64,000 nucleotides of DNA from an uncultured Nitrososphaeraceae archaeon (GCA_963779615.1 CAVZZA010000003.1:224001-288000), one strand, 5' to 3'. Positions 1 to 64,000 are shown, counted from the first letter of the stretch. Notes: generated by a model from the letters alone, not told the origin. Numbers and translations are program-made.

Positions 1-342
1 ACCGCATGTGCTTTTGTCCCCATCTATGTGATAATAATGATAAAGTCTGGCAGGTCCAGAAATCGTATACTAATGTTTTAGGTATTGCAGTGATTGAGTC
101 GTTTCCCCTCAAAAAAGTCATTGCTAAACAAACAGCATACAGAATCTGTAACCCTCCAGCGTATTGCGCACAAACAGATAATCAAGTCCAAACGGTATTG
201 AAACCATATTTGATGGGACTTTACAATAGAAAATGTTAGGCCAGGGTTAAATTTTCTACAATCAGTACCCTGAAGTATTGCCATCTGTTTATTTTTTTTC
301 TCTTTGTATACCAATGTAATAAGGATGAAAATATTTACGAAT

Positions 343-1662
343 TCAACCTTTGGCTGGAAGATGGATGGCTTCTCCATCAATAGCTCTTGCAGCTTCCGCA
401 AATGCCTCTGGAAGGGTAGGATGAGCATGTATTGTATCGAAAACGTCTTTAGGACTTAGTTTCATTCTGATTGCTAGTGCTGCCTCACCTATAATTTCTC
501 CAGCGTGTGGCGCAATAATATAGGCTCCGACAAGCCTTCCTTCCTTCTCAAATACCTTAACTGATCCCCTTGTGTCCCCCAAACAATTTGCCTTTGCGCT
601 TGCAGCAAGTGGAAATTCTCCAGATCTTCCATGCAAATCCCCTACGAATGCAACCTCTGGATAGGTGAATACACATACAGGTAAAGATCGATAGTCAATT
701 CTGTTGTCTTTTATTCCCATTATGCTTTCAGCCACGACCTCGCCCTGCTTTGATGCAACATGTGCAAGCTCATACATACCAGTTATATCACCAATTGCAT
801 ATACATTGGCAACGTTAGTTCGCATTTTTTCATCCACACCAACACCTTGTTGATCGAATGCTACACCAATATCATTTAGTTCATTAGCATTGGTATTGGG
901 CTTTCTCCCTATGCAAACTAGTATTTTTTCTGCAACAAGCTCTTTTCCATTAACAAAAGCAACGTTGTCAATAATTTTTTCGACTCTGGATTTTGTCAGT
1001 ACATTGACACCATCTAGCCTCATGTACTTCTCAATTGAACTTCCGACTTCCTGTATTTGAAAAGGCATTAGATGATCTTCAGCCTCGATCAAAGATACCT
1101 TGCATCCCATAGCATTCAAAATAGAGGCAAATTCACATCCACTGTACCCGCCTCCAACAATGGTAATCGACGTGGGTAAGTCATCTAGTTCCAGAATTGA
1201 ACTGGTCGACAGTATGTTTTTTCCAAATTCGTAACCTTGCAAACAAACAGGGTGGCTGCCGGTAGCAATAACAATATTTTTTGTCTCCAGCGTGGTGTCA
1301 TTGACTTCCACTTTATTTTCTGAAACCATGTGTGCTTCACCCTTCAGCAGATTGACACCATTGCTTTTTAGGAGAAGATTTATCCCAGAAGCGAGTCTGG
1401 AAACTGTGGCATCCATCCTTGACTTTAAAAGCCTATAATTCAATTCAGTTTGGATATTTAACCCGTTCTTCTTTGCGCCTTTTGCTCTTCTTATTGTATC
1501 TCCCAAGGAATGAAGGTACTTGGTGGGAATGCATCCCCTTTGGGTGCAGGTTCCACCCAGTCCGTTCTTCTCAATTAGGCAAACGTTACCACCAAGTTGC
1601 GCTGCTCTAATAGCGCAAGCATAACCACCAGGGCCTCCCCCTATTACTATTGCATCATACAT
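343..1662 (-). CDS. lpdA: Dihydrolipoyl dehydrogenase (glycine cleavage L protein)
   Basis: GGGPGG FAD motif, GGTCTQRGCIP redox disulfide, HAHPTLPE C-terminal motif; sits in the gcv cluster. Confidence 0.95.
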   Translation of the reverse strand: MYDAIVIGGGPGGYACAIRAAQLGGNVCLIEKNGLGGTCTQRGCIPTKYLHSLGDTIRRAKGAKKNGLNIQTELNYRLLKSRMDATVSRLASGINLLLKSNGVNLLKGEAHMVSENKVEVNDTTLETKNIVIATGSHPVCLQGYEFGKNILSTSSILELDDLPTSITIVGGGYSGCEFASILNAMGCKVSLIEAEDHLMPFQIQEVGSSIEKYMRLDGVNVLTKSRVEKIIDNVAFVNGKELVAEKILVCIGRKPNTNANELNDIGVAFDQQGVGVDEKMRTNVANVYAIGDITGMYELAHVASKQGEVVAESIMGIKDNRIDYRSLPVCVFTYPEVAFVGDLHGRSGEFPLAASAKANCLGDTRGSVKVFEKEGRLVGAYIIAPHAGEIIGEAALAIRMKLSPKDVFDTIHAHPTLPEAFAEAARAIDGEAIHLPAKG

Positions 1663-1714
1663 AATGCCTACCCTCCATAACTACCAAACGCTTGGCAATA
1701 AGCCTTTGAGCTAG

Positions 1715-2458
1715 TTATAATTTCTTTTTCCAATTCCACGGATCTGAGGCATATTTCTCACTGGCCAACTTTTTGGCTTTTTCCGCCTCTTCAATGGTTG
1801 GATCGTCTGCAACAATCTCAGAGCCAAATTTTTCACCGAAAGACTCCTTTAGAGCCCAGGATACCTCTTCAAACGTCTTGTCCAATCCCATCACCCTTGA
1901 TTTTGCATCGCTGATCATCTTGTCCCTGATTTTCTCAGATGGAACCTTTAGCACGGAAAACATCTTCTCAACATTAACACCTAATAATATAGTTCCATGC
2001 TGAAGTAGTGTGTTTTTCTTCCTAGTTTGGGCATTTCCAGACACTTTCTTGTTGTCGACTACTATGTCATTCAGTGGGGCAAATTTTGCGTTAAAGCCAA
2101 GCTTATTTATGCACATTACCACTGGATCGCATATCAAATTGTAAGATTCCATGATGTTTTTTGGATAAATATTTGTGATGAACGAATAAGTCAGTTCAGA
2201 ATCATGCAATACCGCTCCACCTCCTGTTATTCTCCTGACAACATCAATACCCATTTGCGCACACTTTTTTAGATCCACTTCCTCATCAATGCTCTGGAAG
2301 TACCCTATAGAGACAGTTGGTGGTTGCCAGCCATAAAGCCTTAAAATGGGCATATCATTGTTTGCGCCGTGCATTAACACCTCATCAAGAGCCATATTCC
2401 ATGGCCCCGGGTTGTGCCCAGTCTCCAAAATTCTGATTTTGCCAAACTTGAGACTCAT
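1715..2458 (-). CDS. lplA: Lipoate-protein ligase A family, catalytic domain
   Basis: NMALDE, RRITGGGAVLHD, KKVSGNAQ and LQHGT motifs. Confidence 0.9.
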   Translation of the reverse strand: MSLKFGKIRILETGHNPGPWNMALDEVLMHGANNDMPILRLYGWQPPTVSIGYFQSIDEEVDLKKCAQMGIDVVRRITGGGAVLHDSELTYSFITNIYPKNIMESYNLICDPVVMCINKLGFNAKFAPLNDIVVDNKKVSGNAQTRKKNTLLQHGTILLGVNVEKMFSVLKVPSEKIRDKMISDAKSRVMGLDKTFEEVSWALKESFGEKFGSEIVADDPTIEEAEKAKKLASEKYASDPWNWKKKL

Positions 2459-2496
2459 TGCTCCTTCATCCTCCTTTTGTTTTTTCCTGTTAGTAA

Positions 2497-2784
2497 CTAG
2501 CCGTGTTCATGACCTAAACATCCAAGAATTGCATCTGTCATAGATTCCAGATCAAAACCAAACGCCTCAGAGCCGCTCAGGCATTTTTCGACCTTTTGTC
2601 CAATAGAGTCCTTATCTAACTTTGCGCCAATCAAACCGACCTCAAGTGTGTCCAAACTTTCCTCCGGGTAAAGAAAAAAATCCCCTGTTATTGTTATAGA
2701 GTCAATTGTTTTACTGTGCTCATCATATTCCAGTGAAACCTTGATCAATTTTTTTGATTTGTATATATTATTTGCCTTTCTCAC
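2497..2784 (-). CDS. Lipoate-protein ligase C-terminal (LplB-like) subunit
   Basis: KLIKV...ITITGDFFLYPEE motif; adjacent to lplA. Confidence 0.8.
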   Translation of the reverse strand: MRKANNIYKSKKLIKVSLEYDEHSKTIDSITITGDFFLYPEESLDTLEVGLIGAKLDKDSIGQKVEKCLSGSEAFGFDLESMTDAILGCLGHEHG

Positions 2785-2850
2785 TTATCATTCCACTACC
2801 CGCATCTTTTCAAAAGACAAGCAAATCCTCCCTACCTGTCTGCCTACCCT

Positions 2851-4311
2851 TCACCGTCTTTTTTCATCATGTTGTGAAGGTATGGTCCATCTTAAGTTCG
2901 GCTTTCGCGCTGCTGCAACCTCGTCTAGCCTACCAATTGATTTTGTGTATGGAGATCCCTTGGCAATATCGGGGTTTTCCTTAATCTCATCTGCTATGCT
3001 TCTTAATGCCGATGCAAACCTATCCAGCGTTTCTTTGCTTTCTGTTTCGGTGGGCTCAATCATCAATGCTTCGCGAACAATCAGGGGAAAATAAATAGTA
3101 GGTGGGTGAAAACCATAATCCATGAGCCTCTTCGCAATGTTTAAAGCGCTCTTTTCGCCAAATTTCCTGGAAGATAAGACAAATTCATGAGCACACCTTC
3201 GGTCATACGGAAGTTCGTATGTATCGTTTAACAGACTGAGAAGGTAATTGGCATTCAAAATCGCGTGTTCAGATACCTTTCTCATATTTGTGCCCCATGA
3301 CTTGATATAGCAATAAGCTCTGACCAGCATTCCAAAGTTTCCATAAGAATACCTGACCCTTCCCACAGATTTCCTTAGGGTATAATCCAGGGTTAACTTG
3401 TTGTCTTGCTTTGTTACCCGTGGCAATGGCAAATAATCCTCCAGGAACGACTTTACCCCTACACTTCCTGCTCCAGGGCCTCCGCCACCATGCGGAGTTG
3501 AAAAGGTCTTGTGAAGGTTCAAGTGAATCATGTCAAACCCCTGGTCGCTCGGCCTGGTTATTCCAAGTAGCGCATTCATGTTTGCACCATCACAATACAT
3601 TAAAGCCCCATTGCCATGTGCAAGGTCACTAATCTCCAGAATCTTTTCTTCAAAAAGTCCAAGGGTATTAGGATTTGTTAGCATGACAAGCGCCACATCA
3701 TGTGTAAGTGACTCCTTGAATTTGCAAATATCCATGTTGCCCCGGGAGTCAGAGGGGATGGTAATGGTATCAAACTTGCACATGCCCGCAGTTGCAGGGT
3801 TTGTGCCATGGGCAGAATCAGGGATAATTATTTTCGTTCTTTTTTCATTCTTTTGCCTAAAGTAAGCCTTTGTTATCATAATGCCTAAAAGCTCACCCTG
3901 TGCTCCGGCTGCAGGCTGCAGTGAAAAGGCGTCCATGCCTGTAATTTTCTTCAAGTCTTGTTCAAATTCCCACATCAATTGCAGCGATCCCTGAGTGCAG
4001 CTTTCATGAGAAAGGGGATGAAGATCCATGAATCCACCCAGCCTTGCGATATCCTCATTTATCTTCGGGTTGTACTTCATTGTACATGAACCCAGTGGGT
4101 AAAATCCAAGGTCGATACCAAAATTTTTTCTTGACATGTTGGTGTAGTGTCTTACAACACTGATCTCGCTCACATTTGGAAGGGGAAGTTCTTTTCGGAT
4201 CAGGTCTTTTGGCAGTCCGGTAAGAATGTCTTCAACCCCTTCTTTTTGGTTGTCATCAACACCACGCACATGTCCTGTGGCTTGTTCTTCGTATTCGAAT
4301 ATCAGCTTCAC
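2851..4311 (-). CDS. gcvPB: Glycine dehydrogenase (decarboxylating) subunit 2
   Basis: PLGSCTMKYNP and HLNLHKTFSTPHGGGGPG (PLP lysine); GTG start at 4311 overlaps the gcvPA stop (GTGA). Confidence 0.95.
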   Translation of the reverse strand: MKLIFEYEEQATGHVRGVDDNQKEGVEDILTGLPKDLIRKELPLPNVSEISVVRHYTNMSRKNFGIDLGFYPLGSCTMKYNPKINEDIARLGGFMDLHPLSHESCTQGSLQLMWEFEQDLKKITGMDAFSLQPAAGAQGELLGIMITKAYFRQKNEKRTKIIIPDSAHGTNPATAGMCKFDTITIPSDSRGNMDICKFKESLTHDVALVMLTNPNTLGLFEEKILEISDLAHGNGALMYCDGANMNALLGITRPSDQGFDMIHLNLHKTFSTPHGGGGPGAGSVGVKSFLEDYLPLPRVTKQDNKLTLDYTLRKSVGRVRYSYGNFGMLVRAYCYIKSWGTNMRKVSEHAILNANYLLSLLNDTYELPYDRRCAHEFVLSSRKFGEKSALNIAKRLMDYGFHPPTIYFPLIVREALMIEPTETESKETLDRFASALRSIADEIKENPDIAKGSPYTKSIGRLDEVAAARKPNLRWTIPSQHDEKRR

Positions 4312-5579
4312 TTTCTTAGTGTCCCCTTTGTTACTGAAATAAAAGATTCTATGTCTTGAACTGTGTTCATCTCGGTGCAGCAAATTAACATCTTATCCTC
4401 ATCCAAATTGAGGCCCCCAAGAATCCCATTTTTGAGCAGGCTTGAGGAAATGTTTTCAGAGGAACCCTGAGGCGCACTCACAATGAACTCGTTGTAGAAT
4501 GGCTTTTTGTTTAGGGTTGTGAATCCACATCTCCTCAATTTATCGTGCAATAGGTGTGCCCTACTGTAAGAGAGTTTGGCAACATTGGTTAGCCCATCCC
4601 TGCCCATAAGAGCCAAATAAATAGTCGATGCTAGAGCCATCAATGCCACATTTGTTGTTATGTTGCTCGTGGCCCTTTCTCTTCGTATATGCTGCTCGCG
4701 AGCTTGAAATGTCAGCACAAAGCCTTTGTTTCCCTTGGAGTCTGTGGTCATGCCGCAAATTCTTCCGGGGATTTTCTTTAATAAAAAATCCCTGACACCA
4801 ATAAACCCAAGATACGGGCCACCAAAATTTATTGGAATGCCAAATGACTGTCCTTCGCCAACTACTATATCTGCACCATAGTTTCCAGGAGGTTCCAGTA
4901 TTGCGAGTGAGGTAGGCTCTACTACACAGGTAATAAAGAGCGCGCCGACTCTGTGTGCCTGTTCGGACACGTACTGCAAATTCTCAACGTTTCCGTAGAA
5001 ATCAGGGTTCTGCGCAATCACACATGCCGTATTCTCATCAATCTCATTTGAGAGTTTGAGGTCCGCTACCTCAAAGTACGTTTTTAGAACTTCAAGATAT
5101 TGAGGGTTGAGGCCATCCTTTACAAAAACGCAATTCCTTCCGCTATATGATGAACAGAGCAATACTGCCTCTGCCAATGCAGATGAACCATCATACATGG
5201 AAGCATTGGCCACATCCATGCCTGTAAGCAGGCATATGAACGATTGGAATTCGTACATAGCATGCAGGGTTCCCTGACTCATTTCTGCCTGATATGGCGT
5301 ATAGCCTGTAAGGAATTCTCCCCTCAATAACAAATGGTTTACTGCAGACGGGATATAATGGTGGTAAGATCCACCTCCAATAAAGTATTTCATGATCTTG
5401 TTCTTTAGGGATAGATTCGTCATATGTGCCCCAAGCTCAAGCTCACTCATTGGGTCAGAGAGATCCAGTTCTTGATTAAAAAGTGGCTTGAAATCCACTG
5501 TTAAGTCATTTATCGATCTTACCCCAATTTGCCTTAACATGTCTTCTCTATCTTTTTTAGTTGTAGGTATGTAGTTCAT
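4308..5579 (-). CDS. gcvPA: Glycine dehydrogenase (decarboxylating) subunit 1
   Basis: YTPYQAEMSQG, ANASMYDG, REQHIRRERATSNI motifs; start could be 5579 or 5591. Confidence 0.95.
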   Translation of the reverse strand: MNYIPTTKKDREDMLRQIGVRSINDLTVDFKPLFNQELDLSDPMSELELGAHMTNLSLKNKIMKYFIGGGSYHHYIPSAVNHLLLRGEFLTGYTPYQAEMSQGTLHAMYEFQSFICLLTGMDVANASMYDGSSALAEAVLLCSSYSGRNCVFVKDGLNPQYLEVLKTYFEVADLKLSNEIDENTACVIAQNPDFYGNVENLQYVSEQAHRVGALFITCVVEPTSLAILEPPGNYGADIVVGEGQSFGIPINFGGPYLGFIGVRDFLLKKIPGRICGMTTDSKGNKGFVLTFQAREQHIRRERATSNITTNVALMALASTIYLALMGRDGLTNVAKLSYSRAHLLHDKLRRCGFTTLNKKPFYNEFIVSAPQGSSENISSSLLKNGILGGLNLDEDKMLICCTEMNTVQDIESFISVTKGTLRK

Positions 5580-5621
5580 AATAATTGACATCCAACCCGT
5601 TCTTTCATCTTTTCCTTCTTC

Positions 5622-6011
5622 TTATTCCTTTTCCATTTCGCCAACGAACTTGTTATATTGCTCACTTGTCATCAAACTTTTAAGCTCTTCATCCATATTC
5701 GAGGGTTTCATTTTCACAATCCAACCCAATTCGTGCGGGGATTGGTTTACCAGTTCGGGATGCTCAAGCAACTCCTCGTTGACATCCACAACCTCTCCGC
5801 TCAGGGCACAGTATATGTCAGAAGAGGCCTTTACCGAGTCAATTATAGCCATTGTTTCCATGTACCTAAATACACTGCCGACCCTTGGCAACTCTATCGA
5901 AACTATATCCCCTATCTGTCTTTGAGCAAAATCTGAAATCCCCATAACAGCAATTCCTTCCTGTATTATAATCCATTCGTGCTCTTTTGTAAATCTTGTT
6001 CCCTCATTCAC
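5622..6011 (-). CDS. gcvH: Glycine cleavage system H protein
   Basis: FTKEHEW, GISDFAQ and DSVKASSD (lipoyl lysine) motifs. Confidence 0.95.
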   Translation of the reverse strand: MNEGTRFTKEHEWIIIQEGIAVMGISDFAQRQIGDIVSIELPRVGSVFRYMETMAIIDSVKASSDIYCALSGEVVDVNEELLEHPELVNQSPHELGWIVKMKPSNMDEELKSLMTSEQYNKFVGEMEKE

Positions 6012-6043
6012 AGAGATCTATTTTTAATGTTCTATAAAAAATC

Positions 6044-7108
6044 TTATTTTCTCCTATAGAAGCGTGTGCTGCTAACTTTTGCTTTATACAATTTACCGCT
6101 AATATTAATTTCAATTAATTGGTTTGGCAAAACACGTATAGGAACAAAGCAAAAGCCAATGGATTTTTTTATAGTTGGTGAAAAGCTTCCGCTCGTCACA
6201 AAACCCGCCTTCTCCCCATCAACTAATACTTCGTTTCCGTGCCTAGCTATCCTTTTTTCCTGAACCTCAAACCCCACAAGCTTTCTGTTTATCTGCTGAG
6301 TCAATAATGCTTCCCTTCCAATGAACTCTTTCTTATCAAACTTTACCGTCCATTTAAGGGGAACCTCTAATGGAGTAGTATTTTCGTTAATGTCATTTCC
6401 ATAAAGCATTAGACCAGCCTCCAATCTGAGCGTGTCTCTGGCACCCAAGCCGTTCGGTTTGATGTTAAATCTGGAACCTGACTGCATGAGCTTGTTCCAA
6501 ATATCCATTTTTGAAGAATCAAAGAACAGCTCAAAACCATCTTCTCCCGTATAACCAGTCCTTGATATCACGCATTCTATTCCAAAAACCTTTGCAATAG
6601 CAATACCAAAGGGTTTTAAGAGATCCAGGTTTACGCCAACCATTGTTTTCTCAAGGACCTTTTGTGCAAGAGGCCCCTGGAGTGCCAGAAGAGCAGTTTT
6701 GTTACTAATGTTTTCAACAACAGCTGACTTTGAGTGCTTAACAATCCAATCCAGATCCCCTTCCCTGTTTGAGGCATTGACCACAACAAGAAATTTCTCC
6801 CTGCTTATTCTGTATATGATTAGATCGTCAATTATTCCACCATTATCATGGCATATGGGAGAATAGAGTGCCTGATGGTCGTCTAGTTTAGAAATGTCAT
6901 TAGTTACTAACGTTTGTATACAATCATAGGCATAGGAGCCTTTAACCTCAAAACGGCCCATGTGTGAGACATCAAACAGACCAACGTTTGTTCTGGTGTT
7001 GATATGCTCGTCAATTATTCCTGAATATTGCAGAGGCATTTCCCATCCATGAAAGCTCAGCATTTTTGCTTCAAGCGACCTGTGAATGTCATAAAAAGGT
7101 GTTTTCAT
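6044..7108 (-). CDS. gcvT: Glycine cleavage aminomethyltransferase T
   Basis: GLFDVSHMG, SRTGYTGEDGFE and GLGARDTLRLEAG motifs. Confidence 0.95.
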   Translation of the reverse strand: MKTPFYDIHRSLEAKMLSFHGWEMPLQYSGIIDEHINTRTNVGLFDVSHMGRFEVKGSYAYDCIQTLVTNDISKLDDHQALYSPICHDNGGIIDDLIIYRISREKFLVVVNASNREGDLDWIVKHSKSAVVENISNKTALLALQGPLAQKVLEKTMVGVNLDLLKPFGIAIAKVFGIECVISRTGYTGEDGFELFFDSSKMDIWNKLMQSGSRFNIKPNGLGARDTLRLEAGLMLYGNDINENTTPLEVPLKWTVKFDKKEFIGREALLTQQINRKLVGFEVQEKRIARHGNEVLVDGEKAGFVTSGSFSPTIKKSIGFCFVPIRVLPNQLIEINISGKLYKAKVSSTRFYRRK

Positions 7109-7194
7109 GTGTATGTAAGCCAGATAATAATTAACGAATGATGTGTTTAACTCTTATTATTATGATTGTTGATTGATTACAAAGGCGTGTAAAA

Positions 7195-8079
7195 GTGGAC
7201 CTAATAAAAAAACCAGTGTGGCTTAGAGCGAGAGCACCATCCGGAGAAAACTATACAAAGGTTAAACAATCACTCAGGTCACTAGACCTTCATACCGTTT
7301 GTGAGGAAGCTAGATGCCCCAACATATCAGAGTGCTGGGGAACAGGTACAGCCACAATCATGATTATGGGGGACACATGCAGCAGAGGCTGCAGATTTTG
7401 TGCTGTCAATAGCGGCAAGCCAGTTTTACTTGATGCAGAGGAGCCCAAAAGAGTGGCCAAGGCAATCAAAGAATGGGGATTGAGATATGTGGTAATCACC
7501 TCCGTTTGTAGAGACGACCTAAAGGATGGAGGAGCAGACCACATAGCCAAAACAATCAAAGCCATAAAGGATCTGTGCCCAAAAATAATAGTAGAACCGC
7601 TCATCCCAGACTTCAGGGGAAATGAGGATTCAATAAAAAAGGTGGTGGAATCAAAGCCGGAGGTTATAAGTCACAACATAGAAACCGTAAGCAGACTCAC
7701 GCCCAAAGTCAGGGATGCCAGAGCGTCATATGAACAATCTCTCCTGGTCCTAAAGAAAATCAAGGATATCGATTCAGCAGTCTTCACAAAGTCCTCCATA
7801 ATGCTTGGTCTTGGTGAAAACGAAAAAGAGGTTATTCAGACAATAATGGATCTGAGATCGGTCGGGGTCAACATATTAACTTTGGGCCAATACCTTCAGC
7901 CGAATCCAAAGTATTTGCCAGTTGCCGAATATGTCACACCAGAAAAATTTAACTGGTTTAGGGAAATTGCAGAGTCAATGGGGTTTGCCTATGTAGCTTC
8001 CGGCCCACTTGTTAGGAGTTCTTACAGAGCAGGCGAGTTTTTTGTAGAAAAAATTGTAGGCAGGAATAAAGGAGTCTAA
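7195..8079 (+). CDS. lipA: Lipoyl synthase
   Basis: CEEARCPNISEC plus radical-SAM CSRGCRFC and RSSY motif. Confidence 0.95.
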   Translation: MDLIKKPVWLRARAPSGENYTKVKQSLRSLDLHTVCEEARCPNISECWGTGTATIMIMGDTCSRGCRFCAVNSGKPVLLDAEEPKRVAKAIKEWGLRYVVITSVCRDDLKDGGADHIAKTIKAIKDLCPKIIVEPLIPDFRGNEDSIKKVVESKPEVISHNIETVSRLTPKVRDARASYEQSLLVLKKIKDIDSAVFTKSSIMLGLGENEKEVIQTIMDLRSVGVNILTLGQYLQPNPKYLPVAEYVTPEKFNWFREIAESMGFAYVASGPLVRSSYRAGEFFVEKIVGRNKGV

Positions 8080-8275
8080 ACGTTGCCTAACCACACCATA
8101 CTTACAAAATGCAAAATATAATGGCACAACAGATAAAGAATACAAAAGATAACGTGCGGAAAATATAAATCGCCTTTGATACGATTTATACTCATCTCTC
8201 CCAGAAGTAGTCTTTTAACAAATCATTGTCAAACAACATAATATTACAAGGACGCATACGATCCCATGCCATTAT

Positions 8276-8320
8276 TGGGCCCAAGGGGTTTAGTAATAGG
8301 TACATTACGGGCCTAAATTT
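8276..8320 (-). repeat. tRNA(CAT) 3'-end derived att-like repeat, type A
   Basis: + strand tgggcccaaggggtttagtaataggtacattacgggcctaaattt; matches tRNA 40819- (tgggcccaagggggttt) and the 39345 copy. Confidence 0.8.
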
Positions 8321-8384
8321 TCGGTTTTATAATTGCGACACCAATCCTTATCATCTTACCATCACTTTTTTTGGTTATTGCCAG

Positions 8385-8620
8385 ATCACATGGAAAAATT
8401 CTTGTCACTTTATCACAATGCAATGAGCAACGCACCTAATCCACAGGTTGTAGCCAATGAGACAATCCCAGCAGTAGAAATGGTTTAATGGAAATAAATC
8501 CTAATTCACTCAAAGAGTAACAGCGGAAATGGCTCCAAAAAATATTCTAAATTTAAAAAGGACCCATCGGAAAACGAATTTCACGAAATGCTAATGGAAG
8601 ACCAGCTAAAGCAGGCCAAA
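8385..8620 (+). pseudogene. Decayed 3' fragment of an SDR paralogous to 37832-38749
   Basis: ggaaaaattcttgtcactttatcacaatgcaatgagcaacgc...aaatattctaaattt aligns by eye with 38525-38750. Confidence 0.8.
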
Positions 8621-8833
8621 TTATTTCCATGGCACTTCATCATTTAATGATTATCATGGCAAGAAAGCAAAAAGCAAGCGAACAGAGCCGGTCCTGATAC
8701 TTTAATATATTTAACAAAGAACATTACATTGGTTATTTTAGACAGAGCACAAATACGCATTAATGTTGTAAATATGCCATAGCTCCAAGATACACAAATA
8801 AAAATGGGCTTGTGTTAACAAGTATGGTAATCG

Positions 8834-9891
8834 TTAATGTTCTTGAAAAATTAATGAAATTGGAAAATGATCACTAAACCCCTCCTTATTCATATAGCTT
8901 GGTTTCCCGCATTTTGTGGGTCTCCCGAATTTTTTGGGTACCTCATATGAATATCTTTCCTCATATAGAACGTATTCCCCTATCTTTTTGTTTACCTTAA
9001 CTGAACCATCTTTGACGCCTACTTTATTCACAAAAGCTATGGATTTTGAAACCATAAACTGGTCAAGCATATTGGGATAGGTTGTATACTTGTCGAAACA
9101 AGGGTCTGGTTCTTTTTTACCAAAGTAATAGGTAGCGAGACCCCGATTAACCAAAGACCACATCAGATTATAAAAGAAAGGAACATGTTCTGATTTTTCC
9201 AGTTGCTCTTTATAAGGGGTAGAAAACGCATAATCCATCAATGATCTGCTAAATGGCATGTCATTGAAGTCTCCCATTACTATTATTGGAATATCGTCTC
9301 CAAGTTCTTCCAAAATGCGTTTATGGAAATAGGACAAAGCATCTGCAGCAGCTATTCTATAAGGTTCAGTGATAAGTTCTCCGATAGTCCTGGACGGCCA
9401 ATGATTTCCTATTAGTACCTATTTGAGTACCCTGACGTTTTTATCCTAAAGTTTACTTGTAGGATGTTACGAGTAGCTTCCTCCCTTAAGACTTGGTGTG
9501 AAAATACAAGGTCTTTACCCGTTTGATTGTGTTTTGCTATTTCAAATTTTGAAGCGTCGTAAATAAATCCAACTTCAATGCCCCTTTTGTCGTCATATTC
9601 CTCATGCACAACCTGATAATTCCGAGGAACGAAGTTCTTTATTTTAGTTACCAACTTATTTACCACGGGTCCATCTTCCACCTCACAAACTCCTATTATG
9701 TCTGGACCATTGCCATGGTTCATCTTTGATATGATTTTTGCCAGTTGAGAGATTTTGGTAATTAGAACTTTTTCGTTCCACCCTATTAGCTCATCTTTTA
9801 AAACCTCTTTTAACCGGCTAGATCTTTCAGTAGAGTTTTCTATATCAAAAAGATTTTCTACATTCCACCACGCTACAAAATATTTATCCAT
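8834..9891 (-). pseudogene. Endonuclease/exonuclease/phosphatase family, frameshifted near 9410
   Basis: WWNVENLFD and GVCEVE in the upstream ORF; GDFND, LDQF and SDHFP in the downstream ORF; NHWPSR bridges the two in a shifted frame. Confidence 0.85.
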
Positions 9892-10189
9892 GTTTCAAAT
9901 AAAAAGACGCATATGGTATAAAAATAACAAAACAGTATAGTTTTTTTTATGATTTTACAGTAATGCTTTGTTGCACGGTTACATTAAATCGTTTCTGTTG
10001 GCGATTTGATTTATCACCCTAATACACAATGATAGCATAATTTAACGCGATTTTATAAAAATACGGCCCAGGTTTAGATGTTTTTTGAGTCATGTAACAA
10101 GCATAGCCAATACACCTTTGCAATTAAATGGATAGGAAAGGTTTCTTGGCAATATCTTTTACCGTGAATTTTGTGTTTCATCCAAAAAT

Positions 10190-10560
10190 GGTTCTATGAT
10201 TGCTGTAAACTTTTCTGGATGTTGCCAAAGATAACTACTTGATGATTTTTTGGTAGTTCTTGTAAATATATGAGGGCCAAACACCCATTACATTACCACT
10301 TCCACTAATTAGTAAAACAGGTTCACCGTTACCAAACATCTTGCATGCGATGTCTATGTCTCCAACATGGACTTTTTCTGTCTGCATGTCCTGCATTTTC
10401 ACCGAAATTTTTATACTGAATTCACTAGGTTTTTATCTGATTTACTGAAGACCGCATTAGGAGTGTCAATATAACCATTATTACTGATCAAGGAACTAGG
10501 GACAAGAGGCACAATGCGAAAACAAGAAGAAAGACTGATCTTGTGACCGCATTCTTCCTA
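10190..10560 (-). pseudogene. Secreted alpha/beta hydrolase remnant with a large internal deletion
   Basis: Minus-strand translation KVHVGDIDIACKMFGNGEPVLLISGSGNVM...QHPEKFTAII. Confidence 0.6.
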
Positions 10561-10809
10561 ACAGGCATATTAACGGGCGTGACTCTCGATGCGCCATGCG
10601 TTATTTAAGCATGCAGGATTACCAATTTGGCTGGTCATAAGGATTCAAGGGCTAGCCCTGTTACTGATAACGGGATTATCAATTAATAACCACTTGGAGA
10701 TTCAGAAGTAGAAAAAAATTTTCCTACAATCCTCATAGTCAATCTATGTGTACAATACAATAGAACAATTTTACTGAAAATCTTAAGGGAAAGATCTTTA
10801 AATCCACAT

Positions 10810-11329
10810 TTAGGCAATATAATCATATGATAAGGTATTGCAGATATACCCAAATTTCATCGATGCATTAAATAAAAAAGCATTGACTCTTTACAGGCTC
10901 CAGCAATACGACAAAGCCTTGGAAAAACTCGATGAGGCTATTTCAATGGACACCAACAATTCACACGCATATAATCTGAAGGGTCTTGCTTTAATGAATT
11001 GTAACCGATATTCGGAAGCTCTTTCAGCTTTTGATAAGTCCATAGAGATTGATTCCAAATATTTGGCACCTTTAAAAAACAAAGGCATTGTGTCCATGAA
11101 AAATCAAAAATATAATGAAGCGATAGACATTTTCACTAATGCATTGCAAATCGATCCCATAGATCAATTTGCAATGGATGCTAAGAGTACTGCAATGCAT
11201 CTATTAAACCTGTATTCCAGATTATATGTGATTGATGAAGCAAGCGAAATGAAGTCAGGACCAGATGGATTGTCTGAGTATTGCGGGACTCATGGGAAAA
11301 AAGGGGCCCACTCTAGCCATAACAATTAA
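10810..11329 (+). pseudogene. TPR-repeat protein, 5'-truncated
   Basis: TPR-like repeats (AYNLKGLAL, PLKNKGIV); upstream in-frame text AI*SYDKVL contains a stop. Confidence 0.7.
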
Positions 11330-11352
11330 ACAGCAATCCCATAAAATTACAA

Positions 11353-11397
11353 TAGCTTTAAGGGATTTGGTAACAGGCATATCATTATGAGTCCACA
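11353..11397 (-). repeat. Degenerate tRNA-derived att-like repeat, type A
   Basis: tagctttaagggatttggtaacaggcatatcattatgagtccaca versus 39345 tgggcccaaggggtttggtaacagacataatgcgggtccaaa. Confidence 0.65.
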
Positions 11398-11840
11398 CTA
11401 AAGTCTTGTAAATCAGTCTTTTCCAAACGTGTTTTTTGCCAATTTACTTGCAAACAACAAACCAGTTTTTTAACATACACTTATTATTTGCAACTAATTC
11501 AATTCTCATTTTAGGGACCCATCTAAAAAGATGCAGAAATGCACTGGACTGAGTGGGATCAGCATTGGTATTGAATCCTAGCAAAGATCCAACAAATCTG
11601 AGTATGATTATCGCTAAAATGGACATCATCTGGTAAAGAATTGTTTTTGCATCAAATTTTTTGAAGAGTAATTAATATAAACCACATTGAATAGAAAATA
11701 TGAGTGTCATCCGGTATTAATTTGTGTAATTTTGAATTGCATCAACCTTGAAAATTTGATTTGTTGGGAAATCTGTAAATATGCCATATATTGCTAAATT
11801 TAATAACAATCCAGAAATACAAATGATTTCATGGTAACTA

Positions 11841-12314
11841 TTGTTGTTGGAAGAAATTAGCATAGAAGGTTATTTTGGGATTGGTGAAGCAATAGGAATT
11901 ATCTCCACCTTATTTGTTATCCTTTATTTTTCACGAAAACAAATGCAGAGTTTAACAGTTGATTTGGAAACAAAGATCCTAAATGATTTGGATGACAAGA
12001 TAAACGGATTAACCCGGATGATGGTGGACAGTCCTGAATTAATTAAGGTAGTAAGCAAATCAGAATCGCATTTTACACCGGATTTAGCATTTAGTTATCA
12101 CGTATTATATACATTTGCACACGCTTTCCATATGCGACAACGTGGAGTGGTGAGAGATAATGAATGGCATGGATGGTTCAGGTATATAAAATCTGCGTTT
12201 CAACATGGCGAGATATATGACATATGGAAGAATAACATAGAATTGGAAAAATGGTTTGATCCTGCTTTTCAGGAATTCATTAACGACGAAATAATTCCCG
12301 TTGTCAGGAAGTAG
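11841..12314 (+). CDS. Hypothetical protein with an N-terminal membrane anchor
   Basis: 157-aa ORF with a hydrophobic N-terminal helix. Confidence 0.65.
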   Translation: MLLEEISIEGYFGIGEAIGIISTLFVILYFSRKQMQSLTVDLETKILNDLDDKINGLTRMMVDSPELIKVVSKSESHFTPDLAFSYHVLYTFAHAFHMRQRGVVRDNEWHGWFRYIKSAFQHGEIYDIWKNNIELEKWFDPAFQEFINDEIIPVVRK

Positions 12315-12926
12315 GTAGTTTGAATAAAATATGTGTGGAGATGGTGAACAATGACTCTTTAAAAAGACTTGACAATCAGTGCCATGTGGGAATTGCAGAA
12401 AATTTAAAGGAATGAAATTATTGCGAGAGTTTCTTTCAATTAGATTCATTAACCAACAAATATCTTCCACATTGGACCTTTTTTTGTTTTGAATGATCCA
12501 AGACAAACCATCGGATCATATTTCTTCAGATGATTGTGAAATGAGTGAATTTGAAAGGGTGGAAAGACGGAGTAAATACACATGATAAAATGGAAATTTT
12601 TCAAATACATACATCAAATATAAACCAAAAGAGTCAAGTCCAAAATGGAAAAGAGCAGATAGGTTGATAAATAAATCTGAGTAATGGGTTTTATTGCCAT
12701 CAACGATATTCTGAGCTAAAGGAAGTATCTCCTTATGATCTTGCAGTTGTTTTAAGAACACTTTCCATGGTTTTTCAGTCTATCTCCTTTTTTCTTTTCT
12801 GGCCTTGTGTAATGCCAGGCTTCCCTACGATTTGATTGGACTCAAATCAATGTTCTCTGGCATTTCGGAGGATTCAAGGGTTTGCAAATTTGCTGGCAGA
12901 TAACCCTCCACAGTTGACCTCCTGAA

Positions 12927-13877
12927 TCACCGTGGCAACAACGCCCTGTGCATGTCCCACAGTATCAGTGTGTATTCGGACAGAAATGGCGGCCCCCCGC
13001 CAAAGTTTCGGGGCTCGCCACCGCGTGCAAACTGACAAGATTCGTCTCTTACCTGAACTGGCGCAGAATCCAGCTTTACCGGCTTGCTTGCCTCCTTGAA
13101 AACAACAGTGCTCCTGCTGGCATAGTTGCAGTCACCTGTCCTTGTCAGCGGGAGGTTGATTTCATCTGCAACGGATTGCTTTTTGAGCACCAGCCTCTTG
13201 TCGCCCGTGTTGAGCCCAAACCAATCCTCAACTCCGGCACCAGTGGATGGGTTTATGAAATCTACACGCATCCACTGCCAGCCACTTGTTGGGGTGCCAT
13301 CCCTGCGCTGAAGGTCCGGCAGGGTTATCAGTTTGCTTGCGTCTGCCAACTCGGGTATCGGGACATCCCTTAGCCTGAGCGTGGTCTGTTCACTGGTGTA
13401 CACCATTGATATTTGTGTCAGGATGTTTTTGACCTCCAGGAGTGGGTACCTTGCCGGTGGTGGCTGCTCTCTGAACAGATCGTAATGATCTTTGTCCTGC
13501 ACCATGACTGGCAGGTCAAACTCCCCATCCAGCCCCGCAATTCTGATTTTTCCTGGTTGCTCTTTTCTCTTGGATGAGTCATCTCCCACCCCATCAGGCC
13601 CGTATCCAAATGCAGACAGGAATTGAGGCGCCACGTCTGTGGTCGTTGCCCCAGTGTCAAAATTGTATTTTACTGGCTGACTCCACGTTCCATCTGGCAG
13701 CTTCAATTGTATCGTCAATACTGTCCTGGTTTCTGAACTTGTGAGATCATAAACAAGAGTACTCTTACCTGGAGGGGGATGTTTAAAAAAAGTAATTACT
13801 AAGATAGATGATAATGCAAGTACAACCAGAAAAATTATAGAAATAGTACTTTTTTTAAATGGCTGATGATATATCAA
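12927..13877 (-). CDS. Secreted or membrane-anchored aspartic-protease-like protein
   Basis: N-terminal TM segment; FDTGATTT retropepsin-like motif and a second degenerate LNTGD. Confidence 0.55.
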   Translation of the reverse strand: MIYHQPFKKSTISIIFLVVLALSSILVITFFKHPPPGKSTLVYDLTSSETRTVLTIQLKLPDGTWSQPVKYNFDTGATTTDVAPQFLSAFGYGPDGVGDDSSKRKEQPGKIRIAGLDGEFDLPVMVQDKDHYDLFREQPPPARYPLLEVKNILTQISMVYTSEQTTLRLRDVPIPELADASKLITLPDLQRRDGTPTSGWQWMRVDFINPSTGAGVEDWFGLNTGDKRLVLKKQSVADEINLPLTRTGDCNYASRSTVVFKEASKPVKLDSAPVQVRDESCQFARGGEPRNFGGGPPFLSEYTLILWDMHRALLPR

Positions 13878-14280
13878 ATTATAGATTCCCCAACTACGTT
13901 GACTCTACCACGATATGAAGACAAAGAAACACACATAGTGGTAAATTAAATCACTTGTATATTAGAGCTGAGGCGCAGTTGCCCAATTAATAAATTTTGC
14001 AATATTGTTTAACACCCCTATAGCGCATATTACAATGAACATAGGGTTACCTCCATCAAGGAGACAGAAATACATGATGCAGAAAAACAAATTGGATAAA
14101 TCTACGAGTCATCACTAATGAAAAAAGAATCATTAATGAAAAAAGTGCTGAATAAGATATTTACCAGTATAAAACTATAATCATGCCTTTTTCAGATAAT
14201 TTTAAAGATAACAATATTAAAGAATACATAAAAAGGAACAAGAAAAATTAATGGAATAGTAAACCCATAGCCAATAAACA

Positions 14281-14799
14281 TTATGATGTACCTATTTTAT
14301 TTTTACTCATCAACTTTCTGGCCATAAACACATCAGCTCTATAATCATCGTTATAGCGAGGTATATTTGTAAAACCATTCTTTAAGTACAGTTTTATGGC
14401 TGCTTGCAAATCCTTTGAACTATATAAATAGATGTTTGTATAACCTGACTTTTTTGCATAGTCAAGCACAACATCAAGCATCATCTGCCCAATCCCTAAT
14501 CCCCTATACCGCTTCAATACGAACATTCTCTTTAGTTCGCAGGTAGAAACAATTTGCCTTAGATTTCTTATTGCCACTGTACCAACTATTTGGTTATTAT
14601 CATTTTCAACTTTTTCTACAACCCAAAAGTATCCACCATTATCTTTACTATAATGCTGATTTATATGTAGTAAATCTGAATCAAGCCCATCTAATTTAAG
14701 TTGAATGTTAAATTCATTGACAACTATGTCTGCTATAAGGTTTACAACAGTTTCTAGATTGTTATCCAACAGTTCTCTCACCCTAAAGGATTGTGGCAA
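14281..14799 (-). CDS. GNAT family N-acetyltransferase
   Basis: ELKRMFV..YRGLGIG and AIKLYLKNGF motifs. Confidence 0.85.
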   Translation of the reverse strand: MPQSFRVRELLDNNLETVVNLIADIVVNEFNIQLKLDGLDSDLLHINQHYSKDNGGYFWVVEKVENDNNQIVGTVAIRNLRQIVSTCELKRMFVLKRYRGLGIGQMMLDVVLDYAKKSGYTNIYLYSSKDLQAAIKLYLKNGFTNIPRYNDDYRADVFMARKLMSKNKIGTS

Positions 14800-14919
14800 G
14801 CATACTTCTCCTTAGTTAGTTATTTACCTAAGTTGTTTATTAAAAATAGGATAAATAAGTAACATACCTTTCTCTAGTATTTAATAACCAAATTACTACA
14901 TTAGCGCCATGTCTTTTCT

Positions 14920-15750
14920 TTGCTTTCATATTACAGGTTATCCAAAAATTACTGCTATTCAAGTCATTCACCGGCTTAACAGTGCAAGAGTTCGACGATA
15001 TTTTCATTAAAGAGAAAGTAAAAAAAACGGCAAGCATGAGATACAGCGTTCGGAATACAAAAGAAAGAAAATAGAGAAAGAAGTTGTGGTACAGGCAGAC
15101 CTTTTAAATTCGATATAGAAACATCTTTTTAATGCTGCTTGCGTATTACCGTTTGTAAATAACCTACACTCTGGCTGGTTTTTTGTTTAATTTGGAACAG
15201 ACCAACATTTGCATGGACATACAAAAGATTGAAGGTTTGATAAAACAATGCATTTCTATACCTAAAAAACCACCATATAACTAAGGGTTGAAAACCACTG
15301 AAGAAGTGAAAAAGTATTTTCCAGGCTTTCTATCTTTCGCATATTCCACAGAACAGCTGATACCAAGACCTGTAGACAAAAAAGAAAAAGAAGGTGTTCC
15401 ATTTAGGGAGGAAGAAAAGGATACTGCAAAGACACAGATTATGGTTAACAAATTAGGTTTCAACATTCACAAAACAATCCTTAAGAAAGGATAGACATGA
15501 TGACTATTATATATACAAGAAGAATCATCATCCAACTCCCAAACAAGTTGTCAATGTGTTTGATCTAGGTGTGGAGAAACACTACGCAAGGCAAATATCA
15601 TTGTTACCACATAAATAGAAGAAAGATCAAGAGTCATCTGCAGGAGAAAAGGAATGCAAAAAAAGCCACTCTAAAAAGAGAATAACGATAGAGTACACCA
15701 TTAGTAGATTGAAAAATAAAAGGATACTTGCAGAAGTGTTTAGAAACAAA
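14920..15750 (+). mobile_element. Heavily decayed IS5-like (DDE_Tnp_4-type) transposase remnant
   Basis: Fragments FKSFTGLTVQEFDDI, EEVKKYFPGFLSF..STEQLIPRPVDK, KTQIMVN, RITIEYTISRLK spread over several frames with stops. Confidence 0.7.
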
Positions 15751-15977
15751 TCGAAAAATATTGGTTTTTTAGCTGTGTTACACTATTTGCCTTCTTTATA
15801 AACTAATCTGACCATTTGTTTCCAAATTAGATATCTTTATTTCATTTATGCCTTAATAATGAAAATCGCGCTGACATAAAAAATATGTTTAAAATATAGT
15901 AACAAAAGTAAATCCAGTCAACAGTATGGTTACTATAATAGTATTGAATCGAGAGTCGCATAACCAATTCAACATTA

Positions 15978-16418
15978 TCAAATTCTATAACGTCTTTCTG
16001 ATTCTTCAATAGGATAATCATTAGCACTCATATCGCGAATACGCATCAAACCATCATTATTAAATTCCCAATGCTCATTACCATGAGTTCGCATCCATTG
16101 GTTAGGGGTATCTGCATCTCTCCATTCATACTCAAACCGCACTGAGATACGATTGCCTGTATAACACCAAAGATTTTTCATCAGGCGATAATCAAGCTCT
16201 TTGGTCCATTTACGTTTAAGAAACGCCATAATTTCTTCCCTTCCTTCAAAAAACTCAATACGATTACGCCATTGAGAATCTATCGCATACGCTTGTGCTA
16301 CAAATTCGGGGTTACGAGTATTCCAGGCATCTTGAGCAGATTTAACTTTCGCTCTGGCTGTTTCTTCAGTGAATGGCGGTTTTATGTCGGTAGGTCTTGC
16401 CATTGTGACTTGTACCAT
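15978..16418 (-). CDS. DUF1348 / SnoaL-like (NTF2-fold) protein
   Basis: PPFTEETA..KV..AQDAWNTR, WRNR.EF, ELDYRL, RFEYEW and GNEHWEF motifs. Confidence 0.9.
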   Translation of the reverse strand: MVQVTMARPTDIKPPFTEETARAKVKSAQDAWNTRNPEFVAQAYAIDSQWRNRIEFFEGREEIMAFLKRKWTKELDYRLMKNLWCYTGNRISVRFEYEWRDADTPNQWMRTHGNEHWEFNNDGLMRIRDMSANDYPIEESERRYRI

Positions 16419-16499
16419 ACTGGTGGTTTAAAAATACTTGTAAAAAATCTGACTGAATAATCAATCTTTTTATTGGATCAGACGTCTCAGATTACCTAA

Positions 16500-16925
16500 A
16501 AACTCCTGACGATGGCCTCTTGGAATTGCTACCTCAGCATCCCATTGAATCTCATTCCGGGTATGAGGAATATCTGCAACCTCTTTAATATTTTTCAAGT
16601 CTGGCAGGCGAGATCACCAATACTTTTCCACCATTGGGGCCTGATTGATAATTATGCAGAATATTCCTTGGAATGAAAACAAAGTCACTTGTCTGATCAA
16701 GATATGTGTTAATGCCGCACCTTGTAGAATGCTCTCCATCAAATACATAACATGCTTCTGATGCTATAGAATGTGTATATAAACTAGTAACAGTATTTGG
16801 AGGATGTATCATCTATAGGGTGTATCTATGCTCTCAATCCAATCCGGAGACCTCGAAGGTCATTTTTGTATTACGGAAATTAATCTGAGATCCTTCGCCT
16901 TTCTTACACGCAAATCCATCATTGG
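16500..16925 (-). pseudogene. Cupin domain protein, frameshifted
   Basis: MIHPPN..HS..SEACYV..GE and DFVFIPRNILHNYQ; upstream part is in another frame. Confidence 0.6.
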
Positions 16926-17284
16926 ATAAATCAAAAAAGAAACTATCCATATTTTCATTAATAAATTACAGTTTCTTTGCGTGGTATTTTAAATGAAATT
17001 CCAATCAAATAAAATATACTAAAGTTTAGTTTAGCGAAATGACGATTATCTAAAAACATGTTGTAAGTCATTTAGATGTGGAAAGAATAATTGCAATGGT
17101 GGTATATTGTATTATCAATCATAAAGACAATAACATGCCTTCTATTGGCTACGTGCAAAGGAAGTTTGAACATATACAATTGTTTATTACATGGTTCTGG
17201 AGTTTTGACAATCATTATCCTTTTTTTCTTCTCCATTTCATTGACACAAAGTTTTTGAGACAATCATTTTTTAGTTCCAACATT

Positions 17285-17677
17285 ATGGAAAGGAATAATT
17301 ATTTATCCGGTTCACCATGGGAGTCAATAGTTGGTTATTCAAGGCTTGTCAAATACGGACCATATGTATTCATTTCTGGTACAACATCCATTGATGAAAA
17401 TGGAAAAGTTGTAGGGGTGAGAGATCCGTATGTACAAACCAAACAAATCATTCAGACTATTGAAAAATCATTGAGGATAATTAATGCAAATTTAACCGAT
17501 ATAGTCAGAACAAGAATCTTTGTAACCAATATCGATGATTGGAAAATAATAGGCAAAGCATATGCAGAATTTTTCAAAGATATACAGCCTGCAGCAACTA
17601 TGGTGGAAGTAAAACGGCTAATCCAGCCAGACCTGCTTGTAGAAATCGAAGCAGACGCGATAACAAATTCCCCTTAA
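17285..17677 (+). CDS. RidA/YjgF family protein
   Basis: SGSPWESIVGYSR, ISGTT, VRTRIFV and PAATMVEV..L...LLVEIEA motifs. Confidence 0.9.
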   Translation: MERNNYLSGSPWESIVGYSRLVKYGPYVFISGTTSIDENGKVVGVRDPYVQTKQIIQTIEKSLRIINANLTDIVRTRIFVTNIDDWKIIGKAYAEFFKDIQPAATMVEVKRLIQPDLLVEIEADAITNSP

Positions 17678-18080
17678 TCTTGCTTGCGTATACTTTGATT
17701 AGAAGAGCAACTCGGTACGTTCAAAATTCAGAAACATGTGAGAAAATATGTCAAAGTGGTCGCAATTCAAGATGCACTGCAGTTTACAATAATATCCATA
17801 ATGGCAGAGTTTGCACCAGGTTTTTCGCCCCATTCAGCAAAAAAAAACAATTGGTTTGTTTTCAAGACGATTGAATGTTATTCAAAAGCCATTTTTGGCG
17901 ATGTTTTGTCACTATTTAAGGTAATAATTAAATTATTAGACAAAATCATACCAAATATTCATCTCAACATATGCAGTATTAATGTTACTCATATCTTTTT
18001 AGGTTAATGTTTTCCAATATAATAGCAGGTATTAACAAGCAAACTCCTATTATACCAACAAATGTATCTAAATACCAACT

Positions 18081-18290
18081 ATGAACAACACCAAAAAAAT
18101 TTTATTGATTACAGCCATAGCGTCGTTATTAATAATGGGAACAAGCATAATTCCGATTCAGTCATATGCAGACATGGATGACAAAAATATAAAAAAAAAT
18201 AGTGATCTTGATTCAAAAATAAATGCAAACTCAGGGACAGAAGAAAATTGGGCAAACCAGCAAATGGACCAAGACAATTTCTGTTGTTAA
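18081..18290 (+). pseudogene. Truncated member of the secreted QDNxC-module family
   Basis: Signal peptide ending QSYA; stops at QDNFCC. Confidence 0.7.
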
Positions 18291-19037
18291 TAGCAAACTC
18301 GAATGACAACACGGTCCCTGCGGCATGGTTTTTTACAACAACATATTCAGGCGTATGACGGGTACAATCTGTAATGCAGGTCAAGTATCCATGCGTGACA
18401 TAGCCAACCTAATAGAAGATAGATGCCCAGAAAATTTTTAAAACAATCAGTATCCTCAATAGGCAAATCCATAAATCCGCAACCTTTCATAAACCATTGG
18501 TTTAGCCTCATCATATATAAACAACATTTGGTGTAACGCCTTTTTCTAGTTTTTAGACATGATTAGTCTCATGGCGAGGTAAGGCGGTAACCTTAGCATT
18601 TGTCAAGGGCTTTTCACTGAACAAAGGTTATTCCTGGGATGTTTTATAGCTCCACTGACCTAAAGGAGATTTGTAATGTATTATTCATATTATTTTATGT
18701 TGATTCCCTGTTGTAGGGAAGGATTGAAACCGTTGACTTACGCTCATCATTAACCCACATACTTCTGCTGCGCGTCCCATCTGATATACCCATACATCAA
18801 AAATTACTACTAACAGGCGACGAAATTTTAATGGTATCTGTCTTCTAGCAATTTCCTTTACTATTTACAATAAAATCAAGTTGTAATGACAAATGCCTAT
18901 TTCAAGTGTATTGGTAAAAATAGTTTTTAGGACTGCATAAAATAATTACCCTTCATTGATTGATTCGTTATTCTACAAACCAAACCAGCAAAAATTTGTT
19001 GTGATATCTTTATATTTATTACTCCTAGACCTAGGAT

Positions 19038-19566
19038 ATGAGCAATAAATTCAAGGTAGCCCTTCTTATAGGAGTCCTTGTGGTAATGGGTGGTTCGATT
19101 TGCAGTGCATCTATGTCAACGGCAAGCGCACAGTCAAATTATACGATTAAAGTCGCAAAAGCCACAGAAGGAGACTTTACCGTTACCAATGGGGCAAGCT
19201 ATGTTGGTTCATCCTTTGACACAACATATACTATGACAGGCACAGCACCTGACTTTATCAAGGCTAGAGATGCGTTAACATCCTCAATACTTGACGATTT
19301 CGGCAAATCTCCCACCATTGGGTACGTAAAAATGAACAGTACCTGATACTCAGACAAACACAAATGTGACTGGACTTGCTAACCCATTTGTAAGCAAAGA
19401 ACAAATTGATGAAAAAGTAAAATCAGTGCTCTCCTATGCACTAGACAAGATTGAGCATCCAGTGGGAATCACGCCTAATGTGGGCGATTCAAGGGAGATC
19501 AAGTGTAAATTTGGCAGCGTCTTAGACGACTTTTGGTGTGACATTCCGACATTTGTAGCCAAGTAA
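19038..19566 (+). pseudogene. Secreted hypothetical protein split into two ORFs
   Basis: Signal peptide in 19038-19346; continuation 19366-19566 in another frame. Confidence 0.55.
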
Positions 19567-19900
19567 GAACTACGAGCCACACACCTCAATTTTTTATTGC
19601 AGATCTAACAATTATTTTCTTCAGCTACTAGCAGTTGCCAAGGTTTCTCTAACCTATAGAGAGAATTGGACTTTTTTCGATAACAAATTCCTTGATTTGT
19701 AAATAATCAAGAAAAATTTGATCTCCTTGGATACTGCCTTTTCGATTCTGGGGGTCAGCGCATAAACAAACTTTTGATATGGAGAAAGATAAGCATTCTC
19801 ACAAGTCTGAGAAGGCGAAGAGAAGGCGAAGGGTATGGCGACAAGGCCTCAATTTATAACATGGTTTATCTCGGGCCTATGAAGGAGAAGAGATATCTTG

Positions 19901-19950
19901 TTGGCCAAGGGGGCTAATGCCGATATCGGCTCTATATGAGATTCTAATTT
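19901..19950 (-). repeat. Degenerate tRNA-derived att-like repeat, type C
   Basis: ttggccaagggggctaatgccgatatcggctctatatgagattctaa aligns with the 34386 copy. Confidence 0.65.
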
Positions 19951-20440
19951 TATACAAGCTGTAGAGATTAAGTTTTCAATGAAAAAAAATGGAAAATCAA
20001 GCAACCAAAGAAAAACTTGTTTTCAATCTGGCATGGCTAAAGTAGGAGACACCCAATTACCATTATCACGTCTCATAAAATACAATTCTCTTTTTTATCA
20101 AGGTGTAAAAAAGTACAAGTTATTGTAGTATCCATTATTGCTGTTGAAGGTGTAATGGATTATTAAATTGGTAGATAAAGTTTTACTATATATTCATGCA
20201 TTCAATTGCAGTTCTAATATTATGCTCATTTTTTTGGGTTAACAAACCCCAAGATAATGCCTTGCTGCATAACTATGAAATTCGTCAATTTATGATAGAG
20301 CACATATCAGGATAATGCGAATATCGATTATTTCCCTTGAGGAAATAAAACCAGCACGTCTAAAAAACACAAAAATCTGAGTTACGCAACAAAGCACAAG
20401 ATAATATCACGCATTAACTAGCCTATTTTAATTATATCCA

Positions 20441-20501
20441 TGAATGTATCTAAATTTCAACTATGAACAATATAAAAAATATCTTATTGATGACAGCCAT
20501 A
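20441..20501 (+). pseudogene. Stub (upstream region plus about 13 codons) of a QDNxC-family gene
   Basis: aatgtatctaaatttcaactatgaacaatataaaaaatatcttattgatgacagccata matches 18061-18119. Confidence 0.65.
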
Positions 20502-20561
20502 AAAAAGCAAACCAAAATCTTAAATCGCAAATTGAGTATCGTTGTCAAAATTTCATAACCA

Positions 20562-20981
20562 CTAAATGAAAAAATGCATTCGCAAATGATTACTCAACTG
20601 AATTTCATCCTCAAACTCCATTCCGCAGTGACGGCAATGATGCATTCCGGCAGATTCCCCTTGATTTCTCCCTAGGATAATGAGTCCATTATTTACGGTT
20701 TCATCCTTGACAACAATATACTCACCAATTGCTCTTTTGATAAAGAGATCTTTTATTCGATGCTTGATTTTGTTTATTTGATTTTCATCCTCTTCCAACA
20801 TTATGCCCTTGACAGATTTTAGATTCCCCGGCGCACTGTTTTTTTCGTTGTCCTCTTCATGAATTAGTCTAAGGTAACCTTGTGAATTAACGTCATGTTG
20901 AAGGAACTCGGTTTCAATATCTTTTATAATTTCTGATTTAATGCTTTCATCAAGGGACTGTAAATCAATCTGTATGACCAA
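20562..20981 (-). CDS. C2H2 zinc-finger protein
   Basis: C-terminal CRHCGMEF...LSNHLRMH. Confidence 0.75.
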   Translation of the reverse strand: MVIQIDLQSLDESIKSEIIKDIETEFLQHDVNSQGYLRLIHEEDNEKNSAPGNLKSVKGIMLEEDENQINKIKHRIKDLFIKRAIGEYIVVKDETVNNGLIILGRNQGESAGMHHCRHCGMEFEDEIQLSNHLRMHFFI

Positions 20982-21118
20982 TATCAGATATTTGCTTCCA
21001 AGGGTTTTAACTGTGTTGTTGAATATCCCCTGTAAAGATAATCCTATGTTTTACGTTTATCATTTGGCTTATGATTTTAACCACTGAAAGCATCGGCAAT
21101 CAAAATACATCCGTCCCA

Positions 21119-22162
21119 TCAATTGTGTTTGATGTCATTTTGCGTGGGTTTTTTCGGAACTTTTTTTTTCGTAACCATCAGAGCGACTCCAAGTAGGATA
21201 ATGACCATAGCTATGATTGTAGTAATTGTCAAATTTTCATGCAGAATAGCCCATCCCAATAATACCGCAATGACTGGGCTAACATATGCAAAGGTGTTTG
21301 CCAATGATGCGGATGTAACTCGAAGCAACCAGTAAAAGTCGGTAAATCCCACAATGGTGATAATAACTATCAGATAGATTTGCGCTATTAAAGACTGCAG
21401 TGAAATTTGCATTAAATCCAAATTGCGATATTCCCCAAATGCAAAACTAACAGCAGTCAACATTAACCCTCCAGAAATCATGATCATCCCTGACGACGCA
21501 AGGATACTGACAGGAAGCTTAGCCCTGGTGGAATATAGTGAGCCAATGGCCCATGAAATTGAACTTATTATTAGGGCCAATGTTCCAATGGGGCTCAGAT
21601 CTCCAGACCCAATAGATGGAGCAACAAGCAACATAAGGCCGCCAAATCCCGCAGCTAATCCGATAATCGTTGCTTTTGTCATGGATGGACCAATTGCCCC
21701 TTTTTTTATCCATCTATAGACAGCATATCCAATAATTGCAACCCATAACGGGATAGTGGAATTTAGCAGGCCAGTCATACCCGAGGAAAGATATTGTGCG
21801 CCCCAAGTTAGCAATCCTTGACCACCAAGAAACAAGGTAACCCCTAAAATCAGGCTATCTCCCCATTGCCTGAATGTTATATGTTCTTTAGTAGGCTTTT
21901 CAGAATCCAGAACTTGATCTTGCGCCCCTTGTGAGTGTTTTTGATTGTTACTGGTACTGCTATTGTTTTTGAATATAGTTTTGTTAACCTGAAGAAAATA
22001 AAATGTAAAGAGTATCGCCCCTGCAAATGAAAACCTTATGCCCGCGCTCAACAGAGGAGGTATCGTGTCGATGGCAACTTTGATTGCAAGAAAACTCGAG
22101 CCGTTGATAACCCATAGTGCAACCAAGATAAGCCAAATTTTAGATTGATGATTTAAGTTCAT
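21119..22162 (-). CDS. EamA/DMT family transporter
   Basis: About ten TM segments; WVINGSSFLAIK, PPLLSAGIRF and AYVSPVIAVLLGW motifs. Confidence 0.9.
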   Translation of the reverse strand: MNLNHQSKIWLILVALWVINGSSFLAIKVAIDTIPPLLSAGIRFSFAGAILFTFYFLQVNKTIFKNNSSTSNNQKHSQGAQDQVLDSEKPTKEHITFRQWGDSLILGVTLFLGGQGLLTWGAQYLSSGMTGLLNSTIPLWVAIIGYAVYRWIKKGAIGPSMTKATIIGLAAGFGGLMLLVAPSIGSGDLSPIGTLALIISSISWAIGSLYSTRAKLPVSILASSGMIMISGGLMLTAVSFAFGEYRNLDLMQISLQSLIAQIYLIVIITIVGFTDFYWLLRVTSASLANTFAYVSPVIAVLLGWAILHENLTITTIIAMVIILLGVALMVTKKKVPKKPTQNDIKHN

Positions 22163-23806
22163 TATATGGATAAACTTGCAATAAATATCATTTAATAATA
22201 ATGTTTTTTGTAATAGCCTTGTTGTGATTTTGGTATCAAATTTATCATGATTGTGCGGCTTTGATTTTTCACTCGGATGCCATAGCCATTTGTATTGGCA
22301 CCTGAAACTTTCCTGTTGTTTTGTCATGGTGATGAGGTTGGGTGTCATTTTGTTTCGCAGTTGCATTCTTTTCCATTTTGGTTTTGCCCTAATACATCGA
22401 TTACACGATTAGAATGACCTTGGGGATTTTTGTGACTGGACCGTGGACACCAACACCAAATTTGACTAAAATTCATAGCCCTTGGCCGGTATGCACATGG
22501 CAATACCAAATAGAAGACGCACATATGATATCTTGTCTTTTTATTCTGCAACCTGTCTTATTGACATTTTCGTAAGAATTCAACTATCTTTTTAACATAT
22601 AATTGATTTCTGTTGTCGTGGCAAACCTATGATACTTTTTTTAATCCTACTGCCAAATAACTGGATAAACAGCGAGTTTAATCTTTATGAAAGTTATCAC
22701 ATAAAGAGTCGAGAATCATTAAACAAATAGTATTGCAAGATGACATTATTATATTCCATTAAATTTTATATTTATCCGACTATTCCACAGCTATATTAGC
22801 GACAATCCATAGTGTCGGATAGTAATAACGAAAATCAGCTGATCAAAAGTGGAATTGACAGTCAACAAAAAGGGAACACAAAACCAAGTGGAAGAGAGGT
22901 AAAGGCAGGCTGGTAAAGCAATGCCGCCCTGTTACTATTTCTAATTAAGAGAGGCATTTGTAATGGCAGGGGAAGAACACTAAAAACCTTTAAGCATTTA
23001 TTGATATCCTGTATGATATTCAAAACAAGAACTCAATCCCTTTTAACTATCATAAATATCTCTTTCATTACAGGTCTCGTCTAGCACTAGAAAATAGAAT
23101 ATCTTCAAAACACAAATAATCAGAAAAAAATAGGTTGAAAATGGCAAAACGGATAATCCAGTAATCCGATAATAAACTCAAATTAGCGAAGCATCAATTT
23201 TAATGCGTACTGAAGCATTTAACTGGTAAAACCATTGTGTCGATTAAAAATAATGTCGTAAAGTTATACAAAATAATTGAATAACATCCATCTTGTTGGT
23301 TTTGGAAGATGACTCCATAATTTCTATTTATCCTCTACTTTTTTATAATTTGACATGTATATATTTTATTTCTTAATTAAGAACGCAATTTGCAAAATTC
23401 ATTGTGCCAAAAGGATTGTCTTTTATTGTGAGATGGCCTTCACGGTTTATTGTTGGATTAAAGGTAAAAGACATGGATTTGGATAGATTTTTCATACCTG
23501 TGTTTGGATTCATTCTTCCGACAGCCGGTAATGACCGTTTACTTATGATAAAAGAAGCGAAAAATATTGAGGAAAAACTATTGCGGTTTAGTAAACGTAT
23601 TTTTCTCAATCGCGTTCATAACTATTGCCAACAAGACCCCTCTCTTCGGAATTTGGAGTAATGTTTATGATCCAAAAAATCCTTTTCATTGCCGAATGTC
23701 ATGTCACATACCTCACATCTGTAAGAATTACCACCAGAAACCATTTCGGAAAATAATCTCAAAGGTATTATTTAACGGTTGAATAAATCGAAAGACATTT
23801 GCCAAG

Positions 23807-24385
23807 TCAATAGGGAGTGCCTTGAGCCCTTTGATTTGCTAATGCTTTTATGTACCATTCAAACTCATCAAGAAATTTATTAACTCTTTTATCATAGGAT
23901 TCATCAATTAGAATTCCATTTTCATCAATAACTTTATGCACTCTTGGTATTGGTAATGATGAAGGTATTGATGGTGCACCCAGCTCTGCGAATATCAATC
24001 TAAGCTGCTGTGCAGCATTTATTCCACCAAACATACCTGGAGAATAGGAAACAATTGCAGAAGGTTTGAAATAATACTCTTCTAAAAAGTAGTCTAAGGT
24101 ATTTTTCAATGCACTTGATGTATTGCGGTTATACTCCGGTGTTACAGGGACATACCCTTCAGCATCCTTGATTTTATTTCCTAAATCCCTTAATTTTTCA
24201 GAAGGGTTATCCATCTCTTTATACATTCTATCGAGTAGTGGCAAGTCTAGTTCCATTGGATCTATAAAGAAAACGCGGTGATTCCTTGCCTTTAGTTTTC
24301 TTTCAATCCACCTAGCTACTCTAACACCAATCCTGTCTCTTCTAACGGAGCCAACAAAAACTGCAATAATTGCCAACATGATCAA
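23807..24385 (-). CDS. NADPH-dependent FMN reductase
   Basis: GSVRRDRIG, VTPEYN...LKNTLD and YSPGMFGG motifs. Confidence 0.9.
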   Translation of the reverse strand: MIMLAIIAVFVGSVRRDRIGVRVARWIERKLKARNHRVFFIDPMELDLPLLDRMYKEMDNPSEKLRDLGNKIKDAEGYVPVTPEYNRNTSSALKNTLDYFLEEYYFKPSAIVSYSPGMFGGINAAQQLRLIFAELGAPSIPSSLPIPRVHKVIDENGILIDESYDKRVNKFLDEFEWYIKALANQRAQGTPY

Positions 24386-25190
24386 ATGAACACATTATTA
24401 TTAAAGTACTTGTTATTTAGAAGGAAAACAACTGATACACCATTAAACAGTTTACATATTCTCTAGAAATTAAATTCAATAAAATAAAAATTTATGATGG
24501 AAAAAAATTGGTTTAAGGAATCAAAAACAGATTTTTTGATTCCACACCTCAAGTCCATTTCTGATGAAAAATTCCTAACTAATTTTGTGTTCATGATCCT
24601 AATGGCATAAAAATACAACTTTTGCCATGAAAATACTAAACTCAGTAACAGATGCAAAAGGAGGAGGTTTGCAATTTCTGAAATTTACTGCAAATTTTTG
24701 AACTCATTGGTGTTTGTAACTTAGACATTCATGTCAAAGATTTCGTTCTGGGGCACAGGTTTTGAAGCATTAGAAACAACACTGTAACGGTTCATTTTAC
24801 TGATGGCTGTGGAAACATTTCCAAACAATTTGATTTATTTTGGTATTCAGTAAAACAAGTATTGCAAATTGATTGCTTGTAAGGTATGCCGTACTTCATT
24901 AGGTCTTCAAAATAATAATCATCACGAAGTTTTTAGCCATTTCCAAATACTCCCTTAAGAAAATTTGTTGTTAGGATTACATTCTGCATTTGATAAATGT
25001 ATCAGCCTGTTAATAATACTCGTTTTAATTTTGGAGGATTGCCCACGCTTAATGGAATTACTTGAAATCAAACTGAAATGGATTTTTTTTGAACATCAGT
25101 AAATTCACCGATCTTGGAGTTACTATGCTGTTGTCATTTAAATCTCAATGCGATACAAAAATATTCAACTGTATAACCCCATAAAAACAT

Positions 25191-25781
25191 ATGTCAACAA
25201 CATGTACAATAGTTGAGGTTCCCGGAATAGTTGCAGCACTAAAACAATCCAAAAATTTTGACTGCTGGGCAGTTGTTACCACCATTCTTATCTCATGGCG
25301 TGAACAAATAGGCTATGATGTTCACACCATAATGGAAAGATTGGGATCAGAATACTTGAAAATGTATGAAGATGACACAGGGCTTCCAACAAACAAAATA
25401 AATGAGTGGATATTGGCATCTGGCTTGGTTGAAGAAAACCCCCAATGCTATTCACAATCCAAAACAAGGGACATTTTAAAGGAGTTTGGACCTGTTGTTT
25501 TTACCACGGCGCAAGATGAGAATGGTCTACACCTAATGCATGCAAGAATAATTACAGGCATGCAAAATGCAAATGGGCCAAATGCAAATGGAGATTGCAC
25601 AATATCCGATACTGATGCAACAGGGATATTGGGATTAGATCCTAGCAATGGTCATGCATTTACCCTTCCCTATTCTATGTTTGGGAAAGAACTTGAACAC
25701 CAACCGTCAGACTGCTACCTGTTTGCTCAAGCCGTCCATATGCCCGCGCAGTCTATGTTCATATCCAACCAACGAAAATAA
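25191..25781 (+). CDS. Papain-like cysteine protease (AvrRpt2/C70- or C39-like)
   Basis: KQ....DCWA nucleophile motif, FGPV, HARIITG, LDP. Confidence 0.65.
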   Translation: MSTTCTIVEVPGIVAALKQSKNFDCWAVVTTILISWREQIGYDVHTIMERLGSEYLKMYEDDTGLPTNKINEWILASGLVEENPQCYSQSKTRDILKEFGPVVFTTAQDENGLHLMHARIITGMQNANGPNANGDCTISDTDATGILGLDPSNGHAFTLPYSMFGKELEHQPSDCYLFAQAVHMPAQSMFISNQRK

Positions 25782-26268
25782 ATTTGTAAAAAACAATATC
25801 CAATAAAAATAATCATTCAAGGCTGCTGTTAGGGGGGGTTAAAATTATACTAGTTATCATCCCATTTCATCAATATAACATTTTTTGACAGATACACAGA
25901 TTTTATTAAAATCATTGGTTTTCTGATTGCCTTTTAGGGTTGCCACATGCATATCCAATATGACCATAATGACAATGGGGTTGTTTCCCAGGCTTTAAAT
26001 ATAGAGTCTGCAACGGGCTTTTCACTTTTACAAGAAAACCACGTTCAACCATTTACAAGATAATCGAATGCGAGGCTTAATTTTGATAACATTCCGTTAC
26101 TGTTGAAATTACTAATTAAATTACTAGTTATAATTATACTGAATACTCCCATTAAAATTCTTTATATTAATATTAGATTAAATTTTTTCTCTCATTGAAA
26201 CCCAAAAACACTTTGCTAATTAACATATTAATTTTTAATATATTATAAAATGCATCTGGATTCATAGT

Positions 26269-26628
26269 ATGAACTATACTAAAGGTTTATTATTGATGGC
26301 AGCCATGACGTCGTTATTAGTCATGGGAACAAGTGCCATCCCCATGCAATCGTATGCAGGTGAACACAAAAAAACAAGTGACTTTGAGTCATTAATAAAG
26401 GCAAGCTTTGAGATAGACAAAAAGAGTGCAAGCCAGCACTTGGACCAGGACAACTTCTGCTATAGAAGCGATAATTGCCAACAGGCAAATCAAGCCGTAC
26501 AAATAGTAGGTGAAGACAATGAAGCAATTGGATTCAACGACCAAAGTGCCAACTTGTCACCATCATCAGAAGATGGAACAGGAGAAGGCGATGGAGAGGA
26601 AAATGAGATAGGAGACGACTTCTGGTAA
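26269..26628 (+). CDS. Secreted QDNxC-module protein with a short acidic tail
   Basis: Signal peptide ending QSYA; QDNFCYRSDNCQQANQ...GFNDQS. Confidence 0.75.
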   Translation: MNYTKGLLLMAAMTSLLVMGTSAIPMQSYAGEHKKTSDFESLIKASFEIDKKSASQHLDQDNFCYRSDNCQQANQAVQIVGEDNEAIGFNDQSANLSPSSEDGTGEGDGEENEIGDDFW

Positions 26629-27159
26629 CTGTACCAATTGGAGTCTGTTTTTTTCACCACTAGTTGGTGTAAACCTAACCATAGGAACGACATTGCCGAC
26701 AAGTAACTGCACCAATCCACCCGTGAAATGCATTACCTGGGCCATTAGTTGGTGAAAATTGTATTGCATGGTTTAGGGTGTTACAATCACAATAGCAAAA
26801 CCCGGGCAGTTGATTGACTGTGTCTTCCATGGTTACCTGTGCAAATATACCATTTAGGTCAATTTCTTGACCTAGCGCCAAATTTAAATGGCATGTTACG
26901 CATTAACAATCTTGATTTTTTTGCCTTTGATTCAAAATTAATTGCCTGATAGCCCTTTTTTCCCCAGTTGTTTGGCCACGTAAACCTTAGACATTAAAAA
27001 ACCTTTCCAATCTTTTTTTGATACTTTCCTATGGTCTCTGGCGACTTGGCGCAAACAGATACATATACAAGCACCTGGTCCCTGATTTTTGTTTTGTTTT
27101 ACCAACTCTTTTCATATATCTTGGTTTTGTAGGATTCACGTAAAGGAACCGTTATTGGA

Positions 27160-27280
27160 ATGGGCCCAAGGGGGTTTGAGCATGGCAGGTAAGGGGTTCA
27201 ATAAACTCAATTACCAAATACTACTTATTTGAACATTCTTTAAAATCGAAACTACGGAATCCGTTTATGATAATTAGCCA
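27160..27280 (-). repeat. tRNA-derived att-like repeat, type B
   Basis: atgggcccaagggggtttga is identical over 20 bp to 40818-40837; the following ~100 bp resemble 38893-39010. Confidence 0.85.
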
Positions 27281-27429
27281 AGGGATCGGCAATAGACACA
27301 CTATTGATTCTTCCGGATCCCTGAAAAAAGGATAATGTTTTTCTTAGTTTTTGAATAAGGGTTTTCTTTTATATTGTGATAAATTGGCAAAACCATATTT
27401 ATGTATGGAACGTTGTGGATGACAAGTGA

Positions 27430-28190
27430 ATGGAAAATCTATTTTTTGGGACGCCGATGCTTGTGACAATTTTTAAACACACAAGAAAAATGGGCCAACA
27501 TACTGATTCACAAAAGAAAATGGACTGGAAACGAAAATATATTGGATGAGGGGCGTCGTTCAGGAAGGATTACAAAAATCCTTTCCAAAACAATTACAAT
27601 GGAAAAATTTATGCGGTTGATAATGATACCAATATGATTAAAAAGGCAACAGAGAACCTGGGTGTTGTTGAAAATGTGAAACTTGTCCAAACAGATTTGC
27701 TGAATATCGAGTCTGCCAACATGCCCATAAACTTGATGCAATATTCTCTATGCCGTTTTGCACTAGATATGGACCATTATAAGGTATTTGAAAATTTTTA
27801 CTGCCCTCTAAACCCAGGCGGAGAGATATTGATTCGATGTTGAGTTTATGGAATGTTAAAAAAGACGTTGCCAGAATCTGGCAAATTTTTTTCTGAATGG
27901 AAAATCGACTGGAATTATGCAAAACCTGCAGACAGAAAATATCTTATAGCAGGCAGGCTATGAAAACATTGAAGTTTACCTGACAGAAACCTAGGCAAAT
28001 TTCAATAGTAAAAATGATTAATTTATTTATTTGAAAACAGTGGACCTGCGACCATACCAAAGTACCTACCATCAGAACAATCACGACTTGATTTGCTAAT
28101 ACAGTTATGCCATATAAGGAAAAACATCAACCTGATTTTTGCTGGAAACTGGATTATATACGCCTAACCGTTTCAGCATCGAAATAAACT
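27430..28190 (+). pseudogene. SAM-dependent methyltransferase (Tam-like), multiply disrupted
   Basis: WDADA, KWTGNENILDEGRRSGRITK, LNPGGEILI, WKLDYIRL in shifting frames. Confidence 0.65.
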
Positions 28191-28216
28191 AATGGATAAA
28201 GAGTCAAGAAGATATA

Positions 28217-28810
28217 ATGATGGAGCCTCAGAGAATAACAATTACAGGTAATGACATTATTTTGCGCCCTCCATCCACGACAGATTTGGAGGGTTTGCTC
28301 GATGCGGCAAAAGATGGAGAAATTTGGAAGAATCCATATGCAGTGTTTCCTAGTATTGGGGAAATGCCCGGTTATTTACAGGACTTGCTAAAAGACACAA
28401 AAACAATACTACCCTTTATAATAGATCTAAAAGAATCAAACAAGATAATAGGCTCAACACGATTCTTCAACATTGACCATGATAATTACCGTGTAGAAAT
28501 TGGCCATACTTGGATTACCAAATACTATCGCAGAACGGCAGTTAACACCGAAGCTAAATTTTTAATGCTGCGACATGCTTTTGAAAAGATGGATTGCATT
28601 GCAGTGGAGTTAAGAACCGATGTGTTAAATGATACATCTAGAAAGGCAATTGAAAGGCTTGGAGCAAAACAGGATGGAATATTAAGAGGTCACAAGATAA
28701 TGAGAGGATGAAGGATCAGGGACACTGTATGCTACAGCATCATAAAGGAAGAATGGCCAACCATCAAGGAAAAACTTTTGACAAAGATGATTAGTCATCA
28801 TGAGAGATAA
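28217..28810 (+). pseudogene. RimJ/RimL-type GNAT acetyltransferase with an in-frame TGA at 28709
   Basis: EIGHTW, NTEAKFLML, ERLGAKQDG; RIRDTVCYSIIKEEWP continues in frame after the TGA. Confidence 0.8.
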
Positions 28811-29316
28811 GAAATCCCATTAATTATAACAATAAAAATTTTGATTATAAGAAAATTCCACATATCTTTAAAAATCAACAATGGTTTTTGTACTTCAGAA
28901 AAGGGGTTATTGCTGTGCTGCAGCGTAGTTTCCCTTGTTCTTTTTGTGTTTTTTTTTGCTAAAGCATCACCTATTTCAACTACTGGACTGACTAACAAGG
29001 AGAATGTGACCACTATTGCGATTGAGGCAAAGAGGAGTTTTGTGTTTTTTTTTTGATTTGGATATGCTTCATTTTATTCATTCGTTTACTACTATGGAAA
29101 AATGAGATGACATTTGCTAACTAACTGCAATACTATAATATTCTAATGGTTTTAGAAAATTCATGGTCTCTTTGACGGAAATACGGTAACATGACGGGTA
29201 TTGGATGTGATTTGACTTGGAATATAGGACATGGGATTTGGCAAGTTAAGGCGGTTCAGTTGATGCCTTAGAATCACCCATAGTTAACCATCATTTTTGA
29301 GGTAAAATAGCAGTTT

Positions 29317-29365
29317 TGAGCCAAAGGGGTTTGAGGAGGCAGGTAAAGGGGGTTCAACAACTTTC
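29317..29365 (-). repeat. tRNA-derived att-like repeat, type B
   Basis: tgagccaaaggggtttgaggaggcaggtaaagggggttcaacaact. Confidence 0.75.
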
Positions 29366-30066
29366 TCATCAGATGCCAATCTAATTAATCCTTTTCCTGA
29401 TTTGAAGAATCGAATTAAAATACAGTGGATAAATCCAGGATTGATTTGTTATAAAATATCAGTGATTGATTTGTAGAAAAGTCTGAAAAGACTTTACAGA
29501 TCCATAACGTTAAATATTTACATACCAAATGAAAATGTCATCCAATCCCTTGAATTCCAAAACTCTAAAACAATTCTTTGGGTTTGGTTCACTATAATAC
29601 ACAATATATCCATAACAACAACAGCAACAAGTTATTCTGATCTCTCAAATGTCATGGAAAGGCCCGTCATTCTACAGAACAATTGGCTGTGGTTATTATG
29701 GACAAATACAGTATTTGATATTAGGCCCTTGACCATCATTCGTTTCACAATAACCAATCAAAACTCCAATTATTCGGTCAATCCAATCACCTGAAATTGA
29801 TGGATAGCCAAACTAACAAAGCTATTTCGCCAAAATAGCGAAGGAGAAGACCATATAACACTGTGCAGGGTTTTTGTCCCGTATCCTCATTCGACAATTA
29901 AGATGGGGTTGGGTTTATGAACAATTGCTTTAATAGTAAATACACCCACTGTTTTAGATTGATTATGGCTTGGGGGTGTAACTATTATCCTTTCTTTAAA
30001 ATATTTTAACCTATTCCAGATTTATCAAGATTTAGCATTGCACAAAAAAATAAAAAAATATTGAAG

Positions 30067-30480
30067 CTATTTTAAGAGATCTGCTGTAGCAGTAACATTA
30101 GTTCCCCCTATGCTATAAAAGGAAATAGTTTCCAGGGTGTTGAATGAATGGGATTGTCCGGGTTTTAGAACAAAGGATGGTTGGGTGACAAAATTGCTGA
30201 ATTTGCCTAACTGATTTCCGCCTTTGTCAAAAAAAGCAACGTCTACTTCTATATCATCTACGCTAGAGGTGCTATTGTTAACTATGTTTCCAGTTACCTC
30301 TGTTATTCCTGTCGGAGTTCTTGCTATTGAGATACCCTCCACTCTCAAATTAGTCTTGTTTGGGTCATTTTGACCATAAGCCATACTGTTGGTTGAAAAT
30401 TCGTCTATGCAAAGAGCCAAAGCAAAACTAACTAGCATTTGAGCAGAAAGCCACAATTTTTGCCCAAGTGTTTTTTCCAC
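30067..30480 (-). CDS. Secreted FxLYD-domain protein
   Basis: Signal peptide; VTGNIVNN, VAFFDKGG and LKPGQSHSF motifs. Confidence 0.75.
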   Translation of the reverse strand: MEKTLGQKLWLSAQMLVSFALALCIDEFSTNSMAYGQNDPNKTNLRVEGISIARTPTGITEVTGNIVNNSTSSVDDIEVDVAFFDKGGNQLGKFSNFVTQPSFVLKPGQSHSFNTLETISFYSIGGTNVTATADLLK

Positions 30481-30789
30481 ATCTATCTTGCAATAGCCAT
30501 TTAGAAATACTTTTTGATTTTATTGAATCTGGAAGATTTGGTGAATTATGCCAACACTGCCGGTCAGACATGGCAAAGTTTAGTTTGCTACTACCTCCCC
30601 ACCTTATCCAAAGGATATTGTCAAGGAGTATTCAAAACCAACTTCAGCTTGGAAAAGGCGACTGCAAATCCGTCCACATCTTTGAAGACATTAGATGGCG
30701 GGGCACGGCTATCTAATCCCTTTTGTTGCAGCTACCTATGGGTAAAGCTGGAAACTTACATATCTTATGTTATTTATTCTAGTATTAAT

Positions 30790-31575
30790 GTGACAAGAGT
30801 TACCATTTGTCAGGTTAATTTACAAAACAACAAAACGAAGGCAATAAAACATATTCTGAAGATATTAAAGAAAATTGGATCATGCGATTCGGACATACTG
30901 TGCATGCCAGAATTATGGTACTCCAAAATTGTCACACATTTTGAATCGGAATTTATTGAAATAATTGATGCTGCAAAAGAATACAATATCACAATAATCC
31001 CAGGGGCATTTTTTGAAAGAAAAAACAAAGTTGATTCTAACAACAACAACTCATTACGCATTTCATCTCCTGTAGTTTCAAATAAAGGAACCATATTAGG
31101 CCGTCAGTTGAAAATCAATCCATTTGGGCTACAACGCAAAGCCGTAAAAGCCGGTACAACGGTACAGGTATTTGAAACTGGGAGTTTCAAGTTTGGAATA
31201 GGCATATGTTACGACATAGTTTTTCCAGAAGTATCCAGGGCATTAACTAAGAAAGGTGCAGATATACTCTTTTTCCCTTCAAAGATAAGAAATGAGGGTA
31301 CAAAGCCATGGCATATGTACGTCCAAGTAAGAGCGCTTGAAAACAGGATACCAATAGCCGCGCCAAACGTGTGCTGCAATGATACCTATAAAGGAAAAAG
31401 CATTTTTGTTGACTTTGATTATGATAACAGGACGGACATTGCCGTTCCAAAGATTAGATTTGGATCATCAGCAATTGAACAGATCCTTACAACGGATATT
31501 GATTTTAAACGCACAAGAAGAATACATAAGAAAAGGTTTGAAAATTTTCCAAATAGCTTTTATGACTTGCTTTGA
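30790..31575 (+). CDS. Carbon-nitrogen hydrolase (nitrilase/amidase) family
   Basis: MPEL, QLKINP, GICYDIVFPE and RALEN motifs; GTG start inferred. Confidence 0.9.
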   Translation: MTRVTICQVNLQNNKTKAIKHILKILKKIGSCDSDILCMPELWYSKIVTHFESEFIEIIDAAKEYNITIIPGAFFERKNKVDSNNNNSLRISSPVVSNKGTILGRQLKINPFGLQRKAVKAGTTVQVFETGSFKFGIGICYDIVFPEVSRALTKKGADILFFPSKIRNEGTKPWHMYVQVRALENRIPIAAPNVCCNDTYKGKSIFVDFDYDNRTDIAVPKIRFGSSAIEQILTTDIDFKRTRRIHKKRFENFPNSFYDLL

Positions 31576-32007
31576 AATATACAAAATGGTTATCCTTCAT
31601 GGTAAATGATGGTCAAGCTGATGAAAACTCAGGATTTATATCTTTGTTGTAGATTTGTATGTAAACGGCACAAATAATAACAACGGTACAGATTTTGGCG
31701 GACTGTGTGCTAGATCCGTAAAAATTGCTAACTAAATTCTTTTTAACGTGTATTACTCAAAAACCGATGAATCACGTGTAGGCATGATGAAAAACTATTT
31801 CCACTGTAAATCTGATTTTATCTCTCGTTCCCGCGGTATACCCTGCTTTTTTAGCGCATAAAGCTAAATGTCGGCCGGACTAGGCTAACCCGGCAAGTCT
31901 GGATGGTGGGCCACTACATGTCTCTCATACCAATCAACTGAACCAAAATCACTTTGATTAAAATATTAGCATTTAGGCAAAAAAACGCTCGTGTTTGGAA
32001 TCTATAG

Positions 32008-32029
32008 AGCCCCAATTGTGATTGGGGCT
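32008..32029. other. Perfect 9-bp-arm hairpin or palindrome
   Basis: agccccaat-tgtg-attggggct in an intergenic region. Confidence 0.4.
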
Positions 32030-32356
32030 TTAGTGCGTACCAGTAAATTCGCATAGCAGAAAAAAAAAGCAATGCACAGTTCGTTCCTATGAAAAGACAT
32101 TAGACAAGTTTACTGGGGTATAATACATTATATCTAAGATATATATAGCGACAAGAGAGAACAACTGGAATGCAACATTCAATATCCTGGGGAGATAACA
32201 CTTAACTGTTACTTACATGCAATATTATGACTAGAAGTACACTTTATATAATATATTCCTGTTCCATGGTCTTATGAAAGGGGAAAAGGATCATGCATTG
32301 ATTAGAAGTTTAGAGCATGGAACACTGCTTTTTCGATGGGAAGAAGGGGAAAAACA

Positions 32357-33115
32357 ATGACTGACCACAAGATAGGAACACGTGAAGAGTGGCTTGCGGC
32401 CCGGCTGGAGCTGCTCAAGGCCGAGAAAGCGCTTACGCGGCGTAGCGACGAACTGGCGCAGTGGCGACAGAGGCTGCCTTGGGTTCGAATCGACAAAGAA
32501 TACCGTTTCGAGACCGACGAGGGCATGGCGTCCCTTGCCGATCTGTTCAGAGGACGCTCGCAGCTCCTCATATATCACTTCATGTTCGGACCCGATTACA
32601 CAGGCGGCTGCCCAGCATGCTCTGCGATCGCAGACGGCTTTAACGGCTTTGCCGTGCACCTTGAGCACCACGACGTCGCTATGATCGCGGTCTCACGCGC
32701 CCCATTAGCCGCGCTCCAAGCCTACAAGCGCCGTATGGGCTGGACTTTTACGTGGGCCTCGTCACTGAATAGCGATTTCAACTACGACTTCAACACCTCG
32801 GTCACTGAGGAGCAGCAGCGCTCCGGCAGCATCGAATACAACTACAGCACGCTCGGCACGACACCCGACTCGGTTAGCGTAGGAGATTTCGCGGCCATGA
32901 CCGGCACCGACGTCCCTACCTACACCCGCGAGGCGCCGGGCATGAGTGCGTTCGCACTCGCCGACGGCGTCATCTACCACACATACTCCACCTACGCGCG
33001 CGGCCTCGACGCGCTCTGGGGAATGTACCAGTGGCTTGACCGGGCACCGAATGGGCGAAACGAAACTGGGCCGTGGTTTAGGCGGCACGACGAATACGCA
33101 CGAAATTCTCGATAG
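32357..33115 (+). CDS. DUF899 thioredoxin-like protein
   Basis: REEWLAAR.ELL, RLPWV, YHFMF, CPACS and YHTYSTYARG motifs; GC-rich. Confidence 0.9.
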   Translation: MTDHKIGTREEWLAARLELLKAEKALTRRSDELAQWRQRLPWVRIDKEYRFETDEGMASLADLFRGRSQLLIYHFMFGPDYTGGCPACSAIADGFNGFAVHLEHHDVAMIAVSRAPLAALQAYKRRMGWTFTWASSLNSDFNYDFNTSVTEEQQRSGSIEYNYSTLGTTPDSVSVGDFAAMTGTDVPTYTREAPGMSAFALADGVIYHTYSTYARGLDALWGMYQWLDRAPNGRNETGPWFRRHDEYARNSR

Positions 33116-34385
33116 CGGTCGCCAAACAGAACGAATGATCGGGAAATTTTGAAGCACCACCACCGGGTACGTTGAATCCCGAAGTTGCCCGGTACGTTGA
33201 AATAATGCATTCATTACCTATTACCAAATCTATGAACACAGACCACCCAAGCCCTCTATTTGTTGATCAGAGGACATTGCATAACCCCTGATTTTCGAAA
33301 CTCAATTTGTGAACACTTATTGGCAAATAGTGACTCCTTTTTCTATTTCTAACATTCTGTTCAAGCAGGCATTTTGAATTGGAATCTAATGGTCGAAGTG
33401 AATTACACTTATCCAGCCAGGTCTGCAATATACTGGCAACTTCAGAAGCTGCTAACTAACTTTCTGAATGAACAGGTATGGCAAAAGAATGCGCCATAGT
33501 GCATACTCTGATCTGATATCGGTGTTTGAAGTAGTTGCTCGATCCACGGAATAGTATCGGTCTTGTTGCAACCAAAACTCTTTACGTAGGATATCAGCGC
33601 CTATGAAATAGATACGGCGATCTAAAACGTGGTCCAAAACACAGGCTAATTTTTCAAACTCATTTAATCAGCCTTTGACAAATATCATGCCATTGACCTT
33701 GCCCTAGAGAAAAGAAATTGTTCCCTTAGGACTAAATTCAATCCCCTGGTTTGAATTCATAAAATTTAAGGTTGGAAATTTCAACAGTATTCATATTCAT
33801 GATTTTTTACGGTTTGATTTTAAATAAATAGAAAATACAGATATACTCTATTATTCTTTGTATTGCAATTCCATGACATCTCAATGAATGGAATCTTGAT
33901 ACTATCAAAAATCATGTTGAAAAAGGTTATTTAGAAACTAAAAAATTTGAGTTTAAGTGAGCAAAAGAAGGTAACGATGCAAATGAGGATTCAAGAAACA
34001 TAAAAACTGCTTGTGCTTTTGCAAATACTGATTAGGGGTTTATTATTTTGGTGTTCATTATAAAAGAAAAGCAAATAAGGATAGGATTGTAGGTCTTAAA
34101 AATTCAGGCTTGTCAAAAGAATTTGGAGACGGAATTTCAGGTGTAAACCCTACAATAGATTTCGATTTTTCGAATCCGCCGATCAAAATACCAGGTAGCG
34201 AAAATGATCTTTATTGCTCGCATTAAGCTGAGTAGCCTGAGACCTCACATAAAAGTTGATTTAGGTGTCTTTTACGCGTTGCTATAAATTTAAGCTTCTT
34301 ATTTAAAATTCAGAATTTTTTTTGAAAATACCAATGGGGTGTCTTTTACTGTAAAATCCAATTTATAGTAAAATTTGAATATAGT

Positions 34386-34437
34386 ATGGGCCCAAAGGGC
34401 CTGGTGCCGACATCGGTCTTTAAGGCAGGTTCTAAAA
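34386..34437 (-). repeat. tRNA-derived att-like repeat, type C
   Basis: atgggcccaaagggcctggtgccgacatcggtctttaaggcaggttctaa. Confidence 0.75.
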
Positions 34438-34526
34438 TGTCAGGGGATAACGCCAAACTTAAAGATTATGGATATAATCGTTATTTGTTCTGTGTTTATT
34501 TCAACTTTGCAAGTGCACTTATGCTG

Positions 34527-35503
34527 TCAGTCTACTCTTACACTTTGAATCATTTTTTCGCAATGTTCATCTGTCCAAACCCCAACACTTTGTAATCTAC
34601 CCTTCCATTTTTCTTCTGTTTTATCCACACACACACTTGTTAATGCATTAAAATATGCTTCTGTGACAGCAGCATTGTTTTGTTTGTCGATGTTTTCAGT
34701 CACCTGAGTAAAGTTAACATTATTTATAGCAAATTGTGAGTTATTTTTTAGGTCAGTTACATATTCTTTCTGTAGATCTATGTCTTCTTTTTGTACCCAT
34801 CTTACCATGTCCAGGCACGTAAACATCAAACTCATATCCCAAAGCTTGATCATAAGATCTCATCAAAGCAGGCACTTCTGGCGTAGCGGCAAGGTGTTTC
34901 CATGGCACCTCCCCTGGAGATAGTTGATCAACTGCCATTAAGACTTTTTGTTCCGGATTGTATATGAAAATGTTACCTCTTTGGTGGTACTGCCCAGGAT
35001 ACGTCAATTGCAATGTTTTATTTCCAAATGTCAGAGTAGTGTTGTCTACAAATGTTTTTGTTGGGACAGGTCGTTCAGGATCATTAGCCATTGTCAGAAT
35101 ATCCGCAGTATTCTTTTCTGCCATTATCTCTACATCAGGTTGAAAGAGATGTGCAGATCCAACATGGTCTCTGTGGGCATGACTATAAATAAGATATTTT
35201 ATGGGTTCGTCTGTGACCTCGGATATAGTCTTTGAGGATTCTATCACCTATACTGGGTGGTGCGTCAACTACAATAACACCCTCGCCAGTGGTCAAAAAC
35301 ATGACGTTGTATCCACCTGCCGATATAACATATACTCCATCTTTTATCTCCTGCAAATCGTAGTCGTTTTGAGCAACAGACCGGATGTTGCTTATATCCC
35401 CCATGGAAATCAAAAACATAAAAGTCAAAACTATACCTGCAAACGATGATACTAATCTCGTATACTGTATAGATAAAAATATGTTAGATTTCATATCAAA
35501 CAT
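34527..35503 (-). pseudogene. Secreted MBL-fold hydrolase in three frame fragments
   Basis: VVDAPP, SHAHRDHVG and VPGHG motifs over ORFs 35183-35503, 34753-35247 and 34527-34853. Confidence 0.85.
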
Positions 35504-35750
35504 TTTATCATATTTGTAAAACTTAATAAAGATTTTAAAATTATAATCACATGATTATAGTTTTAGGCAATTATCCGGTTGAATTTCTAATTTTTTTAAT
35601 ACCAGGATATACAATTTTGACAGCCATCACTTTCTCTTTGTAACGGTAAACATAAACATATTTTAAAAAATTTCCTTTTCATACTACGTGATCAACAGTT
35701 ATCAATAGCTCTAACAATTTATCACCGTGATAAATATATACACATAGGAA

Positions 35751-35795
35751 CGGGCCCAAAGGGTTTGGCAATAGGCATATTACAAGTCTGATTCT
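35751..35795 (-). repeat. tRNA-derived att-like repeat, type A
   Basis: cgggcccaaagggtttggcaataggcatattacaagtc. Confidence 0.75.
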
Positions 35796-36076
35796 TCAAT
35801 ATTTTTACTTGCTATTAACATTAAATCAAAGCATGTTGTACTAAAAATGACACTGAAAGTTGATTCAATAGGCCTTTGAATTTTATTATCACCAATCAAT
35901 TTCTTCATATTTTAATAGGGAGATTTTTAGACAATACTCGCTATTTCCATTTCTTTTATATCCCATCACTTTTACCATTTCAGTTGCATGCAACCATGTC
36001 AATCTCTTGTTTGCATCATCGCCCATTGGGAGAAGACCGAAGAATATAATGACAAGATGCAGATTGGGAAATAGTG

Positions 36077-36989
36077 ATGAATACACCGTTGGCAGGCAAG
36101 GTTGCCTTGGTCGCCGGAGCGACCCGTGGAGCGGGACGAGGGATAGCTGTGCAGTTAGGAGCGGCCGGAGCGATCGTCTACGTTACTGGGCGTACGACAC
36201 AGTCAGAACGATCGGAAATGAGGCGACCAGAGACGATTGAAGAAACCGCGTCTCTCGTGGATGAAGCCGGCGGCCAAGGGATTGCAGTCCAAGTAGACCA
36301 CCTCATCCCTGACCAGGTGCGCGCGCTTGTGGCTCGCATAAGAGGCGAACAGGACGCCCTGCACGTTCTTGTGAATGATATCTGGGGCGCCACGACGATG
36401 GAATGGAACAAATCGGTCTGGGAATCCTCTTTGAATATTGGGCTGCGCACTCTGCGTCTGGGTGTGGACACGCACGCCATTACCAGCCACTTCGCGATAC
36501 CGCTACTCATCAAGTCACCCGGTGGTTTGGTTGTTGAAGTGACTGACGGAACTGATGAGTACAACGCGACCAACTACAGAGTCTCATTCTTCTATGACCT
36601 GGCCAAGGCATCAGTAAATCGAATGGCGTTAGCACTTGCTCACGAGTTGCAGCCATACAATGCAACGGCGGTATCACTCACTCCTGGTTGGCTGCGATCA
36701 GAGGCCATGCTCGAGTACGTACGGTGTCACCGAATCGAACTGGCGGGATGCAACAAAGCGCACACCTCACTTCGCTATTTCTGAAAGTCCTGCGTTCGTT
36801 GGCAGGGCCATAGCGGCGCTTGCACAAGATCCCAACGTATCGCGTTGGAACGGAAAGTCGTTGTCCAGCGGACAACTTGCGAAAATCTACGGGTTTACTG
36901 ATCTAGACGGTAGCCAGCCCGATTGCTGGCGGTACGTCACCGAAGTTCAGGACGCAGGCAAACCTGCCGATGTAACCGGATATCGATAA
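36077..36989 (+). pseudogene. SDR family oxidoreductase, frameshifted near 36715
   Basis: VAGATRGAGRG, LVNDIWG, YDLAK; C-terminus SESPAFVGRA...DLDGSQPD in another frame; GC-rich. Confidence 0.85.
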
Positions 36990-37831
36990 CACCTGTGGAA
37001 GGCGACCTAGTTCTGTTATGATCCTCTTCACAAGCATGGCGTAGACGAAACTAGTAGCAAATGTTTATTTCTTTCGGCCGTCGAGCTAAAGAGGTTCCTA
37101 ATGAAATCTATCTCATTTGTTTTTGATTGTTTGGCTGTAACTCAGAATACACTTATCCCTTTTTGAAAAAAGTCCTTCAATGATGAAGCTATCAGGCTTG
37201 GGGTATTACAGATATCGGTTCTCTATAAGAGATTACAATACCAATATGATAATGTTTGATTTAAGGTGTACTTAGAACAGGTTTATGACCGGATTGAATC
37301 CAAACGTATTTGCATAAATTATATGAAAATCTAGTATTTTAAAAATTGTAAACCCAATATTTTGGTTAAATTTGACATGGCATAGGGTAGTAACAGATGA
37401 TTTTGAGGATGGATTCAGCGGAAACAATGATAAAATTTGCCGTGATGATCGCAATAATCACTGCCAAGAAAAAATACAGGGCCTTCAATAATCCACTTTT
37501 TCAATGACTATCAATATTTCTTATAAAATTTTTTTTGCAAATAATTTTTATATGTCTGTCATAAGAAGAGTTTTCAGATATAGGGAGTATCCATATACTC
37601 AATCATGGTGACAAGAGAAATTATAACTTATTTAGGTATTTAATCACAGGCCACCGCTATAAAGTAAGAGTATTCCACCTAACATTAAAAACAGAAACTA
37701 AAAAATAGGCAATGTTGAGGCCATCTGTAAGAAAAATTCTAAATTTATCTGGCTGTTGCCATATAAAATAAATATTTGGGCCATAATAAAACATATCTGC
37801 TTTTGACTATTACCGTAGCGTTGGATAGATA

Positions 37832-38749
37832 ATGGTAAAAAATCAAAAGGTGGCGGTTGTAACGGGAAGTTCATCAGGCATAGGATTTGAAACATCCTTG
37901 GCACTTGCAAGGAAAGGTTATGTTACCTACGCTACTATGAGGGATTTGCGAAAATCCAAAAACCTGGAGGGAATTGCCCATGATGCAAACGTTTCGCTGA
38001 AAACTATCGAGATGGACGTTGACCATGATCATTCGGTTGGGAACGCAATAGACAAGATTGTTGGTGAATCCGGCCGGATTGATGTGCTGGTCAACAATGC
38101 AGGGTTTGGTCTTTTTGGATCGTTGGAGGATCTTGAGATGGAAGAGATAAAAAAGCAATACGAAACAAATGTGTTTGGTGTAATAAGGGTGACCAAAAAT
38201 GTCCTTCCAACAATGAGACTCAGACAGAATGGAATCATAGTCAATATTAGCTCCATAGCTGGATTGGCAGGCGTTCCTTCCCAATCCATTTACTGTGGAA
38301 CGAAGTTTGCAGTTGAGGGCTTTAGCGAATCCCTGTCTTTTGAGGTTGAGCCTTTTGGGATAAAAGTGATACTTGTTGAACCGGGGGCAATAAACACGGA
38401 ATTTGCAAAGGATTTGATAGTGCCAACCAACAGGTATGGAGTTGGCAAAAATGCAGAATATGTCAATCAACCCGTTCATAAAGACAATGGGGATAATTTG
38501 TTGTCCTCCTATAGCAACACCATAGGAAAATTCTTGTCATTTTATTACAAGGCAATGAGCAACGCTCCCCACCCTGAGGTTGTTGCCAATGAGACAATCC
38601 GAGCAATAGAAAAAGTTTCTGATGGAAGCAATGCCGAACCTATTCTGAGGGTAACAGTTGGAAATGACTCTAAAAAGTATTCCAAATTAAAAAAGGAACT
38701 ATCAGACAGTGAATTTCATAAAACACTAAGAGAGGATTTGTTAAGGTAG
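37832..38749 (+). CDS. SDR family oxidoreductase
   Basis: TGSSSGIG, NNAG and YCGTK motifs. Confidence 0.92.
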   Translation: MVKNQKVAVVTGSSSGIGFETSLALARKGYVTYATMRDLRKSKNLEGIAHDANVSLKTIEMDVDHDHSVGNAIDKIVGESGRIDVLVNNAGFGLFGSLEDLEMEEIKKQYETNVFGVIRVTKNVLPTMRLRQNGIIVNISSIAGLAGVPSQSIYCGTKFAVEGFSESLSFEVEPFGIKVILVEPGAINTEFAKDLIVPTNRYGVGKNAEYVNQPVHKDNGDNLLSSYSNTIGKFLSFYYKAMSNAPHPEVVANETIRAIEKVSDGSNAEPILRVTVGNDSKKYSKLKKELSDSEFHKTLREDLLR

Positions 38750-38892
38750 GTTGAACTATTTTCAGTTGAGTGCCTTTCTTTTGAGATTATCATAACAAGA
38801 GGTTAAAAAGCCCCGCGTGAGAGCCTAAATCTATTTTAACATTCAAAGACAAAGGGTTCTGACGATACAGGGGCTCAGTCACTATTTCAGCT

Positions 38893-39010
38893 TTGAATAA
38901 GGGGGTTTAAGCAGGATAGGTAAATGGGTTCAATAACTTAATGCATAGTTGCAGTTTGATTTTAACCTTTAAATCAAAAGTAAAATCCGTATATGAGACA
39001 AACTAGCTGA
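38893..39010 (-). repeat. Degenerate tRNA-derived att-like repeat, type B
   Basis: ttgaataagggggtttaagcaggataggtaaatgggttcaataact...aatccgtatatga. Confidence 0.7.
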
Positions 39011-39344
39011 AAGAATAATCACCACTTCGTCCATCTCTTTTGCCATAACCGCATTCTCAAGTTTCTGGCAATTGCATTTTTTCTGATTAAACGGATTTAT
39101 GATTTTTGCTTTCTTCTTTATCGTCATCAATGTCGTATTCGGTATAAACTATTTTTGGCATTCTCGATAGTATGTAATTGAGTTTATTAGCGTTTGCCTT
39201 AAATTCAATAGAAGAATATGGTGTGAACTTGATGAGAATCTTTCACACATAACAATATTTACTAAAAAGCCTGAAAACGATTTTATAACAATTGGAAAAG
39301 GTATACCCTTTAATGGTATTATAGAAATGATCCCTTGTGGTTAG

Positions 39345-39390
39345 TGGGCCCAAGGGGTTTGGTAACAGACATAATGCGGGTCCAAATTTG
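39345..39390 (-). repeat. tRNA-derived att-like repeat, type A
   Basis: tgggcccaaggggtttggtaacagacataatgcgggtccaaatttg. Confidence 0.8.
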
Positions 39391-40083
39391 CCGTTGCATA
39401 AGTCCCAACACCCACCATGAAAAGTTGTTTGGTGTCAAACTGAGGTGCAGGATCTGATTTGACATGCAGTATAAATGGAATAACCATATCATAGTCTGTC
39501 CATTGATCTCAATAATCAGTTTTTTAGTCCTTCAAAAAATTTTTGCCAATTTTGCTTTTATTCTGTTTTTTTCCATAGATATGATATGGGGAATTATGGC
39601 GTTTTCTGCATCCATAGAGGCACAGCACTGTCTTGCCGTCGGTGCTGAATCGATACTCCGCTATCCCATACGACAAAAGCGAAAGGGCAAAAAGTAAAGT
39701 TTTGGGTTTTGCTATTGTATGCGTTTTTTGTCGAATTGAAAACATCGATAAGGTCGGATTTGACATGACTTTAAAATCTACAATAGTTTTAGATGAGATA
39801 CCATAGAACACACCTTTTTGATAACATTAGAAAAACATGAAACGTGAGAGGGAATCCCTGCATACATGAATGGATTCCCATCTATGAATTGAATCATTAG
39901 TTGGGTGAACAGAGGGCAGAAACATCTAGCTAAATATCTACAATGGGCGGCATCAGAATGGGTTGTTCACACCGAGTTATCCGCGACCACTTTTAAAGCC
40001 AAAATTTTTAGATTCTATCAAGGCCCCTGAAATATTCAAGTATCGATAAATACTATTTTGCCTATATCATGAAATGACACCTT

Positions 40084-40845
40084 ATGCAAAATATTGGCGA
40101 TAAAATAGTCTATGACACCATGGAGGAAATCCTGAATCCTTCGCACACGGCATTGGTGCTGTGGGACGCCATAGACGCATTCACAAAAATGACTTTCAAC
40201 AGGGAGGAATTCGTCAGGAACCTGAATAATCTTGTGGAGGCTGCGCGTAAATCAAACGTTCCGGCATTCTTTACAACAATTCAGATCCTGCCAAAACGGT
40301 TCGAGTCTTCTGCTAACATTTACACCATGGGCAAACTTGGCTTTGACCGCCTGTTTGAACAGATTAAATCAGAAGCGATGGAATTCACAATAAAACCGAG
40401 ACAGGACGAGACGGTAATACACAAGCACACCGCAAGCATATTCATAGACACTGGCTTTGAGCGGATGCTCAGGAGCGCCGGCATTGTCACAGTTCTCTTC
40501 ACCGGCATTGCCACGGAGTGTGGAATAGAGTCCAGCGCCAGGGATGCTTTCAACAGGGGATTCTATTCGGTAGTGGCCTCAGACTGTGTTTCTTCACCAT
40601 ACAAAGAGGGACACGAAAGATCGATTGAGAACATGAAGAACCTCTTAACCGTCACAGAGTCAAGAGAAGATCCTAAAAGTTTGGTCAAAACTCTAGAAGC
40701 AGAGCATCCAACCCCCCATGCTTTGTCTCCATTCCTGTTTTCCTCATTGTTACTCGAGGAATTTGTCGTTGGAAAGACAATGAATAATTTTGAACCTTGG
40801 CTTTTGGCAAATTTATCATGGGCCCAAGGGGGTTTGAACCCCTGA
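40084..40845 (+). CDS. Isochorismatase-like cysteine hydrolase; natural end probably near 40697, a frameshift extends the ORF antisense into the tRNA
   Basis: TALVLWD, KHTASIF, GIATECGIESSARDA; the alternative frame gives ILKVWSKL*. Confidence 0.8.
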   Translation: MQNIGDKIVYDTMEEILNPSHTALVLWDAIDAFTKMTFNREEFVRNLNNLVEAARKSNVPAFFTTIQILPKRFESSANIYTMGKLGFDRLFEQIKSEAMEFTIKPRQDETVIHKHTASIFIDTGFERMLRSAGIVTVLFTGIATECGIESSARDAFNRGFYSVVASDCVSSPYKEGHERSIENMKNLLTVTESREDPKSLVKTLEAEHPTPHALSPFLFSSLLLEEFVVGKTMNNFEPWLLANLSWAQGGLNP

Positions 40846-40892
40846 CCTACCGGTTATGAGCCGGTCGCTCTACCAGGCTAAGCTATGGGCCC
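40819..40892 (-). tRNA. tRNA with CAT anticodon, probably tRNA-Ile2
   Basis: GGGCCCATAGCTTAGCCTGGTAGAGCGACCGGCT-CAT-AACCGGTAGGTCAGGGGTTCAAACCCCCTTGGGCCCA folds as a cloverleaf; the GGGCCC acceptor stem is typical of archaeal Ile tRNAs. Confidence 0.92.
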
Positions 40893-40953
40893 GTCATTTT
40901 ACTTTATCGAATCTATGACTGTATAAAGGTTTTGATTATCCCAAAGAAGACAT

Positions 40954-41616
40954 TTAACAAGCAATAGTATTGTCTACATATTTGCTTTTTACCGAATCTA
41001 ACAGCCTATTCTGGTCCTCAAGTGACAATACTACTGCATTCAATATCTTTTCCTTTTTGTCGTCAGATGATTCTTTTATTATGTTTTCCCAAATTTTAGA
41101 ATGGTAAATGTCTATTTCTTTGTGGATATTAAAATATTCATTGGATTCCTCATCAGTGATACCGTAAAACTTAGCAAGCCCATCTAATTTGGTTTCGCTT
41201 ATTTTTGGCAATTGTTTTTCAAAGGCATACAACACAGCAACAGCTTCCTCAAAGGATGATTCAGACAATTTGATCATATGGCCAACAGATTGTTTTGTCA
41301 AATCCTCACCAACACAATCCATCAACTCGGTTTTGTCAACCTGCAAAGAGGAGGAAAATTTAATCCATGGCTCAATGTGCTCACGCTCATCCTGCAGGAT
41401 AGTTTGAATCGAATTTTCGTATTTTCTAACTTTGTTTGTTTTCAAGGCGTTTTCTACCAACAGGGGAACTGCTTTTACCAATTGAAAATATTCTTTAGAA
41501 TAACCTGCCAGATGATCCAAAGTTAATTTGCCTTCTTGCCATAATCTATAGAAATCATGTTTTAACAAGCTGTATCTTTCTATTTCAAGATCAATCTGAT
41601 CAATTAAACTATGCAT
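40954..41616 (-). CDS. TenA/PqqC/CADD-like heme-oxygenase-fold protein
   Basis: LLKHDFY..WQEG.L, YSKEYFQLV, E..H and YF.IH...D..H motifs. Confidence 0.8.
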   Translation of the reverse strand: MHSLIDQIDLEIERYSLLKHDFYRLWQEGKLTLDHLAGYSKEYFQLVKAVPLLVENALKTNKVRKYENSIQTILQDEREHIEPWIKFSSSLQVDKTELMDCVGEDLTKQSVGHMIKLSESSFEEAVAVLYAFEKQLPKISETKLDGLAKFYGITDEESNEYFNIHKEIDIYHSKIWENIIKESSDDKKEKILNAVVLSLEDQNRLLDSVKSKYVDNTIAC

Positions 41617-41727
41617 ACATCATTAAGAGTCATTTTCTTATAAAAAAACATTTTGACCAAGGTAAAAATAGGCAAATTAATGGAATAAGAAAGGATTTTA
41701 TAATATTCCTAAAATACACACATTGAA

Positions 41728-41824
41728 GCTCCGGTGGTGTAGAAGCACCCAAAGGCTGCACAGTCCGGTCAAGCATTGCGGCCTTTCGAGTCGCAAATCC
41801 CGGGTTCAAATCCCGGCCGGAGCA
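41728..41824 (+). tRNA. tRNA-Glu(TTC) with a 21-nt non-canonical D-arm intron (about 41743-41763)
   Basis: Removing aagcacccaaaggctgcacag gives GCTCCGGTGGTGTAGTCCGGTCAAGCATTGCGGCCT-TTC-GAGTCGCAAATCCCGGGTTCAAATCCCGGCCGGAGCA. Confidence 0.9.
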
Positions 41825-41986
41825 TCGCTTCTTTTCCGACATATCAAAGTTTTGGCAACTTACGCCACAACAATAACACAAAATTTCAAGATAGTGAGGG
41901 AAACAGCAAAAAACCTACGTTTTCAAACTGTCCTCCTAATCACCTCAGTGTGGTAATGCCCACTAAAGTTGTTGCAGACACCTTAC
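41782..41986 (+). repeat. Left att direct repeat (205 bp)
   Basis: Matches 60882-61086 with one mismatch seen (gcaaat versus gcagat). Confidence 0.95.
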
Positions 41987-42786
41987 CGAATTTGGTAAGG
42001 TCACCACCATCACCAAAGGAACAGCAGCAAAGCATATGGGCAGACTTTAAGAACTACCTGGTAAACGAGGGGCAGAGACAGCACAGCGTAAGGAACAAGG
42101 TGGGGTATGCCAAAAGATTCCATTACGTTTTGGAGTCAAAGGATGCCCGTGACCTTCTGAAACTATCGCACGGCTCGAAGGTGCACACCATGAAGGCTTT
42201 GGCGTCTTTGTCAAAGTTTTTGGGAAGATATGACGAGTGGTTGGAAATTGTGAAGAGGCACCAGTTGAAATGGTCAAAGCCCGACAACTCCGCCAAAGCC
42301 TTCAAGTCCATTTTTGACAGCGAGGGTGATGGCAAGAACCTTGAATCAATGGCAAGGTGGATCAGGGATGTCTCGGCGGCCCTGCCTGCAGAATACAGGA
42401 ATATCCTGGTGTTCAACACACTAACCGGCCTTAGGCCGGATGAGGCACAGAAGGCCATTCATTTGATAAAGACCAAAGGGCAAGAATACATCGACAGAGA
42501 CAGGATGATACTAAAGCACTACCAGTTTCCCAAAACCTTTCTAAGGCAAACAAAGAACGCATACATCAGTGTTGTCAACCTAGACATTCTGGAAATGACA
42601 AAGAACACCATTGACAAAGAACATTACTACCCGTCATTGCGCAAGAGGATAGAAGCCACAAAGGGTTTTGGAATGAGCATGATTTATTGCCGCAAGGTCT
42701 TTGCCACCTTTCTGAGGAACAGGGGCATCGAACCGGAAATAATAGACCTGCTGCAGGGCAGGATATCCAGCTCTGTGTTTGTGAAC

Positions 42787-43791
42787 TGCTTTGTTGCATG
42801 ATTCTTAAAAATCTGCAATCATGTGGCACATTTTGTCTAAAAAGATATCATCTTATTATATAACGATGCTTTTAATATCATTTCTTTTATCATATTCTCA
42901 AACTTTACAGAATAAACGTACTCCCCAAACGTCCTCTTTATACACGAAAACACGGTTTCGGCCATCCATCTTTGTCCATAGCTTACGCTATCCTTCCATT
43001 TTTTAATATCATTTCTTTGGGCTAACACTGATAGGTTCCTAAGAAAATGTCCTGTTTTCAATCTGACTCTTGCATTCTTTCTTACTTTAATACAAGGCAG
43101 GATTCCATTGTCTGCCATGCATCTAAAAATATCATTATTATCATAGGCACCATCAGCAAATAGTTTGGATATTGTTATTTTTCCACTATCAGATTTTATG
43201 ACATTCTTAACCAATTCAGGTAACGCTTTGCTATCGTGAACATGCTCGTCAGTAACCTTCATCGAAAGGATTTTCTTGCTCTTCACGTTTACTGCTATGT
43301 GGATTTTCAAATATCTCTTTCTTATACTCCATTTGTCTCTTAACCACTGGCCTCTGTTCGTAACCTTGATGCCGGTACTGTCTATTGCAATGATAAGGTA
43401 GTCATCTTCAGATTCCATGCTTTTGTTATTGTCTTCTGTTTTCATATCCAGCCTGTTTATTCTCCTGCTTATTGTGGTATAATCTGGAATGGAAGGTACT
43501 TTCCCTTTCGCATGTCCTTGTGCAATTCCCTCTGTCTGTCTGTATGGAAGATGAAAGTACACTTTGGCATAGCCAAGTAAAAGAAGAAATGTATTAGGAT
43601 AGTGAAATGGCTCACCGATTTTGTCTTTATTCATCTCTTTTAGCTCTGCATCCCAGTTGTCAATAACGTCAAAACCAATCAGTATTTCACCTCGTCTAAC
43701 TAGAAATTGGTTGTAGTATGGCCATTTCATATGGTTTACTAGTTGAGGCTAGTAAATGTATTTGGAAATAGGGGAATCATGCAACAAAGCA
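42787..43791 (-). mobile_element. IS5-family insertion sequence (1005 bp)
   Basis: 18-bp terminal inverted repeats tgctttgttgcatgattc; 9-bp target duplication tttgtgaac at 42778-42786 and 43792-43800. Confidence 0.95.
42837..43730 (-). CDS. IS5 family transposase
   Basis: YN..LVRRG, PDYTTISRR, IDSTG, ADGAYD and RWMAETVFS..K motifs. Confidence 0.93.
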   Translation of the reverse strand: MKWPYYNQFLVRRGEILIGFDVIDNWDAELKEMNKDKIGEPFHYPNTFLLLLGYAKVYFHLPYRQTEGIAQGHAKGKVPSIPDYTTISRRINRLDMKTEDNNKSMESEDDYLIIAIDSTGIKVTNRGQWLRDKWSIRKRYLKIHIAVNVKSKKILSMKVTDEHVHDSKALPELVKNVIKSDSGKITISKLFADGAYDNNDIFRCMADNGILPCIKVRKNARVRLKTGHFLRNLSVLAQRNDIKKWKDSVSYGQRWMAETVFSCIKRTFGEYVYSVKFENMIKEMILKASLYNKMISF

Positions 43792-43966
43792 TTTGTGAAC
43801 CACTACTACAGACCGGACATCAATGAGATGATTGCGAGTAAAATAAGGCCTGCATTGCACTCTTTAAGCAAGGTTATAGAAACTGTTGGATGAATAGATA
43901 TAGCAGCTATAACAACATATGATTATCATTGTTTTTGATTTTTATTGGAATAAAAAAAGGGATAGA

Positions 43967-44626
43967 TCATGGGTTGTCGAAACATACCGCAATAGTAGTT
44001 ATATCAATGTTAGGGCCAGTTACCGTTGTTGTCCATCCTATTGAACTATCGGGTTGAAAATTAATGCCTCGAACTGTTCCTCCTCCATTATTTGCTAAAA
44101 GATTATAACCACCACTCAAAACAGTATCCCCAAAATTACATGTAACTGTGGAGGTAGCAGTCGATGGCGTATCTGGTCCTGATGTAACAAGAGGACCTAC
44201 CTTAATGTAAGTTTTTCCGAATAAACTAGATAGACCTGCCGATCCTGTCGCTCCGGTAGCCCCTGTTGCTCCTCGTTCACCGTTAGTTCCATTAAGTCCC
44301 TGTGGACCTTGAGTCCCTGGTGATGATGTTGCATTGGTAGCGGAAAGAGAGTTCGCAGTTGTGCTTTGATCATTAAAGCCGGATGCAGAATTATCATTAC
44401 CGGTTATCTGTTGTCCCTCATTGGCCTGTTTGCAACCGTCAGACCTGTGGCAGAGGTTGTCCTGGCCCACTTGTTGTTTGACGTCCTGCTTTAAATCCGA
44501 GGATTTAGGACTTGCGGCATATGCTGACTGTTGTAATGGATTGAGATTTGGCAACAAAGCAAACATGGATGATATTGATATCCCCATAATGACTACAATC
44601 GGTAAATAGTTAATTCTTTTATGCAT
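43967..44626 (-). CDS. Secreted QDNxC-module protein with collagen-like repeats and a C-terminal globular domain
   Basis: QDNLCHRSDGCKQANEGQQ...GFNDQS, about ten Gly-X-Y triplets, C...D.VLSGGY...AVC. Confidence 0.8.
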   Translation of the reverse strand: MHKRINYLPIVVIMGISISSMFALLPNLNPLQQSAYAASPKSSDLKQDVKQQVGQDNLCHRSDGCKQANEGQQITGNDNSASGFNDQSTTANSLSATNATSSPGTQGPQGLNGTNGERGATGATGATGSAGLSSLFGKTYIKVGPLVTSGPDTPSTATSTVTCNFGDTVLSGGYNLLANNGGGTVRGINFQPDSSIGWTTTVTGPNIDITTIAVCFDNP

Positions 44627-44796
44627 TACTAAAAATTGTTTCTACCAATACATTTGAAATAGACAGTTGTCAATACTTTTTCAGTTCCTTGTGAATACGG
44701 GACACAAAACTAGGGGATTAAAAGACATTTTAACTTGATAAGAATACCACTCTCGATATATTAAGAATGACTAAAACTAAATCCGTTTAACTTTCA

Positions 44797-44940
44797 AATG
44801 TATTACCGCAAGGTCTTTGCGACTATCTCAACCAGCGACATAGAACAGAATGAAATTTGCTGAAGGGCATGGATATGGAGCTCTGTTTTTGTAAACCTCT
44901 ATCAAGCCACAATATCAATGAACACAACTAGCAAGATGTT
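44797..44940 (+). pseudogene. Decayed second copy of the integrase 3' end
   Basis: tattaccgcaaggtctttgcgac...agctctgtttttgtaaac...atcaatga aligns with 42684-42786 joined to 43801-43830. Confidence 0.7.
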
Positions 44941-45014
44941 CAGTACTAGCCCGTTAAAAGAACTAGCCTAGCCATTGTCAATATATGAACTATTCTTATA
45001 TACTCATTCGTTGA

Positions 45015-45308
45015 TTGAGGCGCATGTATAGGCATTTGGATGACTCTGAAACACCAAAAGACAAAGCATACCATAACATAATGCAACGATTAAGCAGCTT
45101 TATGGAATGCCTGCCAACAGAATCAGACCAGCAACTTTTGTTAAACATGATTTCTGAGTGCTACTACAAAAATAATGAGGCGATAAAGGCAAAGGAAAAG
45201 GATGACCCAAGCCTGGTTATGCCTTTGGTTATGGCCTTGCTTGTGGATCAGCAAACAATGGTTGATAAGGTGAAAAACCACAGGAGAAACAATGAATCCC
45301 CACTCTGA
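45015..45308 (+). CDS. Hypothetical protein
   Basis: 97-aa ORF overlapping the next gene start. Confidence 0.5.
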   Translation: MRRMYRHLDDSETPKDKAYHNIMQRLSSFMECLPTESDQQLLLNMISECYYKNNEAIKAKEKDDPSLVMPLVMALLVDQQTMVDKVKNHRRNNESPL

Positions 45309-46321
45309 TGGGAAAACGGACATATCCGGGGGTGAACATGTGGCAAGGGATTCAAACCTCCAAGTCAACCCAAGTATTCGGCCAAGACGGGAACGCATTG
45401 GACTTGTCGTGGATGGGTCCAACGCGGCGGCTGCGGTCAAAACCATTGTTTCAGCAGAGGCTGCAGGAGTGCGGCAGGTATGGATGACACAGCCACCATT
45501 TTGGCCAGACACATTGACTACATTTGCTGTAGCGGCGGCAAAAACATCCGCAATATGCCTGGGAACATCGATTGTGCCGACATATCCACGCCATCCCCTC
45601 GTCCTTGCTCAGCAGTCGCTATCCTTATACAATCTTGCGCCTGGCCGGTTGCGCCTTGGGATAGGCCCCAGTCACCGATTTATCATAGAGGGCACCTATG
45701 GCTTGCAACAGACGACACCCCTATCCCACCTGCGCGAATATGTGCAAGTGCTGCGTGCGGCGCTCTGGGAGGGGAAGGTCGATCATCACGGGCAATTCTA
45801 CAGTGTTGTTGCCACCCTCCCCCGCACATCGCAGGCTCCGGTGCTTGTTTCGGCACTGGGTGAGAAGGCATTTCAGTTGGCCGGGCAAGTAGCTGATGGG
45901 GCCCTTTCCTGGGTATGCCCTGTCCCGTATTTGCTTAGAACTGGAATTACGGCAATTGCGTGCATCGGCAGCTGCAGCAGGACGGGCATCTCCACCATTG
46001 GTTGCGCATGTACCGGTGGCACTCAGTGAGGACAGGGGCTCTGTCCTGTCTGCTGGACACCAAATGCTTGACTTCTATGCCACTATCCCCTTCTATGCCA
46101 GCATGTTCACCAATGCGGGTTTGCCCGCAACATCCGAACAGGCGATGTCCGATGACCTTGTGGAGAGTTTGGTCATCTCCGGAAATGAAGCAGCAGTGAC
46201 TGCGCGGTTCATAGAACTCCTGGAGGCAGGCTTGGATGAGATGATGGTGTCCCTGGTTCCCACTGCAGATGAGGGTAATGGTGAACAGGCACGACTCGCG
46301 CATTTAATCGGTCGGCTATAG
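45292..46321 (+). pseudogene. LLM-class flavin/F420-dependent oxidoreductase, frameshifted near 45945
   Basis: LGTSIVPTYPRHP, GRLRLGIGPSH, LAGQVADG; C-terminus in ORF 45896-46321. Confidence 0.85.
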
Positions 46322-46574
46322 AGTTGCGGGTTCTCATCACAGATCATAACCTTAACCGAAAGGCAAATCTAGCAGAAGGAAGGTGAAGCAACTCTCCTTT
46401 AGTTATGCCACGATGAGGCCAAGCAGAGTTTGAATGAAATGTTATGCAGTGTATAAATTTGCCTAAAAGGATATGACCTTATAAAAATAGGCTCTGTTCA
46501 TTTCTAGGGTGGTAATTTTGAGTATTTAAATCGTTGGTAACTAGAATATAAACTATATTGAATAATAAGTATCA

Positions 46575-46730
46575 ATGAGCGATTCACTAGATGATGCAGC
46601 AAAGAAAATGAAAAACACTCAGCAAGACTTTAACGCCAAAGCAGAGACTACTGAAGACCATGCAGAAGGCAAACCAAGTTCTGAAACCCTGAACAAGGCA
46701 AAAGAAAAGGTTAAAGACACCTTTTCCTAA
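46575..46730 (+). CDS. Small hydrophilic protein (CsbD/LEA-like, 51 aa)
   Basis: MSDSLDDAAKKMKNTQQDFNAKAETTEDHAEGKPSSETLNKAKEKVKDTFS followed by a T-run. Confidence 0.55.
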   Translation: MSDSLDDAAKKMKNTQQDFNAKAETTEDHAEGKPSSETLNKAKEKVKDTFS

Positions 46731-46831
46731 ATTTTTTGTTTCTATTGATTCTTCCGTTGTTTAAAACCGTTGTTGGGATTCCGTTGGTAAGTTTGGATAG
46801 CAATATTAATTATTAGTTATCAAAATATTTG

Positions 46832-47107
46832 TCATATATTGTAACACCCTTTAATCCCCGCCTTTTCGGCGGGAGTCTTTCCTTCCAGCGCTTGATGCGG
46901 CTTCACAAAGTTATAGTATATCCTTTGACCTTCCGCTATTGCCGACTTGTCAGATTTCCATCCCCTCTGAACCTTGACCCTTTCCCTCAAAGTTCCGTTT
47001 AACCTTTCTACTCTGTTATTGTTAGCATGGGTTTTGTTAATCCCACACTTGGATAAATGTTCTACCTTGTCTCCCAACGTTTGCTTTACACCTTCCCTGT
47101 AAGTCCT
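46832..47107 (-). mobile_element. IS6-like / rve transposase C-terminal fragment
   Basis: NNNRVERLNGTLRER.K..RG, YYNFVKPHQAL.GKTPAE motifs. Confidence 0.75.
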
Positions 47108-47255
47108 TAAAGCGTCTGTGTAAACAACATCGTGCTTGTTGTTATGGCTGTTTTTTTATTGGGTGATTTATATGGGCGGTTTGGTATATTTAGAGATGCA
47201 AAAACATCATGACGAATTACTGTAGGGTGGACAAGCACATGCCTGATGGCTCTAC

Positions 47256-47417
47256 CCCTGACAATTCTGTCAGGGATGTCAGGGATGTCAGGGTTTTTGG
47301 TACTGTTGTTTTTTTGCAACATACACTTATTGCATATGCTGTTGTGTACATACAGCAGCAGCAGAAACAACAGTACAGGAATCCCTGACATCTATGACAT
47401 CCCTGACATGTCTGATA
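47256..47417. repeat. Iteron and inverted-repeat cluster, candidate replication origin
   Basis: Three tgtcaggg units at 9-bp spacing plus an inverted set (ccctgacat) with ~44-bp arms; just downstream of the primase-helicase. Confidence 0.65.
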
Positions 47418-47543
47418 CACCCAAAAAACACATCTAAACAACAAACATAATAACATGCATCAGAGACCCAATATTTTTGCCCCCGCAACCCAAGTAGTCA
47501 CTCCTAAACCAAGCCCAAATAGCTATTGCAACTTAATAAAAGA

Positions 47544-49978
47544 CTAGTGGTAAGTTGATTCGGTCCACAGCGTAACCTGTTGCTGTTCATCAACGCAGAC
47601 GAACTCAGATTTTAGTTTCCTGCCAATCCAGCAGGTCCGCCTTTTTTCCCCATTGCTCTCTCGACCGTCAACCCAACCAAGTTTCTTTAAATCCCTGCCC
47701 AAGGCTACCTCGGACTTTGGGGGCAAGGAGTATTTTTGCAGTATTTTTTAAATGCGCCATACAGGTCGGCCTTTACAACATAATCACTTTCAGTAGAGTC
47801 ATCAAATATTGCCTCAGCAACAAAGGCCTGAACAGGGTTAACGGCCCTTTCATGTTTTGCGGTTCTGGCCTCGATGGTCTTCTCATTAAGGTGGATTCCA
47901 TTGTTTTTCAGGATGTTCCGCAATGCCCTCATCAAGACATTAAATATCCCGGATTTTTCCTCCTCGCTTGACAGTTCCTCAAGCAGATGTGGGTTGTCCT
48001 TTTTGTCCTCAAATGTGTTTGGGAAACTGATAATTATCTGTCTTCTGTAATAGGCGCCCGTTTGATCGGCTGTGTCTGCTATGGTGTTGGCGTTAAAGAA
48101 CAGCTTTGCATGAAGGTAGGCATCATGTGCGGGCTTGTATTTACGCTCTACCCTTATGGGTTGTTTCCTGCCGCCAGTTAGTTTTTTTAACAAAGACGTA
48201 TCCCTTATTGCAGTGCCTGAAAGCTCTGAGTTGATATTGACATCCTTGAACTCCAAATCCGAAAGGGCAAACCGATTATCGTTCAATGATGTCATTGAAA
48301 CATTGCTTACATTTTCTTCACCGTGTAACTTGGTGACCAGACCGGTAAATACGCTTTTTCCATTAGAGCCATATCCATGCAGCTTAAAGAAATGCTCAAA
48401 AGGACAATCCCGGTAAAAGGTGTAAGCCATCACCTCTACTGCAGTTCTAATTTCAGAAGGATACAAAACCTGACTTAAGAACTTCCCAAGCATCTTTGGT
48501 TTGGCTTTTGGGTCATATACAATAGGTTTCTGGTTGATTGAATAGTAATGCGGGGAATGAGGCATTAACTCATTTTTGTTAATGTCGTACAACCCGTTTC
48601 TAAGGTTTATGACATTAATGTTATTGTCTATTTCCTTCCTGGACCTGTAAGTTTGTCTTATGATGTGTCCTTTTATCTCTTCGAGATCCTTGACATTAAT
48701 GTTATTGTCTATTTCCTTCCTGGACCTGTACGTTTGTCTTATGATGTGTCCTTTTATCTCTTCGAGATCCTTGTTTTTAAGGGCATACTTTAACATCCCC
48801 TCTGCCTGTTTTTCAATTATGGTTTCACCACCGGGAACGTATACTCCATCCCTATAATGCAATATTTCCCTTCTCGACTCTTCAATAGTGAGGAAATGAT
48901 TGTCATTCATTATTTCCTCGGCAGCCTTTTCAACCAAGCCGATCTCTTCCTCCTTAGATGAGAACGTTTGTTGTTTGTGGGGGTTGTTAGTGGGGTCTAG
49001 ATATTTGGAGTTTTTTATTACAAACACTGTAGCACACTTCCACTGTTTTTCAACCTCCTTGTCTTCTAATGGTGGTTTGCAATGCTTTTTGTTCCACTCA
49101 TAAGACATCTTTTTTATCTGCTCTAAATCAAGTATTGACTTATTTCTTTGGATAAGTGAAGTCATAATTCTCAACAAAGCCTCATGTCTATTATGCCCCT
49201 CATGTATCACAAAATCTTCATCACATAACATCGCTATTGGAATTTTGTTTTCTTTGTCAATACCCAAATCATATTTCTTGTAAATTTTAAATAAAAGATC
49301 TTCAACGTTCTTCCCACATGTTTTGGGTTCAATAGTGCCTATGACTTCATATTTTTGTCCATTTTTATGCATTGAGGGACTGCAGTATGCAACCCCGTGT
49401 TCACCCAATCCTTTAACTTCGATTGCAGGAATCTTATTCTTGTCTATTAAATCTTTTAACTTGCTGACGTCACTGCTTTTCTTGTTAAAAGTGTGATTTG
49501 AATAAAAATAAAGGTGCGCTTTTGTTTTATTATCCTTATGTTGCTCCACTATAACATAATTAGACAATAATTCCAAATTCTCACAATTGAAAATGTTACA
49601 GACTTCATCTATAGCCTTTTGATTATCCAAGTCTATAAAAACAAGTAGTTTATCCTTATGTGGTCCCCTCCAAACCTTTCCTGGAATTAATGCTATGCCT
49701 TGGGAGTAATTATTGTATTTCTTGCGTAATTGATGCACCTCATCCAACACAGGCTTATTTTGATATTCTGACCATTTTACTTTTATTTCTCTTTTCTTTG
49801 TATCCGCAGGTATTATATTCACACCTATCACATAAAACCAAAAATCAGCCCATGTATTGATGTCAGTCTTTGAATCCTCTTGTCTAATTTTATTTAATAG
49901 GATATCTTTATCGATTGAGGATGCGTCATTTGCTTTTAAGTCATTAGTTGATATGATATCCGTAGAAAGAGAAGTCAT
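47544..49978 (-). CDS. Prim-Pol / D5-like (P4-family) primase-helicase, frameshift near 47725
   Basis: IDLD and HLYF primase motifs, WNKKHCKPPL PriCT-like, D5_N (INLRNGLYD), Walker A GYGSNGKS; tail SLPPKSEVALGRDL in a shifted frame. Confidence 0.88.
48610..48771. repeat. 81-bp in-frame tandem duplication in the primase-helicase
   Basis: KDLEEIKGHIIRQTYRSRKEIDNNINV occurs twice; one nucleotide difference. Confidence 0.9.
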
Positions 49979-50723
49979 CCAAATTCACTCTAGTGTAGCG
50001 ATACTGTCAGATGTTTGAATGACCGCTTGACCGCCTTTTCTATCCTCATCCCTTGGAGCACTCCTCAGACACAAGGGATGACTTTTTTATAAACACAGTG
50101 GATTTGCAGCGGCTGCAGTTTGCGCAGTATGGGTTTGAACCCTTATAGGTCCAGGTATTTTTGCAGCGTTTACAAGTTAAATTTTCCAATAGTATACATA
50201 CCCATATACACAGAATTTGCTTATAAGCATAACGTTGGTTTATACTTCAGCGTGGGATTACCGAAATATAGATTATACCGTAACTCTTCTATTCTTACAC
50301 TCTCATTTAAATCTTTCGACACTCATAGAAGATATAGTATACTTGTAATAGCGGATGATGGTGGCGAGTCACTATCTTGACTTTATCGCATGTTGCAGGA
50401 GTTGCCAAGTAGAAGGTTGACGACTTTGAAAAGGTGTTAAGTTGCCTGTCAATGGACCTAATCAAGGTTTGGAATGGTCTTGCTACTTGCTGTGTTTATT
50501 GTGGTTGCCCTGCTTCTAATGGTTGTGGCGGCGGCCATTTCAATGCACCCTACTGCAATTGTGGGCCAATGATGCCCGCCGTGGTGTATACATTGGTTCG
50601 AGGCAGGAGCACCACACAATCATCCCTCCTTGCACCTCTTATGAATATAACATGCAGCAACCAAAGAGGTGGCATTTCATCGTTGCCTTATAAGCATTTT
50701 ATTAATATGCTAAGGTGTCAATA

Positions 50724-51008
50724 ATGACAAACTTAAGAAAATACTACATTTCTCCATATCAGGTTGGCAAGGACAAAAGGTCCCTAGCCATGGTTCTACC
50801 ATCTGAATTGGTCAAGTTGCTCAACATCGACCCCCTTACCATACTCTTTTTGCTAAAGGTTGAAGGGCACGATGAGTTGCAGTTAAGGATCATCAGACAG
50901 GAGCATCTGGAGAAAAAGGAAATGGAAAATGTGGCACCTGTTGATAATGTCCCTAACCCTACCTGTCAGATATCATCTGTCGTTGAACAGGAGGCCGTTC
51001 ACCATTGA
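50724..51008 (+). CDS. AbrB/MazE-like DNA-binding protein
   Basis: SLAMVLPSELVKLLNI swapped-hairpin-like pattern. Confidence 0.55.
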   Translation: MTNLRKYYISPYQVGKDKRSLAMVLPSELVKLLNIDPLTILFLLKVEGHDELQLRIIRQEHLEKKEMENVAPVDNVPNPTCQISSVVEQEAVHH

Positions 51009-51931
51009 GAAACCTTGAGGATGCGTCTTGGGGAACCAACAACCCTCCTTCTACCGAAGAAGACGACTTTGTCAACCCAAACGAAACCGGGGAGGCTGTT
51101 GACAAGAAACTCGATGCAGAGGTGTCTGGGTTATTTGAGGATGCAAGGGACGAACTTGAAAAGATAGATGCAAATGCAGAACGCCAGAAAAAGGAAATCG
51201 TCATCGATTTGGCAAAAGACCTTGAGGGAAAGATCCCAACAGACACCATATGCATGGAGATCATAAATCAGTTACGGGGTCAAGTAAAAGAACGAACTGT
51301 ACGTGCATGCCTGGATGAAAAGTACAAGCAAAAATCCCAGTCTGAAAACGCCAAGAAGCAGAATAGACAACAGCAACAGGAAGTTGGCTCCAGTGACGGT
51401 TCGGCGGCATCGATGCCGCCGAACCAAGAGACTGAAAATAAAAAGGCCATCATACTTGGCGTTGATGGTCAGGCCATACTACAAGAGGAGGAAAGGGATG
51501 AGCAAGATGATGAAGGCGAGGACGAGGAACAATCCGCCGTAACCACTGAACCTTCAATCACAAAGGATGGAGTGCAAAAGAATCATCGACAAGAGCAGCA
51601 GGAAGAACCAGAGGATTTCAAATATTCTTATGACTACCTTAACATGAAGGGCCCTAGTTTGGAGGATTTAGAACCGGAGGGAAAGATTGAGAAACCAATT
51701 CAATCCACCGACCAAGACGAAACGGCTGGCGAATATATCCATAACAACAAACCACATGAGCCTGAAGGTGATATCCTGGAATTTGAGTTCTATATGTTGT
51801 ATGGCAACATACGCAAGTATATGGTTCCCCTATTTCAAAAGATAGGCGATAGTGGAAAAGTATGGATCAAAGGAAAAATTGACAGAAGGACAGGAAAGGT
51901 TGTAGATGTAGGTTTCGGAAAAATAAGTTAG
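51005..51931 (+). CDS. Hypothetical acidic protein of the element
   Basis: 308-aa ORF whose start overlaps the upstream stop codon. Confidence 0.7.
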   Translation: MRNLEDASWGTNNPPSTEEDDFVNPNETGEAVDKKLDAEVSGLFEDARDELEKIDANAERQKKEIVIDLAKDLEGKIPTDTICMEIINQLRGQVKERTVRACLDEKYKQKSQSENAKKQNRQQQQEVGSSDGSAASMPPNQETENKKAIILGVDGQAILQEEERDEQDDEGEDEEQSAVTTEPSITKDGVQKNHRQEQQEEPEDFKYSYDYLNMKGPSLEDLEPEGKIEKPIQSTDQDETAGEYIHNNKPHEPEGDILEFEFYMLYGNIRKYMVPLFQKIGDSGKVWIKGKIDRRTGKVVDVGFGKIS

Positions 51932-52328
51932 TTGCAGCAATGCTATATTACCAGTCCTGCCCATGACCTTTAACAATATTTTTTACAAAAGCAATGACAG
52001 GAATGTACCATTACGTTCAGAAAAAAAAATGTACCAGATAAGGAATTAGTACATAGTGTAAGGCAGAGGAAATACGTAAAAAGGGATCAAGTAAGGGAAT
52101 TGGGTGAACTTAACTACAGCAAAAATGGCATGGGCCTAACCATATTCGATCCGCAGCTAGCCAAAGAGTAAGGTAGGTGTCTTTGTTACGTTTATGGGCG
52201 CATGGTCAAGCTGGCAATACAGACCGCCATAACTCCTGAGCATGTGGTCAGTCACTCTTCTGTAAATAATTGGTATTAAAAACCGTTGAATACCAGGCTT
52301 TATATAGCATGTTAACCTACAGATAGTG

Positions 52329-52871
52329 ATGTCAAAGAAAATAGAAACACAAGAAAGTTACTCATATAACAATAATACCAATACCAATGATTTCAAAGAG
52401 TCAGTCAACAGGTCACTTGACGAGGCCAAAGACAACATCAAAAAATCAATAGACGAGTCAAAGAACCAGATTCCCCGAATCAACAACATCGTGAACAGCT
52501 ACCAGGAACAATCACTCCAAACCGCAAAAGAGGTTTCAGAGGAGGACATCGACTCACAAAAGGAAATCATCAGCTCACTCCAATCAGCATGGAAGCCATA
52601 CAACGAAAGCTTTAACGGGTTAGTCACAAGGTTCTCATCACCTGACGCAGCAACCAAGGCATACGCAAGGTTTGTCAGCAATGTCGCAGACAACACAGTG
52701 TTAGCCATAAGACTCACAAACAACATCATATTCTCAAACTTGGACTCATGGAAATCAGTGATGCAACAGGCAAAAGACAACTCAAAACACCTGTCAAACA
52801 TGGGCGTAAACACAGCAAAAACATTTGAACAAAATACAAGACAATTAGCATCAGCAGTTAGATGCAAATAA
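52329..52871 (+). CDS. Helical, possibly phasin-like, hypothetical protein
   Basis: Amphipathic Q/N/S-rich helices; possible 3' frameshift. Confidence 0.55.
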   Translation: MSKKIETQESYSYNNNTNTNDFKESVNRSLDEAKDNIKKSIDESKNQIPRINNIVNSYQEQSLQTAKEVSEEDIDSQKEIISSLQSAWKPYNESFNGLVTRFSSPDAATKAYARFVSNVADNTVLAIRLTNNIIFSNLDSWKSVMQQAKDNSKHLSNMGVNTAKTFEQNTRQLASAVRCK

Positions 52872-53039
52872 TTCAAACGTTAACGCATCTACCTCTACCA
52901 ACAACACCACTACAGTTTACAGTACAACAACAACAAAAAAGCAATAAAAGTAATTAGAATCTACTAAAAGATTCGGCAATTGCCAATTCCTTTTATAGTA
53001 GTTTATTAAAGTAGTGTAAAAGGTGGCGAATATTTTTTA

Positions 53040-53489
53040 ATGATTAGTCTAAACAAGTATACAATACCAGTGCCAAAAGACCTTCTGCAAAGAATAGACA
53101 GAACCTCCTCCCCGGTGCATTTTGGCATCCTCAGAAATGCGGTTGACCTGGTTGCTCCACAAAGTACTCCTGTCCTTGCCGCGGCAAACGGAACAGTGAT
53201 TTATGTCCATGATGACTCCAATGTTGGAGGCCCTGATCCATCATACTGGAATTACACCAACTTTATCACAATTATGCACCCAAACGGGGAATACTCGCGA
53301 TACGACCACCTCGAATATGGCAGCGCAAAGGTAATGGTGGGCCAACAAGTGCGCGCAGGCCAGGAGATAGCCAGGGTTGGCATGACAGGCTACACATATG
53401 TCCCACACCGGCATTTTCACGTTATGGTGTTCACAGGGTACAACATTTGGACAGACTTTGACACCCTGGAGGTCAAATTTTTTATTTGA
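53040..53489 (+). CDS. M23 family metallopeptidase
   Basis: AVDL, PVLAAANGTV, YDHL and GMTGY...PHRHF motifs. Confidence 0.85.
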   Translation: MISLNKYTIPVPKDLLQRIDRTSSPVHFGILRNAVDLVAPQSTPVLAAANGTVIYVHDDSNVGGPDPSYWNYTNFITIMHPNGEYSRYDHLEYGSAKVMVGQQVRAGQEIARVGMTGYTYVPHRHFHVMVFTGYNIWTDFDTLEVKFFI

Positions 53490-53947
53490 TCCCATAGAGG
53501 TCACTCCTGTGGTTATAACTCCGGACTAAAATTAATTCAAATTTTTAAATCATATTCATCGCTAAATATAGAATATTTTTGAGGACTGATGCTCCTTGCT
53601 ACCAATCTCTGCTCTTTTGTGTTTTCTTTTAGTGTATGTGTCTAAAGTAAATTGCGGCTACTATTTGTAAAAGGCAGCTGCCTATACTGCAGATATCTAT
53701 AAAATGGTTGTAGTGTGCTCGTTTCTTGTAATATGTCATATGGACGAAGCGGCGGTGAATTTATCTTCCTGCTTCCATGACTGTCATTGATGATATGGGC
53801 ATCAGCCTAGGAATCGGCTCCGGTCAAGTTTATCCCTGGTACCATGTTGTAAACAGAGGCTAAACCCATTTATTCGGTACTCAATGTTGCTTAAATCATA
53901 CGCTGATTGAAGAATAAAAGCATCGGACTTGCATAACTACTACTACC

Positions 53948-54955
53948 ATGGCACTGAAGCATCCAACAAAAAATGTGGGCACGCCATTGTCCATTCTTGA
54001 CCTGGTGATGGTAAATGCAGGCGGTGGCTCCCCAGGCCAGTCAATGCAAAACAGCTTGGATTTGGCCCGGCATGCCGAGCGGTGGGGATACAAACGCTAC
54101 TGGCTGGCAAAGCACCACAACACCAAGGGCATAGCAAGCACCGCCACCTCTGTGCTTATTGGGTTTATAGCAGCAGGCACTTCCACAATAAGGGTGGGCT
54201 CTGGCGGTGTGATGCTGCCAAACCATGCCCCGCTTGTAATAGCAGAGCAGTTTGGAACCCTGGAATCACTGTATCCCGGCAGGGTTGACCTTGGGGTTGG
54301 CCGCGCACCCGGCACAGACATAAGTACAGCCATGGCCTTAAGGCGCAACCTGGACGGTCTGGAGGAGGATTTTCCCAATGGCGTTATGGAGTTGCAAAAC
54401 TACCTTGGTCCGCCAAAACCCGGGGCCAAGGTTAGGGCAACCCCAGGCGAGGGGCTGAAAGTCCCAATCTGGCTGCTGGGCTCAAGCACATTCAGCGCCC
54501 AGCTGGGCCTGCCTTTTGCCTTTGCAAGCCATTTTGCTCCAGCATACTTGGATGCCTTGGATACGGCTGTTGCAGCCTATCGAGAAGGATTCAAGCCCTC
54601 TGAAACCCTGAAGGAGCCTTACGTTTTTAGCTGCTGTCAATGTGGTTGCGGCTGACACAGACATAGAGGCCAGTCGCCTGTTCACATCCACACAGGTGAG
54701 GGCACTGGAAATGATCAGGGGAAACCACGCACCATTACAATCCCAGGTAAACGACATTGATGGCGTATAAAGCAAAGGTGAGAAGGAGGCTGTGGAGCAA
54801 AGGCTCAGGTATTTTTTTGTTGGGGACCAGCCACTGTCAAAGGGAGCCTGGAGTCCTATTTGGACAGGACGCAGGTAGACGATATCATGGCTGTCTCGCA
54901 CATATACGAGCATGCCGCAAGGCTGCGCTCCTATGAAATTCTGTCGTCCCTTTGA
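53948..54955 (+). pseudogene. LLM-class flavin-dependent oxidoreductase (luciferase-like), disrupted
   Basis: [33 protein letters not shown]; frameshift near 54625 and later stops. Confidence 0.85.
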
Positions 54956-55202
54956 CACGTATGAGCAATAGAATCTTTAAACTGGGTTATTAGCCAAGCA
55001 TGATTCGGGTGGTGAAAAATGACAACATGTCAAACATAGAAGATTCTTCAGCATCCGATGAAAACGATAATATGATGACATAAACAAGATTAAAAGTGAT
55101 TATTTTGGTGGTTAAGAAAAGATGAATGGTTTGCTTCATCTATAGAGTATTAGATTAAATATTACTGTTAACCTTTTTCTACATTTATCTATATTTTAGC
55201 GG

Positions 55203-56738
55203 TTAAGGTTCGAGGGTAAATACTTGAACACGGTTATGGCCAGTATCAGCTATATACACATTACCTGTAGATGGATTTACCGCAATACCTCTAGGACCAT
55301 CAAACTGTCCATCGCCTGTACCACCAGTTCCAAACTTTGTTATGAAGTTGCCACTGCTGTCGAATACTTGTACACGGTTATGGCCAGTATCTGTTACAAA
55401 CACATTACCTGTAGATGGATTTACCGCAATACCTCTAGGACCATCAAACTGTCCATCGCCTGTACCACCAGTTCCAAACTTTGTTATGAAGTTGCCACTG
55501 CTGTCGAATACTTGTACACGGTTATTGTTAAAGTCTACTACAAACACATTACCTGTAGATGGATTTACCGCAATACCTACCGGGGCATTAAACTGTCCAT
55601 CGCCTGTACCACCAGTTCCAAACTTTGTTATGAAGTTGCCACTGCTGTCGAATACTTGTACACGGTTATGGCCAGTATCTGTTACAAACACATTACCTGT
55701 AGATGGATTTACTGCAGCGCTATTCGGATCAAGAAACTGTCCATCGCCTGTACCACCAGTTCCAAACTTTGTTATGAAGTTGCCACTGCTGTCGAATACT
55801 TGTACACGGTCATTGTTTCGCTCTACTACAAACACATTACCTGTAGATGGATTTACTGCAATACCTGCTGGAAGATTGAATTGTCCATTACCACCACCAT
55901 GAGATCCAAACTTTGTTATGAAGTTGCCACTGCTGTCGAATACTTGTACACGTTCATTGTCAAACTCTACTACAAACACATTACCTGTAGAGGGATTTAC
56001 CGCAATACCTACCGGGGTTTTAAACTGTCCATCGCTTGTTCCTTCAGATCCCCATTTATTTAAAAATATATATGTTTTTTGTACGTATTCGTTTAATACA
56101 TCACATTTCTTGTTTTCACCAGCTGTATTTATACTGCCACTGCAGCCTGAACCAAAGTGCTGTACCAATTTTAATTGTACAGGTGCATTAGTTGGCACGT
56201 CCTCAATTACATTATAGGTACCTAAATTTACCGCGACATTGGTGCCACCTGAAGAGCCGGCAAATGAACTTGGATTCGGATTGTTATTTCCAGGAGCCCC
56301 TGTGATATGCATTGTAAAATCCGATGGTTGTGGACATGTAAAGCCTTGAAGACATTTAACGTCTTTTGTAACTAGGAGGGACCCTGTTTGTGGCGTTGGT
56401 GTTGTACCATTGCCTGACGCTGTTGGTGATGTTGGGGATACAGCAGGTTGCTGTTGGTGTTGTATGTTCTCACTCTGATCATTATAGCCTGCTGCCGTAT
56501 TGTCATTGCCCGTTATCTGTTTGTTGTCATTTGCCTGTTCACAACCATCAGATCTATGACAGACGTTGTCTTGGTTCACATGTTGTTTTATGTCCTGTTT
56601 TAAATCCGAAGTTTTAAGACTTGCAGCATACACTGATTGTTGTTGTAGAGAATTTAGATTTGGCAAAATAGCAAACATTGATGCTATTGAAATCACTATA
56701 ATAAGTACAATCGGTAAATGTTTTAAACTGTTATTCAT
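55203..56738 (-). CDS. Secreted QDNxC-module protein with a prealbumin-like domain and a 6-bladed NHL beta-propeller
   Basis: Signal peptide, QDNVCHRSDGCEQAN module, LLVTKDV.C domain, six GQF..P.GIAVNPSTGNVFV.D..N.RVQVF repeats. Confidence 0.9.
   Translation of the reverse strand: MNNSLKHLPIVLIIVISIASMFAILPNLNSLQQQSVYAASLKTSDLKQDIKQHVNQDNVCHRSDGCEQANDNKQITGNDNTAAGYNDQSENIQHQQQPAVSPTSPTASGNGTTPTPQTGSLLVTKDVKCLQGFTCPQPSDFTMHITGAPGNNNPNPSSFAGSSGGTNVAVNLGTYNVIEDVPTNAPVQLKLVQHFGSGCSGSINTAGENKKCDVLNEYVQKTYIFLNKWGSEGTSDGQFKTPVGIAVNPSTGNVFVVEFDNERVQVFDSSGNFITKFGSHGGGNGQFNLPAGIAVNPSTGNVFVVERNNDRVQVFDSSGNFITKFGTGGTGDGQFLDPNSAAVNPSTGNVFVTDTGHNRVQVFDSSGNFITKFGTGGTGDGQFNAPVGIAVNPSTGNVFVVDFNNNRVQVFDSSGNFITKFGTGGTGDGQFDGPRGIAVNPSTGNVFVTDTGHNRVQVFDSSGNFITKFGTGGTGDGQFDGPRGIAVNPSTGNVYIADTGHNRVQVFTLEP
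55210..56055. repeat. Six near-identical 144-bp NHL-coding tandem repeats
   Basis: ttacctgtag recurs at 55261, 55405, 55549, 55693, 55837 and 55981. Confidence 0.9.
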
Positions 56739-57231
56739 AACTAATGGTTAGATTATGTCAGTATATTTGAAATATCCAGAATTGTCGGCATACTTTAATA
56801 CTATTTCAACTTAGGTAGGAAATTATCAGGAGATACAAATTATAAATTATACCTAAGCAACCTCTATCAATGGGATTTGAGGAGATTAAACTTGATAAGA
56901 CATCTCCTCCATGGAAGAGTTTTGATGCTATGATTTAAGGATGGAAGATGGTGAGTGTTAGGCTATTGACCTGCGTGCAATTGTATAACAGCAGCTAATA
57001 ATCTGTCCACGATACTTGATTCATACTGCTGTCGATGGTGTATCATCACGAATCCCTCCTTATACCAATTCGGTTCCTTCTGAACCGTCATATCGTTTGT
57101 GTTTATGCATGTACAGCGATTCAGGTGGGATTTACTGACACTGTGGCATTTTATTGGCAAAATAACGAATTCGAATTGATTAGAGAAATTAAAAAAAAAT
57201 TAAAAAAATATAGTTGTGAATTATGTTAGGT

Positions 57232-57801
57232 TCAAACAAAATTTATTCCTGCAGCTCTTAAACATTCTATAAGAGCATTAATTTTGATTTGATCAACTCC
57301 TATACTTTGTAAAAGCAATATAAGGCCAGACTCAACGATAGGGTCAACATTACAAAATGCAGAAATTGAGGCTGCTACATTATCTTCGACTTGAAGTATT
57401 TGTGATGAAATAAGGAAAGTGGTGAAACACTGTACACAGGTTAGTGGTGTTGGAGTTGGTGGTTGAGTTGGAGTTGGTGGTTGAGTTGGAGTTGGTGTTG
57501 AGGTTGATTGTTGGATAGTCTTACTTTGCTCATTGAACCCCTTTGCTTCATTGTCTTTGCCAATTATCTCTTGGCCTTGATTTGCTTGCTTGCAATCGGC
57601 ATCTCTATAGCATATATTGTCTTGTTCCGTTTTTTGGCTTGCACTCTTTTTGTCTACTTTAGTGCTTTCTTTTATTGATGATTTAAATTCACTAGTTTTT
57701 TTATGTTGGTCTGCATATGACTGAATTGGAATAATACTTGTTCCCATTATTAATAACAACGTGATTGCTAATATCAATAAAATATTTTTTGCATTGGTCA
57801 T
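57232..57801 (-). CDS. Secreted QDNxC-module protein with a Pro/Thr linker and a Cys-containing helical domain
   Basis: QSYA signal end, QDNICYRDADCKQANQGQ, PTQPPTPT repeats, TCVQCF...LIECL. Confidence 0.8.
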   Translation of the reverse strand: MTNAKNILLILAITLLLIMGTSIIPIQSYADQHKKTSEFKSSIKESTKVDKKSASQKTEQDNICYRDADCKQANQGQEIIGKDNEAKGFNEQSKTIQQSTSTPTPTQPPTPTQPPTPTPLTCVQCFTTFLISSQILQVEDNVAASISAFCNVDPIVESGLILLLQSIGVDQIKINALIECLRAAGINFV

Positions 57802-58175
57802 AGGTGAAATTAACGATCTTTTAAGATATATTAAGAGTAAGTATATTAAAAAGTAAAGCTTGTTTCTCAAGTAAGTGGGTGTAAAAAATTAACATAACAT
57901 TACTAGCAGAAACAATACAGAATTAACATATACTACAATTCTTGATTTAATTGTCATATAAATTAGGGAAAGTAGATGTTAAACCAGGATTTTTAAGTCC
58001 ATGATAAATTTGTTTTCTTCTGTGTATTACAATTGTCATAGATAAGTTGAAAATAAAGAATGTTGTGAATGATTGTTTACCACCCTTGGATGATTATACT
58101 AGCCAATACACGCGGACCTGTGGATGAAGAAATATCCACGGGAGTTAGGATATGATGATGATGGGGATAACCTGG

Positions 58176-59746
58176 TTATGACGGGTTTAGATTACCCTTT
58201 GCAAAGTATATGTTAAAGTCATTAATTTCAAAAACATTCCATATAGCATATACATTAGTGCCCGATATGGCAACGTCATTCAAGATAGAATTTAAGTCCC
58301 CTAGACTACTGCTTATGCTGATTGGCTCACTGAAGGTATTGCCTGCATCAGTGCTACCCACAAAAAATATTTCAGCATGGGAAGTTGGAGAAGTCAATCT
58401 TTCTTCCCATGTTATAGCCGCATTATTAACATCCACGTCAATGTGTGGGTTTTGTGAAACTGTACCTGGTGGTAACTAGCACTCAAGTTAACAGGACTGC
58501 CAAAACTTTGCCCACCATCTGTGCTTTTTAGTAAAAACACATCTCTCTCTATGACACCGTTAACAGGATATGCCTGACCATATACCACGTATACGTTGTT
58601 TCCAAATACCTTAATGTCAGGAAGTGAAGATTCAGGAGCAGTCAAGGCAACGGGGGAGGTAAAACCAAGTCCCCCATTGCTGCTTTTAGTGTATAGTATT
58701 TTGCAGTTGGAATTGGTCATCAGGTTATCACAATCCGACCATGCAACGTGTACATTGCTTCCAAATGCAGCTATTGATGGATTTTTTGAGAGCGTTCCTG
58801 GATTATTGCTTATATTGATAGGGGTACTATAAGTTGCTCCACCATCTGTACTTGATGCGAAGAATGTTTCTGAATCACTTCCATCTGGAGAAGTGCTAAA
58901 GTCTTGCCATGTCACATATACGTTATTTCCAGAGACAGCTACCTCCCCATTTCTGCCATTTGCGAGAGGCCCCGGATTCAATACAACGGGTGGACCAAAG
59001 TTGACACCACCGTCTGTGCTCTTTACAATGACTACCTCGCTTACAGTTGTAACTCGGGCCCACACAACATACACATTATTGTTGTTATTATTGTCCACAG
59101 CAACGTCCGGTAAAAATGAAAATGAGGTAGTTTGATCACTTAATGGAATAGGAGTGCTAAATGTAGCACCACCGTCTGTGCTTTTCGCAAACAATATGTT
59201 ACCCTGAACAAGAGAACCATTTGTCCACACAGCGTATACACTGCTCCCAGAAGATGCAATATGCGGGTCGGTTTGATCTCCCAGGCGATTGTCCAAAGGT
59301 ACCGGATTACTAAATGATGGCTGAGGTGGTTGTGGTGGTTGTGGTGTTCCTGGAGGCCCTTGTTGCCCTTGATCTCTATCTCCATTAGAGCCTTGTGTTC
59401 CAGGCGATAACGCTGAAGTGGTGGTATTAGCAAGAATAGATCTCTGGTCATTGAAGCCTGAAGCGGTGTTGTCTTTGCCCTCTAACTGTTGGCCTTCGTT
59501 TGCCTGCTCGCAACCGTCGTCCCTATAGCAGAGGTTGTCCTGGCCTAAATGCTGGTTTGTTTTTTCGGATTTTGCGTTTACGTCCTTTTGGATGCTGTCC
59601 TTGTAGTCCTTGGTGATTTTATAATCGCCATCATTGTCACCACCACCAGCAGGTCGGCATACGCTTGGACTGGAGACCAAATTCGGCCCCGTGACCAACA
59701 AGGATGCTAATGCGGATATTATCAACAGACACCGTAAAATGTTCAT
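58176..59746 (-). pseudogene. Secreted QDNxC-module protein with a BNR/Asp-box (sialidase-like) propeller, frameshift near 58475
   Basis: QDNLCYRDDGCEQANEGQQ; repeated STDGG.TF Asp boxes; the last blade is in ORF 58176-58436. Confidence 0.82.
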
Positions 59747-59849
59747 ATATGGAAGATTGGTAAGTTTTTCGATTTATATGGAATAGGGCATTTGACACTG
59801 CAATTTCATTTTGTGTTTATCGTCCTGTAAAAAACAGCATAACACTGAC

Positions 59850-60551
59850 ACTAAACAAAGCAGAGGAAATGTTTACGGGTATCTTCCATTTTGATAGTCC
59901 CATATCTAGCCACCCTTGATAAACATACAACCTTGACAGCACCTTTAAAACTGTCTTGCTTGCTGGCTCCTTTCCAAAAGCATGGCATCATACTCGTCTA
60001 TCCTTTTTGTCAGGTCGTCCACATCCCTTTCCAGCTGGAACTTTATTGAGTTCAGCTTGCCAATCTCCCCTGCGACTTCATAAAGTTCACAATTAAGGCT
60101 CTTTCAGTTTTCCCGCCATCTGGATAATATTGAAAATGTCTATCTTGTTACAAAGGCCTTCATTTTTTAGGTCATGATAAAGATATTCCAGGAGATATAT
60201 GTCATCTTCCATCTCCCGATATATAGTCATCAACTTTTGCAAGTTCAGCAGCCGCAGGTAGTCAGAATACATGCTTAACACTTCATCTGTTTCTATGTCC
60301 AAGGTAATGGCGATGTCCACCAAGCTTTTGCCCTCCTTAAAAAGCCTGAATGCCCTGGAATACAGTGATTTACTACCGCCTTGACAATCTGAATCCTCCC
60401 CGGTGTGTTTTCTGATTATGGTACCTATGTCTTTTAGAGATATGTGGGCTACCTGAGCTATATGCCTTGTGGTCTTGCCGGCCTCTGCCAGCTGGATAAC
60501 TAGTTTCTCCTTTTCGTCTCGCTTCAGAATCACTTTAGGACAAGTATGCAT
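59850..60551 (-). pseudogene. HTH plus coiled-coil protein, frameshifted
   Basis: GKTTRHIAQVAHIS.KDI HTH, AFRLFKEGKS.VDIAI; continuation in another frame below 60093. Confidence 0.55.
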
Positions 60552-60695
60552 ATAGCCAAAGAGTTTAAGAGTCCTGATTCCCTGATTCTTTTGTCTGACA
60601 GGACAGCATTAAATGATAACAGACACAAATGCATGCACCTGATTGACAAAGGGCAAAGGCTTAACCCTTTAATACTTTTTCCCCTTACCTTAGCC

Positions 60696-61124
60696 ATGTC
60701 CCTTCTCTCCAAGTCAGAGATCCAATACCTTCAGGGCCAAAAGCAGGTTTCAAAGTCCTACGAGTACAAGTTAAAGTCCATCATCAGGAAAAAGATAACC
60801 CACCTATTGGACAAGGAGGTGCCGCTTTTGTCAACCCTCTTTCCCAAGCTCAACCTTACGGGATTCGGTAAGGAGGAAGGCCCTTTCGAGTCGCAGATCC
60901 CGGGTTCAAATCCCGGCCGGAGCATCGCTTCTTTTCCGACATATCAAAGTTTTGGCAACTTACGCCACAACAATAACACAAAATTTCAAGATAGTGAGGG
61001 AAACAGCAAAAAACCTACGTTTTCAAACTGTCCTCCTAATCACCTCAGTGTGGTAATGCCCACTAAAGTTGTTGCAGACACCTTACTGACGAGAGCCGCC
61101 ACATGTAGACGGCAAGGTATTTGA
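60696..61124 (+). pseudogene. Integrase N-terminal fragment int(N) running through the right att
   Basis: MSLLSKSEIQ...GKEEG|PFESQIPGSNPGRS is in the same frame as int(C) at the left att. Confidence 0.82.
60882..61086 (+). repeat. Right att direct repeat (tRNA-Glu 3' half plus 162 bp)
   Basis: Copy of 41782-41986. Confidence 0.95.
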
Positions 61125-61139
61125 CCCTGTGCGTATTTA

Positions 61140-61414
61140 CCAGCAGGTAAAGATTGGGAGTATCTAGGCGTGGACCCTCAAAAGCACGGATGATGATGAT
61201 CCCCCTTCCAATTGCATGTAAATGAGTCAGGTGAGGTCGGCGAATGCCCAACCATACGACACTCATGGTTTACAGGTCACGGTGTTGAATCCAGGCCACG
61301 TCGAGGTGGGGATCCGAACCCCGTTCAATCATTTCACTGGAAAGATGCCCTATCACTGTCACTCCCTATTCCATTGGATGGCAGAGTGGGGGTGTTGTCG
61401 AGGTGGTGAAATAG
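61140..61414 (+). pseudogene. Multicopper oxidase C-terminal remnant
   Basis: PPFQLHVN (from HPFHxH) and FTGKMPYHCHSLFH...GVVEVVK* over shifted frames. Confidence 0.6.
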
Positions 61415-61989
61415 CAACATTCTAAGCGGCTCCACATTAAGCAAGATACAGTTTGGGCTAGCTGACGGTGCCATATTTTGGATTTGAACCTTGTTATATA
61501 TATAAAAGTATTTCGATGATAGATATACTGATGGGTAATTCATAATAAATTGGTGTCCCTAATGACACCGCCATTGCTTTAAGCAATAGGAAGAGGCTGT
61601 TGGAGAGCGTCTAATCCCCCCTATAGCATATCACCAAGACGTTAATAAACAAAGAATATACCATGGCCTTTCTCTTGTTAATGGAGGTGTATGGATACCT
61701 GTTATTTGTCTTATCCATTATCGGGTATTATTATCTATTTATAACCATTACATGTCAGCATAGGGGGATACTTGCAAATGGTAAATTCTTTATACTAGTC
61801 TATACCACACACCCCAAATAATTGTGTGCGGGTCCCCAGCAGATACTGTGTCTTGTTTGCAGACAGGCACAATTGACATAATACCTTTATTTGCAGCCAT
61901 ATGGATGTACCAAGGTATTAAAAGTCCAGCGAAGGAGGTACAGCAGTTCGACAGTCTATGAAGGTGCAAGTCAAATGCATCCACTCACA

Positions 61990-62420
61990 GGATGCCCACG
62001 GCTTTAACAGCCCCTAAAACTATTGGGAGGCGACCAGGCATTAAAGAGCATGTTTTGGATGGGTTGTTTGGAGGATGGATGGATCATTAATCTTTGCACC
62101 ACGTTACTTTATGGAGCAGGGCTTGGCTCCTTGCCTACTAGGACACACCACCTAATACCATGAAAGCTACCTCGGTCACCACCACCATCGTAGTCATCTA
62201 CCGCTTCCAAAAACGACCTTTTGTAGGACAAGCCAGCAAGGGTTGACGACGTCCACAACCTGCATCAATACCGCGTCTGGCAACGGGTATGACCAAGTTT
62301 CCGAGTCATGGCACTTCACACCAAAAAATTGAAAGCCGTTCATAGGTGAATGACCAATGTGAAGAATGGGGACATGGGTCTTTGGCAGATCTCTATCCAT
62401 TACTGCCAGGCTGCCATGGC
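61990..62420 (-). pseudogene. Possible SAM methyltransferase remnant
   Basis: Minus-strand fragments IDAGCG and DRGSFHG. Confidence 0.3.
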
Positions 62421-62595
62421 TAAATCACCATAGGTGCAGATCTGCTCTAGGTGTTGGTTTTGACAACAAAGATGGGACCTTAATATTATCCTTACCCTTA
62501 TTCACACCTTCCAGAGCAGCATCAGGTTGAGATTGAAAGGCAAGCAAGCATTAATAAGATGATTTTAATTTAAATAAGACGGCTAGGAAGAATAT

Positions 62596-63471
62596 TTGAA
62601 CAATAGAGATTTTCTTTTAAATCCATTCGTTAAAAAATTTTATAACTACATCAATAAAATTAATGATTCTTTAAAAAGAGAATTGGAATTGTATTCATGG
62701 TCAGAGTTCTTTTTACCCCTAAAATATGCTTGTGATGGAGGCAAAAGAATAAGGCCCCTTATTCTAACCCTATCCGCAGAAAGCCTAAACAACGGTAACC
62801 TTGAGTCCCTAAACTCAAGGGCCATAGAGAACATTTACACGGTTTCAACAGCCATTGAACTGCTGCACACCGAATCAGTAATCCACGATGACATAATCGA
62901 TTCGGACAACATTAGAAGGGGCATGCCATCCTTTCATGTAAAATACGGGTACAACGCAAGCATATTGACAGCAGATTTTATCCTAGGCATCATATTGAAC
63001 ATTGGGGCAAAGATAAGCAACAACCATGTGTCAAAAGAACTCTCCAATGCGGTGCTAAAGATGAGTGAGGGGGAGATGATGGAGCTGAGGCTGGTCAAAA
63101 ATCAGCACATATCCCAAAATGATTACATAAAAGTAATAGAAAACAAAACAGCCTCGTTGTTCGAGGCGTCAGCAAAAATAGGGGCGATTCTAGGGTCGGG
63201 AAATGATAAGGAGATTAATGCGCTTGCCAATTATGGAAAGTTATTGGGAATTGCCTACCAAATACATGACGATTTAATTGACTATAACAACGAAGACAGA
63301 TTATTTAACATTTTTGTGAAACAAAATGACGAGGATAACAAATGTGTCGAAATAATGGAAAACACTTATCTGAACTATTCTGATCTTGCCCGAAAGGAAC
63401 TGGAATCGATCAACAACAACAATTCCAAGAAAACATTAGAGGAATTGACCAATCTTGAATCCATAACATAG
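62596..63471 (+). CDS. Polyprenyl (geranylgeranyl) diphosphate synthase
   Basis: GGKRIRP, HDDIID...RRG, KTASLF and YQIHDDLID motifs. Confidence 0.92.
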   Translation: MNNRDFLLNPFVKKFYNYINKINDSLKRELELYSWSEFFLPLKYACDGGKRIRPLILTLSAESLNNGNLESLNSRAIENIYTVSTAIELLHTESVIHDDIIDSDNIRRGMPSFHVKYGYNASILTADFILGIILNIGAKISNNHVSKELSNAVLKMSEGEMMELRLVKNQHISQNDYIKVIENKTASLFEASAKIGAILGSGNDKEINALANYGKLLGIAYQIHDDLIDYNNEDRLFNIFVKQNDEDNKCVEIMENTYLNYSDLARKELESINNNNSKKTLEELTNLESIT

Positions 63472-63730
63472 CATCACGGCAAACAATGTGTAATAACTCG
63501 ATGAATGTCTTCCTCAACCAACAGCAGCGTCAGGGCAAAAACCAGCAAAAAAAAAACAGCAGCAGAGCCACCACCATGCCTCCCCCTTCTGAAACCTGGC
63601 ACACATCCAAAACTGAAAGCCTCTGCAACATTGTGTCTATTCTAAAAAACCATGACCGGATGTTGATGTTGCAGCAATGAAAAATAGAATCCAGTTTTTG
63701 ATCATGCTGGTCCTGGTAAATACCATTATG

Positions 63731-64000
63731 CTATTCTAGGACCTTTCGGGCAAACCCAAGGTAGGTGGTATGTCCTATCATCCTCATGGATGGTCGGGTT
63801 TTTCCCTCTCGTGCCTCAATCCTTCTTAAGAAAGTTTCAACGCATTCAATGTCAATAAACCCACTTGGAAAAAACTGGGTCGCCAGTTTTTCAAGCTGGT
63901 TCATAGTGGGGCATATACAGGCCACAGAGGCCCCACTTTTCATGCATGGATGGACAACATCAAGATACATCCATGGATCGCCAAGGTCGATTATCACCAA
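63731..64000 (-). CDS. trmI: tRNA (adenine-N1)-methyltransferase, 3' part (runs off the window)
   Basis: IDLGDPW, CPTMNQ and RPSMRMIGHTTYL motifs. Confidence 0.85.
   Translation of the reverse strand: MVIIDLGDPWMYLDVVHPCMKSGASVACICPTMNQLEKLATQFFPSGFIDIECVETFLRRIEAREGKTRPSMRMIGHTTYLGFARKVLE

Follow-up and report, generated by a model that had tools for sequence, protein, structure and literature searches.

A probable eroded tandem array of tRNA-targeting integrative elements at a tRNA-Met gene of an uncultured Nitrososphaeraceae archaeon

Positions 8276-40892 of the window, the whole 64,000-nt stretch of DNA analysed here, most probably represent an eroded, CIME-like tandem accretion array of tRNA-targeting integrative elements situated in a hypervariable region. 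The repeats that subdivide this interval are supported as having arisen through site-specific integration into the 3' end of a tRNA-Met gene and as marking the borders of serially added DNA, a reading based on the break of synteny at the tRNA 3' end and on the identity of the repeat flanks with the arms present at tRNA-Met in congeners. The pile-up of old mobile elements at a tRNA site in a soil archaeon would follow a known route of genome growth.

Junctions downstream of tRNA-Met

The anchor of the series is tRNA-Met(CAT), encoded on the minus strand at 40819-40892 (ARAGORN; Rfam RF00005, 70.7 bits), and the att core, as read from the sequence, is the last 19 nt of this gene, covering the T-loop, the 3' T-stem strand, the 3' acceptor strand and the discriminator. 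The initial annotation reported nine same-orientation copies of the tRNA 3' end. All nine positions, from 8276 to 39345, were found to be occupied by members of the repeat family, in a single orientation (+ strand) and downstream of the tRNA-Met 3' end, far in excess of chance expectation. In the window, the 19-mer TGGGCCCAAGGGGGTTTGA has one exact match besides tRNA-Met itself, at 27161; allowing up to three mismatches it gave four matches against 0.03 expected, and the 12-mer GGGCCCAAGGGG with at most one mismatch gave six against 0.17 expected, all of them on the + strand. A repeat search retrieved the family (D8) as seven copies of 20 nt with at least 75% identity, at 8275, 27160, 29315, 34386, 35750, 39344 and 40818. 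The cores at 11353 (which reads TAGCTTTAAGGGATTTGG), 19901 and 38893 are weak, and these copies were recognised via their flanks against flank-type profiles (nhmmer E 1e-12, 3e-21 and 1e-20, respectively) that had themselves been built in part from the same three copies. The repeats are more than copies of the tRNA 3' end: each is a junction composed of a left arm (types L1, L2 and L3), a core that matches the tRNA-Met 3' end over 13-20 nt, and a right arm (types A, B and C).

Adjoining tRNA-Met, at 40780-40818, is a left arm L3 common to two congeners, G011 and G016, and 83% identical over 60 nt to G011. The nearest junction, at 39345-39390 (E 3e-27), combines an L1-like left flank with right arm A (TGGGCCCAAGGGGTTTGGTAACAGACAT...), has no mismatches to the degenerate pattern of this arm, and bounds a 1.5-kb, one-gene block, while the next, at 38893-38942 (D12; E 1e-20), carries the degenerate core TTGAATAAGGGGGTTTAAG and right arm B and forms the right end of a duplicated SDR module. 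Right arm A recurs in partly degenerate form at 35751-35795 (E 2.5e-20; three mismatches to the pattern), right arm C, with the palindrome GTGCCGACATCGG followed by a TATA-like stretch, is found at 34386-34440 (E 2e-24), and right arm B follows the degenerate core TGAGCCAAAGGGGTTTGA at 29317-29366 (E 7e-19). At 27160-27211 (E 6e-26), left arm L2 and right arm B are joined through a core that agrees with the tRNA at all 20 of 20 nt. Further out are a junction with right arm C and the degenerate core TTGGCCAAGGGGGCTAA at 19901-19950 (E 3e-21), one with right arm A in which the core is almost lost at 11353-11400 (D14; E 1e-12), and one with right arm A and an L1-like left flank at 8276-8332 (D7; E 1e-28), the leftmost in the window.

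The sizes proposed for the intervening blocks (about 3.1, 8.5, 7.3, 2.2, 5.1, 1.4, 3.1, 0.45 and 1.5 kb) were as stated, and the claim that copies are missing from the gcv side and from the right of the tRNA was borne out by a profile search (E < 0.01), which found none at 1-8000 of the window or to the right of tRNA-Met. The implied confinement of the repeats to 8276-40892 did not stand: the variable region extends past the 8276 junction, left of the window the + strand carries additional copies at C3:117207, 122129, 163450, 172363, 173572, 177682 and 177771, and more copies of the repeat families are present on the + strand at C3:785-827 kb.

Arms and integrases in the genus and in this genome

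The relatives compared are congeners, one genome per species, with no close strain among them. In 13 of the 15 congeners with a full tRNA match, homology to the window begins no more than 10 nt from the tRNA 3' end, and in the remaining two it runs 40 nt further. The DNA left of the tRNA is mosaic in all five relatives checked and the right flank is collinear (G012 and G015 among them); apart from an EamA gene, no cargo in common with relatives was found at this locus. At true tRNA-Met genes, L1 is present in G001, G002, G003, G004 and G017, L2 in G005, and L3 in G011 and G016. The right arms, in their three types, and the left flanks are conserved across species, and the type A arm, joined to differing tRNA-like cores across the genus, was detected with the degenerate pattern in 25 of 34 genus genomes against 0 matches with a reversed control.

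In several of these relatives the left arms directly adjoin integrases. In G011, L3 is the 40 nt separating the att core from the start of the integrase gene, which is split into two ORFs (PHROG integrase, E 1.5e-6) and belongs to an 18.2-kb element with a type B copy at its border. The tRNA-Met integrase of G005 is in frame to the contig end and 73% identical to an intact integrase of the present genome (G000). The integrase ORFs beside L1 in G001, G002 and G004 are frameshifted or truncated and resemble one another; that of G002 corresponds to the N-terminal part of a ~430 aa family named site-specific integrase or XerD in the sources (249 matches, best 84% identity).

Within this genome, the same arms flank integrases at tRNA-Arg(GCG), tRNA-Arg(TCG) and tRNA-Arg(TCT), and intact integrases of the same family are located at tRNA-Arg(GCG) and tRNA-Ala. 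Other tRNAs bear similar arrays, with same-strand 3'-end copies downstream of Gly(ccc) (four), Ala(cgc) (three), Ser(gga), Val(tac) and Arg(tct) (two each). At E < 0.01 there are at least 25 type C copies, which occupy both strands and all five contigs. Copies whose core is of the tRNA-Arg(TCT) type are dispersed over both strands at a great distance from the tRNA itself, and the core CGGGCCCGGAGGGCTTCG is the exact 3' end of this tRNA with its own downstream flank. Simple tandem integration leaves the scattered type C junctions on both strands unexplained. An equal frequency of the motif genome-wide in both orientations, which the initial annotation regarded as contrary to its own proposal, was found in part, as the families occur elsewhere and type C occupies both strands.

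Integrase remnants and decay of the cargo

No intact integrase gene is present in 8276-40819, where PF00589 and PF16795 gave no match; the three PF00589 matches in the whole genome all lie elsewhere (C1:517644, C4:213194 and C3:386804), and the closest integrase-like ORF, at 41776-42801, is part of a separate element at another tRNA-like site. The earlier statement that no integrase is recognisable holds for intact genes, but truncated 5' ends were found directly left of two of the nine junctions, those at 27160 and 19901. The first, on the minus strand at 26948-27112, comprises ~55 codons of a tyrosine integrase as identified by nucleotide homology and tblastn, and has a reading direction that leads away from the junction at 27160, as in intact integrases beside tRNAs. 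The sequence at 26956-27180 aligns with the integrase region at tRNA-Met of G005 (74.6% identity over 228 nt, E 8e-35) and with the intact integrase at C4:214 kb (70% over 187 nt); tblastn gave E about 1e-3 to four paralogues in this genome, and an HMM search on stop-to-stop fragments was marginal (E 0.62). The second and weaker 5' remnant, also on the minus strand (19663-19803), shares 77% identity across 146 nt with C3:827026-827169, a segment that aligns with integrase residues 19-112 (E 1.5e-15), with a direct tblastn value of only E 0.29. The protein-level scores of both stubs are weak, and the case for them leans mainly on nucleotide homology. The other seven junctions carry no integrase trace at the nucleotide or protein level, so that seven blocks are bounded by junctions without integrase homology and two have stubs only, with attL and attR kept.

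The blocks range from 0.45 to 8.5 kb and contain several genes, pseudogenes and IS remnants; the genes lie on both strands without a common orientation, many are broken, and conjugation genes are absent from the array. ORFs of at least 150 aa cover 0.36 of the interval against a contig median of 0.565, placing it at the 3.4th percentile. Two blocks are very small, 0.45 and 1.4 kb, a counterpoint to tandem decay. The isochorismatase, metallo-beta-lactamase and two SDR genes previously listed as cargo are there, but the metallo-beta-lactamase-fold gene (34753-35503, minus strand; truncated or frameshifted) and the first SDR gene (36074-36989, + strand; frameshifted) are each split into two overlapping ORFs. 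In the block 27160-29317, to which a methyltransferase and a GNAT had been assigned, the GNAT was confirmed, but there were otherwise three ORFs of 69-94 aa with no Pfam match. An endonuclease/exonuclease/phosphatase gene in two ORFs (8834-9891, minus strand) is a probable pseudogene, and an SDR 3'-end-like fragment (8389-8675, + strand; D10) is 73% identical to 38521-38811. A decayed IS copy with no long ORF (14899-15759) has ~30 other copies in the genome at 66-74%, and a better-kept copy encodes HTH_Tnp_4 and DDE_Tnp_4 domains. A MITE-like repeat of ~140 nt at 20255-20401 (12 further copies, 82-88%) is inserted in a decayed member of a secreted-protein family that follows type C arms.

The 1.3-kb SDR module at 37638-38940 (+ strand), with an intact SDR gene at 37832-38749, is 99% identical to C3:176428-177729, which indicates a recent intragenomic duplication. 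Its right border is a type B arm at both loci, while at its left border there is no att copy and the other locus abuts a MITE-like repeat. Next to the tRNA lies the isochorismatase gene (40084-40845, + strand), whose homologues stop at residue 195 of 253; here the ORF continues through the L3 arm and then 27 nt into tRNA-Met.

Proposed origin, related systems and alternatives

Tandem accretion probably proceeded as follows. Integrating elements from a genus-wide tyrosine-integrase family would enter the tRNA-Met 3' end repeatedly and then decay. Each would be laid out as right arm (A, B or C), cargo, integrase and left arm (L1, L2 or L3), and each integration would duplicate the core of ~19 nt. 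A newcomer would enter the tRNA or an older att copy and displace earlier elements outward, so that in an internal repeat the core would be flanked by the older element's left arm on one side and the younger element's right arm on the other. Integrase genes would later be deleted or truncated, with stubs left at 27160 and 19901, cargo genes would be frameshifted, IS and MITE copies would invade, and pieces would be duplicated to or from other loci, the presumed end state being a string of att-bounded, integrase-less blocks equivalent to bacterial CIMEs. This scheme implies an order of events and a former integrase for every block; a decayed integrase in each block, which the initial annotation associated with ordinary eroded islands, was found at the end of two of the nine.

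Such a history has parallels in archaea and bacteria. The passages of PMC6563490 and PMC8371274 on thaumarchaeal integrated elements describe tandem integration and integrase loss after integration. As there (Krupovic et al. 2019, PMC6563490; review PMC8371274), tyrosine integrases and the 3' part of the tRNA would be involved here, and re-use of the site yields tandems; the att length has a median of 17 bp in the published elements (PMC6563490) compared with the ~19-bp core. The tandems treated in these passages consist of two elements (PMC6563490, PMC8371274), whereas the present array has nine junctions in 32 kb, more beyond, and more decay, although a similar array may be listed in these sources. 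The name 'Nitrosocosmicus' has 0 occurrences in PMC6563490, and the genus is unmentioned in the passages on tandem elements. CIME accretion is described in the review PMC5704250, which cites Pavlovic 2004 and Bellanger 2011 on CIMEs and accretion. In the relevant part of that review, bacterial CIMEs (cis-mobilizable elements) have lost integration genes and kept attL and attR, as the blocks have here, and build up one behind the other at a tRNA gene's 3' end, also as here; in ICE/IME accretion the incoming element enters the att site of the resident, and the same is proposed for tRNA-Met (PMC5704250). The array differs from bacterial CIMEs in its archaeal host, in its lack of conjugation genes and in that mobility of its blocks is only putative.

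With integrons the array shares ordered recombination sites in one orientation that divide short cargo blocks. Unlike in integrons, the platform lacks an intI-type integrase, attI and a common promoter, the sites are duplicated tRNA cores with integrase-proximal arms and not attC hairpins, and the blocks are multi-gene, with genes on both strands, pseudogenes and IS remnants. Membership of the integrons was rejected in the absence of IntI, attI and promoter and of single-gene, one-orientation attC cassettes. The integron-like platform capturing cassettes in trans, as initially proposed, was not upheld in view of the stubs, the integrase-proximal arms, the lack of a platform integrase and the pseudogenisation.

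An active accretion platform in a broader sense, at which integrase-less att-bearing cassettes or non-autonomous elements are moved at tRNA-Met att copies by an integrase encoded elsewhere, is improbable. It would accommodate the seven junctions without an integrase trace, the well-kept arms flanking tiny blocks (such as that at 39345) and the SDR module with a type B arm at its end at both loci, and a source of integrase could be the intact genes at tRNA-Ala and at tRNA-Arg(GCG), whose 3' end shows 4 differences from the Met core in 19 positions. In G004, moreover, L1-core-A junctions recur in a five-junction array across whose 40 kb no integrase was found, and in G006 a type A copy lies only ~460 nt from its tRNA. 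Frameshifted integrase N-terminal ORFs nonetheless directly adjoin tRNA-Met in G004, integrase stubs terminate two blocks of the present array, and every left-arm type is the arm that borders the integrase in ordinary elements, whether those of relatives or those at other tRNAs in this genome. Further against the platform, no integrase gene, promoter or attI-like site adjoins tRNA-Met, the genes are on both strands and often broken, the SDR duplication has no att copy at its left border, and neither an att repeat nor tRNA-Met was found within 3 kb of the isochorismatase at 31 loci in other genomes.

It is also doubtful that the arm-core-arm junctions are live sites at which integrases encoded at other tRNAs of this genome, whose cores differ at few positions, move integrase-less blocks in trans between tRNA-Met, these other tRNAs and secondary sites. 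If true, this would explain the scattered type C junctions and the two-locus SDR module with the same arm, and the ~150-kb tRNA arrays would be exchangeable accessory-gene stores in soil ammonia-oxidising archaea. Later trans-mobilisation of integrase-less blocks, as for CIMEs, likewise has a small probability; in its favour stand the seven blocks of nine without an integrase trace and the similar G004 array.

That the repeats are no recombination junctions but dispersed elements, regulatory or structured (for instance a small RNA or a promoter-operator module), with a mere resemblance to a tRNA end, is highly improbable: the wide distribution of type C, its perfect 10-bp palindrome CCGATATCGG followed by TATA-like stretches, its position ~330 nt upstream of a multi-copy secreted-protein gene in 6 of 16 examined copies and a possible GGGCC...GGTYC pairing common to types A-C, as judged by eye, would be in keeping with it, but variant cores are exact 3' ends of particular tRNAs, such as that of tRNA-Arg(TCT), the type A arm occurs on differing tRNA-like cores, arms sit at real tRNA genes beside integrases, the spacing to the next ORF varies from 199 to 731 nt, and no Rfam match to the copies was obtained even with the cutoff relaxed to E 1.

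Under the tandem accretion reading, one detail at the tRNA itself is of note as a counterpoint: the L3 arm is preserved exactly up to the expected integrase start, which modular exchange or a non-autonomous element fits as well as deletion.

Junction structure at the tRNA-Met gene

The sole tRNA of the window (G000:C3:224001-288000, contig C3 of the source genome, G000) is a tRNA-Met(CAT) on the minus strand at 40819-40892. Reverse-complemented, its positions 55-73 give the plus-strand 19-mer TGGGCCCAAGGGGGTTTGA. This 19-mer has exact matches at 27161 and within tRNA-Met itself; at up to 3 mismatches, four matches were found against 0.03 expected, and a 12-mer of the core at 1 mismatch gave six against 0.17, every one in both searches lying on the plus strand. 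The tRNA-end repeats reported in the initial annotation are thus real, non-random and in a single orientation, and both the location of the array (8276-40892) and the block sizes between repeats agree with the figures given there. The copies are not, however, the bare tRNA 3' ends that they were taken for, but junctions in which a core of 13-20 nt matching the tRNA-Met 3' end is flanked by a left and a right arm. Repeat grouping at ≥75% identity gave seven copies of 20 nt each, and the copies at 11353, 19901 and 38893, in which the core is nearly lost, were shown to belong to the family by their flanks. Searches of Rfam at gathering score, and also at E values up to 1, found no RNA family at the repeats, the tRNA itself being the sole match.

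Three right arms were distinguished, namely type A (..GGGGTTTRGTAAYAGRYAT..) at 8276, 11353, 35751 and 39345, type B (..GGGGGTTTGAGnnnGGYAGGTAAgGGGTTCAAT) at 27160, 29317 and 38893, and type C (..GGGGGCTAATGCCGATATCGGTTCTTTAAAATAGATTCTAAT) at 19901 and 34386. Recurrent flanks also occur left of the core and were labelled L1, L2 and L3; among congeners, L1 adjoins the true tRNA-Met in G001, G002, G003, G004 and G017 and L2 in G005, while L3 does so in G011, G016 and the source genome. At up to 3 mismatches, the type A arm was recovered from 25 of the 34 genomes of the genus (reversed control, 0 matches), its arm part being almost invariant and its core part varying to match other tRNA-like ends. 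In type C copies with the core CGGGCCCGGAGGGCTTCG, the sequence is that of the tRNA-Arg(TCT) 3' end in the source genome and of the flank downstream of that tRNA; junctions with this Arg-type core are dispersed on both strands. Since the arm is nearly invariant and the core varies by tRNA, the arms are sequence of the elements and the core is the end of whichever tRNA an element targets.

Two other readings of the left flanks were rejected. Interpreted as the C-terminal end of a gene lying upstream, the conserved flanks offer short ORFs only; as a native tRNA flank, L1 fails because its homology among genomes extends over just ~65-440 nt and is then followed by integrase remnants.

Within the type C arm, two TATA-like stretches come after a palindrome, CCGATATCGG, and in 6 of the 16 copies examined the arm leads after ~330 nt to a multi-copy gene for a secreted protein with a signal peptide (MNNTKNLLL...), a conserved FCYRGDDCEQANQGQQ motif and a low-complexity tail. 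This family is present as three decayed pieces within the window (19901-20502, 17884-18283 and 26132-26628) and at ~30 loci genome-wide, including a tandem cluster at C5:668-678 kb.

Integrases beside the arms and their remnants

In several relatives, the arms at tRNA-Met lead into integrase genes in various states of preservation. In G011, an integrase gene spread over two ORFs begins ~40 nt from the core; its product matches a PHROG integrase at E 1.5e-6 and Pfam PF00589 below threshold only, and the distance to a type B copy is 18.2 kb. The integrase of G005 starts inside the L2 flank and is 73% identical to an intact integrase of the source genome. Beyond the L1 flank, G001, G002 and G004 have mutually similar ORFs, truncated or frameshifted, of which that of G002 corresponds to the N-terminal part of a ~430 aa family named site-specific integrase or XerD in the sources. 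The identity of these L1-adjacent ORFs as integrases derives from a large protein search with the G002 ORF (249 matches at E ≤1e-5, best 84% identity) and not from PHROGs, which gave no match, or Pfam, which gave only a sub-threshold SAM-like domain; BLASTP against the SSV-type integrase ORF of the window returned nothing significant. G004 possesses an array of its own, with five same-strand junctions in the order B, A, B, A, A, in which no integrase was found over the 40 kb searched, and frameshifted integrase N-terminal ORFs directly adjoin its tRNA-Met. Within the source genome, members of these integrase families occur with the same flank types at tRNA-Ala(TGC), tRNA-Arg(GCG), tRNA-Arg(TCG), tRNA-Arg(TCT) and tRNA-Val(TAC), and intact integrase genes occupy C4:212978-214117 and C3:386263-387649. 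The junction arms belong to integrase-bearing elements.

The blocks between the junctions had been described as lacking any recognisable integrase, which is upheld at seven junctions but not at 27160 and 19901, where nucleotide homology reveals remnants. Left of the 27160 junction, a stretch of 225 nt is homologous to the L2 arm and the first ~50 codons of tRNA-associated integrases, with 74.6% identity to G005 over 228 nt (E 8e-35), 70% to the intact source-genome gene at C4:214 kb over 187 nt, and tblastn matches to four paralogues at E ~1e-3. Left of 19901, the stretch 19663-19803 is 77% identical to C3:827026-827169, itself matching integrase residues 19-112 (E 1.5e-15). Support for these stubs at the protein level is weak, because an HMM of the integrase family run against stop-to-stop fragments of C3:100-266 kb gave one marginal match (E 0.62). 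No integrase homology was detected at the other seven junctions or in the rest of the interval with PF00589, PF16795, tblastn, an L1-type query or nucleotide-level comparison, and the three PF00589 matches of the source genome all lie outside the interval.

Cargo, decay and mode of assembly

The Pfam-supported cargo of the interval comprises an EEP nuclease (split in two), a TPR protein, two GNAT proteins, DUF1348, RidA, an EamA transporter (21119-22366), an FMN reductase, a Peptidase_C70 (25191-25781; ORF of 196 aa, E 1.8e-15), a CN hydrolase, DUF899, an MBL-fold protein (two overlapping ORFs), two SDR genes (one of the pair in two ORFs) and an isochorismatase; the methyltransferase named in the initial annotation was not found in its block. 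Long ORFs occupy 0.36 of the interval, the contig median being 0.565, and the interval also holds a MITE-like repeat of ~140 nt and a dead IS (14899-15759), of which another copy, elsewhere, is better preserved and encodes HTH_Tnp_4 and DDE_Tnp_4 domains. The SDR module at 37638-38940 recurs at C3:176428-177729 with 99% identity, both loci sharing the same arm. The isochorismatase ORF runs 58 codons beyond the length of its homologues and reaches into the tRNA; a unit of att and isochorismatase was not found in other genomes, where none of 31 loci had an att repeat or tRNA-Met near the gene. Peptidase_C70 is an AvrRpt2-like papain-fold protease, a family unexpected in an archaeon. The EamA gene, the sole cargo common to this array and the complete genomes G012 and G015, has homologues there at 67-69% nucleotide identity, ~18-20 kb from tRNA-Met, a similar distance. 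Low GC as a mark of an island was rejected, the genome mean being 0.36 and the gcv cluster and the right-hand element being GC-rich exceptions.

The simplest account of the interval is serial integration followed by integrase loss and decay, that is, an accretion of remnants resembling the cis-mobilizable elements (CIMEs) of bacteria, in which integration genes are lost and attL and attR are kept. Elements would integrate serially at tRNA-Met and at older att copies, after which loss of their integrases and general decay would leave accreted CIME-like remnants. Precedents are offered by passages of PMC6563490 for tandem integration, the targeting of tRNAs and the shortness of att sites in Thaumarchaeota, of PMC8371274 for loss of the integrase following integration, and of PMC5704250 for the scheme of CIMEs and accretion. 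The feature is ordinary in kind, being an apparently new, large and heavily decayed case of elements integrated in tandem at a tRNA gene of an archaeon, and no new recombination system is revealed.

Mobilisation of the integrase-less blocks in trans, with integrases supplied from other loci of the source genome, is considered unlikely. The seven blocks without integrase trace, arms in some cases kept as well as those of active elements, the dispersal of Arg-core type C junctions on both strands and the presence of the SDR module at two loci behind an identical arm type would allow such mobilisation. The integron-like platform suggested by the initial annotation fails on platform integrase, attI, attC and gene orientation, the defining features of integrons.

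On this serial-accretion account, a large share of the accessory genome in these soil archaea is built up at a small number of tRNA genes, on which elements land, accumulate and decay, so that ordinary metabolic and detoxification genes stay behind in the chromosome as fixed parts. Being conserved throughout the genus, the arm-core-arm signatures could help to outline such regions and to detect integrase-less remnants in other genomes.

Extent of the variable region and neighbouring elements

On the right side of the tRNA, synteny of a TenA/PqqC-like gene holds in 5/5 relatives, and collinearity with G012 and G015 picks up again at C3:286.5 kb. Left of the tRNA, all five relatives have differing mosaic content over 40 kb, and C3:184-224 kb gives scattered matches only in five relatives. 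Among sequencing runs, partial matches only were obtained, at best a share of 0.40 as contigs. The mosaic stretch is ~90 kb long in G012 and ~56 kb in G015, and in both it ends at a block collinear with C4:45-87 kb of the source genome, beside tRNA-Ser(gct). The left 'flank' of the window is not core genome. Its first 8079 nt hold a glycine cleavage and lipoate cluster (Lpd-like oxidoreductase, LplA, GcvP2, GcvP1, GcvH, GcvT and LipA) with a GC content of 0.41-0.44 against 0.36 for the genome. GcvP (GcvP2) was not found in 12/12 congeners searched, nor LipA in 5/5; GcvP2 occurs in 5/8 other genera of the order at ~50% identity. The cluster looks like accessory cargo within the variable region.

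Further Met-type junctions, all on the plus strand, were located at C3:117207, 122129, 163450, 172363, 173572, 177682 and 177771, the copy at C3:122129 having an L1 flank 85% identical to that at the true tRNA-Met of G002. As these junctions reach 147 kb from the tRNA, the accretion region may be ~150 kb long. A second cluster of plus-strand junctions (types B, C, C, C, A) at C3:785148-827287, where there is no tRNA gene, terminates at 827264, where 24 nt match the 3' end of tRNA-Met, and has integrase N-terminal fragments left of 820485, 825607 and 827264; it could represent either a secondary site or a portion of the array that was translocated. Other tRNAs of the source genome, namely Gly(ccc) C3:1138829, Ala(cgc) C3:523250, Ser(gga) C5:409726, Val(tac) C1:518631 and Arg(tct) C4:251943, show a comparable pattern, the last 18 nt of each recurring 2-4 times on the same strand (≤2 mismatches) within ~5-37 kb downstream, several with SSV-type or tyrosine integrase matches alongside.

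A distinct integrated element, which G012 and G015 lack in their collinear stretch, occupies 41728-61124, right of the tRNA-Met locus. It is bounded by direct repeats of 208 nt (41782-41989 and 60882-61089, 99% identical), the first of which begins within a tRNA-Glu-like 3' piece (41762-41825); a tRNA was called at 41728-41824 by ARAGORN with introns allowed and not by Rfam. The element carries an integrase-like ORF of SSV type (41776-42801; PF16795 below cut-off at E 9.5e-5), a DDE transposase gene (42837-43730) and a gene for a Prim-Pol/D5 helicase (47705-49978), the last containing an 81-nt tandem duplication (48610-48771, 99% identical). Six tandem 144-nt units at 55075-56094 are coding repeats in the gene of an NHL-repeat protein (55203-56738).
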